Assembly (NCBI GenBank): GCA_028289065.1
Contig: JAQGHA010000016.1
Span: 77,460-141,459, forward strand
Direction: 5' to 3'
DNA from: Candidatus Saccharimonadota bacterium
GTDB taxonomy: Bacteria; Patescibacteriota; Saccharimonadia; Saccharimonadales; Saccharimonadaceae
Length of the DNA stretch: 64,000 nt
Part shown: piece by piece, positions 1-64,000 of the stretch
Position numbering within the stretch: the first letter of the stretch is position 1
Layout: the number at the start of each line of letters is the position of its first letter
Notes under the pieces: model-generated
What the model was told of the DNA's origin: nothing
The model's database searches: none
What the model saw: only the letters and a program-made list of their open reading frames with translations
Position numbers and translations under genes: made by a program

Positions 1-302
1 TGCTTATAACTGCCTTAGCGACGCTTATTTTTGCCATCGGCATTGCTAGTGGAAAGCGTGGCCTCACTACCGGCCTAGGTATTATTATCGCCATTGGTAG
101 CTTCTTGTTAACAACCTTCGCACAATCGGTGAGTTGGCTGAAGGACTACGAGTGGCTTTCCTTCTTACACTATTTCCCAGCGCCAGAAATTGCCAAAGGC
201 ACGGTGGAGTGGGGGAATGTAATATTTTACCTAACACTCATCGCTGTGTCTCTCCTCGTTGCCTTTATATTCTTCCCACGCCGCGATATCAAAGCCGTCT
301 AA
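1..302 (+). CDS. 3' part of ABC-2 type transporter permease (truncated by window edge)
   Basis: Frame open from base 3 (LITALATLIFAIGIASGKRG...), several hydrophobic helices, ends FPRRDIKAV like many ABC-2 permeases. Confidence 0.6.
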   Translation, partial: LITALATLIFAIGIASGKRGLTTGLGIIIAIGSFLLTTFAQSVSWLKDYEWLSFLHYFPAPEIAKGTVEWGNVIFYLTLIAVSLLVAFIFFPRRDIKAV

Positions 303-314
303 GCCGCCCTTATC

Positions 315-457
315 TGTTATAATAGATACAACCCACGCGATTAAGTGCTGGATAGAGCGTTTTGAGATGTATATCTCGAACCACTGTACCCGTTACTTGC
401 TCGTACCTAAGTAGACAATCTTAGGAGAGTGGGTGAATTTAAACAAGGAGGCCATTT
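315..457 (+). promoter_or_regulatory. Extended -10 promoter and structured ~125 nt pnp leader with SD
   Basis: TG-t-TATAAT 315-323; hairpins TTTGAGAT/ATCTCGAA and CCTAAG/CTTAGG; ACCCAC (331-336) complementary to GTGGGT (429-434); AAGGAGG before ATG. Confidence 0.55.
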
Positions 458-2566
458 ATGCCAACAATCAACCCTTACGGTAAGGATATTATTAAAGTAA
501 CAACCGAGTTTGAAGGTAAGCCTTTAACACTAGAAGTTAACCGTGTTGGTTTCCGTTCTACTGGTAGCGTTATGGTGACTTACGGCGACACAGTCGTTTT
601 AGGTACTGCTCAAGTTGGTACTCGACCAGTTGTGTTGGATTATTTCCCGCTCAGCCTGGACTATGAAGAAAAGTTTTATGCAGCCGGTAAAATTAGCGGC
701 AGCCGTTTTATTAAACGTGAAGGTCGCCCAAGTGACGAAGCAGTGCTGATTGGCCGTCTGATTGACCGCCCAATTCGCCCATTGTTTCCAAAGGGTTACC
801 GCCAAGAAGTCCAAGTGGTTGCAGGCGTATTAAGCCTTGACCCTAGCTTCCGCCCAGACATGATTGCCATGATTGCTGCCTCAAGTGCCCTAATGCTAAC
901 CGGAACACCATTCGACGGCCCTGTAGCCGGTTTACGTATTGGCCGAGTAAATGGTGAGTTCAAAGCTTTCCTTAGCCCTGAAGAACGCGAAGCTAGTGAC
1001 CTCGACTTAGTGGTTGCCGGTATCGAAAGTGGCATCACTATGGTTGAAGCTGGTGCTAACGAAGTACCTGAAGAAGTTGTAGCCGACGCATTAGCTTGGG
1101 CTTTCGAGCACTACCAACCAGCTATTAAGTTGCAGCAAGAATTGGTTGCTAAAATTCAACCAGTTGCTCAAGAATACACACTGGTTCTCCCAGATGAATC
1201 ACTCCAAGTGCTGGCCAACGAATGGGTAGACGGCAAACTTGGCGAAGCAATCCGCAAGCCATACCCAGAACGTAACGAAATGGTAAACCAACTTCGCCGG
1301 GCTTTTCACGCCGAAATGCTTGAAAAGTTTGTAGAAGATTACGCACACGGTAAATACGACGAAGCCTTTACCGCTGCACTTCACAACGATGTTCGTAAGG
1401 GGATTGTGGAACACAGTGTTCGTCCAGACGGCCGCCAGTTTACTGATATCCGCCCACTTTCAAGCGAAGTAGGGGTATTACCTCGAACCCACGGTTCATC
1501 AATCTTTACTCGCGGTATGACACAAGCCTTAAACGTCGTGACACTTGCGCCACTTAGTTATTCACAAATTGTTGATACGATGGAAATTACTGATGGCGAA
1601 CGCCGTTACATGCACCACTACAACGCCCCTGGGTACACTGTTGGTGAAGTGCAACGACTCGGTGGCCCGGGCCGTCGTGAAATTGGCCACGGCTTCCTTG
1701 CAGAACGGGCGCTGATTCCTGTTCTACCTAGCGAAGAAGACTTCCCGTACGCCATCCGTAGCGTCACGGAAATTATGAGCCAAAACGGTTCAACTTCAAT
1801 GGCAGCTACTTGTTCAAGCTGTTTGGCACTTATGGACGCCGGTGTGCCAATTACCTCAATGGTAAGTGGTATTGCTATGGGTCTTATGGTGGACGGCGAC
1901 AAACACTACGTGTTAAGTGACATTGCCGACGCTGAAGACTTTGCTGGTGACATGGACTTTAAGTGTGCTGGTACCGCTAAGGGTTTAACCGCTCTTCAAA
2001 TGGACATGAAAGTTCACGGACTTCCGGTTTCAATTTTGAAAGAAGCACTTCTTGCTGGAAAGATTGGCCGTGCGCACATTCTTGAAAGCATGGTAGAGAC
2101 ACTTGCTCAACCACGTACTGAACTCAGCCCATACGCACCACGTATCGAAAAGATTAAGATCAACCCAGAAAAAATTGGTGCAGTTATTGGTAAGGGTGGA
2201 GAAGTGATTAACAAGATTACTTCTGAAACCGGCGCCTTAATTGATATCAAGGAAGACGGCCTCATTACCGTTGCTGGTTCTGACCCAGCTGGTATCGCCC
2301 GAGCGATTGAATGGATTAAGGGCCTGACCGAAGAAGCTGAAGTAGGAAAAATCTACCGTGGCCAAGTGGTCAGTATTAAAGACTTCGGAGCTTTCGTAAA
2401 CATCATGCCTGGCCAAGATGGTATGGTTCACATTAGCCAACTGTCTAACGAGCGTGTTGAACAAGTCGGCGACATCCTTACTGAAGGCGAAATGATTAAC
2501 GTGAAGCTTGCCGGTATCGACGAGCGTGGACGTTTGAGCCTGACAATGATTGATGTTGAGCAATAA
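458..2566 (+). CDS. pnp: Polyribonucleotide nucleotidyltransferase (PNPase)
   Basis: Two RNase PH domains (RLIDRPIRPLFP, RREIGHG, SQNGSTSMA, DFAGDMDFK) plus KH and S1 domains. Confidence 0.98.
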   Translation: MPTINPYGKDIIKVTTEFEGKPLTLEVNRVGFRSTGSVMVTYGDTVVLGTAQVGTRPVVLDYFPLSLDYEEKFYAAGKISGSRFIKREGRPSDEAVLIGRLIDRPIRPLFPKGYRQEVQVVAGVLSLDPSFRPDMIAMIAASSALMLTGTPFDGPVAGLRIGRVNGEFKAFLSPEEREASDLDLVVAGIESGITMVEAGANEVPEEVVADALAWAFEHYQPAIKLQQELVAKIQPVAQEYTLVLPDESLQVLANEWVDGKLGEAIRKPYPERNEMVNQLRRAFHAEMLEKFVEDYAHGKYDEAFTAALHNDVRKGIVEHSVRPDGRQFTDIRPLSSEVGVLPRTHGSSIFTRGMTQALNVVTLAPLSYSQIVDTMEITDGERRYMHHYNAPGYTVGEVQRLGGPGRREIGHGFLAERALIPVLPSEEDFPYAIRSVTEIMSQNGSTSMAATCSSCLALMDAGVPITSMVSGIAMGLMVDGDKHYVLSDIADAEDFAGDMDFKCAGTAKGLTALQMDMKVHGLPVSILKEALLAGKIGRAHILESMVETLAQPRTELSPYAPRIEKIKINPEKIGAVIGKGGEVINKITSETGALIDIKEDGLITVAGSDPAGIARAIEWIKGLTEEAEVGKIYRGQVVSIKDFGAFVNIMPGQDGMVHISQLSNERVEQVGDILTEGEMINVKLAGIDERGRLSLTMIDVEQ

Positions 2567-2578
2567 GTTCTCTTAAAT

Positions 2579-2608
2579 AAAATAACCCCGATTATTCGGG
2601 GTTATTTT
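2579..2608. terminator. Bidirectional intrinsic terminator
   Basis: AAAATAACCCCGA-ttat-TCGGGGTTATTTT between convergent genes. Confidence 0.85.
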
Positions 2609-3188
2609 TATCCATATCTTCTGCATCATTTTGGATCGCCTGAATATCTGAAAGAAAGGACTGCAGTTCGTTGAAGTCAAAAATTGTATCACCGAAAGCT
2701 CCTAGCTCGACAGCTTCGCTGAATTTTACTATTTCCTCGTTGGTAGCATCGCGGAGTATGTTGGGATAAAGAGGCTCTTGGGATTCACCATAAAATGGAT
2801 TGTCACTTTGGTCGCTGCTTTCAATATCCATTAGGACATTCTCATCTTCTATTTCGGACAGATTACCTGTTGTTTGCAACTGCCATGCCCCGCCTGCCTT
2901 TTGTTTGAGGAAGTAATGAGTCATTGATACGGTAGAGTGTCCAGCACCGTGTTCCGATAATTCAATACAATATTGATCAATCAAATCATATATAGCTAAC
3001 CAAGTAGAGTTACCTGTTACGCGATTTTCGGCAGTGTTTGCAGAGACAAACGTAGCTTCTGAATGCACATCAGCATCGAACTGTTCGTCTATAATTTTTC
3101 GTAGCCAAAGAGCGGTGTTTTCAAGTTTCTTCTGAAGCTCTTCACCGGTCGGCTCTTTGGGAATGTATTGATTCTCTGAGGGTTCCAT
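2592..3188 (-). CDS. Hypothetical acidic protein (198 aa)
   Basis: ORF with own TTGACA-17-TATAAT promoter (3224-3196), ATG 7 nt after -10; no recognisable family. Confidence 0.75.
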   Translation of the reverse strand: MEPSENQYIPKEPTGEELQKKLENTALWLRKIIDEQFDADVHSEATFVSANTAENRVTGNSTWLAIYDLIDQYCIELSEHGAGHSTVSMTHYFLKQKAGGAWQLQTTGNLSEIEDENVLMDIESSDQSDNPFYGESQEPLYPNILRDATNEEIVKFSEAVELGAFGDTIFDFNELQSFLSDIQAIQNDAEDMDKNNPE

Positions 3189-3232
3189 GACAATAATTAT
3201 ATAATTTTTACGTTATTTTGTCAATATATCTA

Positions 3233-3421
3233 TTGCGCTTATATTAATACTATGCTATAATGTATGCATACAGCTCATTCGAGCATTTCTTGTACAAATT
3301 AATTAGACGTTCCACCTTATACGCCTTTTCGTATTTGCCCAAGAATTCTTGAGCTTATCTTATTATTAAAAACGTCAGGCATTTTTGCCTGGCAACGGAG
3401 TTATATCTCCGGGAGAAACAT
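3233..3421 (+). promoter_or_regulatory. Promoter and multi-hairpin leader of RNase J paralog 1
   Basis: TTGCGC-17-TATAAT (3233-3261); hairpins CAGGC/GCCTG and CGGAG/CTCCG next to SD GGAGA. Confidence 0.55.
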
Positions 3422-5248
3422 ATGAAAAATATAAAACAAAATAAAGTCGCCCGAGCTGCTCGTCAAAAGTCCGATAGGGCAGCCAGTCGCTTGCGTGATT
3501 TCCGTACCAAAACCGCCAAGGTTATCACATTAGGGCAAAAGACATTGCGAATCATTCCACTTGGTGGACAAGACGGCATTGGTGAGAAAAATATGATTGT
3601 CGTTGAATACGGCGACGATGCAATTATTCTCGATACGGGCTTTGAGCTCGGTATTGATTTGCCAGGCATTAACTATGCCATTCCAGTTACCGATTACCTC
3701 GAAACAATTCGCCATAAAATTAAAGGCTACGTTATAAGCCATGGCCACATGGATCATATTGGTGGCTTGGTGCACATAGTGCCACAATATCCAGCACCGA
3801 TATTTGGGAGCCAGTTTACAATTGGCATGGTTGAAGCGCAGTTTGAAAAGCTCGCAGAGCGAGGTATTCAATTTGTGCCGGATACACAAGTTGTTCAAAT
3901 GGATGAACACGAGCGAATTAAACTTGGCGAGTTGACGATAGAACTTGTTCGGGTAACGCATGCTATTCCCGAATCGTCAGCAATTGTTGTTGATACCCCT
4001 GTGGGAAAGCTCATTAATACCGGTGATTTTCGGCTTGACCCTGAACCACTTGATGATAAACCAACCGACATTAAACGGCTTAAACAGCTTGGAGATGAGG
4101 GTGTTTTGCTTCTTATGAGCGAAAGCACTAATACTTCAAAGCTTGGCCGCACTCCAACTGAACACACTCTACAAGATAGTTTTTATGAACTTGTTGAGAA
4201 GACGAAAGGCCGGTTGGTGGTGGCGGTATTCTCGTCGAACATGAACCGGGTGCAGATGATTGTAAACGCCGCTCATCTTAACGGCCGTAAAGTTGCGCTT
4301 GATGGCCGCAGTATGATGATGGTAGCTGAATTAGCAGTACGCTTAGGTAACCTGAAAATCCCTAAAGGCACCTTTATATCGATGCGGGAAGCAGCAAGTA
4401 TTCCAGATGACCAATTGATTATTATTTGTACCGGTGGGCAAGGTGAACCTGGCGCGGCCTTAAGTCGTATGGCCATCGGCGAACACTCGATCATTAAATT
4501 AAAAAGAGGTGACAGTGTCGTTATTAGTAGCACGCCAATCCCTGGCAACGAGCAAAGCTATGCCAAAATGGGCGACAACCTTGCACGCTTAAAAGTGAAG
4601 CAATACCGCCACCCGACCCACGAAATAGACGGCTCAGGTCCACTGCACGTATCGGGCCACGCCTCGCGTGACGAACATGCCGAAATGATTCAACTAACGC
4701 AACCCACGTATTTAATGCCTATATATGGCGGTCCATTACCTCGCCTGTATCATCAACAAATCGGTATTAGCCAGGGTATAAACCCAGCGAATATTTTAAT
4801 GGTCGACAATGGTACCGTCATCGAGTTTCGTAAAGGTTTTAAGCCAAGTTTTCCTGGTTACGTAACCAATGGTTCAACCCTCGTCGATCAAACTGGCGCA
4901 CTTGTGCCGGAAATTGTTAGCCGTGACCGCTTGCTACTTCAAGATAGCGGTTTCGTAGTGGTTATCCTCACCATCGATATCAATGGTCGGTTAGTGGCCA
5001 GCCCCGATATTATCACTCGCGGGCACTTAGCAGTAAAAGAGAATGCAACTATAATGAATGAGCTTCGAATCAATCTGAAGAAGTACGTTACGACAAGTGG
5101 GAAGCCGCGTTCAAGAGCGGCTGTCGATTTGATGAAGTTAGGGGTTCAAGAACTTACCCAGGACTATATGTTTGATAAAGTTTCTGCAACCCCTATAGTG
5201 ATTCCTGTAATTAATATAGTTGGCCATCAGGGGTCCACGAATGTATAG
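3422..5248 (+). CDS. rnj: Ribonuclease J, paralog 1
   Basis: PLGGQDGIGEKNM, SHGHMDH metal motif, TGDF, SESTN, TGGQGEP, HVSGH. Confidence 0.93.
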   Translation: MKNIKQNKVARAARQKSDRAASRLRDFRTKTAKVITLGQKTLRIIPLGGQDGIGEKNMIVVEYGDDAIILDTGFELGIDLPGINYAIPVTDYLETIRHKIKGYVISHGHMDHIGGLVHIVPQYPAPIFGSQFTIGMVEAQFEKLAERGIQFVPDTQVVQMDEHERIKLGELTIELVRVTHAIPESSAIVVDTPVGKLINTGDFRLDPEPLDDKPTDIKRLKQLGDEGVLLLMSESTNTSKLGRTPTEHTLQDSFYELVEKTKGRLVVAVFSSNMNRVQMIVNAAHLNGRKVALDGRSMMMVAELAVRLGNLKIPKGTFISMREAASIPDDQLIIICTGGQGEPGAALSRMAIGEHSIIKLKRGDSVVISSTPIPGNEQSYAKMGDNLARLKVKQYRHPTHEIDGSGPLHVSGHASRDEHAEMIQLTQPTYLMPIYGGPLPRLYHQQIGISQGINPANILMVDNGTVIEFRKGFKPSFPGYVTNGSTLVDQTGALVPEIVSRDRLLLQDSGFVVVILTIDINGRLVASPDIITRGHLAVKENATIMNELRINLKKYVTTSGKPRSRAAVDLMKLGVQELTQDYMFDKVSATPIVIPVINIVGHQGSTNV

Positions 5249-5297
5249 CCGAAACCGATTGCTGATGTACATTCATAAAATAAGGTACATTCGCTGC

Positions 5298-5337
5298 AAA
5301 TAAAAACCACCCGGTAAAATTCCGGGTGTCTTATTTT
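5298..5337. terminator. Intrinsic terminator between convergent genes
   Basis: CACCCGG/CCGGGTG stem with A-rich and T-rich flanks. Confidence 0.7.
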
Positions 5338-5354
5338 CTAGGTAATAGATTAAC

Positions 5355-5945
5355 TTACTCTAAATTATTTTGCTGATCTAAAAATTCTCGTAACTGTATT
5401 TCAAGCTGATCGGAATCATAGTCAACGTCTCCCTCATGTGCCTGGAAGAGGAGTCTATACAGTCGTTGGATATCGGCTGGTCCGGCTTTATGGTATTTGT
5501 GTTCAACGAGTGCATCAGAAGCAATTTTAGCCACTGTATTATCTTCGTCGTTTTTATTCGTATCGTAAAATTCGTTCATGATATCAGGTTGTATACCGGT
5601 AAGCTCAACCTCATATCGATTATTCTCTCGTGAATACGCGATACGAAATCGCTCAGTAGTGTCTTGTTCTCTAAAAACGCCATTTGATTCATTAAGTACA
5701 ACCTTAATTTCGCTAAAACTGGCCTGAGCCTCATTTACTTCAACGGATAGGTTACCGGTCTTATATTCATCGGCTGCTTCTTTAGTCGTGAGCGGAACCT
5801 CTACACCATAAGCACCAGTTGCAGTACGAGGCTTATTGATGATTTTATGGGCTAAACCTTGGGCATAAGTAACGAGGTCTTTCAACTGCTGTTCAGTCAG
5901 CTCTTTATTATCGTCCAAATATTCAACTGAGTTCATTTGACGCAT
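5355..5945 (-). CDS. Hypothetical protein (~193-196 aa), possible paralog of 2592..3188
   Basis: ORF with TTGACT-17-TATAAT promoter immediately upstream; second Met at 5936 is the likelier start. Confidence 0.75.
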   Translation of the reverse strand: MRQMNSVEYLDDNKELTEQQLKDLVTYAQGLAHKIINKPRTATGAYGVEVPLTTKEAADEYKTGNLSVEVNEAQASFSEIKVVLNESNGVFREQDTTERFRIAYSRENNRYEVELTGIQPDIMNEFYDTNKNDEDNTVAKIASDALVEHKYHKAGPADIQRLYRLLFQAHEGDVDYDSDQLEIQLREFLDQQNNLE

Positions 5946-6025
5946 ATTATATCACTCATGCTTTAAAAAGTCAATACTATGTTATAACTACATATCTATT
6001 ATCTCTGTTATAATAAGTCACTGCA

Positions 6026-7669
6026 ATGATACTCACCGCAACCATCGAAGAAAAATCCTTTGGCGATAAGCTTCTTTTTAAGAATACTTCGTTTTTTGTT
6101 GATGATGATGAGAAGGTTGGAATTGTCGGCCGTAACGGAGAAGGCAAGACGACTTTGTTCCGGATTGTTATGGAAGAAGATAAAGATTTTCAAGGTGAGT
6201 TTTCTTTAGGCAAGGGCGTTTCAATTATCGCTACGCGCCAAGAGCACCATGGTTTTGAAGACATGGTAGTTATGGAATATATCCTGCAAGATTTGCCGCA
6301 TTACGGTAAATTGAAGCACATTCTTGAAAACCACCCACTGGTTATGGGTGACGATATGAAACTTATTCACGAGTATTCAGAAGCGCTTGAACGCTTTGAT
6401 TCGTTGGGCTACTACAATATTGAAAATGAAGTTGAAAAAACCATGGATTCATTTCAACTTGGTTCGAAGCTTCAAAGTAAAATTGGTGAACTTTCTGGTG
6501 GTCAAAAACGCCTAGTAGAAGTTGCTAAGGTAATGATTTCTAAAGCGCAAATTGCCCTTATTGACGAACCGACCAACCACATGGACTACGTTGCCAAAGA
6601 TAAGTTTCTGCAGTGGATGAATACTGCTAAAGAAGCAATGCTGGTAATTACTCACGACCGCGACGTCCTTGAAACGGTTGACCGTATTTTGGAAGTAAAA
6701 GACCAAAAGATTATTAGCTATAAGGGAAACTATAGCGATTACCTGCGCCAAAATGCCGGTTCTACTAGTAGTATGATGAATGAGTTTGAGATGGTGCAAC
6801 GCCGTATCGTCAACCTAAAGGGCAAAATTATTGAATATCAACGCTTTAAAGAGAAGTCTCGTACCCCTAGTACTATTCAACGTTTCAAGCGACTTGAACA
6901 AACCTCTCGCGATGAACTTGCCAAACTTGAAAAGCAAGAACGGCCTACTTTCTGGGTTGATAGCGATTCGGTTGCCGACATGGGCCTTAAAACTGGTGAA
7001 CAATACCAAAAGTTTAAAGCTAAGAATATTCGGCTGAGTGGCGTGAATGGAGACGAAGGTTTTGGCCGACTGCTCGTGAATGTGTCTGACGTTTCACTTG
7101 GATACGACAAGCCGCTCTTTAAAGGCGTTTCATTTCAAATCCGCGAAGGTGAAACCCTTGAGCTTCGTGGCCGTAACGGTGCCGGTAAATCGACAATGGT
7201 TAAAACCTTGCTTTCTACGGTGACTGGTAACGAATTTAGCGCCAAAGTGTTCAGCGGTACCATGGATATAGACAAGAAAATTCGGGTTGGTGTGTATGAA
7301 CAAGAAACACCTGATATGTGGCTGACTAAAAAGCTTGGTGAAGCGATTGAATACATTTATTTGTCTCGTGGTTTGGCAATAGGGGACACTAAAGTTCGCC
7401 AGCTTATGGCCGATTATTTGTTCACGCAAAATGATGCAAACATTCCAGTTTCTCAATTAAGTGGTGGCCAAAAAGCCCGTCTGCAGCTTATTGATATGCT
7501 TTCAGACAGCCCGTCACTTCTGGTACTCGACGAACCGACCAACCACCTTGACCTTCCAAGTATTGAAGAGCTAGAACAAGCTTTAAAAAATTATACAGGC
7601 GCTATTCTTTACATTTCACACGATACCTTCTTTAGGAAGAACCTCGGCGGTGAAGTTGTCCAGCTGTAA
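6026..7669 (+). CDS. ABC-F family ATPase
   Basis: Two ABC domains (GRNGEGKTT, LSGGQK, DEPTNH; GRNGAGKST, LSGGQK, DEPTNH), coiled linker, no TM segments. Confidence 0.95.
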   Translation: MILTATIEEKSFGDKLLFKNTSFFVDDDEKVGIVGRNGEGKTTLFRIVMEEDKDFQGEFSLGKGVSIIATRQEHHGFEDMVVMEYILQDLPHYGKLKHILENHPLVMGDDMKLIHEYSEALERFDSLGYYNIENEVEKTMDSFQLGSKLQSKIGELSGGQKRLVEVAKVMISKAQIALIDEPTNHMDYVAKDKFLQWMNTAKEAMLVITHDRDVLETVDRILEVKDQKIISYKGNYSDYLRQNAGSTSSMMNEFEMVQRRIVNLKGKIIEYQRFKEKSRTPSTIQRFKRLEQTSRDELAKLEKQERPTFWVDSDSVADMGLKTGEQYQKFKAKNIRLSGVNGDEGFGRLLVNVSDVSLGYDKPLFKGVSFQIREGETLELRGRNGAGKSTMVKTLLSTVTGNEFSAKVFSGTMDIDKKIRVGVYEQETPDMWLTKKLGEAIEYIYLSRGLAIGDTKVRQLMADYLFTQNDANIPVSQLSGGQKARLQLIDMLSDSPSLLVLDEPTNHLDLPSIEELEQALKNYTGAILYISHDTFFRKNLGGEVVQL

Positions 7670-7725
7670 CCTCTTAAACTTTGGTATACTAGTACATAGC
7701 TTACGTTTACTTATTTAGGAGATAC

Positions 7726-8880
7726 ATGAACCCAAACACGCCACAACCAACCGACCCGACACCAACGCCGGAATTAGCACCAACGCCTGAAGTGCAGGCG
7801 ACACCGGTTGTGCCTGTTAACCCAGCGCCTACAAATGACGTTTTTTTTCCAACTAATCCTGAACCAGTTGCACCACAACCACAATTCCCGCAACCACAAT
7901 TCCAACAACCACTAGGCCAACCAACGCCACAAACCACACCGCCAGTAAAAAAATCACGAAAAAAATTGTTTCTTATTATCGCCAGTGTTTTAGTTGGCCT
8001 CTTGCTGATTGCTGGAATAGCCTTAGCTATTATATATAACATCCGCGCCACACCTGAAGACTATGAAAATGCCCAAGCGCTGGTTACCAAAATTGAAGCT
8101 CAAAATGAAGCTAGCCGCGAAGCTTATGCTCGCTCTATTGCGATTGCAAGTACCGAAATGACCGCTAAACCAGTCACTCAGGATGACTATAAGAAACTTC
8201 TCGCCTATGACCGCGACGAAGAGCTTGCTGCTTCTAACGAGAAGTTAAGGACTGAAATCAAAGCAATCGAAGCGTCCCTTGACGAACTAAAAAATAGCCC
8301 AGCCCTGAAAGACAAAGAGGTTAGAGATAAATATACTGCTCTGCGTAAAAATGCCGACGCCTATATTTTGTCATCTCAGCAACTTTTTGAATCTTCACCT
8401 GCTATGGCCAAGGTTGTAACGGCTTGTTTCCAGGCTGAAACAAATATTTTTGCCCTTATTGATGAAGTACTTGCCGGTGCAGATAAAGTAGTTGATGAAA
8501 TTAATGGCACGACGGCAGCCTACAATCCAGACACGGCACTCGCTGAGTTCGAGGCTAAGCCATTCTACGTGAAGTGTAATGGTGCTTTGAAAGCTATTGA
8601 TAAACCGTTAGCCCACCCAACGCTTGAAGGTGTGCGAACTCTTATGAACGAAGTGATGAGCAGCCTCCGCACACAGGTTACTGATTATGCAGCTGAATAC
8701 AAAAAGGGTGATACTGAAGCTGCAGCCAAGTCGTTTATTGAGAATGGTGAAAAGCTCGACAAAAAGCTTACCGCTAGCCAAAAAGAAATGTCTCAGCAGC
8801 AAGATGAGTACATAGAAACTCTTGATATTGAATCAAAAGCCAACGAGCTAAAAGCAAAACTTGCTCAGCGTCTTGAGTAG
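7726..8880 (+). CDS. Single-pass membrane protein with Pro/Gln-rich N-terminus and helical ectodomain
   Basis: Pro-rich N-terminus, KKSRKK then a TM helix, long helical C-terminus; SD AGGAGA. Confidence 0.8.
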   Translation: MNPNTPQPTDPTPTPELAPTPEVQATPVVPVNPAPTNDVFFPTNPEPVAPQPQFPQPQFQQPLGQPTPQTTPPVKKSRKKLFLIIASVLVGLLLIAGIALAIIYNIRATPEDYENAQALVTKIEAQNEASREAYARSIAIASTEMTAKPVTQDDYKKLLAYDRDEELAASNEKLRTEIKAIEASLDELKNSPALKDKEVRDKYTALRKNADAYILSSQQLFESSPAMAKVVTACFQAETNIFALIDEVLAGADKVVDEINGTTAAYNPDTALAEFEAKPFYVKCNGALKAIDKPLAHPTLEGVRTLMNEVMSSLRTQVTDYAAEYKKGDTEAAAKSFIENGEKLDKKLTASQKEMSQQQDEYIETLDIESKANELKAKLAQRLE

Positions 8881-8897
8881 TAATGGTGTATTAAAAA

Positions 8898-9869
8898 ATG
8901 GATCCACTCCTCAATCAAAAAGCCGAACCAGCTCCTGAGCAAGAAGCCTTAACGCATTCTGGAACCATACAGCCGCTGACGACGCTTACTTTAGCTGAGT
9001 TGCAGGCTCCGGCAAACCCTCCAGCTCCTGTGCCTCAAGAACCACAGGTAAATGAAGCACCCCTAGCTCCGAAGCAGCACGTTCCTTTTGTTCCAGACCC
9101 GAATATTTTGCCGCCCGTTAAGGACGATAAAAATATCGCCGGAATTATTCTTGGTAGTATTTTAACTCTCGTAATTATTTCTGGGGGATTATTTGGATGG
9201 TATTATTTCAATAATATTTATGTCTCGAATGATGACTATAAAGCCGCTGTTTCTCAAATTCAGACAGCTAGTAATACTCAAACGCTTGCTGAAGTCGCCG
9301 GCCCAATAAATGACGAAAAAATTGATTATATTAATAATTCATACAATGCGTTTAAACAAAAAAATACCGAGCTGGATAGCGTCCGGGCTTTAAAAGTAGA
9401 TAAGGATATCAACTCAAAGTACGAAGCGTATAAAAAGCAAACCGCTGCCTTTGTTATTTTTATGGATAAAGCATTGCCTTCGTTGATTGTGTGTACGAAA
9501 GCCTCAAACGAAGCCCAAGCACTAAACGCCGACGGGACGCCATTTACTTCCGCAAAAGTGCAAAAAATAATTACTATTTATGAATCGGCAGGCGACATCC
9601 CTGATCCTTCAATGAAAGCGGGTATGGGTTCGATGATTGCTGTGTATAAAGAGCTCCTTGCAGCTACGCAAATTGCCGAATCAAAAAAAGCATCAAATGC
9701 CGCTAAGCTTGCAGCTGTAGTGAATGTTCGTGACAATATTGTTCCAAAACTCGAAACAGACCTTGGCGCAATGGCTACGAACTTCAAAAAACAACTCGAA
9801 GCAGTTTCTCCTGTTCAAGCCCAACGCGAACTGACCGAAGCGATAACCGCTAAGTATTCTAAGGCTTAA
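8898..9869 (+). CDS. Single-pass membrane protein, probable tandem paralog of the preceding gene
   Basis: Same architecture; shared post-TM motif (EDYENAQALV vs DDYKAAVSQI). Confidence 0.8.
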   Translation: MDPLLNQKAEPAPEQEALTHSGTIQPLTTLTLAELQAPANPPAPVPQEPQVNEAPLAPKQHVPFVPDPNILPPVKDDKNIAGIILGSILTLVIISGGLFGWYYFNNIYVSNDDYKAAVSQIQTASNTQTLAEVAGPINDEKIDYINNSYNAFKQKNTELDSVRALKVDKDINSKYEAYKKQTAAFVIFMDKALPSLIVCTKASNEAQALNADGTPFTSAKVQKIITIYESAGDIPDPSMKAGMGSMIAVYKELLAATQIAESKKASNAAKLAAVVNVRDNIVPKLETDLGAMATNFKKQLEAVSPVQAQRELTEAITAKYSKA

Positions 9870-9900
9870 CGCCCAACCGTCAGCAGGCTATACTAAAAGT

Positions 9901-10497
9901 ATGCCTCATCAACCAAAAGCCCATGCCATGCGCACTCTTGAAGAAGAAATAATTGCGCATAACATTACTCCTGAACTTGCCCAACAGGCCACTCAGTTGG
10001 TAATAGGGGATGGTAACCTTGATGCTGACATTGTATTTATTGGCGAAGCACCTGGTAAAAAAGAGGACCTAGAAGGCTTACCCTTTATAGGCGCGGCTGG
10101 TAAATTCTTAAATGAAATGCTTGAAGCCGCCGGCATGACCCGTAGCGATGTATATATTACGAATATCGTGAAATATCGCCCACCGAATAACCGCGACCCT
10201 TCAAAAGAAGAAAAGGCGGCATTTTGGCCCTATCTTTTAAAACAGCTGCAAATTATCGACCCTAAAGTCGTAATTACACTTGGTCGCCATAGTATGGAAT
10301 ACTTTTTGCCTGATATGAAAATAGCTGAGGTGCATGGCCAGCCCAAGCGAATTGCCTTTGGTGATCACAAAATTGTCATTATGCCTTTATATCACCCGGC
10401 AGCGGCACTTTATAACGGTTCGATGCGGCAAACCCTTATTGATGATTTTCTTAAAGTGCCTATTGTCATCACCGAACTAGACGACGAAGAAGAATAG
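9901..10497 (+). CDS. Uracil-DNA glycosylase, family 4-like
   Basis: GEAPG, TNIVKYRPPNNRDP, YHPAA motifs. Confidence 0.92.
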   Translation: MPHQPKAHAMRTLEEEIIAHNITPELAQQATQLVIGDGNLDADIVFIGEAPGKKEDLEGLPFIGAAGKFLNEMLEAAGMTRSDVYITNIVKYRPPNNRDPSKEEKAAFWPYLLKQLQIIDPKVVITLGRHSMEYFLPDMKIAEVHGQPKRIAFGDHKIVIMPLYHPAAALYNGSMRQTLIDDFLKVPIVITELDDEEE

Positions 10498-10517
10498 CAT
10501 TCAACAGAGGTAGTACA

Positions 10518-10546
10518 TTGACTTTATTGCTATTATTTGCTATAAT
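10518..10546 (+). promoter_or_regulatory. Near-consensus sigma70 promoter of GC-rich unit U1
   Basis: TTGACT-17-TATAAT with TG extension. Confidence 0.8.
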
Positions 10547-10611
10547 ATAGTTTAACGACTTTATACAAGGAAATTCCTTGGATTGCTACACCCGAATAGA
10601 GAGGCAATGTC

Positions 10612-11250
10612 GTGGCACATACCGAAACACTATCCAACGAGGAGAAAATACTTCTCCGAGACGAAATGGGCGTTGTGGCAAACCTCGTCAGCAACGAGCT
10701 GGTCAGACGGATGCGAGCCGGGGATGATCCCAGCTTCAGCCCCAACCTCATCAACGAGGCGACCTCCTACGTCATGGGCTACGGAAGAATCTACGACGTG
10801 TCCAGTATCTTCGGACACGTGGAGAACAACCCGTACTTCTGGCCACAAGAGGTCCTCACGGTTAACATCATCTGTGATGTTGCTGAGATGGCTGACCGCG
10901 TTTCGGCCGAGCGCCTTCTAGCGCTTCGGTCCGTAGCGAACATCGCCGCGCGGTTTAACCAGTTCTTCCTCGATGAGGAAGGTTCTGGTTACGGCGGTAA
11001 TCCGTCCGATCGGCAAATGCTGATCGATACGGTGCTCTACCTCGTCGTTAAAGAGACCATCCCGACTCGTTTCATAATCGGGCTAGTACTCGATGTTGCA
11101 GGGAAGTTCTCCTTCTCCAGCGGGTACGAACGCACGAACGTCGCTGCAATCGTGCAGCGCATGGTGGACGAACACTCGGACATCATCATTCAGCGCCGGC
11201 TCGAGAGCATCAATGAGCTGCTCTCGTCGCTCGCTGAAGCGGCCAACTAA
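10612..11250 (+). CDS. GC-rich orphan protein U1 (212 aa)
   Basis: GTG start after GAGAGG; codons mostly C/G-ending; no family recognised. Confidence 0.75.
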   Translation: MAHTETLSNEEKILLRDEMGVVANLVSNELVRRMRAGDDPSFSPNLINEATSYVMGYGRIYDVSSIFGHVENNPYFWPQEVLTVNIICDVAEMADRVSAERLLALRSVANIAARFNQFFLDEEGSGYGGNPSDRQMLIDTVLYLVVKETIPTRFIIGLVLDVAGKFSFSSGYERTNVAAIVQRMVDEHSDIIIQRRLESINELLSSLAEAAN

Positions 11251-11311
11251 CCGCCCACTCTCGTGGGGCTCGCCAAGTTTCGACTTGGTTGAGCTCCACG
11301 GCAGGGGCGGT
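11250..11311 (+). terminator. Long imperfect GC-rich hairpin directly after U1 stop
   Basis: ACCGCCC/GGGCGGT, CGTGGGGCTC/GAGCTCCACG, CCAAG/CTTGG. Confidence 0.7.
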
Positions 11312-11487
11312 ACTTTAATTTCGGGGCATATTGTAATCTCACCCCCGATGTGCTATACTAGATTCACTGTTTCAGAGAGGGCAATCGATACTCAGACTAT
11401 AGTAGTCCATCCGTAAAGCCTCTCAACCTTGTTATCAATTTAGTAATGAATACATAAATTTCTTTAAGAAAAGGAGAAAAAATATAT

Positions 11488-13746
11488 ATGGGTCAACAAA
11501 GACTCTCAACCCCACAAGGCGATGACGCCTCGAAACAACCGCGTAACCAGCCGCGACCAAAATCAAATAATACTGTTCTTGCAAACACTCAAACCCGTAG
11601 GGGAGAAGTGTTCCGAGCTCAACGTCGTACCAGTGACGACGTAAACGCTCGTGCCTCACAACACGTTATTAATATTCCGGTTAACAAAAACGTCTTTAAC
11701 GGTTACGGTGGCCGCCAATTTAGCGTTGCTGACTTTAAAAAGCAACCTCGCACTTCTGGCCCTAAGCTTCGCGTTATCCCACTCGGTGGGCTAGGCGAAA
11801 TGGGTATTGGTAAAAACATGATGGCAATCGAATACGATAATGACATCATTGTTATCGACATGGGCTTCTTATTCCCAGGTGCTGATTACCCAGGTATTAA
11901 CTACATTGTGCCTGACGTGAGCTACCTCATCGAAAACAAGCATAAAATTCGGGCAATCGTATTTACCCACGGTCACCTGGACCACATTGGTGCCGTTCGC
12001 CACCTTATTCACCAAATTCCAGCCCCTGTCTACGGTTCAAAGTTTACTTTGGCTATGGTTCAAAAGAACATGGAAGAAGCGACCAGCGGATACGAGCCGG
12101 TTTATAACATCCTCGACCCTGAAGCCCACGAACGTGCTCAAATTGGCGACAGTTTTAGTATCGAACTTGTTCGAGTAAACCACTCAATCCCAGACGCTAC
12201 CGCGGTTGTTATCCGTACGCCACTTGGTGTATTAGTTGATACCGGTGACTGGCGTTTCGAAGATGCACCAGTAGACGGTAAAAAGTTCGACCTCGAACGT
12301 TTGACTGAAATCTCTGCTAAAGAAGGCATCCTGATGCTTATGAACGAATCAACCAACTGTGAATCTGAAGGTTCACATACCCACGGTGAGTTCGATATCA
12401 AAGAGAGCATGGGCCAGGTTATGGAAAAGCACTCAAGCAGCCGACTTATCATCAGTTGTTTCAGTAGCCAAATCCACCGTATGCAACTTATTCTTGATGA
12501 AGCCAAAAAGCACAATCGTAAGGTTGCCTTCGCTGGTTACAGCATGATCCAAAACGTTGAAGTAGCCCTTCGTACTGGTACGATTACCGTTCCTAAAGAC
12601 GTGATTGTGAAGATGGAAGACATTATTAAAATGCCTGACGAAAAAGTCACCATTGTTTGTACTGGTTCACAAGGTGAATTTAGCGCCGTCCTTAACCGTA
12701 TGGCTAGTGGTTCACACAAGTTCATCAAAATTAAAAACAGCGACATTATCGTCTTTAGCTCAAATGCTATTCCTGGTAATGAAAAGTACGTTACTCGTAC
12801 CGTTGATGGTTTGATGCGTGAAGGTAGTGAAGTTGTTCAAAACGGCAAAACCCACCTTACAGGCATTGGCCCGCTACACCTTTCAGGTCACGGGTACTAC
12901 GATGACCACGTAAAGCTTATTAATGCCTTGAACCCTAAATACTACCTGCCAATCCACGGTGAATTCCACATGTTGGCCCACAACGCCGTTCTTGCGGAAC
13001 GCGAATGTGGCATTAAACGCGACAACATCTTTGTTTGTGACAGTGGTGACGTAATTGAAATCACCTCTGACAAAGCTCGTAAAGCCGGCCGCGTACCAGT
13101 TGGTGGTGTTATGTACGATGACTCTGGAGCGATTGTTTCAGAAGTAGTCCTTAAAGACCGTATCCACATGGCCAGCGAAGGTATGTTTGTCGTGGTGCTG
13201 ACTGTCGCTAAGGGTAACGGCCGCTTACTTACCAGCCCTGACATCATTAGCCGTGGGTTCATTTACCTGCGCGATAGTGAAGAGCTCATGGGTATCATCC
13301 GCCAATACTTGAAGCAAAAAGTTGCTCGCACTTTCAGCGGCCGTCGGGTTGACCTGGACGTCGTGAAGAAGGAAATTAAAGACGAATTAACACACGTACT
13401 GTATGACCAAACTCGTCGCACTCCAATTGTGATTCCTGTGATTAACGAAATTGGTGGCGGTGGCAAGCCTCAACACGAAGGTGGTGGCCAAGGTGAAAAC
13501 CGTGATAACCGTGGCGACAACAATGGCCGTCCGAACAACAACCGTAACCAAGGTGGTCAAAACCGTGGTCCTCGGCCAAGCTTCGGTGGCCAAAGTGCTG
13601 CACCCGATAACGGTCCAATGCAACCTGACACTCGTCCGCCAGAACCTCGTTACGAGCGCCCAGCGCCACAAACGTTTCCTGCGCCCGTCGTTCCAGACAT
13701 TGAAACTGTCGAACCTAAAACACACGTCGACACTCGCGGTTACTAA
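11488..13746 (+). CDS. rnj: Ribonuclease J, paralog 2, with long low-complexity N- and C-terminal extensions
   Basis: PLGGLGEMGIGKNM, THGHLDH, TGDW, NESTN, TGSQGE, HLSGH, PIHGE. Confidence 0.95.
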   Translation: MGQQRLSTPQGDDASKQPRNQPRPKSNNTVLANTQTRRGEVFRAQRRTSDDVNARASQHVINIPVNKNVFNGYGGRQFSVADFKKQPRTSGPKLRVIPLGGLGEMGIGKNMMAIEYDNDIIVIDMGFLFPGADYPGINYIVPDVSYLIENKHKIRAIVFTHGHLDHIGAVRHLIHQIPAPVYGSKFTLAMVQKNMEEATSGYEPVYNILDPEAHERAQIGDSFSIELVRVNHSIPDATAVVIRTPLGVLVDTGDWRFEDAPVDGKKFDLERLTEISAKEGILMLMNESTNCESEGSHTHGEFDIKESMGQVMEKHSSSRLIISCFSSQIHRMQLILDEAKKHNRKVAFAGYSMIQNVEVALRTGTITVPKDVIVKMEDIIKMPDEKVTIVCTGSQGEFSAVLNRMASGSHKFIKIKNSDIIVFSSNAIPGNEKYVTRTVDGLMREGSEVVQNGKTHLTGIGPLHLSGHGYYDDHVKLINALNPKYYLPIHGEFHMLAHNAVLAERECGIKRDNIFVCDSGDVIEITSDKARKAGRVPVGGVMYDDSGAIVSEVVLKDRIHMASEGMFVVVLTVAKGNGRLLTSPDIISRGFIYLRDSEELMGIIRQYLKQKVARTFSGRRVDLDVVKKEIKDELTHVLYDQTRRTPIVIPVINEIGGGGKPQHEGGGQGENRDNRGDNNGRPNNNRNQGGQNRGPRPSFGGQSAAPDNGPMQPDTRPPEPRYERPAPQTFPAPVVPDIETVEPKTHVDTRGY

Positions 13747-13757
13747 TACTATCGCTT

Positions 13758-13830
13758 GAAATGAAAAGGGCTCCGCACTTGCGGAGTCCCATTTCATTTC
13801 TGAGAGGGGACTCGACGCCAAGCGCGGAGC
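13758..13830. terminator. Overlapping hairpins terminating rnj (+) and U2 (-)
   Basis: GAAATGAAA-AGGGCTCCGC/GCGGAGTCCC-ATTTCATTTC on +; alternative 61-nt hairpin starting right after the U2 stop on -. Confidence 0.75.
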
Positions 13831-14280
13831 TTAGTGGTTTGTAGGTATCTCGCCAGGAAACCTAGATTGAACCGAAGTGATTTCCTTCACGACACCATCG
13901 ATGAGAATGAAATCCTCCTCTGGGTCGAGGTGGTTACGAAGGCCGATTTGGATGTTTAGCTTCGGCTTTAGCGTCCTCCCGTGTAGCCACAAGAAGGCAT
14001 TCGTGTGGCAAAACTCCATTACGTGCTTGGACTTTTCGAGAGGAAGCGGATACATGTTGTCCGGTGGCGCATCGCGCCAATACTCCGCTTCGTCGGGGCT
14101 TAGGTAGCCAGCCTCGAGGGCAATACGCACTAGGTTGAACGTTCCTTCAACCGGGTGTAGTACTGTCAATCGAAACCGGTCGTTGACCTTTAGCCGGTAT
14201 AGCTGTTTACCTTCCGGAAATAATTTACTCGTGAATTCTGCCTCGAACTGGACTGTTGAGAGGGTCATCGCCCTCACCAC
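13831..14280 (-). CDS. Moderately GC-rich orphan protein U2 (~145-149 aa)
   Basis: ORF with TTGGCG-17-TATACT promoter and GAAAGGTG/GAGG SD candidates. Confidence 0.7.
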   Translation of the reverse strand: MVRAMTLSTVQFEAEFTSKLFPEGKQLYRLKVNDRFRLTVLHPVEGTFNLVRIALEAGYLSPDEAEYWRDAPPDNMYPLPLEKSKHVMEFCHTNAFLWLHGRTLKPKLNIQIGLRNHLDPEEDFILIDGVVKEITSVQSRFPGEIPTNH

Positions 14281-14410
14281 CTTTCGATTGGGTTAAACGA
14301 TTGCCCATAGTATACCGCCACCCCTTAAATTCGCCAAACATAAGCCTCTTGCAAAATGTGGTAAATTTTGCTATAATATACGCTATAAGATATAGGCATA
14401 ACCACCTATA

Positions 14411-16684
14411 ATGAATAAACAGATGGCAAAAAAGAAAAAACGCAGCTCAGCTAAAAAAAAGGTAGTTAACACCTCACCTCAACACTCATTACCAAGCGGT
14501 TTTTGGTCGCAGGTAGGGGCATTATTCTTGATTGCCTTTTCATTACTGTTAATTCTTGGTTGGTTTGGCCTCGGTGGCCCAGTATTAGACTGGTTATACA
14601 TGGCCACTATGGACACCATTGGCTATGCCGTGTTTGTGGTACCAATTCTATTTATTTACGTGGCAGTTGAAATTTTTAGGGCTGAAGATAACCGCCTGCC
14701 ATTTATTATGAAATTCGCCGTGGCGCTTTCATTGGTCTGGTTCGCCGGGTTATTTGGGCTTCTTAAAAACGCTGATGGAAAAACCACTGGTGGTTTCGTA
14801 GGGGAGCTAGCTAATAGTGGCATGATGCTACTAGTGAATGCAGGTGTTGCGGCGTTCGTATATATTCTGCTGATTATTATTACGACTTTATTTATTATTC
14901 GCGTTTCTCCAATCACTATTATTAAGAAGGTATGGGAACTGACTCGTCGCGATACCAAAGAGCAAGAAGACAACGTTAAAGTCATGCGTAACGCCGCCGC
15001 CATCGATACTCCTAAGGGTCCAATGGTCGACTTTAAGCTTAATGCTGGTGTACCAATGCTTGGTGCTGAAGAAACGATCGATCGAAAGAACCCGCACCTT
15101 AACACGCTTAAAAACAGCGTCGTAAAAGATAAAGCGGCTGAAGACCGTTCAGCTTTAGTGACCGTTAGCGACCCTAACTGGAAAGCTCCAAGTGTTGATT
15201 TACTTGAGAAGAAGCAATCGCCAGCCGACCCAGGTGACGTGCAGCAAAATGCTCAAACTATTAAAGATACCTTGGCTGAGTTTAATATCCACGTTGAAAT
15301 GGAAGGCGCTAACATTGGCCCTAAGGTCACACAATATACACTGCGTCCGCCAAGTGGTGTGAAGCTCACAAAAATTACTCAGCTCGAAACGAATATCGCT
15401 TTAAACCTAGCTGCTCAAAGTTTGCGTATGGAAGCGCCAATCCCTGGCCAAAAAGCGGTTGGTATTGAAGTGCCAAACCGTAAAGCTGCCGATGTGCGTT
15501 TGCACTCAATTATTACCAGTAAGGCCTGGACATCAACCACCGAACCATTGCCATTCGCAATTGGTAAAGATATTGCCGGCCAAGCCGTGATAGGTGAGTT
15601 GAATAAGATGCCCCACCTTCTTATTGCCGGTCAAACTGGTTCAGGTAAGTCCGTCATGATTAACACCTTGCTTTCCAGTTTGCTGTACCACAACAGCCCA
15701 AGTGAAATGAAGCTGATTTTGGTTGACCCTAAGCAAGTGGAAATGGCCCCTTACGAGGACATTCCACACCTTATTACCCCAGTTATTACCGAACCTGAAA
15801 AAACAATTAGCGCTTTGAAATGGGCTGTTAACGAGATGGAGCGCCGCTACAAGTTATTGGCTGAACACAAAGTACGTGACATTAAAACCTATAACGATAT
15901 GATTCGAAATAGCAAAAAAACTATTACGGTAACGGATGACGATGGCCATGACCAACAACACGAAAACGGCGCTATGCCATACATTGTAATTGTGATCGAC
16001 GAGTTAGCTGACTTGATGATGGTTGCCGCCCGCGACGTCGAAGCATTGATTGTCCGCTTGGCTCAAAAAGCCCGTGCCGTTGGTGTGCACCTAGTGCTAG
16101 CGACGCAGCGCCCATCGGTAGACGTTATTACCGGTCTTATTAAAGCCAACGTACCGGCCCGTATTGCCTTTACTGTTGCTTCGCAAATTGACTCTCGAAC
16201 CATTCTCGACCAAGTTGGTGCTGAGAAGCTGCTTGGCCAAGGTGACATGTTGCTGCTTACTCCATCTATGAGCAAGCCGAAGCGTATCCAGGGTGCTTGG
16301 GTGACCGATGAAGAAGTGATGAAAATTACCGACCACCTCCGCCAACAATCACCACCACAATACAACGATGAAGTTGTTAGCCAACCGGTTCAATTGAACG
16401 GCAAGGGTGGGGTAGTGATGGACTTTGATAACAACCACGACGGTAACGACGACCTTTATAAAGATGCCGTTCGCGTCGTGATTGATAGCGGTAAAGCCAG
16501 CGCCAGCTTATTACAGCGCCGCTTGCGTGTAGGCTATGCCCGTGCAGCCCGCCTGGTTGAAGAAATGGAAGAACAAGGCATCATTGGCCCTGCTGATGGC
16601 GCAAGGCCACGAGACGTGCTTGTATCAAGCTTGGATGAGGTATTTGGAAGCTCTACTGCTCCGGATGAAGAAGATCTTGGATAG
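14411..16684 (+). CDS. ftsK: DNA translocase FtsK/SpoIIIE
   Basis: N-terminal TM helices, AGQTGSGKS, IVIDELADLM, LATQRPS, gamma domain LLQRRLRVGYARAARL. Confidence 0.97.
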   Translation: MNKQMAKKKKRSSAKKKVVNTSPQHSLPSGFWSQVGALFLIAFSLLLILGWFGLGGPVLDWLYMATMDTIGYAVFVVPILFIYVAVEIFRAEDNRLPFIMKFAVALSLVWFAGLFGLLKNADGKTTGGFVGELANSGMMLLVNAGVAAFVYILLIIITTLFIIRVSPITIIKKVWELTRRDTKEQEDNVKVMRNAAAIDTPKGPMVDFKLNAGVPMLGAEETIDRKNPHLNTLKNSVVKDKAAEDRSALVTVSDPNWKAPSVDLLEKKQSPADPGDVQQNAQTIKDTLAEFNIHVEMEGANIGPKVTQYTLRPPSGVKLTKITQLETNIALNLAAQSLRMEAPIPGQKAVGIEVPNRKAADVRLHSIITSKAWTSTTEPLPFAIGKDIAGQAVIGELNKMPHLLIAGQTGSGKSVMINTLLSSLLYHNSPSEMKLILVDPKQVEMAPYEDIPHLITPVITEPEKTISALKWAVNEMERRYKLLAEHKVRDIKTYNDMIRNSKKTITVTDDDGHDQQHENGAMPYIVIVIDELADLMMVAARDVEALIVRLAQKARAVGVHLVLATQRPSVDVITGLIKANVPARIAFTVASQIDSRTILDQVGAEKLLGQGDMLLLTPSMSKPKRIQGAWVTDEEVMKITDHLRQQSPPQYNDEVVSQPVQLNGKGGVVMDFDNNHDGNDDLYKDAVRVVIDSGKASASLLQRRLRVGYARAARLVEEMEEQGIIGPADGARPRDVLVSSLDEVFGSSTAPDEEDLG

Positions 16685-16695
16685 AGAGTGAGATA

Positions 16696-16728
16696 AAAAT
16701 AACCCTAGGTATAAACTGGGGTTATTTT
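16696..16728. terminator. Bidirectional terminator
   Basis: AAAATAACCC...GGGTTATTTT, same arm sequence as 2579-2608. Confidence 0.8.
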
Positions 16729-16747
16729 AAATACGGCTAACTGATAA

Positions 16748-17407
16748 TTATATTGATTGTTTTGAAGCTACGATAGGCAGTTTTAATTTCTCTGCTTTAC
16801 GGGCGGTTCTTTCACGGTCTTGTCCGTAATAGAGTACTCCAGCCAACGCAGCAGACCCCAAGATAATAGGGAAAATAATAGTACGACCTACTTCTGATGT
16901 GTTACTAATAGCTTCGAGAGTCTCATGATTAGCCCAAATTGATTGCGGAAAAGAGTCGGCGGCAGATCCAATTAACGTTAATACACCTAATCCTGATGCG
17001 GCAAGACTTGCTTTGATAGAACTCTTACCAATATTATTGCGAAGTAGTTCATTCTGAGTGACGGGGTTTTGAGCCATATCGGCGTAATGCTTCAATTCGT
17101 GTTGAAGGCTTTTTTGCATCAGTCTCTCATTATTTCTGGATACTATTCTAGCGTGTTCGATGCCGGGGTTGTAGCCGCCTGAATCGCCAGCGCTCATTTT
17201 TGAGCCAAACTCGATAGAAAGTGAGCTGCTGTCTGCCGGTGCGCCTACTGCACTAAGGGTTTCTCTCAGTGCAGGGTAGTCAATATGAAATTTTTCTCCC
17301 TGCTTGAGAGTGTTTTTTACGGAAAGATTAACACTGATCGTAGGGTCTGTGTCGAGCGGAATTTCTTGGGATGAACTGGGGTTAATCATGTTTATTTTTT
17401 CGCTCAT
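16748..17407 (-). CDS. Putative membrane zinc metallopeptidase (HExxH)
   Basis: GGYNP...LQHELKH motif followed by two hydrophobic helices and ERTAR. Confidence 0.5.
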   Translation of the reverse strand: MSEKINMINPSSSQEIPLDTDPTISVNLSVKNTLKQGEKFHIDYPALRETLSAVGAPADSSSLSIEFGSKMSAGDSGGYNPGIEHARIVSRNNERLMQKSLQHELKHYADMAQNPVTQNELLRNNIGKSSIKASLAASGLGVLTLIGSAADSFPQSIWANHETLEAISNTSEVGRTIIFPIILGSAALAGVLYYGQDRERTARKAEKLKLPIVASKQSI

Positions 17408-17633
17408 TTGTTAATAATAACATTAGCATATTAAAGTGATTATGTCAATGTTAGTGAAAGCGATGTGTTAATTAATTACAATCTCATAATAGCTTGTCAT
17501 ACTAAGACATGCTCCATTTGCTCTAACAGGGGAGATAGTGTATAATTACCACTGTTAATAACTCAAGCTCATAAATTACATTCAGTAACGAATGAGTATC
17601 CGGTACACATCGGATTCCAAAAGGAGAAAAATA

Positions 17634-17996
17634 GTGAAAGAATACGAACTAACCGTTCTTATCCACCCTGATCTGGAAGCAGATTTGGAAACGCCACTTA
17701 CTAAAGTACGTGACATCATCAAGAACGCTGGCGGTACTATCGTCCGTGAAGACAACTGGGGCAAAAAGAAGTTAGCATACGCTATCGACCGCCAAGAATT
17801 CGCAGTCTACGTATACATGGATGTTGAACTTCCAGCTGACGCACCGCTCAAAATTAGCAATACATATAACATTACCGACGAAGTACTTCGCTACCTCTTG
17901 GTAAAAGTTGATGTAAAAGCTCGTGTAGCACTTGCCGAGCAAGCTAAACGTGCTGAAGCGCGTTCATCAGACGACGAAACTAACGAAGCAAATTAA
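17634..17996 (+). CDS. rpsF: 30S ribosomal protein S6
   Basis: KEYELTVL, WGKKKLAYAI; GTG start at 17634 after AAGGAG. Confidence 0.97.
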   Translation: MKEYELTVLIHPDLEADLETPLTKVRDIIKNAGGTIVREDNWGKKKLAYAIDRQEFAVYVYMDVELPADAPLKISNTYNITDEVLRYLLVKVDVKARVALAEQAKRAEARSSDDETNEAN

Positions 17997-18018
17997 GAAG
18001 AGGGAATAGGGAGTTTAT

Positions 18019-18477
18019 ATGGCCAAAAGTATCAACCAAGTTATCCTAATGGGGCGTTTAACACGTGACCCAGAGCAACGAACTACTACAACTGGTAAAA
18101 CAATCGCCAGCTTCGGCATCGCCGTCGACCGTGGTGGTCAAGAAGACGCAGCAGATTTCTTTAACGTAACTGCTTGGGAAAAACTTGGTGATTTGGTCAT
18201 CCAATACCTAGCCAAGGGTCGTCGCGTTTTGGTTCAAGGCCGTTTGCGCCAAGATACCTGGGACGACAAAGAAACCGGTAAAAAGCAATCACGCATCGAA
18301 GTGGTCGCTACCGACGTTACTTTCCTTGATGGACCTAACGGCGAATCTGGATCAGACAACGGCTCAAGCGCTCGTTCGTCTGGCTCTAACTCATCTAGTA
18401 ACAACAGCGCCCCTAAAGATGTCGTTATTCAAGACATCGATGACAAACCAATTGATTTAAGTGAAATTCCATTCTAG
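18019..18477 (+). CDS. ssb: Single-stranded DNA-binding protein
   Basis: NQVILMGRLTRDPE, acidic C-terminal tail ending EIPF. Confidence 0.97.
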   Translation: MAKSINQVILMGRLTRDPEQRTTTTGKTIASFGIAVDRGGQEDAADFFNVTAWEKLGDLVIQYLAKGRRVLVQGRLRQDTWDDKETGKKQSRIEVVATDVTFLDGPNGESGSDNGSSARSSGSNSSSNNSAPKDVVIQDIDDKPIDLSEIPF

Positions 18478-18512
18478 GCACTGCCTCAGAATAACTAATT
18501 AGGAGATAGATT

Positions 18513-18713
18513 ATGCAAAAACGACTTAAGAAAGATGCACCTGCCTTTTTTGACTACAAAGATGTCAAAACTCTGCAACGTTTCATCAACATGTACGGAC
18601 AAATTGAGCCAATCGGCAAAACTGGCCTTAGTGCTAAACAACAACGCCAACTAGCGACAGCTATCAAGCGTGCCCGTCACCTCGCGTTACTTCCATTCGT
18701 AGCCCAGGGATAA
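18513..18713 (+). CDS. rpsR: 30S ribosomal protein S18 (no Zn cysteines)
   Basis: [30 protein letters not shown]. Confidence 0.97.
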
Positions 18714-18719
18714 TTGGCC

Positions 18720-19289
18720 ATGGCTTCCTACCAGCCAACCGAACTTAAAAAAGGTGTCGTCGTGCAAATCGACGGCAAACCTTTTCGCGTAACCGACTAT
18801 AACCAAAAGGTTATGGGTCGCGGCGGCAGTATTGTAAACGTGAAGTTGAAAAACTTAATCGACGGCAGTGTCATCCCGAAGACCTTTAAAGGCCAAGAAC
18901 GGGTTGATTCAGCTGAAGTGAGTAACCAAACGGTACAATACCTCTATAAGGACGCTGACAACTTTTACTTTATGGATCCAACCAGTTTCGAGCAATTCCA
19001 ACTGGCGACCGATATCGTTGAAGAAGCTTCTAAATTCCTTAAAGAAGGCGAATCGCTTACGCTGCAATCATTCGATGGTCGCATTATCAACGTCGAACTT
19101 CCTAAAAACGTCTACCTTGAGGTAACGTATTCTGAAGACGTTGTTAAAGGTGATACTACCAGTAGTGTTCTGAAAGATGCCACCCTTGAAACCGGTGCTG
19201 TCGTTAAAGTTCCAGCCTTCATTAAAGTAGGGGACGTCATTTCCGTTGATACCACTACTGGTGAATACCGCGAACGAAAGAAAGACTAA
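18720..19289 (+). CDS. efp: Elongation factor P
   Basis: LKNLIDGS, QYLYKD, GDT..K.ATLETG, VPAFI, GEYRER. Confidence 0.95.
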   Translation: MASYQPTELKKGVVVQIDGKPFRVTDYNQKVMGRGGSIVNVKLKNLIDGSVIPKTFKGQERVDSAEVSNQTVQYLYKDADNFYFMDPTSFEQFQLATDIVEEASKFLKEGESLTLQSFDGRIINVELPKNVYLEVTYSEDVVKGDTTSSVLKDATLETGAVVKVPAFIKVGDVISVDTTTGEYRERKKD

Positions 19290-19291
19290 TT

Positions 19292-20062
19292 GTGAAGCAG
19301 CGCCTTGATGCTGCATTAACGACGTTAGGCCTGGCGCCAACTCGTTCTCAAGCTGAAAGCGTTATTAAGCTCGGCGAAGTGACAGTCAATGGTCAGGTTA
19401 TTACGAAACCTGGCCATTTTGTTTCCGAAAATTCACTCATCGACCTGCTGAAAAAAGAGCGCTACGTCAGCCGGGCAGGTCTTAAGCTGGCCAGTGTTGC
19501 GGAACTGCTAAAATTGGACTTCCGCGATAAAACCGTACTAGATGTAGGTAGCAGCACCGGTGGCTTTACTGATTATTCGCTAAAACACGGTGCTTCCAAG
19601 GTGTTTGCAGTCGATGTTGGTACCGAGCAACTGCACCCGTCGCTTCGCAAAGATAAACGCATTGAGCTTCACGAAAAAACTGATATTCGTGATTTTCGAA
19701 TTTCCGCAAAACCAGGCACTCAGCCGGTGATGCCCGACATTATTGTTATCGACGTATCCTTCATTAGCCTGCGAGAAATTCTGCCGCATATTGCGCGTGA
19801 ACTATCTGATGTGAACACTAAAATTGTTGCCATGGTAAAGCCGCAGTTTGAAGCCGGCCGCAACCAAACTAACAAAGGTATTATTAAAAACGACTCTATG
19901 CGCCGTCAGATCTTAAAAAATTTTGAAATCTGGTCAAAAGATTATTTCTTTATCGTCGATAAGCGCGATAGTGATGTATCCGGCGCGAAAGGCAACCAAG
20001 AACGTTTCTACTTGCTAACGTTGAATCGGAACTCAACTACATCACCTGGGCGCATAACGTAG
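19292..20062 (+). CDS. tlyA: TlyA family rRNA 2'-O-methyltransferase
   Basis: S4 domain, YVSRAGLKL, LDVGSSTGGFTD, DVSFISL, KPQFE. Confidence 0.93.
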   Translation: MKQRLDAALTTLGLAPTRSQAESVIKLGEVTVNGQVITKPGHFVSENSLIDLLKKERYVSRAGLKLASVAELLKLDFRDKTVLDVGSSTGGFTDYSLKHGASKVFAVDVGTEQLHPSLRKDKRIELHEKTDIRDFRISAKPGTQPVMPDIIVIDVSFISLREILPHIARELSDVNTKIVAMVKPQFEAGRNQTNKGIIKNDSMRRQILKNFEIWSKDYFFIVDKRDSDVSGAKGNQERFYLLTLNRNSTTSPGRIT

Positions 20063-21090
20063 TCACGACCTTCGGTGCGCAGTTTGCCGGCAGCTTTAGC
20101 TGCAACTTCGCTACCAGCTGCCACTAAATCATCAAAGTCCACGATTGCCGCAGCTATGAAGCCTTTTTCAAAGTCGGTGTGAATAACACCAGCTGCTTGT
20201 GGGGCAGTGTAGCCTTGGTGAATCGTCCAAGCTCTAACTTCTTTCGGCCCAGCTGTGAGATAGCTTTGTAAGCCAAGTGTCGAGTAGGCAACTCGTGCTA
20301 GTTGCGATAATCCAGATTCTGAAACGTCATAGGCGCCAAGTAGTTCTTCAGCATCTTCATCCGTTAAGCCGCGCAGCTCTTCTTCCAGCTTGGCACAAAT
20401 GAACACGCTTAAAGCAGGGGAGACCAAATCGGTTAATTCCTGCTTACGAATTTCATCACCCAGGGTAAACTCATCCACATTGAACATATAAATAACCGGC
20501 TTAGCGCTCAGCAGTTGAAGGCTTTGTATAACTTCCTTACTCACGCTCTCAACTTCAGAAGCAAGCTGCCCGGCTTCTAGTTCGCTTTGCAGCTTTTTCA
20601 TTTCTTCAATCTGTTGGCGAGCAGTAGGGATGGCTTTGGCTTCGCGTTCAAGCTTCGGTATTTGGCGCTCAATTGATTGCAAATCAGCTAAGATCAGCTC
20701 GGTATTAATGACTTCAATATCACGCTTAGGGTCAACCGAACTACTAACGTGAATAATATCGTCGTTCTCAAAAGCCCGCACTACATGTACGATCGCATCA
20801 CACTCACGAATGTTGGCTAAAAACTTATTACCTAAGCCTTCACCCTTACTTGCACCAGCCACCAAGCCGGCGATGTCTACAAAAGTAACCGCCGCCGGAA
20901 TAACCTTGCTGGCCGAATACATTTTTTGAAGCACACTTAGGCGCTCGTCGGGCACGGCAATAATTCCAGTGTTCGGCTCAATCGTCGCAAACGGATAATT
21001 CGCCGCTAAAATATCATTATTTGTAAGGGCGTTAAACAGGGTAGACTTGCCAACGTTTGGTAGACCGACGATTCCGATAGATAAACTCAT
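20008..21090 (-). CDS. ychF: Redox-regulated ATPase YchF
   Basis: [33 protein letters not shown]-terminal TGS domain. Confidence 0.97.
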
Positions 21091-21178
21091 ATGTCTCTAT
21101 CGTACCATAACGGGGGTGGATAATGGTAATGTCCGATTCATTTGAATTACACTTACGTTTACTTTATAATCATAGTCA

Positions 21179-21676
21179 ATGAAATATTCTCAACAATCCA
21201 CTCGGGGTATCAGTCGTCCAATCGTTATAGGCATCGTATTAGCAGTACTTATTATTGGCGGTTTAGTCGCACTATTTGCTAGTGGCGTGCTAAAGGTTAG
21301 CCCAAACATTGCCAGTAGCAATAATGCTGGTCTATGCAAAGACATAATAGGCAAGTACAACACCGCCTTTACTCAAACCAGCGCCGACGCCTACGGCTCA
21401 ATCCTCGCTGATAGTGCTAAAGCAGCTGCGACTATCAACAACAACCAAGCTGACCCTAACTGTGTATTTATTCAATTTACAAATGCTATGTATACCCAAA
21501 ATGTGAGCGATACGGGTAAATTTGCTGGTGTGTTGAAGGATTTGTCTAAAGAGGGCAAATACATTACTGGTCAACTCGATAATCCTCTTAGTCTGAAAGC
21601 TATCGAAGAGAATGCGCAACTTATAACCTCACCGGATTCCGTTAGTCCGAACTCAAGTTTAAAGGGAAATGGCTAA
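21179..21676 (+). CDS. Pilin-like exported protein
   Basis: TRG|ISRP followed by a hydrophobic helix (class III-like, no Glu5), two Cys; first gene of the pilus cluster. Confidence 0.55.
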   Translation: MKYSQQSTRGISRPIVIGIVLAVLIIGGLVALFASGVLKVSPNIASSNNAGLCKDIIGKYNTAFTQTSADAYGSILADSAKAAATINNNQADPNCVFIQFTNAMYTQNVSDTGKFAGVLKDLSKEGKYITGQLDNPLSLKAIEENAQLITSPDSVSPNSSLKGNG

Positions 21677-23687
21677 AACTAATTATTTAACTGGGTACAA
21701 GCTTTTCGTTGGAATTTTTATTCTTGCGCTGGGCTTTTTAAGTATTCTTATCCCAGCCGAGTCAGCTAGCGCAGCACCGTGTCCCGCCAACCGCGTAGCC
21801 TGTAACGGTGACGAAAACCGGGCACGCAATGCCTGTTTCGCGGGTCGCCCGACATCACAAGGGGCGATTTGGATGAACAACGCCGACGCCTCTGCGACCG
21901 ATACCGGTTATTATGCATACGGTGTAAATGTTGGCGCCACTGACACTGTAGTGAATATCACCATCCGTGGTTCGGTATATGTCTGTGGACAGGGTGCGGG
22001 CACCTGGCAGCCGTCGTATGCTGTAGAAGTGCAGCCTGACACCGTTGGTGGCGCATATCCGGATTCTGCCCGATTAGGTATTACCGGAGGCGGTTCACTC
22101 TATAGGGGAAATTTCCAAGGCGTAAATGATGTCTGGACAACCCAAGGTGGTTCAGTAACCGGTACTCTGAACGTCAGTGGTTTGGCAACGAACAATGCCA
22201 ACGGTACTGGTAGCCAGACTATTACTATCGGTATTTTTCGTTGTTATTCAACCAATGGTGTGACGCGGGCCGGTCCTGGTTCGTGTAGCACAGCCTTAAT
22301 TCCAGTTACTATTTACCGTGCGCGCCTTCCTGGCTACAACCTAACACCAACTGTAACCGTAAACCCATCAACCAGCATCGAATCTGGCCAAACCGTCACG
22401 GCAACACCAGCTGTCACATCTGCTGGCGGTGGAAATGCTGATGCTGTTACATGGCAAGTGTCTCGTTTTGTCGTACCGCCCTCTACCGCTGTTCCAGTTG
22501 CCGGTATTAATCCAACACTTCCGTTAGCCTACTATGGTAACGGCGCTACTACTGAAGCCAGCAATACTCAAGGTTTCCCGCCAGGCACAACACTTCTTCC
22601 TGACGTCGCTAAGGTCTCTGAAGACTTGCTGGTTGGTAGTAAAATTTGCTATGCGCTTTCGGTAAACCCCTATACAAACGATAATGCGCTTGGCTATTGG
22701 TACCATAGTGCGCCAGCTTGTGTGGTTGTTGCTAAGAAACCTAAAGTGCAAGTGCTAGGTAATGACTTGATGGTAGGACGGGCTACAAGCACAAACCCGG
22801 CAGCTGTTTCCAAGATTGTTACGTCGTCATCGTATTCATCTAATACCGGCCTGTATTATGGATCATGGTCGGAGTATGCAATTATCCCATCGGGAACCGT
22901 GGCGGGTATGGCTTCGGGCGCAATGTATGTTGACGGTGATGCTAATGACCTCTGTAGATTAAGTTTACTGACAATTAGTAATGCCGTTAGTAGTGGGTCG
23001 GGCAGTACCTGCCAAGAGGCGCAAATAGGGCAGTATGCAATAAGTTCATTGGCGCCAAATGTTTCCAGCCGCTTCCCGGTACCAACCGCAGGGGCGCAAA
23101 TAATTTCAAGTGGAACTCAAAACCTTTTTGGCCTTGCGCCCGGGTTGGTCTATACGTCGAATTCTCCGAACTTATCCGTCAATAGTTCTGCAGCCTTTGG
23201 AGCCGGTCGCTGGGTGGTAATTAACGCGCCAAAGACTACCGTGACAATAACGAGCGATTTAAATTACACGCCTGGGTCTTTAAGCGGGCTGGGCTCTATT
23301 CCGCAAATTGTAATTATTGCTAAAAATATTATCATTTCGGATGCAGTGAAGAATATTGACGCCTGGCTTATCGCGACTGGCGGGGCATCGTCACCTGGAA
23401 GTACAGCGGCCGACGGAGTCATTAATACTTGTGGCGCCGGTGGCGTGACTGCAACGACACTGCCTACTTCACTTCAATGTACAGAGAAACTGGTAATCAA
23501 TGGTCCAGTGATGGCGAACCACTTACTCCTGCGACGGACTGCCGGTAGTGGCGTTGGTCCTAATTTAGGTGATCCAGCAGAGGTGTTCAACCTTCGTGGC
23601 GATGCCTTTATATGGGCAACTTCGTACAGTCCAGGTAACGGTCGCTTGCCGACTATTAGCTCAAAAGAGCTTCCTCCAAAATTCTAA
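21669..23687 (+). CDS. Large secreted protein, candidate pilus adhesin
   Basis: Signal peptide ending SASA|A, Gly/Thr/Ser-rich beta-type sequence, many Cys, directly upstream of pilM. Confidence 0.55.
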   Translation: MAKTNYLTGYKLFVGIFILALGFLSILIPAESASAAPCPANRVACNGDENRARNACFAGRPTSQGAIWMNNADASATDTGYYAYGVNVGATDTVVNITIRGSVYVCGQGAGTWQPSYAVEVQPDTVGGAYPDSARLGITGGGSLYRGNFQGVNDVWTTQGGSVTGTLNVSGLATNNANGTGSQTITIGIFRCYSTNGVTRAGPGSCSTALIPVTIYRARLPGYNLTPTVTVNPSTSIESGQTVTATPAVTSAGGGNADAVTWQVSRFVVPPSTAVPVAGINPTLPLAYYGNGATTEASNTQGFPPGTTLLPDVAKVSEDLLVGSKICYALSVNPYTNDNALGYWYHSAPACVVVAKKPKVQVLGNDLMVGRATSTNPAAVSKIVTSSSYSSNTGLYYGSWSEYAIIPSGTVAGMASGAMYVDGDANDLCRLSLLTISNAVSSGSGSTCQEAQIGQYAISSLAPNVSSRFPVPTAGAQIISSGTQNLFGLAPGLVYTSNSPNLSVNSSAAFGAGRWVVINAPKTTVTITSDLNYTPGSLSGLGSIPQIVIIAKNIIISDAVKNIDAWLIATGGASSPGSTAADGVINTCGAGGVTATTLPTSLQCTEKLVINGPVMANHLLLRRTAGSGVGPNLGDPAEVFNLRGDAFIWATSYSPGNGRLPTISSKELPPKF

Positions 23688-23749
23688 AGTAAATTACAAC
23701 TAAATCTACTTGCTTTTCCGCTTATGCTTTAGCTATAATGAGGGACAAT

Positions 23750-24796
23750 ATGGTAAAACACGGCGTGGGCGATTACTTTGCACTTGATATAGGCACCAAT
23801 GCGGTGCGTGTAGTTCAACTTTCTTCGGCTGGTCCGGATGCCTGGAACTTAGTTCACTTTGGCTATGCGCCACTTGATGAAAAAACCAGTAGCTCATCAT
23901 CACCTGAAGCGTTACGTCGTCTTGGCGAAGTAATCATGACGGCAGTAGGGCAGAGTGGTATTAAAACGAAAAACGTTATTATTAGCTTACCTTCAAGCAA
24001 AACCTTCACAACGGTTATTGAAATGCCAATCATGCCGGAAAACGAACTTCGTAACACTATTAAGTACCAAGTTGACCAATTTATTCCTATGGCTGTCAAC
24101 GAAGCTAAGGTTGACTGGGCTGCACTTGGTACCTCGTTACACGACCCTAAAATGCAAGAAGTGCTGATTGCTAGTACCTCTAACTCTTTCGCAGAAGAGC
24201 GCCTAGAGTTCGTAGAGAACCTTGGCTTGAACGTTATTGGTGCCGAGCCAACACAGTTGGCAATGGTGCGCTCACTGCTTCCTAGCGGTATACTTGATGC
24301 TCGTCTTCTTATTGATGTTGGTGAACAGTCAACTGACCTGGCCATTACTTTTGGCGATAGCCCACGCTTAGTACGTACAATCCCAACTGGTGTGCAGTCA
24401 CTCATTAAGGCAGCCGTCCAGAACTTAAACGTTCAAGAGGATCAAGCCCGCCAATTCATTTTAAAATTTGGTTTAGCACCAGACCGCCTGGAGGGCCAAG
24501 TCTATCGTGCAATTGAAGGTACACTTGAAAGTTTTGCAACTGAACTTACAAAATCAATCAAGTTCTTCCAAACTCGTTACCCTAATACACCAGTCGGCGG
24601 CATCTTGCTTTCAGGCTATGGTTCGGTTGTTCCAGGCTTTGCTGAATACGTCAGCTCAAAAACTGGTGTAGCAACTTCTATGGCAAACCCTTGGCAAAAA
24701 GTCCGGGTTTCACAAACTGATCAACAGCAACTTGCAACCGTTGCGGCTGAATTCGCATCAGCGATTGGCTTAGCTCAAAGAAAGAATAAGCTATGA
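23750..24796 (+). CDS. pilM: Type IV pilus assembly ATPase-like protein PilM
   Basis: ALDIGTNAVRVV, LIDVG, LLSGYGS actin-like motifs. Confidence 0.9.
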   Translation: MVKHGVGDYFALDIGTNAVRVVQLSSAGPDAWNLVHFGYAPLDEKTSSSSSPEALRRLGEVIMTAVGQSGIKTKNVIISLPSSKTFTTVIEMPIMPENELRNTIKYQVDQFIPMAVNEAKVDWAALGTSLHDPKMQEVLIASTSNSFAEERLEFVENLGLNVIGAEPTQLAMVRSLLPSGILDARLLIDVGEQSTDLAITFGDSPRLVRTIPTGVQSLIKAAVQNLNVQEDQARQFILKFGLAPDRLEGQVYRAIEGTLESFATELTKSIKFFQTRYPNTPVGGILLSGYGSVVPGFAEYVSSKTGVATSMANPWQKVRVSQTDQQQLATVAAEFASAIGLAQRKNKL

Positions 24797-25506
24797 TAGA
24801 AATTAACCTTATCCCAGATGTAAAACAGGAGCTTCTCAAAGCGCAGCGTACTCGCACTGCAGTTATATCAGCTTCTATTATCACCTGTATTGTTGCCGGT
24901 GGGCTGGTAGTCGCCTTAGCACTGTATGTCTTTGGTGTCCAAACGGTTCGTCATGCCTTTGCTGACAACGCAATTCAAGAGGGTAGTGCGGAACTTGCGA
25001 AAGTCGAAGACCTCTCGAAAATGTTAACCATCCAAAATCAATTAAACCGAGTTACTGAGTTGAACGATAAAAAGAAGATTGATTCACGGGTATTCGACGT
25101 ACTTTCAGCCGTCATTCCGCCAGCACCAAATGCCGTACAGGTATCGTTGTTGTCGATGAACACTGAAGAGTCGACTATTACGCTTGAGGGCCAAACCAAA
25201 GCCTACGACTCGATGGAAGTTTTCAAGAAAACAATCGATAGTTCGGTAATTGTCTATAACGAAGACGGGGCCGAAAAAACTATTGATCTTGCTAGCGATA
25301 TTAGCACTACCGACATCAGTTACGGTGAGAACTCCGATGGCCAAAAAGTATTACGATTTACTATCAGCTTTAAGTACCCAGAAGAATTATTCTCCGCTAA
25401 AACCCCAGTTGTTACTATTAAACTCAGCATAGACGGTAACGTAACCGACTCTAATCTAGGTATTCCAAAAAGTATCTTTACCCAACGAGCAAAGGACATC
25501 GAATAA
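24793..25506 (+). CDS. pilN: PilN-like protein
   Basis: EINLIP N-terminal PilM-binding motif, one TM helix; follows pilM. Confidence 0.8.
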   Translation: MIEINLIPDVKQELLKAQRTRTAVISASIITCIVAGGLVVALALYVFGVQTVRHAFADNAIQEGSAELAKVEDLSKMLTIQNQLNRVTELNDKKKIDSRVFDVLSAVIPPAPNAVQVSLLSMNTEESTITLEGQTKAYDSMEVFKKTIDSSVIVYNEDGAEKTIDLASDISTTDISYGENSDGQKVLRFTISFKYPEELFSAKTPVVTIKLSIDGNVTDSNLGIPKSIFTQRAKDIE

Positions 25507-26198
25507 TGAAACCAAATGATGTAGCTATCCGAAAGCGAACCCAAATTGCTCAGGCAAACAAAACTATGTTTATCTGGATTGCCATGGCCTCTGCATTGGT
25601 TGGCTCGGCAGTTGTTGTGAGCGTCTTCTTAGCTCAAAAAGCTATCTTCAATGAAAAGGTGCTTATGGAAAAGCAGAAAACGGTTTCAGCTTTAGACAAT
25701 AACAACAAAGTTGCCCCAGAGTTAGAAGACCAAATACGGGTTCTTGATACCAACCAAGCTCTAATTTCGTCAAAAGCCAATGAAGATGACCAAGCAATTC
25801 AGGTGATTCTCGATGCTTTACCATCAGAGGGTAACTCATTAGCGGTAGGTGCTTCGTTGCAAAACAAATTACTGGCTGGTGTTCCTGGCCTAACCTCTGT
25901 TCAGTCACTACAGGTTGACCCAATTGTTGGCCTTGAATCGTTAAGTACGAGCACGACAACCGTTGATGCTTCCGCGACCACCGGCGCGAATGAAATTACA
26001 TTCCGCTTAGTGGTAAAGGGTAGCCAAGATGCAATTAAAATGGTCCTACAAAATTTCGAACGCTCTATTCGACTTATCCAAATCACCTCTCTGCAAATTG
26101 AAACACAACAAGATGGCCAGCTAATGACCGTTCAAGCTAAAGCTTTCTACGAACCAGCCAAAACAATCGAACTTCAAGATAAGGTGGTGAACCCATGA
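25506..26198 (+). CDS. PilO-like protein
   Basis: One TM helix, coiled coil, FERSIRLIQI; position after pilN. Confidence 0.7.
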   Translation: MKPNDVAIRKRTQIAQANKTMFIWIAMASALVGSAVVVSVFLAQKAIFNEKVLMEKQKTVSALDNNNKVAPELEDQIRVLDTNQALISSKANEDDQAIQVILDALPSEGNSLAVGASLQNKLLAGVPGLTSVQSLQVDPIVGLESLSTSTTTVDASATTGANEITFRLVVKGSQDAIKMVLQNFERSIRLIQITSLQIETQQDGQLMTVQAKAFYEPAKTIELQDKVVNP

Positions 26199-26419
26199 AA
26201 AAAACCGACATAGCCATGATTATTCTTATCGCCTCAGTGAGTGTGTTGATTGCTTTCTTCGTGACTAAATCACTTTTCGGTGGTTCAGCTAACGAACCCG
26301 TTAACGTCAAGACGATTGAACGCATCGACCCAACACTCAGCGAGGTTGATTCTAAAGTCTTTAACGAGAATGCTATTAACCCTGCCGTTGAGGTGCAAAT
26401 TACGCCAGGAAACCAGTAG
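26195..26419 (+). CDS. Small membrane protein of pilus operon
   Basis: N-terminal TM helix, overlaps pilO stop, AINP motif. Confidence 0.65.
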   Translation: MKKTDIAMIILIASVSVLIAFFVTKSLFGGSANEPVNVKTIERIDPTLSEVDSKVFNENAINPAVEVQITPGNQ

Positions 26420-26428
26420 GTCTAGCCG

Positions 26429-28192
26429 ATGGCACTCCTTACTGACGATATTCAAGACAAACTTATCAAGCTTCTGGTAGATGAAGGCTTGGTAGCTTCA
26501 GCTGTGCTGGATGCGGCTAAGGTAGAGTCGGCGAGTGTTAATAAGCCACTCTTTAGCTTGCTTGCTGAACAAAACATCATCGACGATGAGTTATTAACCC
26601 ACGCCATCGCCCAGGTATCGGGCGTTCCATATGTAAACCTTGCTAATATTATTATTGACCAAAATATTTTGGCGCTCTTGCCGGAAGATATTGCTGAACG
26701 CTTTATGGCTGTGCCGCTGGCGGAAGTACAAAACCGCTTAGCAGTCGCCATGATTGACGCTAATAACGTCCAGGCAGTCGATTACCTTGCAAACCGCATT
26801 CAGCGACCTCTAAAGGTCTTCATGGCTTCAGAAACGGGCGTGCGCCACGTACTCGATCAATACAAAACTGACCTTTCCAGTGTCGACCAAGCAGCGCAAG
26901 TATCACAAGATGAAGAACGCGCCGAAGAAGCCAGCGATGTTAAGACCATTGTTCAAGATTCTCCAATTAGCCAAGCCTTAAGTAAGATTCTGGAATACGC
27001 CGTAAAGTCTCGCGCTAGTGACATCCACGTTGAACCGCTGGAAAATGCTTTGAAAATTCGTTGCCGAGTTGACGGCGTGCTTCGTGAAGTTATGCAACTG
27101 CCTAAAAGCATCGAACCAGCCTTGGTGAGCCGTGTAAAAATTCTGGCTAACCTAAAAATTGACGAACACCGTGTACCGCAAGACGGTCAGTTTGCCGTTA
27201 AGGTCGCCAATAAAGAAGTCGACCTTCGTATCGCCATTAGCCCAGTGGTATGGGGCGAGCAAATTGTCATTCGTTTGCTGGATAAAACCGGTAACAGCTT
27301 TGACCTTGAAGAAATGGGCTACGCTGGGCGTTCACTGCGGGTAATTCGTCACGGTGTAAAACGTCCAAACGGCATGGTGCTCACCTCTGGGCCAACCGGT
27401 AGCGGTAAATCAACCAGCCTTTATGCGCTTATTAAAGAAATCAAAGACGATAGTGTTAACATTGTTACCTTGGAAGACCCAGTTGAGTACAAGATGAACG
27501 GCGTTAACCAAATTCAGGTAAATGCTGAAGTTGGGTTAACGTTCGCTAACGGCCTGCGTTCAATTTTGCGTCAAGACCCAGACGTTGTGATGGTGGGGGA
27601 GATCCGTGATGGTGAAACCGCTGCCTTGGCGGTGCAAGCTGCTCTAACTGGGCACTTGGTATTTAGTACACTTCACACCAACAGTGCGGCCGGCGTGCTA
27701 CCACGTTTGCTTGATATGAAAATTGAGCCGTTCTTAATTGCAAGTACGGTGAATACAATTATTGGTCAGCGATTAGTTCGTCGGGTATCGAAAAAACGCG
27801 AAGTCTATCAATCAACGCCAATTGAAACGCAAAATATTATGGCAACAATTGGGCACCTACTTCCAAAAACCGCCGCGGACGTTGCCAAGGTTTCAGCCGA
27901 TTTAGGCTATAAAGACCTACCATTAGCGGGCCAAAGCGCTTATACTTTAGTCAGAGGAATTGATAGCCCTCAAACGCCGCATGGTTACAGTGGTCGAGCC
28001 GGTATTTATGAAGTTATGGACGTCAACACAGAAATCCAAACACTCATCATAAACCGCGCTACGAGCTCTGAAATCCAAAGGCTGGCTGTGTCGCAAGGTA
28101 TGATTACCATGCGCCAGGACGGCTATTTAAAGGCTTTGGCAGGTCTCACAACATTAGAAGAAGTCAACCGTGTAACATCGGATGCGGCGTAA
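26429..28192 (+). CDS. pilB: Type IV pilus extension ATPase PilB
   Basis: ASDIHVEP, PQDG, GPTGSGKST, TLEDPVE, LRQDPD, STLHTN. Confidence 0.95.
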   Translation: MALLTDDIQDKLIKLLVDEGLVASAVLDAAKVESASVNKPLFSLLAEQNIIDDELLTHAIAQVSGVPYVNLANIIIDQNILALLPEDIAERFMAVPLAEVQNRLAVAMIDANNVQAVDYLANRIQRPLKVFMASETGVRHVLDQYKTDLSSVDQAAQVSQDEERAEEASDVKTIVQDSPISQALSKILEYAVKSRASDIHVEPLENALKIRCRVDGVLREVMQLPKSIEPALVSRVKILANLKIDEHRVPQDGQFAVKVANKEVDLRIAISPVVWGEQIVIRLLDKTGNSFDLEEMGYAGRSLRVIRHGVKRPNGMVLTSGPTGSGKSTSLYALIKEIKDDSVNIVTLEDPVEYKMNGVNQIQVNAEVGLTFANGLRSILRQDPDVVMVGEIRDGETAALAVQAALTGHLVFSTLHTNSAAGVLPRLLDMKIEPFLIASTVNTIIGQRLVRRVSKKREVYQSTPIETQNIMATIGHLLPKTAADVAKVSADLGYKDLPLAGQSAYTLVRGIDSPQTPHGYSGRAGIYEVMDVNTEIQTLIINRATSSEIQRLAVSQGMITMRQDGYLKALAGLTTLEEVNRVTSDAA

Positions 28193-28206
28193 GGTAGAGG
28201 AATTAT

Positions 28207-29277
28207 ATGAATAACCAACAACTCAGAATCGAAGTGCTCCTAGAAGAAGTCGTTAAGCGTCGGGCATCCGACCTCCACCTTCAAGTTGGAATCCCACCAA
28301 TGCTCCGTATTGATGGTTCACTTATACCAGTGGCTGGTTTTAACCCACTTGATGAAGCGGCTGTTGAAAGCCTTATCTTTGCCATCCTCGACCAAGACCA
28401 ACGCCAAATTTTGATGAAAGATAAAGAATTCGACTTTAGCTTCGCCTTTGGTACACTTGGTCGTTTCCGTGTGAACGCCTTCCACGAACGCGGTAACCTG
28501 GCTGGTGCGCTGCGTTTAATTCCAAATGAAATTAAATCGGTAACTGAACTTGGTATGCCACAAGTAGTCATGGGCTTCGCAGATTACCCCCGCGGCCTGG
28601 TGCTAGTAACCGGCCCAACCGGTAGCGGTAAATCAACCACGCTCGCAGCTTTAGTTGATAAGATTAACACCGAAAAATCGATGCACATTATTACCATCGA
28701 GGACCCAATCGAGTTTACGCACAAATCAAAGAAATCAGTTATTGTGCAACGTGAAGTTCACTATGACACCTATTCATTTAGCGCCGCCTTGCGTTCAAGC
28801 CTCCGTCAAGACCCTGACGTTGTGTTGATTGGTGAGATGCGTGACCTTGAAACTATCTCAGCCGCTATTACAATCGCCGAAACCGGACACTTGGTGTTTG
28901 CGACCCTGCACACCAACTCTGCGGCGCAATCAATCGACCGTATGATTGACGTTTTCCCGCCGCACCAACAACCACAGGTGCGCGCCCAACTTTCAAACAT
29001 TTTAATGGCAATTTGTTCACAACGCTTAGTACCATCAATCGGTGGTGGTCGGGTAGTGGCAGCCGAAGTGCTAATTGCTAACCCGGCGGTTCGTAATATC
29101 ATTCGTGAAGGTAAGTCGCACCAACTTGATGCCGTTATTCAAACGGGTTCTGACGTTGGTATGCAAACCATGGACCGAACGCTTGTTAGCCTAGTTCAAT
29201 CTGGTACCGTTACCTACGATAGCGCCCGAGAATATGCTGTTGACTTAGTTGAATTTGAAAGGCTAATGAGAGGCTAA
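28207..29277 (+). CDS. pilT: Type IV pilus retraction ATPase PilT
   Basis: GPTGSGKSTTLA, LRQDPDVVLIGEMRD, AVRNIIRE, GMQTMD. Confidence 0.96.
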   Translation: MNNQQLRIEVLLEEVVKRRASDLHLQVGIPPMLRIDGSLIPVAGFNPLDEAAVESLIFAILDQDQRQILMKDKEFDFSFAFGTLGRFRVNAFHERGNLAGALRLIPNEIKSVTELGMPQVVMGFADYPRGLVLVTGPTGSGKSTTLAALVDKINTEKSMHIITIEDPIEFTHKSKKSVIVQREVHYDTYSFSAALRSSLRQDPDVVLIGEMRDLETISAAITIAETGHLVFATLHTNSAAQSIDRMIDVFPPHQQPQVRAQLSNILMAICSQRLVPSIGGGRVVAAEVLIANPAVRNIIREGKSHQLDAVIQTGSDVGMQTMDRTLVSLVQSGTVTYDSAREYAVDLVEFERLMRG

Positions 29278-29279
29278 AA

Positions 29280-30491
29280 GTGAAAAAGTTTAATTACGAA
29301 GCCCGCGATCAAGCGTCCAATAAAATTGTAAAATCCAGCATTCAGGCTGATTCTGAAACAGCCGCTGCTCGTTTGCTTATTAAGCAGGGCTTTGTACCTT
29401 TGAATGTCAAAGAACAAGTAGGGGATGGTAGCTTTCTCGCGCGCCTTACTGGCCGCATCACAACAAAAGACAAAGTCGTTTTTACGCGCCAGCTGGCTAC
29501 ACTTATTGGGGCCGGCTTACCGTTAAGTCAAAGCCTCCACACTGTTATGGAGCAGACAAACAACAAGCAACTACAATCTGTTGTTCAAGAAATTTCTGCT
29601 TCAGTAGAAGGTGGCCGGTCATTATCTGATTCATTCGCTAAGCACCCAACCGTGTTTAACGAAGTCTTTATCGCTCTGATTTCTGCCGGTGAACTTTCTG
29701 GTACTTTAGACGAGTCGCTGCAACGGGTCGCTAACCAACAAGAAAAAGATGCAGCCATTGCTAGTAAAATCAAAGGTGCTTTAACCTACCCGGTGATTGT
29801 ACTATTCGTTATCTTCGGTGTGCTGATTTTCATGTTAGTTACTGTGGTGCCGCAAGTTGAAAAATTATATGAAGATTTGGGTAAAAACTTGCCGTTCCTG
29901 ACCCAGCTTATGGTAGATGCTGCTGACTTCTTAACTAAATTTTGGTGGTTAGCGATTATAGTCCTAAGCATTGGTGTTTACTTCTTCATACAGTTCCTTA
30001 AAACCGAAAAGGGTATCAGGTTCGCCGATACGTTTAAAATTAAAATGCCGCTATTTGGTAAGTTATTTCAAAAGCTTTATATGGCTCGTTTCGCACGTAC
30101 CGCCCAAACGCTACTGAGCACCGGTGTGAGCATGCTAGATATGTTGAAAGTCACCAGCCGAGCAATTAACAACACCTTAATTGAAGAGGCTATTCTGCGC
30201 GCCGCTAATAAAGTGCAAGGTGGTAAGGCGCTGTCCGTAGCTCTAGAGCCAGAAGCAATCGTTGCATCACTCGTGCCGCAAATGATCAAAATTGGTGAGC
30301 AATCCGGCCGAATTGACGAAATGATGGGCAAGGTAGCCCAGGTATATGAGGACGAACTTGATGACCAAATTCGTACCATTTCCACCCTTATTGAGCCTAT
30401 TCTAATGGTGGTACTAGCCGTCGTTGCCGGTGGAATGGTAGGGGCTATCCTTTTGCCAATTTACGGCCTCGTTAACGGCATCCAAATTTAA
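29280..30491 (+). CDS. pilC: Type IV pilus platform protein PilC (GspF family)
   Basis: FTRQLATLIGAG, GELSG, ALTYP, GEQSG, IEPIL. Confidence 0.95.
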   Translation: MKKFNYEARDQASNKIVKSSIQADSETAAARLLIKQGFVPLNVKEQVGDGSFLARLTGRITTKDKVVFTRQLATLIGAGLPLSQSLHTVMEQTNNKQLQSVVQEISASVEGGRSLSDSFAKHPTVFNEVFIALISAGELSGTLDESLQRVANQQEKDAAIASKIKGALTYPVIVLFVIFGVLIFMLVTVVPQVEKLYEDLGKNLPFLTQLMVDAADFLTKFWWLAIIVLSIGVYFFIQFLKTEKGIRFADTFKIKMPLFGKLFQKLYMARFARTAQTLLSTGVSMLDMLKVTSRAINNTLIEEAILRAANKVQGGKALSVALEPEAIVASLVPQMIKIGEQSGRIDEMMGKVAQVYEDELDDQIRTISTLIEPILMVVLAVVAGGMVGAILLPIYGLVNGIQI

Positions 30492-30576
30492 AAAAAATGT
30501 CTAGACAATAAAGCACAAGTAGTTTAGTATTAAGCTAAACGTATATAACGTTCATTTGAAAGGTGGGATAATTCCT

Positions 30577-31056
30577 ATGAATCGTACACAGAATATAAAA
30601 GGTTTCACAATCATCGAAGTTGTGTTGGTACTAGCAATCGCTGGTCTAATTTTCTTAATGGTATTTATTGCATTGCCAGCACTTCAGGCTGGTCAACGCG
30701 ACACAGCTCGTAAGAGCGATGTAAGTAACGTTGCAGCAGCGGTTAACAGCTTTTCTAGCTCAAACCGGGGCGCATTTCCAAACACAGCACAACTTCGTAC
30801 ACAACTTGGTTTTGTTGCGGGAACACCAAATAAGTTTTCAAACTTATCAAACAACATTACAGATGTAAATGTTGTTGCCGGTAGTACTGGTGGAAAGAAC
30901 GTTACTGATGGCACAATTACTGTGTACACTGCCATAAAGTGTGACCCTAATACTGCTAATACTGCAACTCAAACTTTCTTAGCAGCTGGAACAGCGCGTC
31001 AATACGCTACTGTTACCAAGCTTGAAGGTGGTAGCGGTACTGGTTACTGTCTCTAA
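30577..31056 (+). CDS. Type IV pilin, probable major pilin
   Basis: KG|FTIIEV class III signal, C-terminal Cys pair, own promoter, SD GAAAGG and terminator. Confidence 0.88.
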   Translation: MNRTQNIKGFTIIEVVLVLAIAGLIFLMVFIALPALQAGQRDTARKSDVSNVAAAVNSFSSSNRGAFPNTAQLRTQLGFVAGTPNKFSNLSNNITDVNVVAGSTGGKNVTDGTITVYTAIKCDPNTANTATQTFLAAGTARQYATVTKLEGGSGTGYCL

Positions 31057-31080
31057 CATCTAGTAAGTAGATAGTTATAA

Positions 31081-31114
31081 AAAATGCGGAAGCTTCACGG
31101 CTTTCGCATTTTTT
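31081..31114 (+). terminator. Intrinsic terminator after pilin
   Basis: AAAATGCGGAAGC/GCTTTCGCATTTT plus T-run. Confidence 0.8.
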
Positions 31115-31140
31115 AATTATCCCATGATATTATAGAGCTT

Positions 31141-32019
31141 ATGAATGAAGTAGTTGTGTACATTGCACTAGTTATATTTGGTGCAGCCTTTGGTAGCTTT
31201 GCGGCGGCGTCGGTATGGAGAATACGAGCTCGACAATTGGCGTCGGATAAAGCAGCTGGCGAAGATTATGACAAAAAAGAGTACAACCACTTAAAGAAAG
31301 TTATCTCTAAGCCACTAGAAGACCGCTCACAGTGCCTGCATTGTTCTTACCAGCTGAAATGGTACGATATGTTGCCAATTGTCAGCTGGCTAAGCCTAAG
31401 AGGGAAGTGCCGTAATTGTCACAAGTCAATTGGTTGGTTCGAATTTTTGATGGAAATTGGCGTGGCGGCGTTCTTCGTATTATCTTACGCGTTTTGGCCG
31501 GGTGGAGTAGAGACTAGCTTTGACATCGCCCACTTTGTACTGTGGTTAGCCGCCGGGGTAGTGATGTCGATGTTATTTGCTTACGACACAAAGTGGTTCT
31601 TGTTGCCGGATAAACTGAACATAACCCTAGCTATTATTGGGCTTGGTATTGTGGGTGTAGTAGCTGCTGAATCTGGCGATATAGGCGGCACACTGCTGAC
31701 GGCCGCTGGTTCAGTGGCTATATTAAGTGGCCTATACGCTGTTTTATACTTTGTGTCCAAAGGCCGCTGGGTAGGCTTTGGCGATGTAAAACTCGGGGTG
31801 GGCTTGGCGCTTATTCTGGTAAATTGGCAATTGGCCATTACCGCCTTATTTTTGGCAAACTTCATCGGATGTTTAGTAGTAATTCCGTTACTCGCTACCA
31901 AAAAACTAAAAAGAAGCTCTCATATTCCATTTGGCCCATTCCTAATCGCCGGTACGATCGCTTCGTGGTTTTTAGGTTGGTACATCTTAGGATGGTATCT
32001 ATCTAGTGTGGGCTTTTAA
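31141..32019 (+). CDS. pilD: Prepilin peptidase / N-methyltransferase
   Basis: RSQCLHC, LRGKCRNC, GFGDVKL, IPFGPFL. Confidence 0.95.
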   Translation: MNEVVVYIALVIFGAAFGSFAAASVWRIRARQLASDKAAGEDYDKKEYNHLKKVISKPLEDRSQCLHCSYQLKWYDMLPIVSWLSLRGKCRNCHKSIGWFEFLMEIGVAAFFVLSYAFWPGGVETSFDIAHFVLWLAAGVVMSMLFAYDTKWFLLPDKLNITLAIIGLGIVGVVAAESGDIGGTLLTAAGSVAILSGLYAVLYFVSKGRWVGFGDVKLGVGLALILVNWQLAITALFLANFIGCLVVIPLLATKKLKRSSHIPFGPFLIAGTIASWFLGWYILGWYLSSVGF

Positions 32020-32063
32020 AAACCACTTGATACAGTAGTGCTTATGCTATAATTAAGCCCAAG

Positions 32064-32873
32064 ATGGGCATGCATAAACCGGCAGGATTCACTATTGTTG
32101 AAACAATGCTATTTCTAGGAATCAGCAGCGTATTAATAGTGGCCCTTATTGCCAGTACCGGCGCCTCTGTTAACATTCAACGTTACCGTGATGCTGCCGA
32201 AACTTTTAAGTCTGTTATTCAACAGCAATACGCCGACCTTACGAGTGTCCAAAACGGCCGCGGTGACAATTGGTCGTGTGGTAGTACCGCTATTCCAAAT
32301 ACGTCTGGCATCAACGCTGACAACAGAGGCCAAAGCAACTGTATCTTGCTTGGCAAGTATGTTCGGCTTGAGGGTGAAAAGATATCTATTTACCGGGTTG
32401 TTGGCTATAAAAGTAGTGCAACCAGTCAACCAAATGACATTAAGTCACTAAAAAATAACTATCTACTCAATGTTTCAGGCGCCGAAGTAGATAAGTCTAC
32501 TCAAGAGTGGGGGGCAGAAATTGCCTACCCCCGAACTATCAATGGCTCACCCAACCCAGCGCCAATCACGCCTCGAAAAATGGGTATCTTAATTGTTCGT
32601 TCACCGGATTCTGGCCAAATTTATACTTTTACTAACGCCGGCACTGACGTACCAGATGACTTAAATATTGGCCCGGCAACATTCAATAGTATGCTGGTAG
32701 CTGAACCTAGTACTCCAGGGCAAGGCGAACAATTAATTTGCCTTAGTTCAGGCGGCTTTTTGGAAGATGATGATAGGGCGGTGTACATTAGTAGCTTCGC
32801 GGCTACTTCGAGTGCCATTGAACTGCGCACCAACGACTATCTATCGTCAATTGGATCGAGTACTCGATGTTAG
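32064..32873 (+). CDS. Minor pilin
   Basis: AG|FTIVE class III signal. Confidence 0.85.
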   Translation: MGMHKPAGFTIVETMLFLGISSVLIVALIASTGASVNIQRYRDAAETFKSVIQQQYADLTSVQNGRGDNWSCGSTAIPNTSGINADNRGQSNCILLGKYVRLEGEKISIYRVVGYKSSATSQPNDIKSLKNNYLLNVSGAEVDKSTQEWGAEIAYPRTINGSPNPAPITPRKMGILIVRSPDSGQIYTFTNAGTDVPDDLNIGPATFNSMLVAEPSTPGQGEQLICLSSGGFLEDDDRAVYISSFAATSSAIELRTNDYLSSIGSSTRC

Positions 32874-33523
32874 GTTTTACTGCAGCCCGCAAACGTGAAA
32901 GCGGTGATACGCTCATTGAAGTGCTGTTTGCGGTTATGATATTTAGCTTTATAGTCGTTACCGCTTTAAGTTTGATGAACCAAGGCGTAGCAGCATCACA
33001 GCGAGCACTGGAAATCACCACGGTTCGCCAGCAAATGGACGGGCAAGCTGAGGTCCTTAGGTTCTTGCACGAATCATATGTTGAAGCCTATCAAGTAGGC
33101 TATGTATTTAACGTGACCGACCCACTCACCAGCCCAGCCGAAGAGTACTATAAACTTATTCAATTTGTTCAAAATGGTAATTCTACCCCTGTAACGCCAT
33201 TCAATGGTTCGGCACCCTGTGTTGTTCCGGCAAAAGCTTCAAAAGATTTTATTCTTAACCCGGTCACAGCCCAAGTTATAACGCTTAATACTAAACCTGG
33301 CGTATTTGAAAAAGCAACCGCCGCGGCTCAGCTGACCTATCAAACAGCTACTACCATTAATCACAGCCAAGGTATCTGGGTTGAAGCAATGCGATCGCCA
33401 GGCGTTACCGGTGCTCTTGCTGGCTATATAGATTTTCATATTAGAGCTTGTTGGGAAGTTCCCGGCTCAGACTTACCAATGAATTTAGGAACGATTGTGA
33501 GGTTATATGAACCACGTGGTTAA
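32867..33523 (+). CDS. Minor pilin (PilV-like, Asp at +1)
   Basis: SG|DTLIEV class III signal. Confidence 0.8.
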   Translation: MLGFTAARKRESGDTLIEVLFAVMIFSFIVVTALSLMNQGVAASQRALEITTVRQQMDGQAEVLRFLHESYVEAYQVGYVFNVTDPLTSPAEEYYKLIQFVQNGNSTPVTPFNGSAPCVVPAKASKDFILNPVTAQVITLNTKPGVFEKATAAAQLTYQTATTINHSQGIWVEAMRSPGVTGALAGYIDFHIRACWEVPGSDLPMNLGTIVRLYEPRG

Positions 33524-34262
33524 AAAACAACAGGGATTTACGATTGTCGAGCTGACGTTAGCTATGACGTTTATTTCATTTTTACTTTTAGCAATTGCTT
33601 TAGCGATTATTCAAATTGGGTCAATATATAACCAGGGTACAACTGTAAAAGAAATTAACCAGGTTTCACGGGATATCAACGATGACCTGCACCGTACAAT
33701 CGCTTCCGTTGGTGCCCTCACACTTAGTGATGACTATGTGCTGCGGCCTTCTGCTCTTGACCCAGCTGGTGGCCGGCTTTGCCTTGGAACATATTCATAC
33801 ATATGGAATTACGCTGAAGCCATCGCTAACGGCAACTCAAATGTAACTGCTTATCAATCGCCACCAAGCGGCTCACCGGTAAATGAACCAATTAGGCTGG
33901 TTAAAGTGCCAGACCCAGCCAAGGTATATTGTGCGAAAACCGGTTCAGGGGCAATGGCCTACACTAGCGTGCGAAGCGCTGATGTGCCGCAATCTAAAGA
34001 ATTGTTAAAAGCGGGTGACCACGAACTTGGCTTACACCAGTTTGGTTTTAGAACACCAGTTCCGGTTCCAGCCTCAGCTTCCGATGACGCAACCGGTCAA
34101 CAGCTCTATTCTTTGCAATATACCATTGGTACTACTAAAATTTCGGCCTTAAATGATGATCAATCCCTCTGCAAGTCAGCTGATTTGGTTGGTGCTGACC
34201 CTTTATATTGTAGCGTTCAGCAATTTAGTCTTGTCGTAAGGGCAGGGAATGGGGTTAACTAG
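33507..34262 (+). CDS. Minor pilin (PilW-like)
   Basis: QG|FTIVE class III signal. Confidence 0.85.
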   Translation: MNHVVKKQQGFTIVELTLAMTFISFLLLAIALAIIQIGSIYNQGTTVKEINQVSRDINDDLHRTIASVGALTLSDDYVLRPSALDPAGGRLCLGTYSYIWNYAEAIANGNSNVTAYQSPPSGSPVNEPIRLVKVPDPAKVYCAKTGSGAMAYTSVRSADVPQSKELLKAGDHELGLHQFGFRTPVPVPASASDDATGQQLYSLQYTIGTTKISALNDDQSLCKSADLVGADPLYCSVQQFSLVVRAGNGVN

Positions 34263-34267
34263 TAACA

Positions 34268-35527
34268 ATGAAAAACATAAGTATTAATAAACAATCTGGC
34301 GCCGTATCACTATTTGTAGTGGTATTCTTCATGTTACTTGTTACGGTAGTAACAGTAAGCTTCCTACGCTTAATGATTAGTGACCAACAACAGGCCAGCA
34401 ATAACGACCTATCGCAAAGCGCTTTCGACTCTGCCCAAGCTGGAGTAGAAGATGCCAAGCGAGCACTGCTGAAATATAAACAGGATTGTTTCGTTAACCG
34501 AGCTGGTTGTTCAGCAGCCGCCAATGCAATAAGTACTAATGAGTGTAATGGTGCTTTAACTGGAATTTCCGGTAATGGCGCCACTGGCCCTAACGGTAAA
34601 ACTAAAGAAATTATGGTTCAGCAATCCACTAGTGGTAGTGATGCTGCCTTAGACCAGGCCTATACCTGCGTGACTATTAGTTTGATGACAGCTGACTATA
34701 CCGGTAACCTGGCTGGTAACCAATCACAGTTAGTGCCGCTTATTTCCGGGCGGGCTTTTGACCGCGTACAAGTTGAATGGTTCAGCCGTGAAGACATTAC
34801 AGCTAGCGGGCCAACTGCCCCAGTTAGCCTGACGGGCGTTAGTGGTACCGGCCAGCCATTATTGGCCCAAGGCCAATGGCCAGTCAATCGTCCGCCAATT
34901 ATTCGCAGTCAGTTGATTCAGTTTGCTCGTACCTTTACGATGAGTGACTTTGATATGGTAAGCGGCGACCAAAGTAATTCAGCAACGATGTTCTTGTATC
35001 CTACCAGTCAGTTAAATATAGGTGACAGGGCTTTCACCGATTACGACCAACGAAAAACTGACGCAGCCGATGACCCGAATAAGAAAGACCGCATTACTAC
35101 ACCAACGGCTGTTAGTTGCGAATCGTCCCTCACGGACGGTGGTTTTGCTTGTAGCTCTATACTTCTTCTTCCAGAGGCGGTTGGTGCGAGCGGTGCAGGG
35201 GACCGAACTGCATTCCTCCGTTTAACTCCGCTGTATAATGCAACCCATTTCCGGGTGACCTTATGGAACGGTCCTTTTGATCCGGATGATCCAATTGATT
35301 TAAATAACCCTTCAAGCCCAGCGGTATCATTCAAAGAAGTGCAACCGGCTATCGACTCAACCGGCCGAGCCAATGATGTTTTCCGGCGTGTTGTTAGCCG
35401 AGTAAACCTATTCGATACGACCTTCCCGTATCCAGATGCTACGGTTAATGTTACCGGTGATTTTTGTAAAGATTTCTCTGTGACTGACATCGAGTATATC
35501 CCCAGTACAACAACTTGTAACCCATAG
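34268..35527 (+). CDS. PilX-like large minor pilin
   Basis: QSG|AVSLF without Glu5, SAFDSAQAGVEDA. Confidence 0.85.
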   Translation: MKNISINKQSGAVSLFVVVFFMLLVTVVTVSFLRLMISDQQQASNNDLSQSAFDSAQAGVEDAKRALLKYKQDCFVNRAGCSAAANAISTNECNGALTGISGNGATGPNGKTKEIMVQQSTSGSDAALDQAYTCVTISLMTADYTGNLAGNQSQLVPLISGRAFDRVQVEWFSREDITASGPTAPVSLTGVSGTGQPLLAQGQWPVNRPPIIRSQLIQFARTFTMSDFDMVSGDQSNSATMFLYPTSQLNIGDRAFTDYDQRKTDAADDPNKKDRITTPTAVSCESSLTDGGFACSSILLLPEAVGASGAGDRTAFLRLTPLYNATHFRVTLWNGPFDPDDPIDLNNPSSPAVSFKEVQPAIDSTGRANDVFRRVVSRVNLFDTTFPYPDATVNVTGDFCKDFSVTDIEYIPSTTTCNP

Positions 35528-36445
35528 TTACGATTCTGATTCGCTGTGGTATTTTTCGTAGACTTCTTTAAGGTGTGCGTCGGTGACGTGGGTATAAATT
35601 TGGGTAGTTGAGATATCGCTGTGGCCGAGCATAGTTTGAACGCTTCGTAAATCGGCGCCATTCATTAATAAGTCGGTAGCAAAGCTGTGACGCATAGTGT
35701 GCGGGCTGACGTGCTTGGTAATGCCAGCCAGACGAGCGTATTTATTGATAGCCCGTTGGATACTTCGAGCCGACAGCCGCCTAAAATCGCCGCTCGTGGT
35801 CGGTTCGACGTTACGGCTATAGCCAATAAACAGCGGAGCTAAGCTGTCCTGGCGCATTTCTAGGTACTGGTTGACCCAATCGGCGGCAGTTTGGCTTATA
35901 AACACTGGACGGTCCTTCTGGCCCTTACCACGCACCATAAATTCACGCCGTTTGGTGTTAATGTGGTCACGGTTGAGGTTTACCAGTTCGGAAACACGCA
36001 GGCCGCTGGAAAACAACAGTTCAATGATGGCTCGGTCGCGTAAACCAGCTTCACTGGAAACATCTATTTGTTCAAATAAGCGTTGCACTTCATCGTAGTG
36101 TAAAAAGGTTACCTGTTTACGAGCGGTTTTGGGTAATTCAATTTTATCCGGGCTTAAAGAGGGGATATCCCGCTTCGACAAGTACTTCAAGAAACCACGC
36201 AAGGCAATCAGGTGGTAGGCCTGGGTAATCATGGCCAAGGTTTCGCCGCGTTCGTTTTCGTGGCGGTTTAGCCATAGCCGAAATTTACGAACTAATTCAC
36301 TATCGATATCGGCAACTTTAATATCACCAGAAAATTCAATGAACCGGTTAAGATAGAATTCATAATTCTCGGCGGTTTTCGGCATGCGACCACCCTCAAC
36401 CTCCAGGTGTTCAATAAAGTCGAGAACGTAATCGGACATATACAT
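35528..36445 (-). CDS. XerC/XerD-family tyrosine recombinase
   Basis: LRDRAIIELLFSSGLRVSEL, GKGQKDR, PHTMRHSFAT, LGHSDISTTQIY; XerC vs XerD not resolvable. Confidence 0.93.
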   Translation of the reverse strand: MYMSDYVLDFIEHLEVEGGRMPKTAENYEFYLNRFIEFSGDIKVADIDSELVRKFRLWLNRHENERGETLAMITQAYHLIALRGFLKYLSKRDIPSLSPDKIELPKTARKQVTFLHYDEVQRLFEQIDVSSEAGLRDRAIIELLFSSGLRVSELVNLNRDHINTKRREFMVRGKGQKDRPVFISQTAADWVNQYLEMRQDSLAPLFIGYSRNVEPTTSGDFRRLSARSIQRAINKYARLAGITKHVSPHTMRHSFATDLLMNGADLRSVQTMLGHSDISTTQIYTHVTDAHLKEVYEKYHSESES

Positions 36446-36482
36446 GTATTAAGCATAGCCTAAAACCTCGCTAACGGATACA

Positions 36483-37280
36483 ATGGAGTACATGCAATGG
36501 CTTGAAGCAATTATTTTGGGACTCATTCAAGGACTGACTGAGTTTATTCCTATTAGTAGCTCCGGCCACTTAGTAATCGCCCAAACCTTTATGAGTGGCG
36601 CCTCGGACCACTTATTTTTAGAATTTATTAACATTGGTACAATGCTGGCTTTGTTTGTATTCTTCCGCAAACGCATTTGGGGAATACTGCAAGATATTTT
36701 TATTCACAAAAAATATAAGCTGGCTTTAAATATTATTATTACCGTTTTACCGGCCGGCTTGCTTGGCTTCTTCTTGGCAGATTTTATTGGCGAGACACCA
36801 TTCTTCTCAAGTGCGGTCGTGGTGGTATTCACCCTGGCTATCGTGGGTATCATTATGGTGATTGTTGAGAAACTACCGAAGTTATCACCAATCAACGACG
36901 GGGAAGGTTTATCAAAATCACGAGCCTTAATTATTGGCCTAGCCCAAGCGCTGGCATTAATCCCTGGTGTATCGCGGTCTGGTTCTACTATCTTATCCGG
37001 CCGTTTTATGGGGCTTTCATCGGCTGAAGCCGCGGAGTATAGTTTTTTGGCCTCACTCCCAATTATGTTAGGTGTAACCCTTAAAGTATTAGTAGGGGAT
37101 ACCGACTACTTAATAGCTAACGCTGGCACGCTGTTTGTGTCGAACCTGGTAGCGTTTATTGCCGGCCTGGTAGCGGTTGGTTTCTTGATGAAATACCTGT
37201 CAAAACACTCGTTGGCCATTTTCGGCTGGTACCGAATTGGGCTAGCACTCGTACTAGCGGTGGTACTTTTGGTACAATAG
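36483..37280 (+). CDS. uppP: Undecaprenyl-diphosphate phosphatase
   Basis: QGLTEFIPISSSGH, PGVSRSG. Confidence 0.96.
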   Translation: MEYMQWLEAIILGLIQGLTEFIPISSSGHLVIAQTFMSGASDHLFLEFINIGTMLALFVFFRKRIWGILQDIFIHKKYKLALNIIITVLPAGLLGFFLADFIGETPFFSSAVVVVFTLAIVGIIMVIVEKLPKLSPINDGEGLSKSRALIIGLAQALALIPGVSRSGSTILSGRFMGLSSAEAAEYSFLASLPIMLGVTLKVLVGDTDYLIANAGTLFVSNLVAFIAGLVAVGFLMKYLSKHSLAIFGWYRIGLALVLAVVLLVQ

Positions 37281-37315
37281 CCTAAGTATATAATCAAAAA
37301 TTCAGAGGAGACCTT

Positions 37316-37819
37316 ATGAGCCATATCGAACGAACTCTAATACTTTTTAAACCTGACGCCGTGCAACGTGGTGTTGTTGGCGAAATCCTAACCCGTTTTG
37401 AACGGGTTGGCCTTAAAATTGTCGGTACAAAAATGATCGCACCCGACCGCGAACAATTCTATAAACACTATGAAGAAATTGGCCAAGTTATAACTCGTCG
37501 TGGCGAAGACGTTTTTAATAACGTCCTCGAAAACATGGCTGATGGCCCAATTATTGCTATGGTACTCGAAGGTATTGAAGCGGTCGAATTGGTCCGTAAG
37601 TTGGTCGGTTCAACTGAACCAAAATCATCAGCCCCTGGAACCATCCGTGGCGACTTCTCGCACATGAGCTATGGCTATGGTGATGCTCAAAACAAGGGTA
37701 TTCCTAACCTTATTCACGCCTCTGGTGATAAGGACGATGCTGAAAAGGAAATTCCACACTGGTTCAACGAAGATGAGCTATACGATTACAGTGTATTGAA
37801 CGAAAAGTTTACTCGATAG
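37316..37819 (+). CDS. ndk: Nucleoside diphosphate kinase
   Basis: KPDAVQRG, PGTIRGDF, NLIHASG. Confidence 0.96.
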   Translation: MSHIERTLILFKPDAVQRGVVGEILTRFERVGLKIVGTKMIAPDREQFYKHYEEIGQVITRRGEDVFNNVLENMADGPIIAMVLEGIEAVELVRKLVGSTEPKSSAPGTIRGDFSHMSYGYGDAQNKGIPNLIHASGDKDDAEKEIPHWFNEDELYDYSVLNEKFTR

Positions 37820-37837
37820 TACAACAGTCTTAAAAAA

Positions 37838-37869
37838 GAACTAGCCCCGGCAATTGCCGGGGCTAGTTC
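37838..37869. terminator. Perfect 32-bp palindrome / terminator between ndk and U3
   Basis: GAACTAGCCCCGGCAA|TTGCCGGGGCTAGTTC; T-run follows on - strand. Confidence 0.85.
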
Positions 37870-37884
37870 GTACTAGAGGCGTGC

Positions 37885-38151
37885 TTAGCGCACGAGCGGG
37901 TTGAAACCGTGCGCGATGACGAGCTGGTTGAAGATAGGGCTAGCAGCGTGGGCGACGCGAAGGTCGTGGATCGCTGCATCGACGCGGGCTAGCATGAAGG
38001 CGGGCAGCTGTTCCATCATGTCGAAGGCGTCGAAGTTGTCATCGTCATCTTCCTCGTAGTAGCTGTCGAGTTCGGCACTGACAGCCGCGTCGATGAGGTG
38101 CATCTCATGCACTTCTTGATCGATGATCTTGCGGTGTTGCTGGTTACCCAT
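37885..38151 (-). CDS. GC-rich acidic orphan protein U3 (88 aa)
   Basis: TTGACT-17-TATAAT promoter, SD GGAG, C/G-ending codons. Confidence 0.75.
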   Translation of the reverse strand: MGNQQHRKIIDQEVHEMHLIDAAVSAELDSYYEEDDDDNFDAFDMMEQLPAFMLARVDAAIHDLRVAHAASPIFNQLVIAHGFNPLVR

Positions 38152-38239
38152 TTCAATTCTCCAATGTAGGTGAAAAGTACGAACTTGAATATTATACCAA
38201 ATTTACACGAAAAAGTCAATGTGTTAAAATAGACATTAC

Positions 38240-38316
38240 GCCTCGGTAGCTCAACTGGATAGAGCAGATCCGTCCTAAGGATAAGGTTGTAGGTTCGACT
38301 CCTGCCCGGGGTACCA
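38240..38316 (+). tRNA. tRNA-Arg(CCT)
   Basis: Cloverleaf, TTCGA T-loop, anticodon loop GT-CCT-AA, encoded CCA. Confidence 0.92.
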
Positions 38317-38382
38317 TGATTTTATGATAGTATATATACATGCAAAGCGTAAGCAAAATATCTTTAAAAATCGGTACTTACA

Positions 38383-38916
38383 ATGATTAAGAAAAAAGAC
38401 GATTCTCCAAAACGTGATTTCGAAGGCCAACGGCCGGACGAAGAGCTGTTATTTGTCTTCCGTCGTCACCTAATTGCCATGCGTAAAGGTTTTTACCTGT
38501 TGCTTGGTTCATTAGTTATTACGGCCATCCCGCCGCTCATCTGGCAAGATAATCTCGAACTATTTCTCTTACCGGTTTTCGGTTTCGCACTTGGTTTAAT
38601 CCTGTTTTTTTACCACTACACAATGTGGTATTTCACAATTTATGTTGTTACTAATCAGCGTATTCGGCAAATCACCCAAAAGGGTTTTTTCGGCAAAGAT
38701 GTCGTCGAGTTGCGGCTGTCTAAAATTCAGAACATAAGCTATAATATACCAGGGTTCTCTGGAGAGATTTTTGGTTATGGAACCATAGTTATCCAGACGT
38801 TCGTGGGGGATCTTGTTATCCGTAATGTTGAACATCCCGAAAAAACGTATAACAAATTGCAAGACGCCGTTAGTACGGTAGTTGAAACGCAAGGAGAGCA
38901 TGAAGAAGTTATCTAA
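38383..38916 (+). CDS. Membrane protein with bacterial PH domain
   Basis: Two TM helices then YVVTNQRI...IQNISY...FGYGTIVI. Confidence 0.8.
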   Translation: MIKKKDDSPKRDFEGQRPDEELLFVFRRHLIAMRKGFYLLLGSLVITAIPPLIWQDNLELFLLPVFGFALGLILFFYHYTMWYFTIYVVTNQRIRQITQKGFFGKDVVELRLSKIQNISYNIPGFSGEIFGYGTIVIQTFVGDLVIRNVEHPEKTYNKLQDAVSTVVETQGEHEEVI

Positions 38917-39970
38917 GTTACGGTTGAAGAAAAAGCAACCTGAAGAGCCAGCTGGTCGGATTACTACCGACACTTTGGCCGAGCACCGTCAGCAAGTTTT
39001 AGCTGGTGGTCGAAAATTTAAATACCCGGTTCAATACGCCCGCCACAAGTTGGTGGTGAATGCAATAATCATTATTATTGCGACGGTTATTATCCTTTTG
39101 GGTGTAGGCTACTGGTTACTGTACCAAGCTCAAAACACCAGTGACTTTATGTACCGCGTGACAAAAGTTGTGCCGGTACCAGTTGCTGAAGTTGATGGCC
39201 AGCAAGTTCGCTACAGTGAATACCTTATGAAGTTCCGCAGTAACCTGCATTACTTGGTTGAAAAAGAACAAGTTGATGTTACTACCGAGGACGGCCAACG
39301 CCAAGTCGAGTTTATTAAAGACCAAGCCATGCACGACGCTATTGCCGATGCCTTTGCGAACAAAATTGCCAAGGACAAAGACCTCAAGGTAACTGATGCC
39401 GAGCTTGAGACATACCTAAAGCAGCAACGACAATCCAGCGATGGCAATGAAGTTAGTGAATCAACCTATAACGCCGTTATTCTTGATTATTATGGCTGGT
39501 CACCAGATGAATACCAACAAGCTATGAAGACCAAGCTACTTCGCCAAAAGGTAGCCTACGCCGTTGACCAAGATGCCGAGACGGTTTCGAAAAAGGTGGA
39601 AGCAAGTATCGCCGCTGGAACAGTAGACTTAAATGTGGTGGCGACAACCATTAACGTCGATGAACAAAAGTCAGTTATATTTTGGCCAGCAGCTTGGGTA
39701 CCGCTTGATAACCAAGACGGTGGCTTAGCCGCTGCTGCCTTGAAACTCGAAATTGGCCAAGTATCTAAAGCTGTTAAAACAACCTCTGGTGATGGCTATT
39801 ACTACGTAAAACTGGTTGATAAAAACGAAACTCAAGTTCGCTACGAATACCTGCAAGTTCCACTGAGTGCTTTTGATGACCTGCTAGCAGATGCTGAAAC
39901 TGACAAAAAGACGACTCAATACATTAGTATTCCAGTTATTGACGAGCAAACCGAACCAACCAAACAATAG
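38900..39970 (+). CDS. SurA/PrsA-like membrane-anchored chaperone
   Basis: TM helix, PVAEVDG, GQVSKAVKT...GYYYVK parvulin-like end; SD AAGGAG before 38900. Confidence 0.7.
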   Translation: MKKLSKLRLKKKQPEEPAGRITTDTLAEHRQQVLAGGRKFKYPVQYARHKLVVNAIIIIIATVIILLGVGYWLLYQAQNTSDFMYRVTKVVPVPVAEVDGQQVRYSEYLMKFRSNLHYLVEKEQVDVTTEDGQRQVEFIKDQAMHDAIADAFANKIAKDKDLKVTDAELETYLKQQRQSSDGNEVSESTYNAVILDYYGWSPDEYQQAMKTKLLRQKVAYAVDQDAETVSKKVEASIAAGTVDLNVVATTINVDEQKSVIFWPAAWVPLDNQDGGLAAAALKLEIGQVSKAVKTTSGDGYYYVKLVDKNETQVRYEYLQVPLSAFDDLLADAETDKKTTQYISIPVIDEQTEPTKQ

Positions 39971-39983
39971 GGGGCACAACTAT

Positions 39984-40583
39984 ATGTTTAGCGTACCAGC
40001 ACTAAATTACGATTACGATGCACTGAGCGATTATATTAGCGCAGATATTATGCAGCTCCACCACGACAAGCATCACCAAGGCTACGTGGATAAATTAAAC
40101 GCGGCGGTTGAAAAATACCCTGAACTTCAAGGCAGGGCAGTAGAAGAATTACTTGTCGGTTTAAATTCTTTACCCGATGACATTCGTACCACCGTTCGTA
40201 ATAACGGTGGTGGCCACTATAACCATTGTCTGTTTTGGGTGTGGATGTCACCACAAGGTGGAGGGCAGCCATCTGGCCCGCTTTTAGAAGCTATTTTGCA
40301 GAGGTATGAGACGTTTGAGACATTCCAAGAAGAATTTGCGGCTAAAGCTATCAGTGTCTTTGGAAGTGGCTGGGTTTGGCTGCAGCCAAATATGGATATA
40401 ATCACCACACCAAACCAGGATTCATTATTAAGTTCCGGTGAACCAGCGCCATTACTAGGTCTAGACGTTTGGGAACACGCTTACTATTTGGACTATAAAA
40501 ACAAACGCCCCGAGTATATTAAAGCTTGGTGGAATGTCGTCAACTGGCCAGTGGTTGAAGCCCGTTTCGACGCCACGAACTAA
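39984..40583 (+). CDS. sodA: Superoxide dismutase, probably Mn-type
   Basis: HHDKHH, NGGGHYNH, DVWEHAYY. Confidence 0.95.
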   Translation: MFSVPALNYDYDALSDYISADIMQLHHDKHHQGYVDKLNAAVEKYPELQGRAVEELLVGLNSLPDDIRTTVRNNGGGHYNHCLFWVWMSPQGGGQPSGPLLEAILQRYETFETFQEEFAAKAISVFGSGWVWLQPNMDIITTPNQDSLLSSGEPAPLLGLDVWEHAYYLDYKNKRPEYIKAWWNVVNWPVVEARFDATN

Positions 40584-40601
40584 CTATTTTTTGGCATGAA
40601 G

Positions 40602-40657
40602 AAGCCCCACGGGGCATCCTTGACTCTTCGAAAAGAGAAGGATGCCCGTTGGGGCTT
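40602..40657. terminator. Long imperfect hairpin after U4 stop
   Basis: AAGCCCCA/TGGGGCTT, GGGCATCCTT/AAGGATGCCC, CTCTT/AAGAG. Confidence 0.75.
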
Positions 40658-40664
40658 TCGTCGT

Positions 40665-40976
40665 CTACATGTTGACGTAGTCGGGGAGACGGGTGTACTC
40701 GTCAATGCCGGCAGCGAAGTCGGCGACCGCGAGCCAGTACAGCATGACGAGATCGTCCGGGTAGGAAGCGTCGACTTCGTCGACGCCTGAACAGGGTTGG
40801 TCGTTCATGCGAAAGACCAGCTCGTCGGCGTTGACCAGGATGAAGTCGTACTGACCCTCCGCCTCGGAGTCCGGCTCGCACAGCTTGATGACGGCCCGAT
40901 GGCCATCCTCGAAGTGGTACGTGTCGACGTCATTCTCTGACGTAAAGGATTTGACGACGGGTGTTATGTCTGACAT
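40665..40976 (-). CDS. GC-rich acidic orphan protein U4 (103 aa)
   Basis: SD GAGGAGG, hairpin leader, TTTACG-17-TATTCT promoter. Confidence 0.8.
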   Translation of the reverse strand: MSDITPVVKSFTSENDVDTYHFEDGHRAVIKLCEPDSEAEGQYDFILVNADELVFRMNDQPCSGVDEVDASYPDDLVMLYWLAVADFAAGIDEYTRLPDYVNM

Positions 40977-41213
40977 ACAGCCTCCTCGGTCACTGTAGAA
41001 ACCTACAGTACGTCCACCATGGACGATAAAGAAAAGAATACCATAATTATGAATATTCGTAAATGCTCTTATGAGCGGTAAAAATTACGTTCATAACTGT
41101 CAACTATAAATATTCCACCATTTACATTTTGTAAAAAAAATTGTATAATCTTTTTTATGTCACATGGTGTGACGTGTAGCTGATAGGGCTACTGGTGGGA
41201 AGAGGGTAGTAAC

Positions 41214-41906
41214 ATGAGTACCAACACCGAAACGATCGAGGACTTCGTTCCCCACATCTACAAGTCCGAAGACGGCACCAACAGGTTCACCGTCGAGGTC
41301 GAACCAAACTACGGCATCGGCAACGACATCCTCGTCAAGCGTCTGCTCGGCTACGTGCAGGACGGGGTCGTGCTCGCCATCGTCGACTTCATCCTCGACG
41401 ACGACAGCATCGACGACGACGGCAAGAACCTGACGTTCGCGGCGTACTACATCGATGGCGTGCCTCACCCCGAGTACTTCGAGAACCTCTCGGTGATCGA
41501 CGTCGCTCAGATGTTGAACCAGGAGGTTTTCGTTGACCTCATCGGCCTCAAGCGGGACGTCCAGTTGTGGCGGGTCGTGGACATGCGTGAGAGTCGGACC
41601 GGACACGACTACTTCGTCGCGGTTCCCAAGGACGGCGACAGTGTTCGTTTCGAGTTGGCGCCGTACGTCTGGGTCGAGCCGGACATGCCTCCCACGGTGC
41701 TGAACTACAACGAGCTGCTCACGCTCGTGACGGATCCGCCCTTCGGACCCACTCTCTGGTACGTCGATCACCTCCTCGATCAGGACGAGGTGATGACCTG
41801 GGACGAGTTCTACTCGACGGGTCACCGTCTGATGATCGAGGACTACTCACGATCCAGCGACGAGAAGGCCTCCGAGGAGTTGGTATCAGAAGCCAGCGCC
41901 GAGTGA
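41214..41906 (+). CDS. GC-rich acidic orphan protein U5 (230 aa)
   Basis: 24 of first 29 non-Met codons end in G/C; TTTACA-17-TATAAT promoter. Confidence 0.82.
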   Translation: MSTNTETIEDFVPHIYKSEDGTNRFTVEVEPNYGIGNDILVKRLLGYVQDGVVLAIVDFILDDDSIDDDGKNLTFAAYYIDGVPHPEYFENLSVIDVAQMLNQEVFVDLIGLKRDVQLWRVVDMRESRTGHDYFVAVPKDGDSVRFELAPYVWVEPDMPPTVLNYNELLTLVTDPPFGPTLWYVDHLLDQDEVMTWDEFYSTGHRLMIEDYSRSSDEKASEELVSEASAE

Positions 41907-41928
41907 GCTATCGCTAGCACCATGCGAT

Positions 41929-41985
41929 TCGCGTGGGGCCGATCTATCAATCCCGAAAGGGAGAGATTAGATCGGTCCTACGCGA
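41929..41985 (+). terminator. Long hairpin after U5
   Basis: 18-bp stem TCGCGTGGGGCCGATCTA/TAGATCGGTCCTACGCGA plus TCCC-gaaa-GGGA. Confidence 0.75.
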
Positions 41986-42017
41986 GCAACAACACCTTAG
42001 ACACCGAAAAGGTGTTT

Positions 42018-42344
42018 TTATTTTTGTAAAAATATTTCTAATAAGGCCTGAGCGGCAATCTTTTGTTCTGGTTTGTCTGCGTTAGCGCTCAGTAACTCTA
42101 AACCAACTAAGATATCTGCTTTGATAGCAGCTGTCTTGCCGCCTTTAAAGTAGAGATAGAGCTGCTCGGGCTCATCTGGAAAAGCGGCTGCATGTTGCTG
42201 TTGGGTAGTTCGCAAAATTTGTAGTTTTTCAGCCGCAGAAGGGTTTATTCCTATAGTGTCGAGCGCATCAATAGCCGTGTCAAGTTGTATCTTTCCCTTT
42301 AGCTGTAGTTCGTCATCAGATAAAAATTCCATAAAACCTACCAT
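42018..42344 (-). CDS. Hypothetical protein (~104-108 aa)
   Basis: ORF; likelier start 42332, 7 nt after TG-t-TATGGT. Confidence 0.65.
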   Translation of the reverse strand: MVGFMEFLSDDELQLKGKIQLDTAIDALDTIGINPSAAEKLQILRTTQQQHAAAFPDEPEQLYLYFKGGKTAAIKADILVGLELLSANADKPEQKIAAQALLEIFLQK

Positions 42345-42430
42345 AACACATTCGTATAGTATTGAGTGTAGGGAGTATTATTTGACAAATACTCAATAAA
42401 TGTATAATACCCCTAAACGAAAGGTGCGTT

Positions 42431-42868
42431 ATGTTTGAGAATGGTTTTGGTAAAAAAATAGAGGCGCATGAACTTAATGAGCAGGAAAAGGCGGAGTATG
42501 ATTTACTGCATCCACAAGAACAAGCTCCAGTAGGCTATGCTGCTGTGTACGTAAGAAATTATGCTACTGGTGGAGATTTCCTTATACCTAACAAACATAA
42601 CGAATACTCACAATCGGAAACCTACGTAGTCAAAAAGCGGGGATTCACACCACATTTCGAGGTAACCGTAGCCAATGAAGACATAATTCCAATCACCACT
42701 CGAACAATTACAAAAACACTCTTTTCTTCAAATGCACGATTTAAGGCAGCGACCCTACAGGCTATTCATGAGTCATTAGCAGACTTGGCCGCCTATGTAG
42801 ATGCCCAGAACGTACCGGCTGATTTAGAGCACACTTACCGCGATACGACTCGCTTTATGGAACGCTAG
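42431..42868 (+). CDS. Hypothetical protein (145 aa)
   Basis: TG-TATAAT promoter and SD GAAAGG. Confidence 0.7.
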   Translation: MFENGFGKKIEAHELNEQEKAEYDLLHPQEQAPVGYAAVYVRNYATGGDFLIPNKHNEYSQSETYVVKKRGFTPHFEVTVANEDIIPITTRTITKTLFSSNARFKAATLQAIHESLADLAAYVDAQNVPADLEHTYRDTTRFMER

Positions 42869-42883
42869 TCCCTAAAAGTAAAG

Positions 42884-42939
42884 AGGCTCCGCGATGTCAA
42901 CGCAGAATCTCTTTACTTCTTGCGGATATCGCGGAGCCT
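42884..42939. terminator. Long hairpin after U6
   Basis: AGGCTCCGCGATGTC/GATATCGCGGAGCCT outer stem. Confidence 0.75.
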
Positions 42940-42951
42940 GAGCTCTTATGA

Positions 42952-43398
42952 CTAATCGGAGTTCGGAATGATCCGATGGTTGCTGGCTGCCAACATCCAG
43001 GAATCAAGCTTCTTGACGAGCTCGAGGTACTCTTTGGTGTTCCAGTACTCGTTTGCTAGCGAGTAAACGATGTCCCGGGCGCTTTTAAGCTTCAAGAATT
43101 CCGAATTACTCTCGTAGTCGCCAGAGGGATACGCCAGTCGACCTTCGCAGGCCAGCAGCCAGGCGCTGTAGTAGGTAACGGCTCGCTGGATTTCCAGACG
43201 ACGAGTCGAAACTCGTTTGAACATGATCCTGCGAAGTTCGACGATGTCGGCCGCAACATCTGTGGCCAATTTGGCGGCAGCGGTGAAGTTGCCAACCTCG
43301 GTCTGGTGAGCGCATTTTTGAAGATCGCGCTCGATGCGTGCTGTAATGCCTGCTTGAAGTTCGGTGAGCCTTTGCGACGCACTGCTTTCTTTTGCCAT
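42952..43398 (-). CDS. GC-enriched orphan protein U6 (148 aa)
   Basis: TGG-TATAAT, small leader hairpins, SD GGAGG; predicted all-helical. Confidence 0.75.
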   Translation of the reverse strand: MAKESSASQRLTELQAGITARIERDLQKCAHQTEVGNFTAAAKLATDVAADIVELRRIMFKRVSTRRLEIQRAVTYYSAWLLACEGRLAYPSGDYESNSEFLKLKSARDIVYSLANEYWNTKEYLELVKKLDSWMLAASNHRIIPNSD

Positions 43399-43488
43399 GT
43401 CATGCCTCCGGTGGAGTAGTCAAAGAGCGCTCGGATGAGCAGGCTTCATTATACCATAGGAAATAATAAATAGTGAATTTCGTCAATA

Positions 43489-44001
43489 CTAATTTATATG
43501 AGGTTTTGAAATATCAACTTCGATATCGAACCCAAATGATCTATGATCAAGGGCATATTCTTCGCTACCAGCCCTTACGAGTGATTGTCGTGCTTGTTGG
43601 AAACTGATAGGCAATTCAGCAAATTGTTCGGGGTACTCATCGATGGTGCCGTCAGGGGTATCATGAAAGAATTTTACTGCTTGCTCGCCGAACACCCTTT
43701 TTACAATATCAAGCGAATATTCTGACTCTATATGCCCATTAATACTTTCGACTCCTATTTTCTTGGACTCTACGACTAATGCGCGAACCAGCCGTTCGCC
43801 AATACCATGCCCTCGTAGGCCTTTAATTGGCTCAACCCACAAAGTATTAGGCTCAATAACAGTCGGTGCTTCGTCTTTTATCTCGCCACCAAAGGTTGCA
43901 AGGTTGCCTATAGATAAGAACAGCAGTCGCTTGCCTCGGCTCGTGGCCAATTCAGCCCGAATAGGGTCGTAGGAGTAATGAAAATATTCATTGATAATCA
44001 T
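43489..44001 (-). CDS. GNAT family acetyltransferase
   Basis: LWVEP...LRGHGIGERLV acetyl-CoA motif A; TTGACT-17-TATTAT promoter 8 nt before ATG. Confidence 0.65.
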   Translation of the reverse strand: MIINEYFHYSYDPIRAELATSRGKRLLFLSIGNLATFGGEIKDEAPTVIEPNTLWVEPIKGLRGHGIGERLVRALVVESKKIGVESINGHIESEYSLDIVKRVFGEQAVKFFHDTPDGTIDEYPEQFAELPISFQQARQSLVRAGSEEYALDHRSFGFDIEVDISKPHIN

Positions 44002-44096
44002 GAAACGAAATAATACCACAAAAGTGTTATTAAGTCAATAAGTGCTTGGCGGGTCGTGTCTGAAAAGGGTGGGGCAATTTCGTTCAAAATTAAAGA

Positions 44097-44150
44097 CGCC
44101 CCTCGCGGAGCGTCCTCAATTCCCGAGGGAAGAGGAACTCGCAAGGAGCG
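44097..44150 (-). terminator. Long bulged hairpin after U7
   Basis: About 24 pairable positions with small bulges, 20 nt after stop. Confidence 0.65.
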
Positions 44151-44170
44151 TGTGTTGAACGCGGTCCTGC

Positions 44171-44509
44171 CTAGGGAAAGAAGGGCACGTCGATGGTCGG
44201 GTTGGCGATGCGATCCTGCTCATGTAGCATGGCTAAGTTCTCCTCGACCGCACTGCGTAACCGCGCCGGCATATCAGGTACTTGGTCAGTGCTGACGAAG
44301 TGGATGTTCTCCGGGTTGTTGTCTCGGCTGATTGTCCGCAACGTGCGGTTCTTGTCACGGTAGTACATCCTGAAATGATCGTGTGCGACGTTCAGAGAGC
44401 TCACTATGCGCGGTGGAACCCACCAAGAACGCCTGTAGATGAACATCTCCCTTTCAAGCAGTTCGATGCTGCAAGTGACGGTTGTGGAATAAGAAATAAG
44501 GATTTCCAT
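44171..44509 (-). CDS. GC-enriched orphan protein U7 (112 aa)
   Basis: TTGACT-17-TATAAT promoter, SD AGGAGG. Confidence 0.75.
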   Translation of the reverse strand: MEILISYSTTVTCSIELLEREMFIYRRSWWVPPRIVSSLNVAHDHFRMYYRDKNRTLRTISRDNNPENIHFVSTDQVPDMPARLRSAVEENLAMLHEQDRIANPTIDVPFFP

Positions 44510-44629
44510 GATTCCTCCTGTAGGATCTGTAGACGGGTGGGAACTTCAACTACCTTCTGGATGAGGGTGATGATTACATATTATAACAAAAAATAGACTA
44601 AAAGTCAATCTAGTCTATTAATGATATCT

Positions 44630-44707
44630 TGGCGGGCCCGACCGGATTCGAACCGGCGATCTTCTCCGTGACAGGGAGACGTGATAGGCCAGCTTCACTA
44701 CGAGCCC
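44630..44707 (-). tRNA. tRNA-Asp(GTC)
   Basis: Cloverleaf, anticodon loop CT-GTC-AC, G73, CCA. Confidence 0.95.
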
Positions 44708-44865
44708 GTAGGTGATTCTTCCGCGAATACGTGGAAAGCTTATGGCCTATAAGCTCGTACAATCTTAACACCCATCGGGGTTAAATACAAGGTGTACGGT
44801 GAAGGATATTCTAGGTTTTGAACCCCTAAAATGGTATACTTAATCAGTAAAGCGGGGGCGCGCAT

Positions 44866-44941
44866 GCCGTTATAGCTCAGCTGGTAGAGCGGCGCTTTCG
44901 TAAAGCGCAGGCCTCCGGTTCAATCCCGGATAACGGCTCCA
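44866..44941 (+). tRNA. tRNA-Thr(CGT)
   Basis: Cloverleaf, anticodon loop TT-CGT-AA, discriminator T, CCA. Confidence 0.95.
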
Positions 44942-44948
44942 TATTGTT

Positions 44949-45329
44949 ATGCTAAAAGATACCATCACTCATTCATTCAAAGAACTTATTACCAATCGTT
45001 ATTTAACGGTTCTTTCAGTGGTAACTATTATTCTGGCGATTGCCTTTGTTATCTATATTGGCATTGTGGTTCGCCCAAGCGAGCTTCAGCTAGTAACGCA
45101 CTACACAGCCTATGGGGTGACCCACTTATACCGTGACCAGTGGTTTTACCTGCTGAGTTTTGGTGGCTTTGCAGTGATTGTGGCTTTTCTTAACGTCGCT
45201 ATCTCATTAAAGGTGTTTCTTACCAAGGGCCACCCGCTAGCAATTATGTTTGCTTGGTTTGGCGTCGGTATCATGGTTTTTGCTTGGATAACAAGTTTTT
45301 CAATCATAAATGTATGGTCACCACTGTAA
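44949..45329 (+). CDS. Small membrane protein (3 TM)
   Basis: Hydrophobic ORF directly downstream of tRNA-Thr. Confidence 0.75.
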   Translation: MLKDTITHSFKELITNRYLTVLSVVTIILAIAFVIYIGIVVRPSELQLVTHYTAYGVTHLYRDQWFYLLSFGGFAVIVAFLNVAISLKVFLTKGHPLAIMFAWFGVGIMVFAWITSFSIINVWSPL

Positions 45330-45333
45330 CCTT

Positions 45334-47040
45334 ATGATTGACCTCGAACTTCCCCTCGGCAAGCGGACAAAGATGTATCGATTTTTCGAGATGGTGCCGG
45401 CTATTGTAAGCTATGGCGCCTTTGCGTTATTAATTATCCTTTCAATCTTCTCACCACTATTAGCAGCAATTTACTTAATGTTGATTATCATTGTTCTTCT
45501 AGTGCGAGCAACCGGTATTGTGTACCACACGATAGCCGGGCACCAACGGTTGGTGAAAACCCAAGAGCTCAACTGGGCTAAACGCCTCGAAGAACTGGAA
45601 GACCCGGTGGCTTCATACGAAAAACACCAACACGGCCACGATAAAGGCTACGGCATGGTGAGCCATGTTGAAAACCTACGGCTCATTTCAGCTGACCCAG
45701 AATCTTTCCCGAAGCCATCGGAAATGTATAACTTAGTTATTGTTGCAGCCTATAACGAAAGCTACGAAGTTATTGAACCAACAATTAGTTCACTTGTTCA
45801 TGCCACCTATGACCTATCAAAATTAATTGTAGTGTTCGCCTACGAAGAGCGTGGTGGCGATGATATTGAAAAAACCGCCCTACGGTTACAAAAAAAGTTT
45901 GCCAGCAAGTTTAACGACTTTGTAATTGTAAAACACCCCCGTGACTTGCCAAACGAAGTCGTTGGTAAGGGTGGAAACATTACCTATGCCGGTAAATACA
46001 TGCAAAAGTGGGTAGAGGACAAGGAGATTGAGTTCAAAAACGTGCTTATTACCACCTTAGATGCCGACAATCGCCCGCATGCTGGCTACTTTGATTATGC
46101 GACATATGAATATATTGTGAATGAAGACCGTAAACACCTGGCGTTCCAACCAATTGCCCTGTTTTTAAACAATATTTGGGATGTGCCAGCGCCAATGCGT
46201 GTGCTGGCCACCGGTAACACTTTTTGGAACATTATTAGTTCAATGCGCCCACACTTGCTACGAAACTTTGCCTCACACTCTCAACCAATGGATGCTTTGG
46301 TGGAAATGGGCTTTTGGAGCACCCGCACGGTAGTAGAGGATGGCCACCAATTCTGGCGCAGCTATTTCTACTTTAATGGTAATTACTCGGTGCACCCGCT
46401 GTACATCCCAATTTACCAGGATGCCGTACTAGATAACACCTATGCTAAAACCTTCAAAGCTCAATTTATTCAGTTACGACGTTGGATGTATGGTGCTTCG
46501 GATATTCCATTTGTAGCTTCACATATCTTTACTAAAAAACGTACCGTGCCATTTTGGCCGGGCTTTGTGTGGTTTATGCGTAGTTTAGACGGCTACGTTA
46601 CAGCCGCCAGCGTATCAATTATCGTAGCCGTCGGTGGTTGGGTGCCACTACTTATTAACACCCAGGCCTACCGTGATGTCGTCGCTCATCAGTTACCGGA
46701 CACCATTAGCTTATTTCAACGTATCGCGTTAATCGGTATTATTGTGATGGTATTCTTGGCATTTAAACTGTTACCGCCACGTCCAGAACGGTATAAGCGG
46801 ACTCGAACAGTCGGAATGTTGTTGCAGTGGGTATTGATGCCGTTAACCGCAATTGGTTTCTTGTCGTTTGCTGCGTTGAACGCCCAAGCTCGCTTGGCTT
46901 TTGGTAAGTATTTAGTGAAGTTTGATGTGACCAATAAGGCAACTGTTGCTTCAAGGGCGGCATTGAAGGGGAGTGCTGAGCCTAAGGAAGCAATTCGAGT
47001 CAGCGAATTAGATCGCGACGAGCCTAATTTAGTTAAGTAA
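45334..47040 (+). CDS. Processive-type GT2 membrane glycosyltransferase
   Basis: AAYNE, GKGGN, TLDAD, VED, QLRRW (D,D,D,QxxRW), flanking TM helices. Confidence 0.85.
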   Translation: MIDLELPLGKRTKMYRFFEMVPAIVSYGAFALLIILSIFSPLLAAIYLMLIIIVLLVRATGIVYHTIAGHQRLVKTQELNWAKRLEELEDPVASYEKHQHGHDKGYGMVSHVENLRLISADPESFPKPSEMYNLVIVAAYNESYEVIEPTISSLVHATYDLSKLIVVFAYEERGGDDIEKTALRLQKKFASKFNDFVIVKHPRDLPNEVVGKGGNITYAGKYMQKWVEDKEIEFKNVLITTLDADNRPHAGYFDYATYEYIVNEDRKHLAFQPIALFLNNIWDVPAPMRVLATGNTFWNIISSMRPHLLRNFASHSQPMDALVEMGFWSTRTVVEDGHQFWRSYFYFNGNYSVHPLYIPIYQDAVLDNTYAKTFKAQFIQLRRWMYGASDIPFVASHIFTKKRTVPFWPGFVWFMRSLDGYVTAASVSIIVAVGGWVPLLINTQAYRDVVAHQLPDTISLFQRIALIGIIVMVFLAFKLLPPRPERYKRTRTVGMLLQWVLMPLTAIGFLSFAALNAQARLAFGKYLVKFDVTNKATVASRAALKGSAEPKEAIRVSELDRDEPNLVK

Positions 47041-47097
47041 CCCTTTTTAAACACGAGCAATTTACACTTATCACGTTTCGTGGTATTTTTATTTTCT

Positions 47098-47559
47098 ATG
47101 GAACGTATAAAGCCGGATAATGAACGTGTACTTGTGGAGTCTGATATTTCTCTCAAAAATGCTGAGTTTTTAAATTCGCTCAAAGAAATGTTTCCAGCAC
47201 CTATTGATTGGCATGTTGAATATGCAATCATAAACTATCACTTATGCATCGATACATACTGTAGGGGCGGTTCGGTATACGCGATGACCGAGGCTGGTCC
47301 TAAATTGATCCCACTTTTTAATACCCCCGATAAAAGCGTTGATGCGGTGGTTAAAGCAAACCTATCTTCGGAGATAAGTGTGGGTTCGGCTCGTGTACTC
47401 AGTTTATTGGGTGTAGGTGGACGAAACTCCGACACATCAATTATGGACAACATCTTACACAGTTACGACCATATGATACGATCAAAATTCGATGGGCACG
47501 AAATAATAGTTGAACAATCGAGCGGTGAAAAGATACCGCTACAGCTGCTAGAATTTTAA
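47098..47559 (+). CDS. Hypothetical protein
   Basis: ORF; ATG 8 nt after TTTACA-17-TATTTT. Confidence 0.6.
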   Translation: MERIKPDNERVLVESDISLKNAEFLNSLKEMFPAPIDWHVEYAIINYHLCIDTYCRGGSVYAMTEAGPKLIPLFNTPDKSVDAVVKANLSSEISVGSARVLSLLGVGGRNSDTSIMDNILHSYDHMIRSKFDGHEIIVEQSSGEKIPLQLLEF

Positions 47560-47564
47560 TAAAC

Positions 47565-47590
47565 AAAATACTCCCCGAGGGGAGTATTTT
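47565..47590. terminator. Bidirectional terminator
   Basis: AAAATACTCCCC-ga-GGGGAGTATTTT. Confidence 0.8.
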
Positions 47591-47619
47591 AGTGGGTTCT
47601 GTATAACAGAACTAGCGAA

Positions 47620-47745
47620 CTAAATCGTGCGACGACGAACGTCGTACTTGATCTCTTGCAACGTTTTGTCGTACTCGAACCCGAGGGATAAACGTTCTAA
47701 TGCAGAGGTCTTTAATGGGCTAGTGATCTGTTGTTTCTTAACCAT
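47620..47745 (-). CDS. Unannotated 41-aa small protein
   Basis: MVKKQQITSPLKTSALERLSLGFEYDKTLQEIKYDVRRRTI; TTGACA-17-TAATAT 6 nt before ATG; hairpins after stop. Confidence 0.6.
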   Translation of the reverse strand: MVKKQQITSPLKTSALERLSLGFEYDKTLQEIKYDVRRRTI

Positions 47746-47884
47746 GTATTCATATTAGCATAAACACCATTAATTGTCAATGGAACAACCTTTCGCGTGA
47801 AATACCGCCTATGATATACACCGAGGTAAAAGGTACAAAAAATCCCCGTGGATAACTTCCGCAGGGATGTGGGTAAAATGTCTA

Positions 47885-47961
47885 TGGTGGGTCCTAGAGG
47901 ATTCGAACCTCTCACCTCCTCAACGTCAATGAGGCGCTCTAGCCAAATGAGCTAAGGACCC
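47885..47961 (-). tRNA. tRNA-Val(GAC)
   Basis: Cloverleaf, anticodon loop TT-GAC-GT, CCA. Confidence 0.95.
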
Positions 47962-48026
47962 GTAAGGTCAACGACACTGCTGCCGAAGGCTTTATTAGTC
48001 TAGCAAAATAGGGGTGGGGAGGCAAG

Positions 48027-48548
48027 CTAAGGAGAGACTTCAGCTTCTGTATTAGCTTCATAAGGCCTAACAAATAAACAGATTTCATTGGGTAGGTTAT
48101 GGGGTAGGTCACGGAGCTGTTCATTACTGAAGATTCGGTTATGCGTATCTAGGGCTGATTCGTCATCACGAAGACTCCAGCGAGAGTCCCATCCCGGCCC
48201 TGGTTCCATAGGGCCATCATCACCTCCGTCCATGTAGAAAGTATGAGAATAATATTGTCGGTATGTGTACGGAACGTCTTCGTACATTCTTTGGCCTTCT
48301 TTCCATACTAAACGAGAGTAGTAACTGGGGTTTAAGCCGAACTTTACGCCATCACGTTCAAAAATTTGACCAGCTTTAGGGCCTTCGGTTTCAGCCGAAG
48401 TACTTTCTGTACTGGCGCCTTGTGCTGTAACCGGACCTTCGACTAACTTTTGAGCCGCTTCAGTAAATGCGATTTCAAGAGGAGTAGGGGTCTGCCGTAG
48501 TGTTGGAGACTCCGTCGAGTAATTCGTACTGTTTTCATCTTCAAGCAT
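48027..48548 (-). CDS. Hypothetical protein (173 aa)
   Basis: ORF with TG-a-TATACT upstream; low-complexity N-terminus, Tyr-rich core. Confidence 0.65.
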   Translation of the reverse strand: MLEDENSTNYSTESPTLRQTPTPLEIAFTEAAQKLVEGPVTAQGASTESTSAETEGPKAGQIFERDGVKFGLNPSYYSRLVWKEGQRMYEDVPYTYRQYYSHTFYMDGGDDGPMEPGPGWDSRWSLRDDESALDTHNRIFSNEQLRDLPHNLPNEICLFVRPYEANTEAEVSP

Positions 48549-48618
48549 AATTGTAATGCCAGTATATCATTTCAGGGCTAGCGACTATAGTCTATTACGA
48601 CCACCTAACACCATTACA

Positions 48619-48800
48619 TGCTATAATTACTTCAAGTATTGACGCGGCCTAACCATCCGCCGAACTTCGTGGATGTTATCTGTGCGTAAACGGATATCAC
48701 AAGTAAAACGTCCGGTGGAACCGTCTACCCAGTAGACCCGAGACATGCAATTGAAGAGTTTAAGTATATTAAACCCGACATTGCATGTTTCTTTTAATTT
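48619..48800 (+). promoter_or_regulatory. Promoter and T-box-type riboswitch leader of thrS
   Basis: TG-c-TATAAT 48619-27; GTCCGG-[TGGAACC]-GTCTAC-cca-GTAGAC-CCG-a-GAC antiterminator; competing GAGACATGCAA/TTGCATGTTTC stem plus T-rich tract. Confidence 0.7.
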
Positions 48801-48815
48801 AACGAGGAGAGAATA

Positions 48816-50630
48816 ATGAGCAACGATGAACAACTACACGCCATGCGCCATAGCTTGGCCCACATCACTGCTAGCGCTGTTAAAAAGCTTTGGCCAGAGG
48901 CTAAATTTGGTGTTGGCCCGGTGGTAGATAACGGTTTTTATTACGATATTGATTTGGGTGAACTGAAGATATCTGAATCAGATTTTAAGCGGATTGAAAA
49001 AGAAATGCGCGGTATTGTGAATCAAGCCCAAGAATTTGAACACTTTGATATGCCAATCGACCAAGCGATTGATTGGGCCCGCCAAAATGGCCAACCGTAT
49101 AAGGAAGAGCTTTTGAATGATTTAAAGCGTTCCGGCACAACCATCGCTAAAGACCTCGACGTTAGCGAACTTGGTTTGGCAACTGACGGTGAATCAGCTG
49201 TTGAAACAGTATCATTCTATAAGAATGGTGACTTTGTTGACCTCTGTCGTGGCCCTCACGTTGCTAATACTAAAGACGTAGGTGCTTTTAAGTTGCAACG
49301 CGTGGCTGGTGCCTACTGGCGTGGTAAAGAGGGGAACCCTCAGATGCAACGCTTGTACGGAGTAGCTTTTGAAACCAAGGAAGAACTGGATGAATACCTG
49401 GTTCGTATGGAAGAAGCGAAACTTCGCGACCACCGTAAACTTGGTAAAGAACTCGACCTTTACACCGTATCGCCATTAGTTGGCCCTGGTTTGCCGCTAT
49501 TTACCCCACGTGGGACGGTTTTGCGTGACATTATGAGTACTTACTCTAACCAATTGCGGCAACGCTACGGTTTTCAGAAAGTATGGACTCCACACATTAC
49601 TAAGAAGGAGCTATACGAGACTTCTGGGCACTGGGCTAAGTTTGGCGATGAGTTATTTCTCGTTACTAGCCAAGAAACCAGCGACAATTTCGCCCTTAAG
49701 CCAATGAACTGCCCGCACCACACCCAAATTTACGCATCATCACCACGAAGCTATAAAGATATGCCGGTGCGATTCTTGGAAACAACTACTGATTACCGTG
49801 ATGAAAAGACCGGTGAACTCGGTGGCCTTAACCGCGTGCGTTCATTAACCCAAGATGATAGTCACGTATTTGCGCGCCCCGACCAAATTGAACAGGAAAT
49901 TAATAATTTGCTGGCATCCGCCCGTGAACTGTATGCAACGATTGATATGAAGCTGCGGGTGCGCCTTTCCTATCGTGACGGCGGAGAAGGCTACTTAGGT
50001 GATATCAGCCTCTGGGAGACAGCGCAAGCCCAATTAAAGCAAGCTGTACTGGCTAATGAGCTGGATTACTTTGAACAAGACGGCGAAGCGGCTTTTTATG
50101 GCCCAAAAATTGACTTCATGGCCACCGATGCGATTGGCCGCGAACACCAAGTTGCCACTGTGCAGCTGGACTTCGTGCAGCCGCAACGTTTCGGTTTAAC
50201 GTACACTGACGCCGAAGGTAACGCTGCCCAACCAGTCATGATTCACTGCGCCCTGCTTGGTTCAATTGAACGCTTCTTGAGTGTCTTTATTGAACACACC
50301 GCTGGTTGGTTCCCATTCTGGGCGGCCCCGGAACAATTACGTATTTTGACGATTAACGACACCGTATTAGATTACGTGGATGAGATTAAAGCGGTATTAA
50401 ATGAAACTGTTTTAATGCAACCAGTTCGTTTCAACGAAATTCGCTTTACCGTCGATGATCGCAACGAATCACTTGGTAAGAAAATCCGTGAAGCTGCCAA
50501 AAACAAGATTCCGGTACAGCTAATTGTTGGCCAACAGGATAAAGATGCTCGCGAAGTCAGCGTACGCACACAAAAGGGTGAAGAAAAAGTATCGCTTGAT
50601 ACCCTAGGCGAATACCTAAAGGCAATCTAA
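48816..50630 (+). CDS. thrS: Threonine--tRNA ligase (no N-terminal TGS domain)
   Basis: RHSLAH editing motif, DLCRGPH, RDHRKLG, KPMNCPHH, FYGPKIDF, GSIERF. Confidence 0.98.
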   Translation: MSNDEQLHAMRHSLAHITASAVKKLWPEAKFGVGPVVDNGFYYDIDLGELKISESDFKRIEKEMRGIVNQAQEFEHFDMPIDQAIDWARQNGQPYKEELLNDLKRSGTTIAKDLDVSELGLATDGESAVETVSFYKNGDFVDLCRGPHVANTKDVGAFKLQRVAGAYWRGKEGNPQMQRLYGVAFETKEELDEYLVRMEEAKLRDHRKLGKELDLYTVSPLVGPGLPLFTPRGTVLRDIMSTYSNQLRQRYGFQKVWTPHITKKELYETSGHWAKFGDELFLVTSQETSDNFALKPMNCPHHTQIYASSPRSYKDMPVRFLETTTDYRDEKTGELGGLNRVRSLTQDDSHVFARPDQIEQEINNLLASARELYATIDMKLRVRLSYRDGGEGYLGDISLWETAQAQLKQAVLANELDYFEQDGEAAFYGPKIDFMATDAIGREHQVATVQLDFVQPQRFGLTYTDAEGNAAQPVMIHCALLGSIERFLSVFIEHTAGWFPFWAAPEQLRILTINDTVLDYVDEIKAVLNETVLMQPVRFNEIRFTVDDRNESLGKKIREAAKNKIPVQLIVGQQDKDAREVSVRTQKGEEKVSLDTLGEYLKAI

Positions 50631-51227
50631 ATGCGAAGCTTGGTCATTGCGATTGATTGTGATGATGTACTCGTGGCTACCACGCCATACTTTATTAGTG
50701 CGTATAATAATGCCTTTGGTACGAAAGTATCGGTGGCACAGTCGCGTGACGAAAGTGAAGAAATTTGGGCTGCCTCTCGCGACCTTCGCTTAGAACGGCT
50801 TGATGAGCTTACGAAAACCGATGAATATTTCAAAATAGCGCCAACTTCTGAAGAAAGCGCAGTGCTGCAAGAGTTATCGAGTGACCATTCACTCCACTTA
50901 GTAACGGCGCGTCGGCGAGAGGAACACGAGCGAACGAAGCGTATGATCGACCGGGATTTACCGGGTGTATTCACTTCACTGGACTTTGGTGGAACAGATG
51001 GATCGAAAGGCGAAGTCTGTCAGCGTATTGGCGCTGATGTACTTATTGATGATAGTATTTATAACTTTGAAGATGCTCTGCAGCGAGGCATGACTAAGGC
51101 TGACATGATACTGTTCGGTGACTACCCGTGGAATACGGATATCCCAGAGTCGCTTGAAGGAATACGGCGTTGCCGAGATTGGGACGAAGTAAGAGAGGCG
51201 GTCTATGACATTGCCAACGCTGAATAA
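50631..51227 (+). CDS. HAD 5'(3')-deoxyribonucleotidase-like protein 1
   Basis: AIDCDDVL, LVTAR, LIDDS. Confidence 0.8.
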   Translation: MRSLVIAIDCDDVLVATTPYFISAYNNAFGTKVSVAQSRDESEEIWAASRDLRLERLDELTKTDEYFKIAPTSEESAVLQELSSDHSLHLVTARRREEHERTKRMIDRDLPGVFTSLDFGGTDGSKGEVCQRIGADVLIDDSIYNFEDALQRGMTKADMILFGDYPWNTDIPESLEGIRRCRDWDEVREAVYDIANAE

Positions 51228-51843
51228 ACGACCGAAAAATCGGCAGAAAATTGCCATCGACATTGATGATGTACTTGCTGATAATGCAACTGGTTTTGTT
51301 AACTTTAGCAATAAAACCTGGGGCACTACATTGCAACCAGAAGATTATCATGAGCATTGGATGGAACTTTGGAACGTTGATCTAGTGGAAGCTGAGCGCC
51401 GTGCGATTATACTCACTAACGCGTCAATTTTTAAAAACTATACGCATGATGAAGCAGCGCTGCCGGTTCTGAAGCGATTGAGCGCTGATTACGACTTATG
51501 TATTGTTACTTCGCGCCGAGAGCATACTCGGGATGATACGCTCGCCTGGATCCATCAACATTATGAAGGTTTATTTAACGATGAGACTATTCATTATGCG
51601 GGTATTTGGGACAAGGGGATTACGCTCAGCGGTCTTAGCCTAACAAAGGCGGATGTTATTGCGCAGCTCGATGCCGATTATTTAATTGACGACCAATTGA
51701 AACACTGCGAAGGTGTGGCCCAGACTGGGCGTAAAGCACTATTATTCGGTAATTATAAATGGAACCAAGTCGATGAGCTTCCGAGTGGTGTTACTCGTGT
51801 GAATGATTGGGCGGCAGTCGAGGAACATTTTTATGGTAAATAG
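51205..51843 (+). CDS. HAD 5'(3')-deoxyribonucleotidase-like protein 2
   Basis: AIDIDDVL, IVTSR, LIDDQ, YKWN. Confidence 0.82.
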   Translation: MTLPTLNKRPKNRQKIAIDIDDVLADNATGFVNFSNKTWGTTLQPEDYHEHWMELWNVDLVEAERRAIILTNASIFKNYTHDEAALPVLKRLSADYDLCIVTSRREHTRDDTLAWIHQHYEGLFNDETIHYAGIWDKGITLSGLSLTKADVIAQLDADYLIDDQLKHCEGVAQTGRKALLFGNYKWNQVDELPSGVTRVNDWAAVEEHFYGK

Positions 51844-52141
51844 TGAATTTAAAGCTAAGGTGGAAGAGCTCATGTCACAAGTACCAGCTGGTAAGGTAAC
51901 GACTTACGGTGACCTGGCTGCCTTAGCTGGCCACCCATATGCCGCCCGGATTGTAGGTGGTATGGCGCACTATGGAAACCAAGAATTACCTTGGCACCGG
52001 CTGGTTAATCGGTTCGGTGGCTTAGCGAGCGGGTACTACGGTGGGCGAGAGGTCCAACAGATACACTTAGAGGCAGAAGGCCATACCTGTACAAATTTTG
52101 TACTCAATAATTTCGAGGAAATCCGATGGCGACCCCTATAG
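51833..52141 (+). CDS. Alkyltransferase-like protein (MGMT family, Trp in place of catalytic Cys)
   Basis: GKVTTYGDLA, ARIVG, PWHRLVN. Confidence 0.88.
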   Translation: MVNSEFKAKVEELMSQVPAGKVTTYGDLAALAGHPYAARIVGGMAHYGNQELPWHRLVNRFGGLASGYYGGREVQQIHLEAEGHTCTNFVLNNFEEIRWRPL

Positions 52142-53028
52142 AATATTCTTCACAACACCACGGCGAAACAACCGAAGCTCCGTTGGTGGTTATTGTTGGT
52201 CCGACAGCAAGCGGCAAGTCTGCTTTAGCTATGGAGCTTGCTAAGGTCTTTAATGGTGAAATCATTTGTGCGGACTCACGCACAGTGTATAAAAACATGG
52301 ACATCGGCACTACCAAACCAAGTGCAGCAGACCAAGCTGCTGTGCCGCATTGGGGCCTTGATTTGGTTGAACCAGGTGAGGTTTTCACGGCTGCTGACTT
52401 CAAAAACTACGCGTTGTCGAAGGCTCAACAAATACGTGAACGCGGCCATGTTCCGTTCATAGTAGGGGGTACCGGCTTGTATGTAGATGGGGTTATTTTC
52501 GACTATGAATTCGGCCAACCCCAGCCAGAACTGCGAAAACAGCTGGAAGCGCTATCTTTAGAGGAGTTAAAAACCTATTGTGCTAACAACAACATTAGTC
52601 TGCCCGAGAACGAAAATAATCGTCGCTATGTCATTCGGGCGATTGAGCAGAAAAGCATCAACAGTAAGAGGTTACGTAGTCCTATTAACAACATAGTGCT
52701 AGTAGGAATTACAACAGATCGTATTGAACTACGACGACGAATCGCTACCCGAGCCGAACAACTATTTGAAAATGGCATGCTTGAAGAAGCTATAAAACTC
52801 GGTGAAAAATATGGCTGGGACAATGAAGCCATGACCGGAAATATTTATAAACTCGCCCGCAAATATGTTGATGGACAGCTGATGTTAGATGAAATAAAAC
52901 AGGCAAACGCAACCGCCGACTGGCGCCTCGCCAAACGACAACTCACCTGGCTCAAACGAAACCCATATATTAACTGGTTCACGCTTTCTGATGCCCATGA
53001 ATACATAAAAGCTGCGCTGAAAAGCTAA
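52126..53028 (+). CDS. miaA: tRNA dimethylallyltransferase
   Basis: GPTASGKS, ADSRTVY, MDIGT, VGGTGLY, AKRQLTW. Confidence 0.96.
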   Translation: MATPIEYSSQHHGETTEAPLVVIVGPTASGKSALAMELAKVFNGEIICADSRTVYKNMDIGTTKPSAADQAAVPHWGLDLVEPGEVFTAADFKNYALSKAQQIRERGHVPFIVGGTGLYVDGVIFDYEFGQPQPELRKQLEALSLEELKTYCANNNISLPENENNRRYVIRAIEQKSINSKRLRSPINNIVLVGITTDRIELRRRIATRAEQLFENGMLEEAIKLGEKYGWDNEAMTGNIYKLARKYVDGQLMLDEIKQANATADWRLAKRQLTWLKRNPYINWFTLSDAHEYIKAALKS

Positions 53029-53142
53029 CCTGGACACATTATTTCTGAACGGCCTCTGCAGCCCGAGTGAAATTGGGCGCAGAGGCCCCAATTGAACCCG
53101 GCACGAAGCCGCCTGAAGAAATGAGGTGAACAGGTTAGCTTT
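53021..53142. ncRNA. Unassigned 122-nt structured element
   Basis: Perfect 12-bp closing stem AAAGCTAACCTG/CAGGTTAGCTTT; inner GGCCTCTGC/GCAGAGGCC and GCCCG/TGGGC. Confidence 0.4.
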
Positions 53143-53199
53143 TCCTAGGAGCCGTATGGTATTATATGAGTAGTAAAAGTGAACAAGGAAATAGGGGAA

Positions 53200-53805
53200 A
53201 TGATAGATAAATTGTTCGGTTCCAAGACAAGGGTCAAGCTATTGCACCTATTCATGAACCATCCTGGACAACCTTTTTATGTCCGCGAAATTACCCGATT
53301 AATTGACGAACAAATTAACTCGGTCCGTCGCGAACTATCTAATATGCTGGAAGTAGGTATTATTACCAGCGATTCTGGTGATAACAAACTATATTACCAA
53401 GCTAACCAGCGCTACGAGTTCTATCGGCCACTCCGTGCCATCTTTGCGGGTGAATCAATGGGCTCTGAAGAAAAGTCAGCCGAAGCTAAAGCTACGGTGA
53501 ACCAAAACGAAGTCGATATTATTGCCGACATTCCATCGCTCCGCCTAGCTATCTTCTCAGGTGTACTCGTAAAAGGCTCAACCGCATCCGTCGATGTTAT
53601 CTTAGTTGGTAACGTTTCGGCCGCTAAAGCTAAGGCCGCAATTGCCATGGTTGAGAAACTAGAGGGTCGCGAACTTAATTACACCGTGTTACCATATGAT
53701 GAGTTCTATTACCGCCTGAGCGTTCGTGATAAATTTATTACTGAAGTTCTTGCCAGTAAACACAGTGTGGCCGTTGATAAAGATAATATTCTGAACGAGA
53801 AATAA
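53200..53805 (+). CDS. Winged-HTH protein with nucleotidyltransferase-like C-terminus
   Basis: LFGSKTRVKLL, YVREIT, NSVRRELSNM; C-terminal VDVILVG. Confidence 0.7.
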   Translation: MIDKLFGSKTRVKLLHLFMNHPGQPFYVREITRLIDEQINSVRRELSNMLEVGIITSDSGDNKLYYQANQRYEFYRPLRAIFAGESMGSEEKSAEAKATVNQNEVDIIADIPSLRLAIFSGVLVKGSTASVDVILVGNVSAAKAKAAIAMVEKLEGRELNYTVLPYDEFYYRLSVRDKFITEVLASKHSVAVDKDNILNEK

Positions 53806-53814
53806 GGAGAAACT

Positions 53815-54450
53815 ATGTTTGAAGTTGATTATAAAGGTGCTAATTGCGTGGTCATTTCCACCAAAAAGGGGACAATCGTCACCGACCCTAAGCTTTCGTT
53901 AGTTGGCCTAAAAGACGCTAACGTCAAAGACAGTATCGAATTATCTACTGAAGCTCGTTTTGCATTAAATGCTGACAACGCCCGACTGAATATCGAAGGT
54001 CCAGGTGAATACGGTGTCGCTGATTTTGATATTCACGGTATTGCCGCTCAACGCCACCTTGATAGCGAAGCTGACCCAAAGATCTCAACTATCTACCGTA
54101 TTGAAGCCGGCGAAATCCGAATTGCACTGTTAGGTAACATCTACGAAAAGCTTAGTGAAGCGCAACTAGAAGAAATTGGTGTGGTTGATGTACTTATTCT
54201 TCCAGTTGGCGGAAACGGCTATACCTTAGATGCAACCGGCGCCGCGACATTAACTCGCCAAATCGACCCGAAAATTGTCGTGCCAATCCATTACGCCGAA
54301 GCCGCCCTCAAATATGAAGTTCCTCAAGATGACCTTGAAACTTTCATCAAAGAACTTGGTGCACCTGTAGAAGAGGTTCCAAAGCTCAAATTCAAACAAG
54401 CCGCTGCGCTACCTGAAGCTCTGACGATTTACAAAATCGCCCGTGGCTAA
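53815..54450 (+). CDS. MBL-fold hydrolase-like protein (metal motif degenerate)
   Basis: GPGEYGV, DVLILPVGG, VVPIHY; no HxHxDH. Confidence 0.7.
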   Translation: MFEVDYKGANCVVISTKKGTIVTDPKLSLVGLKDANVKDSIELSTEARFALNADNARLNIEGPGEYGVADFDIHGIAAQRHLDSEADPKISTIYRIEAGEIRIALLGNIYEKLSEAQLEEIGVVDVLILPVGGNGYTLDATGAATLTRQIDPKIVVPIHYAEAALKYEVPQDDLETFIKELGAPVEEVPKLKFKQAAALPEALTIYKIARG

Positions 54451-54464
54451 GAGAGGATATTCCT

Positions 54465-54899
54465 ATGAAAATAGATATCGTAAAACTTCGACCGGATGCT
54501 GTGCTGCCTGAGTATCAAACCGCCGGTGCTGCGGGGGCAGACCTTCACGCCTGCATTGACGCACCAATTACACTTCAGCCTTTAGAGCGACGCATGATTC
54601 CTACTGGCCTTAGCATGGCAATTCCCCTCGGCTACGAGGTGCAAGTACGCGCTCGAAGTGGCATGAGTATTAAACATGGTATTACGATGGTTAACGGTAT
54701 TGGTACGATAGATGCTGATTACCGCGGTGAAGTAGGGGTATTAGCTATTAACCTCAGCCAAGAGGCTTTTACTATCGAACCCGGCATGCGCATTGCCCAA
54801 ATGGTAGTGGCTAAGTACGAAACAATCGGCTGGAATGAAGTAGACGTACTGGATGAAACCGACCGAGGAATCAGTGGCTACGGAAGTAGCGGTAGTTAA
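54465..54899 (+). CDS. dut: dUTP diphosphatase
   Basis: AGADL, RARSG, GTIDADYRGE, RIAQ, RGISGYGSSG. Confidence 0.97.
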   Translation: MKIDIVKLRPDAVLPEYQTAGAAGADLHACIDAPITLQPLERRMIPTGLSMAIPLGYEVQVRARSGMSIKHGITMVNGIGTIDADYRGEVGVLAINLSQEAFTIEPGMRIAQMVVAKYETIGWNEVDVLDETDRGISGYGSSGS

Positions 54900-54917
54900 G
54901 CTGAAATTTTCTCAAAT

Positions 54918-54946
54918 AAAAAACCGCTCATAACGAGCGGTTTTTT
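54918..54946. terminator. Bidirectional terminator
   Basis: AAAAAACCGCTC/GAGCGGTTTTTT. Confidence 0.85.
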
Positions 54947-54959
54947 AAGCGGTAAAGAG

Positions 54960-55178
54960 TTAGGCCGTTACAGTTTCACCCTTTTTAGGAAGAATACCCT
55001 TCTTCTTTAGCGTACGAATCGCATCTGTACTCAAAACCATAGTTACTTTTTGGCCTTCAAACATGAAGGTCTTTTTTTGTAGGTTTGGCTTGAAGACGCG
55101 ATTTGTGCGACGCAAAGAGAAGCTAACATTGTTGCCAAATTGCTTTCCTTTACCGGTGAGTTCGCATCGTGCTACCAT
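54960..55178 (-). CDS. rpmB: 50S ribosomal protein L28
   Basis: CELTGK, GNNVS, RVFKPNLQ. Confidence 0.96.
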   Translation of the reverse strand: MVARCELTGKGKQFGNNVSFSLRRTNRVFKPNLQKKTFMFEGQKVTMVLSTDAIRTLKKKGILPKKGETVTA

Positions 55179-55292
55179 AATATATTCCTTTTTCTCCTGT
55201 TTTACTCAGGACATTAAGTATCATTTTACCTTTTTTACCCTTTGAAGTCAAGAGCCCAGCAAGGTTAATTAATGAATGGTACAATAGACATA

Positions 55293-57608
55293 ATGACCAC
55301 TAAAATAGACACTTTCAACGAACTGCCAGTACGCGATTATTTCCAAACAATAATCGATGCTGTTGATGGCAATCAAGTAACAATTATCACCGCTGAAACC
55401 GGTGCTGGTAAGAGTACCCAAATTCCGCAATACTTAGCGGAACATGGCTATAACCGGGTAGTTGTTACCCAGCCACGCATTCTCGCAGCCCGTAACCTAG
55501 CGCAACGGGTTCGAGAGGAATGGTCGCTTCGCAATACTGAAGATGCTAGTGAAATTATTGGTTATCGTACTGCCCATGAACGTGACGATAGTGGGAATAC
55601 ACAAATTCTTTATTGTACCGATGGGCTACAACTGGTCCGTGAGATCACTGGCTCGGGCATAACTGAAAAACAAGTACTGGTATTAGACGAAGTGCACGAG
55701 TGGAACGAAAACATGGAAGTTTTAGTAGCCTGGGCGAAGAAACGTTGTGAAGAAGAGCCTCGTTTTAAGGTAGTCGTGATGAGCGCGACCATTGAAACCG
55801 AATCATTGGCAAATTACTTCGGCACCTCAGCAATTATTGATATACCTGGTCGCTACTTTGAAGTCACGAAACGCCGCGGTAAAGACGTTTTGGCTGAATT
55901 GTTTGCTCAAATTGAGCACCGTGGTAAAAACGTTTTAACATTCTTGCCAGGTAAGTCAGAAATCCAGAACGTTATGGAGGCTATCGAGAAGAAAGCCACC
56001 GCTGCCGGTGTAGTCGTGGTGCCTTTGCACAGCCAACTGGAAGCCGAGGATCAACAAAAAGCCTTTGCCAACTATCCAAAGGGTAAAATTATCTTAGCTA
56101 CTAATATTGCCCAGACCAGTGTGACGATTGATGACATTGATGTAGTGATTGATAGTGGCTTGGAGCGCCAAAGTGAAGTACGTAGCGGTGTAGAGGGTCT
56201 ATTTATTGCTCAAATCTCTCAAGCTGATAGCCTACAACGGGCCGGCCGGGCCGGTCGAACCCGACCTGGTGAGTATATTCTAGCTCAATACGACACTATG
56301 CCGTGCCTTGATTTCAAAGATCGCCCGGCGTATGCCATCCCAGAAATTATGCGTAAACACATCGACCGCCTGACCTTACGCCTGGCGAATGTCGGTATTG
56401 ATATTGAAACCCTCGATTTTTACCATGACCCCAGTAAACGGGCGATTCAACGGGCTAAAAAGACCTTAGTAGCGCTCGGCGCTTTAACGACAGCCGGGGA
56501 GGTGACCGAAATTGGCCGCCAAATGGAGCAATTCCCAGTGGAATCGAATTATGCCCGCATGCTAGTAGAGGCCAAACAATACCCGAAAGAGGTCCAGGCC
56601 AAGCTGGCGGCGATTATTGCCATTCAAGAAATTGGCGGTATCGTAAAGGGTGGAACCCGTTTTACCGGCTGGCGTAAGTATACCCGCCAGTTTAAATCTG
56701 ACCTTTTGGCCCAATACGACGTTTTCTTGGCACTGCCTAACATTGCCGAAGAGCAATACGAGGAATTAGGCATCATTAGCAAGAACGTCGATAAAGCCGA
56801 AGAGGTAATTGAGCGTTTAAACCGTGACTTGGCTCTGAATGATATTCCTTTAGTGGCCATTGAAGCTGCCGAGGAAGCCCCATTACTGCGTAGTATTACG
56901 GCTGGAGAAATAGACCAATTATGGGCGGCGGTTGATGACAAAGGCACGGTTGAACATATTTTTAGCGGCCAACAACGCGAGCTCTCTAGCAGCACCGTTG
57001 TTAAAAACCCTACGCTAGTAACGGGTACTCCCTTCGATTTGCAGGTACCGCTTCGCAGTGGCGGCTTAGAGACTCTTCACCTTGTAACAGGGGTCACCAT
57101 AGTAAATACCGACATGTTGTTGGAAATTTCACCACACTTATTTGAAAGCAAACGTGGCCGAACCCTCTATGACCCTCGGGTTGGAAGCATTGTTGACCGG
57201 CAGCAAGTGCGCTTTGGTAAGCGTGTTTTGGAAGGCGCCAGCGTGCCTCGCTTTGAAGATACCTCCGAAAACCGCAAGCTTTTTTCTCGCGAATATGCGC
57301 GTTGGGCCTATGACCAATTGGAAAAACAGCACCGCGAATTAGAGCGCTTCCATAAACGCGTGCCAATGGTGAGTTTGGAACGGGTCCAGCAGGACCTTCG
57401 GGCTCGGGCAGGGGAAATTGTATCCTTAGATCAGCTTTCGGGTGCTGATAAACAGCGCGTTCTGGCACTTTCGAAGCTAGAAACTTATTTTGGTGATGAA
57501 TTTATCTATAAACTTGGCAAGCCACGTCGTCAGCCTCGCCCAGAAGAGAAGCGCCGCCACGGGTGGGCGCCGAAACATAAACGAAAAGCTAAGAACGATA
57601 AATGGTAA
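55293..57608 (+). CDS. HrpA-like DEAH-box RNA helicase
   Basis: ETGAGKST, TQPRILAA, DEVH, MSAT, QRAGRAGR. Confidence 0.9.
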   Translation: MTTKIDTFNELPVRDYFQTIIDAVDGNQVTIITAETGAGKSTQIPQYLAEHGYNRVVVTQPRILAARNLAQRVREEWSLRNTEDASEIIGYRTAHERDDSGNTQILYCTDGLQLVREITGSGITEKQVLVLDEVHEWNENMEVLVAWAKKRCEEEPRFKVVVMSATIETESLANYFGTSAIIDIPGRYFEVTKRRGKDVLAELFAQIEHRGKNVLTFLPGKSEIQNVMEAIEKKATAAGVVVVPLHSQLEAEDQQKAFANYPKGKIILATNIAQTSVTIDDIDVVIDSGLERQSEVRSGVEGLFIAQISQADSLQRAGRAGRTRPGEYILAQYDTMPCLDFKDRPAYAIPEIMRKHIDRLTLRLANVGIDIETLDFYHDPSKRAIQRAKKTLVALGALTTAGEVTEIGRQMEQFPVESNYARMLVEAKQYPKEVQAKLAAIIAIQEIGGIVKGGTRFTGWRKYTRQFKSDLLAQYDVFLALPNIAEEQYEELGIISKNVDKAEEVIERLNRDLALNDIPLVAIEAAEEAPLLRSITAGEIDQLWAAVDDKGTVEHIFSGQQRELSSSTVVKNPTLVTGTPFDLQVPLRSGGLETLHLVTGVTIVNTDMLLEISPHLFESKRGRTLYDPRVGSIVDRQQVRFGKRVLEGASVPRFEDTSENRKLFSREYARWAYDQLEKQHRELERFHKRVPMVSLERVQQDLRARAGEIVSLDQLSGADKQRVLALSKLETYFGDEFIYKLGKPRRQPRPEEKRRHGWAPKHKRKAKNDKW

Positions 57609-57617
57609 TATAAAGTA

Positions 57618-58256
57618 ATGGACTTTGATATTATTCAGCTAGTTGTCGTTTTGGGGGTAATTTTACTCTCAATGACACTTCATGAAGCGATGCATGCCTT
57701 TGTAGCCTATTGGTTGGGGGATAACACCGCCAAGTTAGAGGGGCGTTTAACGCTCAACCCTATAAAACACATCGATCCGTTCCTGACGATTATTTTGCCG
57801 TTAGGGCTGTTCCTTATTGGGGGTCCAATATTCGGTGGTGCTAAGCCGGTTCCGTTCCGTCCCGACCAAGTAAGGGGTGGTGACTGGGGTGCGGCCTTAG
57901 TTGCCTTGGGTGGCCCGCTGACAAACTTACTTTTGGCGTTTATTGGTTTTGGCATATGGGTACTGTTGGGTACGCCGTCAGAGGGTATGCTTGCTTTTGT
58001 TTTGCCAACGTTCATAACTGTTAACCTTGGTTTCTTCATTTTCAATATACTTCCAATTCCACCCCTTGATGGATCACGGGTGTTGTATGCCTTAGCGCCC
58101 GAATTCGTTCGTACTGGTATGCGTTTCATTGAGCAGTACGGTATTATTTTGGTATTTGCTCTCGTTCTCTTGGCCGGCCCGGCTATCGGTACTTTTATGT
58201 CAGCCGGTATAAACTTCTTTATTGAAATTTTCACTACAATTTTCCGCGTTTCTTAA
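57618..58256 (+). CDS. Site-2 (M50) intramembrane metalloprotease
   Basis: HEAMH, GPLTN, NILPIPPLDG. Confidence 0.93.
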   Translation: MDFDIIQLVVVLGVILLSMTLHEAMHAFVAYWLGDNTAKLEGRLTLNPIKHIDPFLTIILPLGLFLIGGPIFGGAKPVPFRPDQVRGGDWGAALVALGGPLTNLLLAFIGFGIWVLLGTPSEGMLAFVLPTFITVNLGFFIFNILPIPPLDGSRVLYALAPEFVRTGMRFIEQYGIILVFALVLLAGPAIGTFMSAGINFFIEIFTTIFRVS

Positions 58257-58280
58257 GTATCGAACGAGTATAATAAGTAG

Positions 58281-58430
58281 TACCAGGTAAGACACCTAGG
58301 TGCACATGATTTTCCGATATCATAGATGAGGAAAGCCTAATGATTTAACTCTGCGGAGTTACTTTGCGGTTATCCACCTTGCATTTACGCGGGGAATATC
58401 ATCAGCATCTAGGCAGTCAGCCTGGTTTTA
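58281..58430 (+). ncRNA. Stand-alone structured ncRNA, candidate 6S RNA
   Basis: Own TATAAT 58269-74; nested stems ACCAGG/CCTGGT, CCTAGGTGC/GCATCTAGG, ATGAT.TTCC/GGAA.ATCAT; T-run at end. Confidence 0.5.
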
Positions 58431-58497
58431 TGTTGCCCAAAAATAAGCTCAGTTTATATGGTATAATCTAAGCATAAAAGAGATAAAACAAACACGT

Positions 58498-59394
58498 ATG
58501 AAACAGCGACTCTCGGTACGAGCAATTATTAATGAAGATGGTAAAGCGTTGCTGTTACGGCGTAATAATGGCCGTGATTCTATTTTAGGTAAGTACGAAC
58601 TGCCGGGCGGCAAGCTGGCTTATGGCGAACAACCGGAAGATGCGCTGCGTCGGTACTTACACGATGATGCCGGCTTGCATGTTCAATCGGCCCAATTATT
58701 TGATGCTGTCACCTACATCGACTACGACGATCGAGCGATTCAATACGGTGTGATTGTCTACTTAGTAACACTAGCTCCACAGCGCCATCAAATGAAATTA
58801 AGCGGTAATTATAGCAAGTATAAATGGCATACGATGTTGAATGTGCAACAATCTGAGCTCACTGACTTAACACAACTTTTGTTGGGAATAATACAGCAAG
58901 AGCAATTAACAGATATAACTTTAGCAAAAATTAAAAGTAACGATGAAAAAAATGCAACGTCTGATACAGTTACTATTTTCTCCGATGGTGGCTCGCGCGG
59001 AAACCCTGGGCCGTCTGCAGGTGGCTTCGTAATCATTAATAACCGCCAAGAGGTCATTGCCGAAGGTGGAGAATACATTGGTATTACCACCAATAGCCAA
59101 GCCGAATATCAAGGTGTTCGCCTTGGACTGGAAGAAGCTGAAAAACTTGGCTATAAGAAAATTGATTTTAAAGTTGATAGCATGATGGTGGTAAATCAAA
59201 TGAAGGGCTATTACAAAATTAAGAATAGAGAACTATGGCCAATCCACGAACGCATTCTGACACTTATGAAAAAGTTCGACCGCGTTACCTTTACGCACGT
59301 GCCTCGTCAATTTAACCAACTTGCCGATGGTATGGTAAATAAAACCCTTGATGCCCACAAACGTGAAAAATCTATCGAAGCCTCAAATAGTTAA
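58498..59394 (+). CDS. Degenerate NUDIX domain fused to RNase HI
   Basis: ELPGGKLAYGEQPEDALRR; DGGSRGNPG, NSQAEY, VDS, ADGMVN. Confidence 0.88.
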   Translation: MKQRLSVRAIINEDGKALLLRRNNGRDSILGKYELPGGKLAYGEQPEDALRRYLHDDAGLHVQSAQLFDAVTYIDYDDRAIQYGVIVYLVTLAPQRHQMKLSGNYSKYKWHTMLNVQQSELTDLTQLLLGIIQQEQLTDITLAKIKSNDEKNATSDTVTIFSDGGSRGNPGPSAGGFVIINNRQEVIAEGGEYIGITTNSQAEYQGVRLGLEEAEKLGYKKIDFKVDSMMVVNQMKGYYKIKNRELWPIHERILTLMKKFDRVTFTHVPRQFNQLADGMVNKTLDAHKREKSIEASNS

Positions 59395-59409
59395 GGTATA
59401 CTATATAAA

Positions 59410-59740
59410 GGTAGTCAGCTAGACGACCGCTTGCCTTAAAAACAAGAGGAAAGTCCGGGCAGCGCAGGATACGACAGTTGCTAACGGCAACCGGGGGAAA
59501 CCCTAGGGAAAGTGCCACAGAAACAAAACCGCCTAGTAATAGGTAAGGGTGAAATGAGTGGGGTAAGAGCCCACAGCGTCATATGGTGACATATGGAGAA
59601 GGTAAACCCTGTTGGCTGCAAGGAGATTGGTAGTAGAAGAGCGATCCGTTCGCCAGTCGATACCCGCTTGAATGTATCAGCAATGATATATCTAGATAGA
59701 TGGTCGTCCACGACAAAACCCGGCTTACAGGCTGGCTGCC
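59410..59740 (+). ncRNA. rnpB: RNase P RNA (type A)
   Basis: GAGGAAAGTCC, AGTGCCACAGAAA, GGTAAGAG, ACAAAACCCGGCTTA; P1 GGTAGTCAGC/GCTGGCTGCC. Confidence 0.96.
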
Positions 59741-59745
59741 GAATA

Positions 59746-59771
59746 AATAAAACACCTTACGGTGTTTTATT
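59746..59771 (+). terminator. rnpB terminator
   Basis: AATAAAACACC/GGTGTTTTATT. Confidence 0.8.
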
Positions 59772-59859
59772 TATTCGGCAGAGCCGTTATCTATTCTGAA
59801 GAGAACGCCCGTGGGGCGTTCTCTTCGTACTGCGGAAGGTTAGGTTTATATGTAAAACA

Positions 59860-59885
59860 AAATCCCCTCTATAAAGAGGGGATTT
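59860..59885 (-). terminator. rplT operon terminator
   Basis: AAATCCCCTCT/AGAGGGGATTT. Confidence 0.8.
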
Positions 59886-59921
59886 AAAGATTTGCAATGC
59901 TACGTTGTAATGTAAGGAGAA

Positions 59922-60263
59922 TTACTTAGTTGCGTTTACAACAGCGGTGAATGCTGCTGGTTCGCTGACTGCTAGTTCAGAAAGAATTTTGCGGTCGAGG
60001 TCGATGTTTTTTGCCTTTAGGGCAGCAATGAATCGGCCGTAAGTAGTACCTTCAAGCCGTACAGCGGCGTTAATACGTGTAATCCAAAGACCACGTAAGT
60101 CACGGCGACGGTTACGTCGGTCGCGGTATGCGTACTGAAGTGCTCGAGTTACAGCTTGCTTAGCAAGGCGGTAACTACGGGTGCGTGCATGTTGCATACC
60201 CTTAGCTTGTTTTAAAATCTTTTTGTGACGGTTTCGTGCCGTAACGCTTCGTTTTACTCGCAT
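59922..60263 (-). CDS. rplT: 50S ribosomal protein L20
   Basis: [31 protein letters not shown]. Confidence 0.98.
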
Positions 60264-60264
60264 A

Positions 60265-60459
60265 TTAGATTCCTAGTGCTCGTTTAATGTTTCGTGCTGT
60301 GTTACCAGTTACGGTAGCGGTGGTATTGATGTTACGCTTACGGCTTTTGCTCTTCTTCGCAAGAAGGTGAGCACCGAATGCGCGACGACGGGTTAGCTTA
60401 CCAGTGCTGGTAACCTTGATCCGCTTTGCGGTACCTTTGTGGGTCTTTAACTTTGGCAT
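60265..60459 (-). CDS. rpmI: 50S ribosomal protein L35
   Basis: [13 protein letters not shown]. Confidence 0.98.
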
Positions 60460-60971
60460 TATGATTTACTCCTTATTACAACGCTTAAATTGCGTCCCGC
60501 CATTGTTGGCGTATGCTCAAATACGGCTGTATCTTCTAGTAATTCACCAATTCGGGTCATCATTACGTTTCCAAGTTCCTTGTGGGCCATCTCGCGACCA
60601 CGGTAGAAAATTTGAATACGCACCTTATGTCCGTCGGCTAAGAACTCGCGTACTTTGCGTAGTTTGATGTCCAGGTCACCCTGGCCAATTTTCAAACCGA
60701 AGCGCATTTGCTTGAGTTCACTTGCCTTGTTGCTGCGACGATTCTTTTGGGCTTCTTTCATTTTTTGATACTGAAATTTGCCCCAATCGACGATTTTAGC
60801 AACCGGAGGATCGGCATTAGGAGATATCTCAACCAAGTCTAGTCCGGCTTCCTCGGCAGCTTTCAGTGCGTCTGCACGACTGAGAATGCCAAGTTGTTCA
60901 CCTGATTGTCCGATAACGCGCAGCTCAGAAGCTCTGATTTGCTCGTTGATTCGAGTTGACTGATTAGCGAT
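60459..60971 (-). CDS. infC: Translation initiation factor IF-3 with inferred ATC start
   Basis: Frame extends 45 codons upstream of track ORF (RINEQIRASELRVIG...GLDLVEISP) to ATC preceded by AAGGAG. Confidence 0.92.
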   Translation of the reverse strand: MANQSTRINEQIRASELRVIGQSGEQLGILSRADALKAAEEAGLDLVEISPNADPPVAKIVDWGKFQYQKMKEAQKNRRSNKASELKQMRFGLKIGQGDLDIKLRKVREFLADGHKVRIQIFYRGREMAHKELGNVMMTRIGELLEDTAVFEHTPTMAGRNLSVVIRSKS

Positions 60972-61152
60972 ATACTCTCCTTTTATAACCCTTTACGGGT
61001 ACCGTTGATTGTGAATTGACGGGTCATTAGATGACGTTGCCATTTTTGAGCAGTTACTCAGGCGCTATTATATCAAATTCCAGAAGGGAAGACAAGGGGT
61101 GAGGGTGTCGCCTCCTAATGGTCGATAATTTCTTATTTTACTATGATAAAAT

Positions 61153-61530
61153 ATGGTTATGATTAAAGACAAAAATCCTCCAAAACAGCAATTAAAATTT
61201 TTCACACCTTTAATAATTTTGTGCTTAATATCTTGGATTGTCATCTGGTCGTATATTGCAGCTCAAACGCCGGTCTTTTTTAGAAATATCAACAGCTCTT
61301 TACCGTATCTAGAAAGTGCAGAATGGATGTGGTTTATCGTGCTTACTCCAATCATATTAGCTACCTTTACATTATCCTATAAGCACTTTAGGTTTGATTC
61401 AGTAAACCATTCAAGCTGGGTAAGAGCTATTATTCGTATATTTTTGGCAACAATAATTACCTTGTTAGTAACATATTGTGTTTATAATATATTCTTTTTT
61501 CTTGGATCATTCTTCTATCTATCAAAATAA
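61153..61530 (+). CDS. Small membrane protein (3 TM)
   Basis: Hydrophobic ORF, TG-a-TAAAAT upstream. Confidence 0.65.
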   Translation: MVMIKDKNPPKQQLKFFTPLIILCLISWIVIWSYIAAQTPVFFRNINSSLPYLESAEWMWFIVLTPIILATFTLSYKHFRFDSVNHSSWVRAIIRIFLATIITLLVTYCVYNIFFFLGSFFYLSK

Positions 61531-61604
61531 ATTAAAATTAAGCGCTGGTATTTAAAATGGCCCTTGGGAAATTCCCAAGGGCCACTCTTAAGCGAACGTG
61601 TTAA

Positions 61605-63815
61605 CTATTCTCCAATCTCTTCCGAAACCGTCGTCTTGAATACTTCATGAGCAGAACTGTTCGGATGGAATGTTGCAGGGGGCAGTTTGTTGACAAAAAA
61701 CGAGGGCGAAGTACTACATATATCTTTTCCTTCAAACTTTGAGCTTATATCAACGAAATGAATGCGAGAATCGGTCAAAGCTATATTAGATACAGCTTGA
61801 TCGATTTTTGCGTTTAGGCTCGAGATGACATCTTGTGCACCACGAGCATTGCCCCAGCGGTTATATAGGGGGTTTTCTGCCGTTCCACCAATTATCGATC
61901 CGGTATACATCTCCATGCACAGGGGGTTAGGCAGCTCGGTGGATTCCACGTCCATGGGTACAATCATCGGATAATCCATGACATACAACCCACCACTCGG
62001 TGGCAATTTATCGAGAATAGCCGAATATACATCTTCCAGCTCTGTATCAAGCAAATCAATGCTTGCCATAGTAGTGTCGTAGATAGTGCTGTATTCGTCG
62101 CACGGTCCGATTACGCATGCAGTTGCATACTCGGTAAACCCTATATCATTACCACCGATAGTGAGGGTAACCAAGTCTGTTCCGTCGACAACTGTATTAA
62201 TCTGTCTCGGTTCATTCCATTGTCCGGAGCCAGTAATATTGGATGTAACTGCTCCAGAACATGACGCGAATGCCGTAAGATTCAAGTTCAAACTAGAATC
62301 TTTCTCCAGAAGCTCAGGATAGGCGTCTTTGCTGCGATGACATTCATCTACGCTTGGTACATCTGTTCCATATAAGAAAGGATCATTACCTTCACCACTC
62401 GAGAATGAATCTCCTAAGGCGACGTAATTTAACTTGTCGCTTTCGTAGCCGTTTCGGTCATAGTCATTCTTAAGGGGTGTTCCAAAGCCGGTCAGTTCCG
62501 CCTTGTATACCCACATGTCGGGCGCCGTGCTTGAACTAAAGCAGTCCGTTGACGAGCCTCTGCAAATGGGCATATAAAGGTTTCCACCGGCAATTGATCG
62601 ATCGATGAAAGTAGCGAAAGTGTACAGGTTCGGGTACGCTCCCGTGCCGTCGCTTGTTTCAAACAGCAGGTTAGTAGGCGTTCCTGTGCCCGCATCAATC
62701 AAATCCACCGAAATGGCTTTGTTGACACCTGTGCTATCACTATATGACCAGAGGACTATTGCATTACCGTTCTCGTCTTCTACGTACCCAATAGTACTAC
62801 CGTACATGTAGCTGGTTGTATTAGCGAGATTCGAACTTGAAACCGTGTCATTAGAAAGATCGAATCTATCGATTCTACGGTTATTCGGCGAGACGCCCAC
62901 GACACTTCCGTCACCAGTTAGGTAAAGCTGTTGAATATTCGGAAATGCGAAAGTGTCTGGAATTATACCAACATCGCTGTTTGCCTTGTGGTATAGCAGC
63001 GTTGCATAGGCAGAACCACCCCGCGTCATTACAAACACGGTTCCTTCATCATTCGCTCGAATGTGATCAATACGCTGACCGCTCGGAATGGGGAACTGGT
63101 ATTGTGCAACCGTGTCTTCTACGCCCGCATAGCTAAATTCTCGCAGCATTCCAGTCCTATTTACAACTACGAGCTTGTCGTCGTATGTGTAAACCTTTGG
63201 CTCGGTTATACCTCCAGCGCTAGGTTCTTTGCCTATCGCTTGGTCGATTAAAACAGCACCCGTATTCTTGTTGACCGCGAAAAGCCTATCATCGCACGTT
63301 GACGGAATTACTCCCGGCGTCAGCACCATATAGACATTGCCGTCAGGCCCTTCGCTCATGGAGTGTGGGAACATTTTTCCATCGTAAGACGAACTGTATA
63401 TATTGCAGGTTGTCGATGAAGTTGTTGCGGTTGACCACAGTTGACGACCATTTTTCCAGGACGCTAGTTCTGTGTAGCCTAAGCTGGGTCGCTTAGTTCC
63501 ATACACTGTACCGTCGCTGAATGCTTGTGTGCCATCGTTTCCGCAATCAGTTGCAGTACTGGACGAGCCAGCTAGTGTGCTTTTTTTCTGGCCATCGTTA
63601 CTGAGATAAATCGCGCTTGGAGCTGTTGGATACGACGTATCACATGCGACTGCAGTGAAATTTCCGTTATCGAATCCGACTATACTCGTCGCCCGAATAC
63701 CTTCAAGCTCGATTGGCCAGGTTGTTGTTGCTTCTGCATCGCTTACCGATGCAGAAGTGGTAATGCCTGCACTCAGCAGACATAGTGCTGCAATAGCACT
63801 TATCCATTTCCTCAT
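61605..63815 (-). CDS. Secreted SGNH/GDSL hydrolase with large N-terminal beta-rich domain
   Basis: Signal peptide; VALGDSFSSGEG, TIGGND, FHPN. Confidence 0.85.
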   Translation of the reverse strand: MRKWISAIAALCLLSAGITTSASVSDAEATTTWPIELEGIRATSIVGFDNGNFTAVACDTSYPTAPSAIYLSNDGQKKSTLAGSSSTATDCGNDGTQAFSDGTVYGTKRPSLGYTELASWKNGRQLWSTATTSSTTCNIYSSSYDGKMFPHSMSEGPDGNVYMVLTPGVIPSTCDDRLFAVNKNTGAVLIDQAIGKEPSAGGITEPKVYTYDDKLVVVNRTGMLREFSYAGVEDTVAQYQFPIPSGQRIDHIRANDEGTVFVMTRGGSAYATLLYHKANSDVGIIPDTFAFPNIQQLYLTGDGSVVGVSPNNRRIDRFDLSNDTVSSSNLANTTSYMYGSTIGYVEDENGNAIVLWSYSDSTGVNKAISVDLIDAGTGTPTNLLFETSDGTGAYPNLYTFATFIDRSIAGGNLYMPICRGSSTDCFSSSTAPDMWVYKAELTGFGTPLKNDYDRNGYESDKLNYVALGDSFSSGEGNDPFLYGTDVPSVDECHRSKDAYPELLEKDSSLNLNLTAFASCSGAVTSNITGSGQWNEPRQINTVVDGTDLVTLTIGGNDIGFTEYATACVIGPCDEYSTIYDTTMASIDLLDTELEDVYSAILDKLPPSGGLYVMDYPMIVPMDVESTELPNPLCMEMYTGSIIGGTAENPLYNRWGNARGAQDVISSLNAKIDQAVSNIALTDSRIHFVDISSKFEGKDICSTSPSFFVNKLPPATFHPNSSAHEVFKTTVSEEIGE

Positions 63816-63974
63816 GATATTCCTTTGTTAAAGAACAAACTCACGGCAAATTGCACGTGAGCTTACTAATGCTCGCTGAAGAGCATTAGTAGTTTAGCGG
63901 TAGAGCTAGATATCGTCAAGCATAAGAAAATGGTAACAGCTACGTGCGAAGTCCGGTTATGCTAAAGTAACAGT

Positions 63975-64000
63975 ATGAATGAATCAGAAAAAATAATTAG
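63975..64000 (+). CDS. Possible start of a gene running off the window
   Basis: ATG 6 nt after TG-c-TAAAGT; only 8 codons visible. Confidence 0.3.

Follow-up and report, generated by a model that had tools for sequence, protein, structure and literature searches.

The window, the 64,000-nt stretch of DNA analysed here, contains seven ORFs (U1 to U7), all of them present where the earlier note had placed them, and the sequence supports reading each as a self-contained monocistronic expression unit with a predicted promoter and terminator. U1 (10612..11250, plus strand; 212 aa, GC3 0.70, pI 4.7) is headed by a TTGACT-17-TATAAT promoter (10518-10546) and a leader with a hairpin, CAAGGAAATTCCTTG, and a Shine-Dalgarno sequence (10518..10611, plus strand), and is followed by a bulged, GC-rich 3' hairpin (11251..11312, plus strand). 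U2 (13831..14280, minus strand; 149 aa, GC3 0.61) has a leader and a weaker promoter with a TATACT -10 element (approximately 14281..14350, minus strand), and the inner part of its 3' hairpin (13770..13830, minus strand) is a putative terminator common with the convergent RNase J gene. The leader and promoter of U3 (38152..38219, minus strand; TTGACT-17-TATAAT at 38191-38219) adjoin a tRNA-Arg gene (38240-38316); its ORF (37885..38151, minus strand) encodes 88 aa with GC3 0.75 and pI 4.5, and its predicted terminator, common with the convergent ndk gene (37838..37869, minus strand), is a perfect palindrome of 32 nt, with 14 bp and a 4-nt loop, and not of 32 bp as had been described.

The remaining four units lie in a hypervariable island between sodA and a tRNA-Asp gene (40655..44619), together with three AT-rich orphan ORFs at 42018-42344 (minus strand), 42431-42868 (plus strand) and 43489-44019 (minus strand). 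U4 (40665..40976, minus strand; 103 aa, GC3 0.81, pI 4.1) ends in a two-tier 3' hairpin, GCCCCnnnGGGCATCC...GGATGCCCnnnGGGGC (40593..40664, minus strand), and is separated from the divergent U5 (41214..41906, plus strand; 230 aa, GC3 0.86, pI 4.1) by a control region (40977..41213) with two putative promoters and two leaders, each leader having a 5'-proximal hairpin with an AUGGU loop and a second hairpin. The 3' UTR of U5 (41907..42025, plus strand) carries a CACCAUG box and then a long covarying hairpin (about 41925-41985), which is not the terminator; a separate, small putative terminator hairpin with a T-run comes after it (41999-42025, plus strand). U6 (42952..43398, minus strand; 148 aa, GC3 0.64) has its leader and TTCACT-18-TATAAT promoter at 43399..43477 (minus strand) and a 3' hairpin (42872..42941, minus strand) common with the convergent AT-rich ORF at 42431-42868. 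U7 (44171..44509, minus strand; 112 aa, GC3 0.70) has a 3' hairpin at 44087..44164 (minus strand), and its leader and promoter (44510..44608, minus strand; TTGACT-17-TATAAT at 44580-44608) directly adjoin tRNA-Asp (44630-44707).

The architecture that the earlier note had described for these ORFs was borne out. A sigma70-like promoter is predicted ahead of each unit, with TTGACT-17-TATAAT in U1, U3 and U7, as claimed, and TTTACA-17-TATAAT in U5. The leaders of all seven are 35-70 nt long and contain small hairpins and either GGAGG or GAGG. A GC-rich hairpin begins 0-22 nt downstream of each stop codon, the folding energy over 110 nt lying between -37 and -56 kcal/mol. The preference for G/C-ending codons is present throughout (GC3 0.61-0.86, versus a genome median of 0.396 with sd 0.087), U5 having the highest GC3 of the genome, and the shift in GC follows the transcript rather than the promoter, as had been noted. 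The pattern by codon position, which in U5 is GC1 0.61, GC2 0.32 and GC3 0.86, shows real coding. The proteins of U3-U5 are acidic, with pI 4.1-4.5, and the unit products are best explained as small, lineage-restricted, mostly acidic proteins of predicted cytoplasmic location. The units are not, however, the family they had been called, as there is no paralogy among them.

Across the genome, GC3-rich ORFs were defined by a GC3 of at least 0.60 (n=44; about 45 genome-wide). These ORFs are enriched for strong 3' hairpins (Mann-Whitney p=2e-20), their median 3' folding energy being -31 kcal/mol and that of all other ORFs -13.6. They are likewise enriched for near-consensus promoters, 7 of the 22 intergenic promoters of this kind heading GC3-rich ORFs although such ORFs make up 5.8% of genes (binomial p about 2e-4). 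Shine-Dalgarno sequences precede 47% of them versus 29% (p=0.012). The GC excess is restricted to synonymous sites: GC3-rich genes have a GC1 of 0.554 and a GC2 of 0.390, native genes 0.532 and 0.391, and Gly+Ala+Arg+Pro account for fractions of 0.248 and 0.245, respectively. The GC2 of the units (0.27-0.42) is native-like, and amino-acid composition resembles that of native genes and not that of Actinobacteria. Codon use differs from the native translational optimum.

Within the genus, searches of 40 species genomes yielded none of the seven proteins (0/7), and neither did those of 300 genomes from the order; ordinary, vertically inherited homologs of normal GC3 are lacking in these sets. Searches of the units against Pfam, PHROG, PADLOC and a phage collection gave no family matches, and no host or phage relatives were found. 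Among 5.8e9 proteins, the sole match to U1 was U1 itself. The only relatives of U4 are weak, positional ones in G003 (23% identity, pairwise E=2e-5) and G015 (E=0.004), and U5 has five relatives only (31-48% identity) among 1.84e9 representative proteins. The U5 protein is predicted to adopt an alpha/beta fold for which the structure search detected no relative; U6 is predicted, with low confidence, to be all-helical and has a weak, sub-threshold match to DUF5995.

Comparison with sister genomes indicates that the slots are replaceable, as every one of them is empty or differently filled somewhere within the genus, with clean empty sites among the relatives. Most sister species have no insert in the U3 slot, sodA and tRNA-Asp are separated by as little as about 60 bp or as much as 11 kb in sister species, and the island of the window has a DNA match in 0 of 30 relatives. 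The slots lie between core genes, and three units are beside tRNA genes. Accessory status extends to other GC3-rich genes: none of 18 other such proteins occurred in 9 or more of 10 sister genomes, versus 9 of 14 random native proteins (Fisher p about 7e-5). The frames around the ORFs, by comparison, persist. The promoter and leader of U1 (10533-10618) share about 84% identity with the corresponding slot of G003, conservation breaking off about 6 nt inside the start codon, to restart 6 nt after the stop; hairpins homologous to the U1 3' hairpin occur in G003 and G009, where the ORFs in the slot have no recognisable kinship to U1. The U3 slot of G003 follows the same pattern, with an unrelated 56-aa ORF and a hairpin homologous to the U3 terminator, and the U2 slot follows it in part, its 153-aa ORF being unrelated to U2 but identically oriented. 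A covariance model of the U4 hairpin (R1) matches 16 of 40 genus genomes, including three copies in the G003 island, and weakly matches the U7 3' hairpin (E=0.003). The ORFs of U1-U3 may have become hyperdivergent in place or may equally have been replaced by unrelated ones.

Persistence of the codon signature could be followed in the U5 family, the only one with enough homologs. GC3 is 0.74-0.86 in all six members, with AT-rich flanks, and stays in that range down to about 25-30% protein identity; there is no amelioration, and the proposal that the GC gradient among units records acquisition age is not supported. Leader identity (0.57-0.89) exceeds nucleotide identity of the CDS (0.54-0.66) in every pair and does not track protein identity, and the hairpins of both UTRs show covariation. 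In contig L046, from a close relative, the proteins encoded next to the U5 homolog are 88% identical, versus about 30% for the homolog itself. Structure also extends into the coding part. When the first 300 nt were compared with shuffles of each gene's own synonymous codons, folding was in excess in the units (z=-1.49, p=0.014), in other GC3-rich ORFs (z=-1.27, p=3e-6) and in the U5 homologs (z=-0.99, p=0.004), whereas native genes showed no significant excess (z=-0.34; GC3-rich versus native, p=0.004). Measured over these 300 nt only, the excess is modest and amounts to about 1-1.5 sd for each gene.

The units are probably long-resident, moron-like accessory genes of a Saccharibacteria-type bacterium with a reduced genome that diversify rapidly and whose GC3-rich, structured messages are actively maintained, and not recent imports from a high-GC host. 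Under this reading, the modules would give strongly transcribed and highly structured messages, with stem-loops at both ends and excess folding inside the ORF, which would therefore be nuclease-resistant and presumably stable. Across sister genomes the frame of promoter, leader, first codons and hairpin is kept, and the coding part has changed so far that it is hardly or no longer recognisable. The proteins would be under diversifying or weak constraint, as is expected of conflict or host-interface genes. Turnover could proceed by homologous recombination, for which conserved frames and flanks would provide the substrate, and, judging from the large serine recombinase that adjoins tRNA-Asp in the G009 island, by integrase-mediated insertion at that tRNA.

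GC-biased gene conversion, in which biased repair pushes synonymous sites to G/C without selection on the mRNA, is an unlikely alternative. The slots would be recombination hot-spots because allelic exchange through natural transformation runs through conserved flanks, and promoters would remain AT-rich because they must. Such a process fits the link between recombination and GC3 reported across bacteria (PMC4450053). It also fits the hypervariable slots, the mosaic relations of frame and ORF in which leader and protein identity are uncoupled, the two allelic U5 variants with common flanks found in one sample (L043 and L044), and the association of GC3-rich with accessory status. The bacterial effect, however, reportedly amounts to a few percent in typical cases, far below a shift from 0.39 to 0.86; AT-rich orphan ORFs share the same island, GC2 is not raised though the proteins evolve almost freely, and gene conversion alone does not predict folding beyond that of own-codon shuffles.

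It is less probable still that GC3-rich mobile elements of Saccharibacteria (phages or integrative elements, for example) brought in the units, as cargo or as remnants (morons), through repeated insertion by integrases at tRNA-linked sites, with a composition that mirrors the mutational regime of the element. Their own promoters and terminators and deviant GC match the structural part of the moron definition (PMC3594210), U3 and U7 adjoin tRNA genes, the 3' end of tRNA-Asp is partially repeated at 44045-44056, with similar repeats in the G003 island, the G009 island has its recombinase at tRNA-Asp, and a T4SS-like cluster and a thyA-bearing contig have the same GC3-rich codon style. Against this, neither the units nor the neighbouring orphan ORFs match phage families, the island has no integrase inside or beside it, U1 and U2 sit between core genes with no tRNA nearby, and sister species keep the frames in corresponding slots of the chromosome, which argues for residence in place rather than repeated insertion.

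The suggestion that host or phage genes were recently captured from a high-GC actinobacterial source and slotted behind native promoters, with GC content as a clock, is largely refuted and very improbable. The units do choose C/G-ending codons throughout, CAG, AAG and GAG included, as high-GC organisms do, with GC3 up to 0.86, and two other GC-rich genes in different parts of the assembly (C3:13328-14791 and C1:126704-127921) do show an actinobacterial-like GC2 of about 0.50. GC2 and amino-acid use of the units are nevertheless native-like, U1 and U5 have no homologs beyond a narrow Saccharibacteria-like set in libraries of 5.8e9 and 1.84e9 proteins, the phage collection searched gave no matches, GC3 in the U5 family does not decay with divergence, and each ORF moves and evolves together with its promoter, leader and terminator. 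Least credible is the delivery of messages or DNA to the actinobacterial host for translation there, with codons, leaders and hairpins tuned to it, for which the host-like codon style, the unusually protected, structured mRNAs that are predicted and the T4SS-like genes are circumstantial, whereas signs of transfer were not found, the promoters are native-type, the genome's own tRNAs with CNN/GNN anticodons (tRNA-Thr CGT, tRNA-Arg CCT, tRNA-Val GAC) serve these codons, and nothing found here requires such delivery, the T4SS-like genes needed in the epibiont itself using the same codon style.

The preferred reading, of resident accessory modules, can be set against several known systems. Compositionally atypical genomic islets are said, in the framework of Lawrence and Ochman, to stem from horizontal transfer followed by amelioration; the units resemble them in that their GC3 is atypical, their ORFs are orphans, their loci are variable and tRNA-adjacent and relatives have empty sites, but they have no donor-type amino acids, donor homologs or decay of the anomaly with divergence. 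Integron gene cassettes are small, mostly orphan ORFs with an attC hairpin that travels with the cassette. The units likewise pair a small orphan ORF with a close, imperfect, bulged hairpin of about 55-60 nt, but each has its own promoter, they occur dispersed and in both orientations, and a slot keeps its hairpin even where it holds a different ORF. The search found no integron integrase, the only two PF00589 (tyrosine recombinase) matches of the genome, both untyped, lie outside the units (window 35528-36445 and contig C4), and no GTTRRRY core sites were visible by eye.

Phage morons, in the Juhala/Hendrix definition, are independent units that each have a promoter and a terminator to themselves and differ from their neighbours in GC content (PMC3594210). 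The units share these traits, differ in presence or absence between otherwise collinear relatives and encode small, mostly function-unassigned products, moron products often being conflict-related. Unlike morons, they lie between chromosomal housekeeping genes with no prophage, phage genes or PHROG matches nearby, their deviance is purely synonymous and kept over deep divergence rather than mere donor carry-over, and their regulatory frames are better conserved than their ORFs. The promoter-plus-stem-loop (PeSL) cassettes of hyperplastic regions in T4-type phages (PMC2839356, PMC4122927) differ in being phage-borne, whereas the units are on a cellular chromosome, and their ORFs have not been reported with a private codon composition. 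The frames of different units within this genome, moreover, are not repeats of one another, and frame-to-frame exchange through PeSL-like motifs inside one genome is therefore unsupported. As in PeSL cassettes, each small orphan ORF is bracketed by a strong predicted sigma70-like promoter and a stem-loop terminator, units cluster in variable regions between conserved blocks, one hairpin type recurs three times within a single island (that of G003), and the regulatory motifs persist through insertion, deletion or replacement of the ORFs.

The seven orphan open reading frames (ORFs) U1 to U7 (10612+, 14280-, 38151-, 40976-, 41214+, 43398- and 44509-) were all confirmed at their places in the 935 kb assembly (17 contigs, 44% GC), whose same-order relatives all have genomes of 0.6-1.3 Mb, a size range in keeping with the Saccharibacteria-type (CPR) organism assumed in the earlier note. 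Their GC content at third codon positions (GC3) ranges from 0.61 to 0.86, with U5 as the genome extreme, versus a genome median of 0.396 (sd 0.087), and their total GC content is 0.51-0.59 versus about 0.45. The codon-position pattern of U1-U7, GC1 > GC2 << GC3, indicates that they are coding. A promoter-like site was predicted ahead of each ORF, matching at least 10 of 12 consensus positions in five of the seven units and reading TTGACT-17-TATAAT in U1, U3 and U7. Every unit has a leader of 35-70 nt with small hairpins and GGAGG or GAGG, and a long GC-rich hairpin 0-22 nt 3' of the stop codon. The layout for which the earlier note called these ORFs expression units, with a predicted promoter, a leader carrying a Shine-Dalgarno sequence and a 3' hairpin, was thus right for 7/7 units, and its observation of the seven proved statistically robust in genome-wide comparisons of GC3, 3' folding and promoters. 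Defining GC3-rich ORFs as those of at least 80 aa with GC3 ≥ 0.60, the whole genome contains about 45, or about 5% (<6%) of its genes, among which no paralogy was found. Their 80-nt 3' flanks fold with a median of -31 kcal/mol versus -13.6 kcal/mol for other genes (p=2e-20), Shine-Dalgarno sequences are commoner in them than in other genes, and of the 22 intergenic near-consensus promoters followed by a gene, 7 precede a GC3-rich ORF. Several native genes are leaderless, starting 1-8 nt past a consensus -10 box (contig positions C9:4148, C10:83404, C10:80647 and C14:43942), in contrast to GC3-rich units, whose leaders measure 30-70 nt and carry a Shine-Dalgarno sequence. The units are surrounded by core genes on the 163-kb contig C10, of which the window covers 77460-141459. 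U4-U7 belong to an arrangement found again on independent metagenome contigs, which excludes contamination there, and the core genes on both sides of U1-U3 make it unlikely for these as well.

The units are accessory genes. Within the genus, represented by 40 species genomes, the only recognisable homolog of any of the seven proteins was a marginal U4 match in the corresponding island of one sister species (G015), and no homolog was found in 300 genomes sampled across the order. DNA comparisons with sister species revealed conservation in the flanks, which comprise the ndk region, tRNA-Arg, bPH/SurA/sodA, tRNA-Asp, tRNA-Thr, the two RNase J genes and a gene lying upstream of U1, and the non-conserved DNA corresponds exactly to the unit-bearing intervals, or slots. 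The empty-site comparison proposed in the earlier note returned clean empty sites in relatives for the slots of U1 (125-160 bp in G001, G013, G015 and G016), U2 (about 170 bp in G010, G011 and G018) and U3 (40-130 bp in most sister genomes). U4-U7 occupy a hypervariable island between sodA and tRNA-Asp, a gap that spans from about 60 bp to 11 kb in sister species. The 11-kb island of G009 is built of GC-rich and AT-rich blocks, and encodes a GC-rich M23 peptidase/FG-GAP protein (L012:4718-6214) and a large serine recombinase with Resolvase, Recombinase and Zn_ribbon_recom domains (L012:10530-12098) that directly adjoins tRNA-Asp, indicating that turnover is at least partly integrase-mediated. 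Partial copies of the tRNA-Asp 3' end (CTTGGCGGGYCG...) occur inside the islands, at 44045-44056 and 44628-44639 of the window and, on contigs of relatives, at L011:3579-3608 and 4055-4084, L042 about 1672-1710 and L046 about 1700-1740; U7 is bracketed by one such copy and tRNA-Asp itself. Judged by their sequence, these copies look like att-site scars of serial integration. Elsewhere in the assembly, a phage-type tyrosine integrase (C4:26617-27117, in a 388-aa frame) adjoins a tRNA-like sequence (C4:27240-27317). GC3-richness is tied to accessory status generally: when 18 other GC3-rich proteins were compared with 10 sister genomes, 13 had no counterpart in any of them and none reached nine genomes, a level attained by 9 of 14 random native proteins.

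The main new result of the slot comparison is that conserved frames, comprising promoter, leader, first codons and 3' hairpin, enclose hyperdivergent ORFs. In the two nearest species, G003 and G009, whose RNase J DNA is about 83% identical, the U1 slot is occupied in the orientation of U1, by a promoter and leader about 84% identical to those of U1 and a clearly homologous 3' hairpin. Between U1 and its G003 counterpart, similarity ends about 6 nt into the ORF and returns 6 nt past the stop. The three U1-slot ORFs encode 212, 122 and 111 aa, their BLASTP similarity is not significant, and a few short motifs can be recognized by eye in the same order, a hint of extreme divergence in place rather than replacement. 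The U3 slot of G003 retains the hairpin and the leader's 5' end around an unrelated 56-aa ORF, and the U2 slot of the same species displays a weaker version of this pattern of kept frame and different ORF. The U4 hairpin (GCCCCnnnGGGCATCC...GGATGCCCnnnGGGGC) is about 88% identical to its positional counterpart in G003, as counted from the alignment, and the ORF at that position is 23% identical to U4 (pairwise E=2e-5). A covariance model of this hairpin found matches in 16 of the 40 genus genomes, several times within the corresponding island, at 1-6 matches per genome, some of which represent one site on both strands; three copies in one island were seen in G003 only. A search of all leaders and hairpins against Rfam returned no family.

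The U5 family allows the same contrast to be followed across homologous proteins. A full HMMER search of 1.84e9 representative proteins recovered only five U5 relatives, with identities of 48, 41, 31, 31 and 32%; a word-indexed search of 5.8e9 proteins, in which U1 and U5 each matched only itself, had overlooked them. The contigs of these relatives share a 5' part made of a TTTACA...TATAAT promoter, a 5'-proximal hairpin (GUCAC-AUGGU-GUGAC), a second hairpin, a Shine-Dalgarno sequence and the ORF. Their 3' part begins with a CACCAUG box, followed by a long hairpin and then by a small terminator of its own with a U-run. In each pair the leaders are more alike (identity 0.57-0.89) than the coding sequences (nucleotide identity 0.54-0.66), to a degree that does not follow protein identity, and compensatory changes are found in all three family hairpins. 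In U5 itself (window 41907-42025), the small hairpin with its U-run, which follows the long GC-rich one, looks from its sequence like the real terminator, and the long hairpin would then be a distinct covarying 3' UTR element. Two U5 variants (L043 and L044) derive from a single sample; their contigs, each of about 0.9 kb, end at the same flanks, as would be expected in an assembly if they were coexisting alleles of one locus. In the close relative L046, the adjacent genes for a 126-aa protein and a glycosyltransferase are 88% identical to those of the window, and the U5 homolog is about 30% identical. All six U5-family ORFs have a GC3 of 0.74-0.86 and a GC2 of 0.32-0.40, between flanks of 31-40% GC. 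The anomaly is therefore maintained across divergence and not decaying, and the proposal in the earlier note that the GC gradient among units reflects acquisition age is contradicted by a family that retains this GC3 despite 23-46% pairwise protein identity. AlphaFold modeled the U5 family, from the six sequences, as an alpha/beta fold (pLDDT 70.6, pTM 0.69), for which Foldseek against PDB and BFVD gave nothing better than E=0.1 and a PDB profile search with U5 no match; U6 alone was modeled with a pLDDT of 60, too low for a structure search. Scans for a 17-mer of the U5 leader in the genome and viral contigs, and for a 22-mer in metagenome contigs, returned chance matches only.

Some units also present complementary boxes at their two ends. 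In U3, 10 nt (AGUUCGUACU) of the 5' UTR (38152-38190) are complementary to the 3' UTR (37870-37884) just before the terminator, and the boxes are kept in the unrelated unit of G003. In U5, the 5'-hairpin loop CAUGGUG (41160-41175) is complementary to CACCAUG (41917-41925), 11 nt after the stop, and the family preserves this complementarity, in L046 by a double change from U-A to A-U. On sequence grounds, these boxes could reflect either pairing of RNA ends or DNA inverted repeats. Pairing of 5' and 3' UTRs as a general feature of the units was rejected, as own versus cross duplex energies differed with p=0.08. A comparison of C-termini in the U1 and U5 families (window 11220-11250 and 41860-41906; L031, L032 and L042-L046) revealed short, acidic, Ala-rich and probably disordered tails on unrelated proteins (ending in SEASAE, EQAAEA, ETPAA, AEAAN, QTAPA or QVSAA); that they might act as a degron or secretion signal is pure speculation.

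The composition of the class bears directly on its origin. Long residence in a 60-70% GC genome is expected, under the Muto-Osawa relation, to produce a clear shift in GC2 and amino-acid usage. The GC excess of GC3-rich ORFs is confined to synonymous positions: compared with native genes, GC1 is 0.554 vs 0.532, GC2 0.390 vs 0.391 and the Gly+Ala+Arg+Pro fraction 0.248 vs 0.245. These ORFs prefer C or G in all codon families, including CAG, AAG and GAG, and the ribosomal-protein cluster prefers C in NNY families only and T or A elsewhere, so that GC3-rich usage is not the native translational optimum either. Searches of Pfam, PHROG and PADLOC with the seven unit proteins and three neighboring orphan ORFs yielded sub-threshold noise only, with no significant match of units to known anti-phage defense or anti-defense families, and tblastn of all seven against 50,697 phage records gave no match. 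Donor-lineage homologs were not found, and relatives are confined to a few Saccharibacteria-like contigs. The native-like GC2 and amino-acid use, together with the lack of Pfam, PHROG, PADLOC or phage matches, speak against the capture of host genes suggested earlier. The proposed host-directed reading of the units is not needed to account for the findings; an ameliorating islet acquired horizontally is likewise rejected by native-like composition and the lack of donor homologs. A T4SS-like cluster (C6:130991-139523), recognized by eye from translations of a ParA-like ATPase, a small membrane protein and proteins of 511-526 aa, and a thymidylate synthase gene (C12:2128-2955) display the same GC3-rich codon style (0.62-0.81), which is hence not restricted to orphan ORFs. 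Two further loci, encoding an LPXTG-like surface protein and an Ala-rich lipoprotein (C3:13328-14791 and C1:126704-127921), have a GC2 of about 0.50 and actinobacteria-like amino-acid use, and could be either genuine transfers from the host or contig segments that were binned wrongly.

The persistence of the anomaly through divergence implies that some force keeps these genes GC3-rich in an AT-leaning, reduced genome, be it selection for structured or stable mRNAs, conversion with a bias, or an unknown mobile reservoir. The folding of the first 300 nt of each ORF was compared with that of permutations of its own synonymous codons, which keep protein and codon counts fixed. Mean z was -1.49 for the seven units (p=0.014), -1.27 for 29 other GC3-rich ORFs (p=3e-6) and -0.99 for U5 homologs (p=0.004), versus a non-significant -0.34 for 24 native genes (GC3-rich versus native, p=0.004). 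This excess folding, together with the 5'-proximal and 3' stem-loops, favors selection for highly structured messages, presumably nuclease-resistant, as the leading explanation that we infer for the maintenance of GC3. Its main rival is gene conversion with a GC bias at hot-spots of recombination (PMC4450053), and an origin of the units in a GC3-rich mobile-element pool ranks third. Extending selection on the message to a general model, Saccharibacteria, and perhaps CPR bacteria more widely, would harbor a discrete set of autonomous accessory genes that use a GC3-rich codon "dialect" of their own and whose hyper-structured, nuclease-resistant messages lie between conserved 5' and 3' stem-loops, with ends that may pair in some units, while their proteins turn over almost freely. 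We regard this model, taken as a whole, as rather unlikely. If true, the class would be a platform from which fast-evolving proteins of the host interface or of conflict are expressed, and a counter-example to equating compositional anomaly with recent horizontal transfer.

Compositional outliers are usually taken as recent horizontal transfers. That rule fails here, as the anomaly affects synonymous sites alone, is accompanied by conserved UTR frames and outlasts near-random protein divergence. Since the GC3-rich class makes up much of the flexible gene pool of this genome, explaining it is relevant to the question of how the host-interaction or conflict repertoire of ultra-small epibionts is renewed, and the conserved promoter, leader and hairpin frames might provide candidate strong expression parts for genetically tractable Saccharibacteria.

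The class is not described in the literature found on the topic, including the main comparative genomics paper on Saccharibacteria, and its features only partly coincide with those of known systems. Integron cassettes are promoterless ORFs with an attC site, set in a single orientation beside intI/attI, and are ruled out by the units' own promoters, mixed orientation and dispersal, by a hairpin that stays with the slot and not with the ORF, and by the location of the only two tyrosine recombinase (PF00589) matches outside the units. The units also resemble the PeSL-bracketed orphan ORFs in hyperplastic regions of T4-type phages (PMC2839356, PMC4122927), but these are defined by one composite promoter-plus-stem-loop motif repeated within the genome, whereas no repeated frames were found among the units of the window, which moreover do not lie in a phage genome. 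Phage morons are defined by their own promoter and terminator and a deviant GC content (PMC3594210). All seven units are like them in having a promoter-like site and a 3' hairpin, both as predicted features, and in their deviant GC (0.51-0.59 versus about 0.45; GC3 0.61-0.86 versus 0.40), but differ in being flanked by chromosomal core genes (RNase J, ndk, sodA, tRNAs) and not by phage or prophage. The units are thus moron-like but chromosomal, long-resident and hypervariable accessory genes, in which a synonymous GC bias is actively maintained and structured UTRs are conserved.

Follow-up and report, generated by a model that had tools for sequence, protein, structure and literature searches.

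Where messages decay in the Bacillus manner, through RNase J and RNase Y and without RNase E, they are classically stabilised by 5' stem-loops and by ribosomes bound near the 5' end (PMC3997798). One example that this source lists of a 5' stem-loop stabiliser from an RNase J organism is the leader of Bacillus subtilis aprE (Hambraeus et al. 2002, in PMC3997798), and it also cites the 5'-terminal stem-loops of E. coli ompA and papA (Bouvet & Belasco 1992; Bricker & Belasco 1999, in PMC3997798), together with the cryIIIA STAB-SD and the polypurine 5' stabiliser of SP82 (Agaisse & Lereclus 1996; Hue et al. 1995, in PMC3997798). In T4-type phages, the PeSL stem-loops are efficient terminators and recombination targets (PMC2839356).

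[quoted passage not shown] Here we describe two promoter-leader units of this group that stand in front of two unrelated genes. Their leader structure is real, conserved and previously uncatalogued, and it is not a new mechanism. We lean slightly towards reading it as a 5'-terminal, mRNA-stabilising stem-loop, set in a promoter-leader module of common origin to both genes.

Two outward-facing units and the genes behind them

The window, by which we mean the whole 64,000-nt stretch that was analysed, belongs to a genome (G000) of 0.93 Mb with about 44% GC. Two divergent genes in it, U4 and U5, are separated by an AT-rich spacer of 237 nt (36% GC) that carries two outward-facing promoter-leader units. 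Promoter elements and Shine-Dalgarno sites were located in the sequence, the -10 hexamers also by alignment with homologous leaders (alignment A1), and the hairpins with RNAfold; the transcription starts given below are putative.

40665-40976, minus strand: U4 coding sequence, 103 aa, acidic, GC3 0.80, without a Pfam family
40982-40988, minus strand: U4 Shine-Dalgarno site GAGGAGG, with the ATG at 40976
40992-41009, minus strand: U4 hairpin 2, ACUGUAG-guuu-CUACAGU, 1 nt (t) after hairpin 1
41011-41025, minus strand: U4 hairpin 1, CGUCCA-UGG-UGGACG, 6 bp with a UGG triloop
41026-41034, minus strand: U4 T-rich stretch tttctttat, putative start at A 41027
41035-41040, minus strand: U4 -10 TATTCT, 17 nt past the -35
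41058-41063, minus strand: U4 -35 TTTACG (TTTACA/TTGACT in U4-family leaders)
41121-41126, plus strand: U5 -35 TTTACA (kept in L024, L026, L027 and L028)
41144-41149, plus strand: U5 -10 TATAAT, 17 nt past the -35
41150-41158, plus strand: U5 T-rich stretch cttttttat, putative start at A 41157
41159-41173, plus strand: U5 hairpin 1, GUCACA-UGG-UGUGAC, extendable to 8 bp over 41157-41175
41176-41192, plus strand: U5 hairpin 2, GUAGC-ugauagg-GCUAC, 2 nt (gt) after hairpin 1
41197-41206, plus strand: U5 purine-rich, Shine-Dalgarno-like stretch GGGAAGAGGG, with the ATG at 41214
41214-41906, plus strand: U5 coding sequence, 230 aa, acidic, GC3 0.86, without a Pfam family
44630-44707, minus strand: tRNA-Asp, distal boundary of the variable island containing U4 and U5

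Both units follow one layout: TTTAC-17-TATnnT, 9 nt ending in TAT, hairpin 1, hairpin 2, a Shine-Dalgarno site and the ATG. The initial annotation had claimed this twin arrangement (TTTAC, 17-nt spacer, -10, 9 nt, ATGGT hairpin, second hairpin), and the sequence confirms it. The hairpin centred on AUGGU is indeed shared, but the 5-bp stem assigned to it is a 6-bp stem with a UGG triloop instead, because the A and U of the supposed loop pair in RNAfold; the loop of U4 hairpin 2, counted as 5 nt, has 4 nt. The U4 and U5 stems had also been said to differ compensatorily. Each is complementary, yet an alternative alignment, GTC(A)CATGGTG(T)GAC, in which one pair is inserted and one outer pair lost, needs no four independent compensations.

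The two leaders are 0.72 identical (shuffles, 0.59 ± 0.03), and each whole leader has an RNAfold z of about -2. The pattern N5-ATGGT-rc(N5) has only three copies in the 0.93-Mb genome against about 1.8 expected, so the motif is not a genome-wide repeat; two of the three copies are the U4/U5 pair, 135 nt apart and behind matching promoters. No T-run follows either hairpin in U4 or U5, and an Rfam 15 scan of 36-46 kb gave no match within 40977-41213 at E ≤ 1. The U5 -35 sits in a small inverted repeat, TTTACA-N3-5-TGTAAA (window 41121-41139, plus strand; L024 737-753), which is only partial in L026 and may be chance in AT-rich DNA.

The U4 and U5 proteins are unrelated by profile comparison (hhalign probability 3.8%), and a Foldseek comparison of their AlphaFold2 models (pLDDT 75.0 for U4, 70.6 for U5) with the PDB returned nothing below E = 0.1. 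Pfam holds no family for either protein, their neighbours or their homologues. Genes neighbouring the pair have a GC3 of about 0.35-0.45. Small GC3-rich ORFans (0.75-0.86) are scattered in this genome, whose ordinary genes have a GC3 of about 0.35-0.45: in the window at 40665-40976, 41214-41906 and 37885-38151, and elsewhere in G000 at C1:125321-126687, C6:130991-134643, C7:2582-3115 and C8:53543-55224. Each is preceded by an AT-rich, native-looking promoter, and their origin may lie in foreign DNA or in biased gene conversion within islands that recombine.

Homologous leaders and covarying stems

A word-indexed protein search matched U4 and U5 to nothing but themselves, and 60 relatives held no homologue of either, save one weak U4 match. 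An exhaustive protein search found distant homologues of U5 in only five cases, at 31-48% protein identity, while a two-sequence profile recovered six further U4-family proteins; the U4 family has seven members, each in a Saccharibacteria-type context.

A U5-type leader is present in all five distant homologues (L024-L028), with the form TTTAC[A/G]-17-TATA[A/G][T/A]-9 nt-[G/A]TCAC-A[T/A]GGT-GTGA[C/T] and then a second hairpin. In L024 and L026 the basal pair of hairpin 1 has changed on both sides, from G:C to A:U, and in L025 a U:A to C:G change gives hairpin 2 the compensatory form GCAGC/GCUGC. The loop A[U/A]GGU is kept in six of six U5-family leaders; L028 has an AGG triloop (AAGGU) in hairpin 1 and for that reason lacks the AUG. 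Leader identity across the homologues is 0.66-0.87 and coding-sequence identity 0.62-0.70, against a shuffle baseline of 0.59. For the closer relatives the leader values are 0.87, 0.84 and 0.78 versus 0.70, 0.65 and 0.66 for the coding sequences. Similarity within the family ends upstream of the -35, and L028 adjoins tRNA-Asp and tRNA-Thr, that is, the same island.

The two-hairpin leader is kept in five of the six other U4-family lineages, with hairpin 2 not conserved in one of them (G015):

G015: hairpin 1 CGTTC-ATGGT-GGACG (with a U.G pair); hairpin 2 not conserved; hairpin 8 nt after the -10
L138: hairpin 1 CGTCC-GAGT-GGGCG (with a U.G pair); hairpin 2 CTGTAG/CTGCAG; adjoins tRNA-Asp and sodA
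L141: hairpin 1 CGTTCA-TTG-TGAATG; hairpin 2 CTGCGC/GCGCAG
L140: hairpin 1 CGTCT-CACCAT-AGACG
L136: hairpin 1 ATCCA-GAG-TGGAT; hairpin 2 ATCGTGG/CCACGAT
L134: no comparable hairpin 1 or hairpin 2

Loops in this family are variable (GAGU, UUG, GAG, CACCAU). As judged from the leader sequences, the U4 family has conserved the two-hairpin architecture and not the loop. RNAfold also gives U4-type leaders an alternative pairing between the 5' arm of hairpin 1 and the Shine-Dalgarno site, a predicted structure that could point to translational control instead of stabilisation.

Helix 1 is 100% paired in alignment A1, and four of its six pairs change on both sides. No shuffle attains the observed score, slid controls are 23-53% paired, and the model-fitted alignment A4 agrees with A1 on the pair counts of helix 1. 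Where stem positions depart from Watson-Crick pairing, G.U outnumbers A.C: by 5 to 0 in leaders recovered via protein homology, by 6 to 1 when internal positions of promoter-proximal hairpins are counted family-wide, and by 11 to 1 overall. WGG triloops among promoter-proximal hairpins occur on the sense strand only (0 CCW). Since the mismatches are G.U and not A.C and WGG is confined to the sense strand, the leaders fold as sense-strand RNA. Full pairing of helix 1, double changes and G.U wobbles go together in a structure that is conserved while its sequence is free to vary. The initial annotation had proposed a conserved 5' RNA structure with covarying stems and had staked it on the existence of further covarying instances; these were found in both the U5 and the U4 family, and the homologous leaders elsewhere show that the design is conserved and not a product of chance.

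The hairpin arms are diverse yet complementary (CGTCC, GTCAC, ATCCA, TGAGC, GTTCT and others), and because they differ completely between instances while staying complementary, a protein-bound DNA palindrome is unfit as an explanation. We consider it very improbable that a 15-19-bp palindrome near +10 acts as a DNA operator, binding a dimeric repressor that would block both divergent genes. A perfect palindrome over the start site does occupy the classic operator position, U4-type promoters have a spacer palindrome too, and the L140 centre CACCAT is the reverse complement of ATGGTG, as if orientation were immaterial. However, a DNA-binding protein would not tolerate such arms, and the G.U bias, the restriction of WGG to the sense strand and the second covarying hairpin directly downstream all argue against an operator.

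The UGG apex and the tRNA-Asp island

A third promoter-proximal hairpin with a CA-NGG-UG apex (here CA-AGG-UG) lies on contig C11 of the genome (G000 C11 about 7020-7100; L149 1527-1595) and reads TTGACA-17-TAAAAT-8 nt-UGCGCA-AGG-UGCGUA. A Shine-Dalgarno site directly follows this hairpin, and then a 301-aa membrane ORFan. Across 401 genomes of the family, the pattern TTTAC-N17-19-TAnnnT-N10-15-CAWGGTG gave 27 new matches, five of which have at least four further pairs against 0.5 expected; in four of these five, which come from four other genera (L150, L157, L161, L173), a perfect TATAAT precedes the hairpin. When CA-NNN-TG was counted at TTTAC promoters without bias towards any triloop, WGG made up 5 of 10 true hairpins versus 0 of 39 non-hairpins.

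TTGAC promoters did not reproduce this enrichment: WGG accounted for 1 of 34 hairpins there (p = 0.72), and the triloops were diverse (CCG 5, AAT 3, WGG 1). CA-NGG-UG hairpins were not enriched genome-wide either (24 vs 22.5 expected). The exact pattern TATNNT-N6-TAT-stem-CATGGTG-stem had 42 matches with one perfect stem in GTDB species genomes and 33 matches with three perfect stems in JGI metagenomes, at chance level and without promoter context in both. A covariance-model search (R1; 40 genus and 150 family genomes) returned the training loci and homologous promoters only, and not one additional AUGGU leader. Because the TTGAC replication failed and CA-NGG-UG is not enriched genome-wide, the apex is not a general signal; the UGG apex marks no more than a subset of TTTAC promoters, perhaps through shared ancestry. 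The identical loop, first put forward as the key signal, does not hold up in that role, given its variation in the U4 family and its rarity at TTGAC promoters.

A second recurrent apex, CA-CCG-UG, was seen on six unrelated stems at promoter +1 hairpins in other genera of the family (L185, L225, L255, L260, L264, L290). At TTGAC promoters it occurs in 5 of 34 hairpins versus 2 of 91 non-hairpins (p = 0.016). Gene conversion between the inverted leaders was rejected as the cause of the common loop: AUGGU is also found in G015, which has the U4-type leader only, and in L024-L027, which have the U5-type only.

The apex may nevertheless be a sequence-specific element, in which CA-UGG-UG on a 5' hairpin would be bound by a protein or RNA that co-regulates accessory genes with TTTAC promoters; we take this seriously but think it unlikely. 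It would suit the loop that all six U5-family leaders keep although the proteins are 31-48% identical, the recurrence of this apex on unrelated stems after TTTAC-17-TATAAT in L150, L157, L161 and L173, the sense-strand WGG of TTTAC hairpins, and the third copy on contig C11. It does not suit the loops of the U4 family, the failed replication at TTGAC promoters, where CCG is as frequent (5/34), or the genome-wide count, and csrA is absent and no candidate for the binding factor emerged. For the U5 family, a loop-specific binding function has a modest chance of being real. Quite doubtful is the wider proposal that a TTTAC promoter with a CA-(U/A)GG-UG hairpin constitutes a distinct, transferable expression module peculiar to this family of Saccharibacteria, with a dedicated factor and a regulon of fast-evolving, GC3-rich accessory genes such as those in the tRNA-Asp island. 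Should a factor prove to read the apex specifically, the apex would count as a new motif among cis-regulatory RNAs.

The SELEX consensus of CsrA is ACA-RGGA-UGU, with GGA in the loop, and the apex ACA-[A/U]GG-UGU resembles it. A CsrA target hairpin was rejected: the A after GG is missing in the UGG and AGG loops, and no csrA (PF02599) was found in the genome, although control genomes did match.

Two further proposals concerned the loop itself, as the start of a translated mini-ORF (MV-stop, MVDVL-stop) or as a partner for tRNA 3' ACCA ends, to which UGGU is complementary; both seem to us scarcely credible. An AUG is present in the loops of U4, U5, G015, L024, L025, L026 and L027, but it is absent from L028 (AAGGU) and from L136, L138, L140 and L141, the reading frames run to 2, 5 and 24 codons, and no Shine-Dalgarno site lies upstream. 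The AUG is not conserved, and the element is therefore not a uORF. The same leaders that lack the AUG have lost UGGU, and T-box specifier and terminator parts are missing, with no match to the T-box or another Rfam family. As explanations, the DNA operator, the uORF and tRNA-end pairing are each either weak or refuted.

U4 and U5 lie in a variable island between sodA (39891-40583) and tRNA-Asp. In relatives, a U4-type promoter directly adjoins tRNA-Asp, and this promoter is conserved in at least five genomes of the genus, with different ORFans behind it. Its spacer holds an inverted repeat between the -35 and the -10, ATACCA[C/T]-N3-5-[G/A]TGGTAT, which changes compensatorily (ACCAC/GTGGT vs ACCATA/TATGGT) and looks like a putative operator. 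Three other island-type genes have leaders that share CTCATCC[G/A]A[G/A] about 8-12 nt past the -10 (gcctgCTCATCCGAGcg, caCCCTCATCCAGAAGG, agCCCTCATCCGAGTGG), and this motif may be a second recurring leader element.

L005, about 1523-1552, minus strand: tRNA-Asp-adjacent promoter
L031/L032/L033/L035, 1501-1530: tRNA-Asp-adjacent promoter
L138, 5-35: tRNA-Asp-adjacent promoter
Window 43399-43447, minus strand: CTCATCC-type leader
Window about 44510-44590, minus strand: CTCATCC-type leader
G000 C4, upstream of 84163: CTCATCC-type leader

Like the PeSLs of T4-type phages, the locus has a strong sigma-70-like promoter and a stem-loop repeated before unrelated ORFans in a hypervariable region. A mobile cassette, whose conserved promoter and hairpins would mark gene-swap boundaries in the tRNA-Asp island, could draw on the promoter TTTACAAATACCACnAAATGTGGTATTnT, which adjoins tRNA-Asp and drives different ORFans in G027, G010, G018, G013 and G015, on the 0.72 identity of the leaders of two unrelated ORFans, and on an island content that differs between genomes. 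We hold it to be improbable. In those relatives the conserved stretch reaches no further than the start region, and every gene has a hairpin of its own; the shared recombination target is therefore not the hairpin. Unlike PeSLs (PMC2839356), the U4 and U5 hairpins have no T-run, are not terminators and lie inside the 5' UTR. Exact-pattern scans gave no copies elsewhere.

The transcript 5' end and known stabilisers

Leaderless genes of relatives (L031, L035, L142, L144, L145) have their ATG 7-8 nt past a TATTAT/TATAAT -10, and they often open with ATG TCA. Calibrated on these genes, transcription of U4 and U5 would start at the A within the conserved TAT. Hairpin 1 begins 9 nt past the -10 (8 nt in G015), and a start on that A would place it at +1 in U5, with the extended stem, or at +3 in U4, so within +1 to +3.

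Hairpins at this position are frequent in the genome. Of 69 promoter-like sites followed by a Shine-Dalgarno site and an ORF, 20 bear a hairpin of at least 5 bp starting 6-12 nt past the -10; shuffled sequences give 7.2 ± 2.2. Hairpins start most often at offsets 3-14 and less often further downstream, and the genes with +1 hairpins include those for ribosomal proteins L3, L27 and L28. A share of about 30% fits an RNase J/Y decay system, for which the genome has the following genes:

Window about 3548-5212, plus strand: RNase J paralogue, above the TIGR00649 cut-off
Window about 11770-13443, plus strand: second RNase J paralogue, above the TIGR00649 cut-off
G000 C4:65126-66622: RNase Y, single gene

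No RNase E/G was detected in the genome. Among the functions that the initial annotation had proposed, a block to RNase J fits best, given the likely position of hairpin 1 at +1 to +3, the presence of RNase J and RNase Y and the absence of RNase E.

Under the stabiliser reading that we slightly favour, U4 and U5 would each be transcribed from their own sigma-70-type promoter, and each mRNA would open, after 0-2 nt, with a short, stable stem-loop of 6-8 bp and a UGG triloop. A second hairpin would come directly after it, and then a single-stranded Shine-Dalgarno region. The hairpins may hide the 5' end from 5'-end-dependent decay (the RNase J 5' exonuclease, pyrophosphate removal) and would thereby set the lifetime of the message, as known 5' stem-loop stabilisers do; it is from this analogy that we infer their stabilising effect. 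Hairpins at +1 would be a common promoter design of the genome, and U4 and U5 would share the TTTAC/TAT/CA-UGG-UG/second-hairpin version because the module has a common origin and was kept while the proteins diverged. Several findings speak against a plain stabiliser: it needs no conserved loop, yet A[U/A]GGU is kept throughout the U5 family and WGG apexes are frequent among the hairpins of TTTAC promoters, and L134 has no comparable hairpin.

In this best-supported reading, the promoter-leader module would be under purifying selection while the proteins evolve fast. Its design (-35/-10, a putative start at ..TAT, a hairpin at the predicted +1, hairpin 2, Shine-Dalgarno) is far better conserved than the proteins behind it. 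The leaders are a ready-made, testable part for expression tools in hard-to-handle epibionts, and a handle on the expression of ORFans in the variable tRNA-Asp island.

STAB-SD and the SP82 polypurine stabiliser, both listed in PMC3997798, offer a partial parallel: the apex and 3' arm, (A/U)GGUG, look like a piece of an extended Shine-Dalgarno sequence close to the 5' terminus. Here, though, most of GGUG is paired, and U4-family leaders do not keep the loop; a search of the assembly for the 3' end of 16S rRNA came up empty. With ompA and papA, listed in the same source, the U4 and U5 leaders would share base pairing at the extreme 5' end, and protection here would be by analogy. The E. coli stem-loops act against RNase E/RppH, whereas the genome with U4 and U5 lacks RNase E/G.

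The aprE leader has no sequence relation to the leaders described here, which differ from it in having two tandem hairpins and a loop conserved within one gene family, and which would stabilise their messages by analogy with it. Like the aprE leader, they would be short (about 55-65 nt), opening with a stem-loop right at the predicted 5' terminus and closing with a strong ribosome binding site. The setting is also alike, with RNase J and RNase Y present, RNase E absent, and structure kept rather than sequence.

Follow-up and report, generated by a model that had tools for sequence, protein, structure and literature searches.

Does the short RNA leader that precedes thrS in this Saccharibacteria genome sense tRNA, and if so, by what kind of architecture? 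The gene lies at positions 48816..50630 of the window (the whole 64,000-nt stretch of DNA that was analysed; coordinates refer to its + strand unless stated otherwise) and encodes a threonine--tRNA ligase of 604 aa. Its product carries the Pfam domains tRNA-synt_2b, tRNA_SAD, and HGTP_anticodon, and its identity is given by NCBIfam TIGR00418 (608 bits, with a cut-off of 384). Two consecutive, slightly overlapping genes of the NT5C family of 5'-nucleotidases adjoin the 3' end of thrS (50631-51843, +) and are possibly co-transcribed with it. A preliminary description of this DNA proposed a minimal T-box with a short Stem I upstream of thrS; the antiterminator, bulge, alternative stem, and tRNA features that it listed were all found where it had placed them. 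It also recommended a search with the Rfam T-box model, which did not bear it out: RF00230 gave no match at the leader at its gathering threshold (93 bits), nothing even at E ≤ 10 on positions 48500-48900 with permissive filters, and none at the thrS genes of 41 relatives. Rfam does identify an ordinary bacterial class A RNase P RNA at 59411-59743 (+, 250 bits). The bare motif GGTGGNACC occurs in 3 copies in the window, where 1.16 are expected, a number not beyond chance; the other two copies are located inside open reading frames and do not match the covariance model described below. Because the bare motif stands at chance level and Rfam is silent, only comparative evidence could settle the case.

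The leader begins with an extended -10 promoter box, TGCTATAAT (48619..48627), from which transcription would probably start near 48633-48635. A promoter consensus scan that required a -35 box returned no match at the leader. Of 71 leaders, 65 have a TATAAT-like box (at least 5 of 6 positions) that precedes the C-stem by 3-8 nt, and 33 of those 65 also carry TGn. Since the -10 box lies 6 nt upstream of Stem I, the RNA would start at the K-turn, and a long Stem I could not be accommodated 5' of it, in agreement with the earlier observation that a canonical long Stem I is lacking. Stem I measures 34 nt in all (48634..48667) and comprises the C-stem AAGU/ACUU (48634-37 with 48664-67), a 3-nt bulge (48638-40), a tandem G.A/A.G (48641-42 with 48662-63), an unpaired N.N position (48643 with 48661), and a 4-bp stem GCGG/CCGC (48644-47 with 48657-60) topped by a 9-nt apical loop, CCUAACCAU (48648-56). 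By its GA motif, the base of Stem I appears to be a K-turn. The apical loop holds the putative specifier, the threonine codon ACC followed by a conserved purine, A (48652..48655, with ACC at 48652-54). The preliminary description had instead regarded a CATCC/GGATG hairpin as the remnant of Stem I and, having noted this ACC immediately 5' of it, preferred the ACT in its apical loop. That hairpin is 72.7% paired among relatives versus 73.3% in shuffles, 408 of 500 shuffles being as good, and both assignments were abandoned in favor of the Stem I and ACC codon given above. A second hairpin that it reported, TATCTGT/ACGGATA, is real and corresponds to one helix of a pseudoknot.

This compact H-type pseudoknot, which resembles Stem IIA/B, directly follows Stem I (48668..48696). 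It consists of helix a (CGUG/UGCG, 48668-71 with 48683-86) and helix b (UAUCUG/CGGAUA, 48677-82 with 48691-96), and an F-box-like GCGUAAA is located after helix a (48684-90). A purine-rich linker of 13 nt, UCACAAGUAAAAC (48697..48709), occupies the place of Stem III. The antiterminator (48710..48744) is composed of helix A1 (GTCCGG/CCG-a-GAC, 48710-15 with 48738-44, in which A48741 is bulged), the 7-nt T-box bulge UGGAACC (48716-22), helix A2 (GTCTAC/GTAGAC, 48723-28 with 48732-37), and the loop CCA. The intrinsic terminator (48740..48799) pairs 48740-50 with 48781-91 in an 11-bp stem and 48758-63 with 48769-74 in an inner helix; the stem is followed by TTTTAATTT, and the U-tract is UUUUAAUU. 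The segment GAGAC (48740-44) is common to the 5' arm of the terminator and the 3' strand of A1. The thrS Shine-Dalgarno sequence, read as GAGGAG (48804..48809), lies outside the terminator stem.

The leader is conserved well beyond its own species. When 41 relatives were searched by BLAST, about 19 species of its genus matched at 71-87% identity, and weaker matches in other families are likewise located upstream of thrS. Among 90 distinct thrS upstream regions, GGTGGAACC is present exactly in 72, at 80-170 nt 5' of the start codon, and the close variants GGTGGAACA or GGTGGAGCC in 4 more, while 9 have no leader at all. These nine Saccharimonadales loci (L053, L046, L049, L064, L073, L086, L096, L098, and L109) have a -10 box about 10 nt before the ATG and adjoin a divergent tRNA-Val gene; the T-box has been lost or never gained at these genes, and their mRNA may be leaderless. 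The structure was written by hand and examined on a MAFFT alignment of 30 leaders that had not been fitted to it. In this alignment 95.1% of the cells are paired, a share that falls to 81.4% on shuffling and to 31-50% when the register is slid, and 19 of 31 pairs display compensatory change; none of 500 shuffles reaches any of these measures. A2 covaries at 5 of 6 pairs, and A1 is invariant in this set. A covariance model built from the same alignment was then used to align 98 elements from several classes, with 95.0% of the cells paired versus 73.6% in shuffles and compensatory change in 26 of 27 pairs (5 of 6 in A1 once other classes are included), counts that are biased towards the structure by the fitting. 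The preliminary description would have been undone by a bulge that relatives do not conserve, and it had called for covariation and a conserved threonine codon in aligned thrS leaders. UGGA is present in the bulge of 98/98 elements, the full UGGAACC in 94/98, and the codon is equally constant, as detailed below. It is conservation that lifts the element above chance, and together with covariation it supports a minimal, short-Stem-I T-box on thrS in a Saccharibacteria genome.

A regular expression for the complete parse of Stem I (C-stem, bulge, tandem GA, N.N, stem, and 9-nt loop) fits 65 of 72 leaders. In the 30 MAFFT-aligned leaders, all 4 of 4 pairs of each Stem I helix covary and pairing reaches 99-100%; in the 98 sequences, the two helices are 97.7-99.2% paired. 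The loop triplet is ACC in 82, ACU in 12, ACG in 3, and ACA in 1 of the 98 aligned elements; hence a threonine codon followed by a purine (A or G) is present in every loop, and variation is confined to the wobble position.

The pseudoknot is supported to a different degree in its two helices. Helix b displays compensatory change in 5 of 7 pairs. Helix a is 94% paired but varies little, with 2 of 4 pairs invariant, and its varying pair is U-A, U.G, or C-G, never C-A; read by eye, its position is occupied by CAUG/CAUG in class C leaders and by CACC/GGUG in other Patescibacteria classes. The layout parallels the IIA/B domain and F-box (GCGUUA) of an ileS T-box in the same genome, and by this analogy the pseudoknot may be homologous to Stem IIA/B and its F-box. 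The linker has a conserved consensus, CAYAAGUAAAA, and class B relatives have a hairpin inserted at its position. By analogy with T-boxes covered in a review (PMC7583486), the linker may contact the duplex formed between the tRNA NCCA end and the bulge.

Two further parts of canonical T-boxes, besides the long Stem I with its elbow platform, were not found. A Stem II S-turn helix (GAA/AGUA) is not recognizable in the 42 nt between Stem I and A1, 29 of which form the pseudoknot. The linker does contain an AGUA (48702-05) lacking a conserved GAA partner, and a non-canonical equivalent of the S-turn that involves this AGUA is conceivable. According to direct length counts of the 98 elements, there is no room for Stem III in 49, including the element in the window, and a Stem III-like hairpin is present in 29. 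[quoted passage not shown]

The covariance model has one match in this genome, the thrS leader. Of 201 genomes of the order, it finds the element in 108 (84 of 152 genera), almost always as a single copy; in a phylum-wide sample of 401 genomes, it matches 35, of which about 20 belong to other classes. The element precedes thrS at 102/102 loci compared among relatives and at 20 of 21 distant loci that were fetched; at distant locus L165, the examined stretch stops short of the element. Eighteen distant loci with an apical specifier loop carry threonine codons, and two (L183 and L184) have an apparently longer Stem I. One element of the same minimal design is located before a putative GlyRS gene, identified by eye, in another Patescibacteria class (L170:1513-1605, minus strand; G493:C7:10112-10204); its apical loop contains GGA and its bulge UGGA. 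The minimal architecture may therefore not be limited to threonine.

As the matching tRNA, the preliminary description pointed to tRNA-Thr(CGU) in the window (44866..44941, +; detected by ARAGORN and Rfam), whose UCCA end indeed fits the bulge; its anticodon reads ACG, and by anticodon the cognate would be tRNA-Thr(GGU). The 3' end does not discriminate, as all three threonine isoacceptors end in UCCA and so fit the UGGA bulge. In this genome and five relatives the threonine tRNAs end in GGCUCCA, so that the bulge UGGA faces U73. With default settings ARAGORN reports only tRNA-Thr(UGU) and tRNA-Thr(CGU) in the genome, and a validated pattern search of the genome for an intact GGU isoacceptor returned no match. 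It was considered that tRNA-Thr(GGU) might be absent and ACC might face the UGU anticodon through a C:U wobble, but this was rejected on finding the gene split by an insertion outside the window (G000:C6:107241-107518, +; L159:142-419). The split was revealed by BLAST with the gene of G003, whose leader has the highest identity among the relatives, and ARAGORN with the -i option parses it as tRNA-Thr(ggt) i(37,202), the joined exons ending in UCCA. Matching both the ACC specifier and the UGGA bulge, tRNA-Thr(GGU) is the predicted cognate tRNA.

The 202-nt insertion follows U36, begins after U, and ends in G. Rfam Intron_gpI matches it weakly (14.9 bits, E 0.29); the core AAGAUACAGUCU lies within this match, and UAAGAUACAGUCUAG agrees with the Intron_gpI consensus, by which the insertion would be a group-I-like intron. 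An intact tRNA-Thr(GGU) gene is present in 36 of 41 relatives. G010 and G024 have homologous insertions of 80-88% identity at this site, and so does G006, where ARAGORN parses the gene differently; these are three of the four relatives without an intact tRNA-Thr(GGU) gene.

The expression platform looks like that of a transcriptional switch. The drawn fold of the isolated 35-nt antiterminator is its minimum-energy fold (-10.0 kcal/mol), and the terminator alone is predicted at -20.6 kcal/mol. Over the 90-nt platform, the terminator conformer reaches -27.6 kcal/mol versus -22.6 for the antiterminator conformer, a gap of 5 kcal/mol. As the terminator conformer is more stable, the default state would be off. 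Of 73 leaders, 69 have a hairpin plus U-run that adjoins or overlaps the A1 3' strand, the overlap with A1 being underestimated in the count because UUUC of the 3' arm was clipped. Judged by eye, the terminator arms covary. The presence of the terminator in 69/73 leaders and the position of the Shine-Dalgarno sequence outside the stem are the grounds on which the switch is read as transcriptional.

It could be argued that the T-box acts on translation, by governing ribosome access, like the actinobacterial short-Stem-I ileS T-boxes. All described T-boxes with an apical-loop specifier are mainly translational (PMC7583486, PMC10482949), and the minimum-energy fold of the full leader pairs CUUCGU (48665-70) with the Shine-Dalgarno region, a pairing that the centroid fold does not contain. 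Furthermore, the thrS leaders of one lineage (L101, L103, L104 (806-1010), and L110) have no terminator, and their GGUGGAACC segment is predicted to pair with the Shine-Dalgarno/AUG region (AGGAGGUUCUAUG); this predicted pairing suggests that the lineage possesses a translational version of the same sensor. In the window, however, the alternative helix runs straight into UUUUAAUUU, and the Shine-Dalgarno sequence, 13 nt past the stem, is left free by the centroid fold. The prevalence of the hairpin and U-run among the 73 leaders, and a terminator-to-Shine-Dalgarno distance that differs by tens of nucleotides among relatives, also speak against translational control, which is unlikely for this leader.

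Two further explanations would dispense with tRNA sensing altogether. In E. coli, thrS is subject to autoregulation through tRNA-like anticodon-arm mimics, and an operator bound by the ThrRS protein would likewise suit a leader that precedes thrS and has a conserved hairpin loop near its 5' end. Yet the loop holds a codon (ACC, ACU, ACG, or ACA) rather than an anticodon-like NGU, for which reason mimicry of this type was rejected, and its variation at the third position only is what would be expected for pairing with an anticodon. Such an operator would also leave unexplained the invariant UGGA bulge that matches UCCA, the overlap between antiterminator and terminator, and the recurrence of the same design with GGA in its loop before the putative GlyRS gene; a protein operator is accordingly very improbable. 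Still harder to credit is a constitutive or otherwise regulated terminator that resembles a T-box by chance, a reading that could appeal to the unremarkable frequency of GGTGGNACC in the window and the silence of the Rfam model. The motif, bulge geometry, K-turn, threonine codon, and terminator overlap are conserved jointly in more than 100 genomes of many families, and the compensatory changes add to the comparative data that disfavor it. Attenuation by a leader peptide is unlikely by inspection, as the sole AUG-started frame (48746) has no Shine-Dalgarno sequence and lies inside the terminator loop.

Taken together, sequence and comparison make it very likely that the leader is a T-box that senses uncharged tRNA-Thr and controls thrS by antitermination. 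Transcription would start at about 48634, right at the K-turn stem, and the apical-loop ACC (48652-54) would pair with the GGU anticodon of tRNA-Thr, while the K-turn and the IIA/B-like pseudoknot would orient the remaining RNA. The bulge UGGA (48716-19) could then pair with the free 3' UCCA of an uncharged tRNA, which would help the antiterminator (48710-44) to prevail over the stronger terminator (48740-91 and the U-tract) and permit read-through into thrS. Charged tRNA-Thr would be unable to stabilize the antiterminator, and transcription would stop at about 48795. Without an elbow platform and an S-turn, binding of the tRNA may be weak or may need a helper. A protein of the L7Ae family (PF01248) is not detectable in the whole genome, whereas a control search matches 7 of 14 reference genomes; the family is thus missing although the genome carries two T-boxes that contain K-turns.

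T-boxes have been divided into four classes (PMC10482949). [quoted passage not shown] Binding of tRNA is augmented by the platform, the S-turn, or both (PMC10482949). According to structural work on T-boxes, the codon-anticodon contact needs this reinforcement, and T-boxes of the terminator type depend on the platform to bind tRNA quickly (PMC7583486, PMC10482949). Hallmarks of the family as a whole include a Stem I with a basal K-turn, a codon followed by a purine, and a 7-nt bulge (PMC7583486). As judged from its sequence, the thrS leader fits none of the four classes, because it combines a Stem I and pseudoknot of class III with a terminator of the class I/II type. The evidence leans somewhat towards the view, taken as a whole, that Saccharibacteria and other Patescibacteria possess a fifth T-box class, in which a terminating RNA with a 111-nt core captures tRNA-Thr without platform or S-turn, and about half of whose members, the one in the window among them, lack Stem III.

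If this view is correct, it contradicts a working rule by which T-boxes that act co-transcriptionally depend on a long Stem I to capture tRNA rapidly, and the leader would be the smallest natural tRNA-sensing RNA. A natural and widespread terminator-type T-box with neither platform nor S-turn would directly test the reinforcement and platform rules, and would offer a minimal scaffold for structural and engineering work. The element also shows that T-box regulation is present in the candidate phyla radiation, where it escapes standard annotation (Rfam, and hence the TBDB class I set). The TBDB class I set was built with RF00230, and its class II model was applied to Actinobacteria only (PMC7778990), so that these leaders would be missing from TBDB. 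In a literature search of incomplete coverage, no paper on T-boxes in Saccharibacteria, TM7, Patescibacteria, or CPR was found. In addition, the C-ending specifier persists without an S-turn (82/98), which bears on the published explanation of that rule by the S-turn; part of the pseudoknot or the AAGUAAAA linker may serve as a substitute.

Among known systems, the closest resemblance in Stem I is to class III, the actinobacterial ileS T-boxes of Nocardia farcinica and Mycobacterium tuberculosis. Both have a basal K-turn, a very short Stem I without platform, a purine 3' of the apical specifier, a pseudoknot of the IIA/B type that contains an F-box-like sequence, and a discriminator with a UGGN bulge. 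Class III T-boxes, in contrast, need an S-turn Stem II, none of which is recognizable in the thrS leader, and retain Stem III, a part of the canonical discriminator that is absent from the thrS leader of this genome. They are mainly translational, whereas the thrS leader of the window ends in a terminator and U-tract and leaves its Shine-Dalgarno sequence free, and they differ in amino acid, loop length, and host (Ile specifier, 5-6 nt, and Actinobacteria, as opposed to Thr, 9 nt, and Patescibacteria). With class I (RF00230; e.g., B. subtilis tyrS and thrS), the leader shares the A1/A2 antiterminator with its UGGNACC bulge, an antiterminator 3' strand that doubles as the 5' arm of an intrinsic terminator, an aminoacyl-tRNA synthetase gene as target, and the preference for a C-ending specifier. 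Class I differs in its long Stem I with a distal elbow platform (IDTM), and RF00230 is silent on the leader. Class II glyQS T-boxes are likewise transcriptional and without an S-turn Stem II. They keep the long Stem I, the platform, and Stem III, however, their whole Stem II domain being replaced by a linker, and they are specific for glycine, with three G-C codon-anticodon pairs, whereas the thrS leader lacks the platform and keeps the pseudoknot.

An instructive comparison is provided by the genome itself, which has a second T-box before a GNAT acetyltransferase gene (189 aa) and ileS (G000:C15:12537-12707, minus strand; L112:3538-3708). RF00230 aligns to it end to end with 32.4 bits, under the 93-bit cut-off, and similar sub-threshold matches occur in 7 relatives. 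In this ileS leader, the U-run follows a helix that apparently forms between a downstream segment and the 3' strand of Stem III rather than A1. Like the thrS leader, the ileS T-box has a K-turn, an ultrashort Stem I with an apical codon (UUAUCAC, that is, AUC followed by A), a IIA/B pseudoknot (F-box GCGUUA), and a UGGN bulge (UGGUACC). Unlike the thrS leader, it retains Stem III as well as a Stem II that contains GAA/AAGUA, and thereby shows what the thrS leader has lost.
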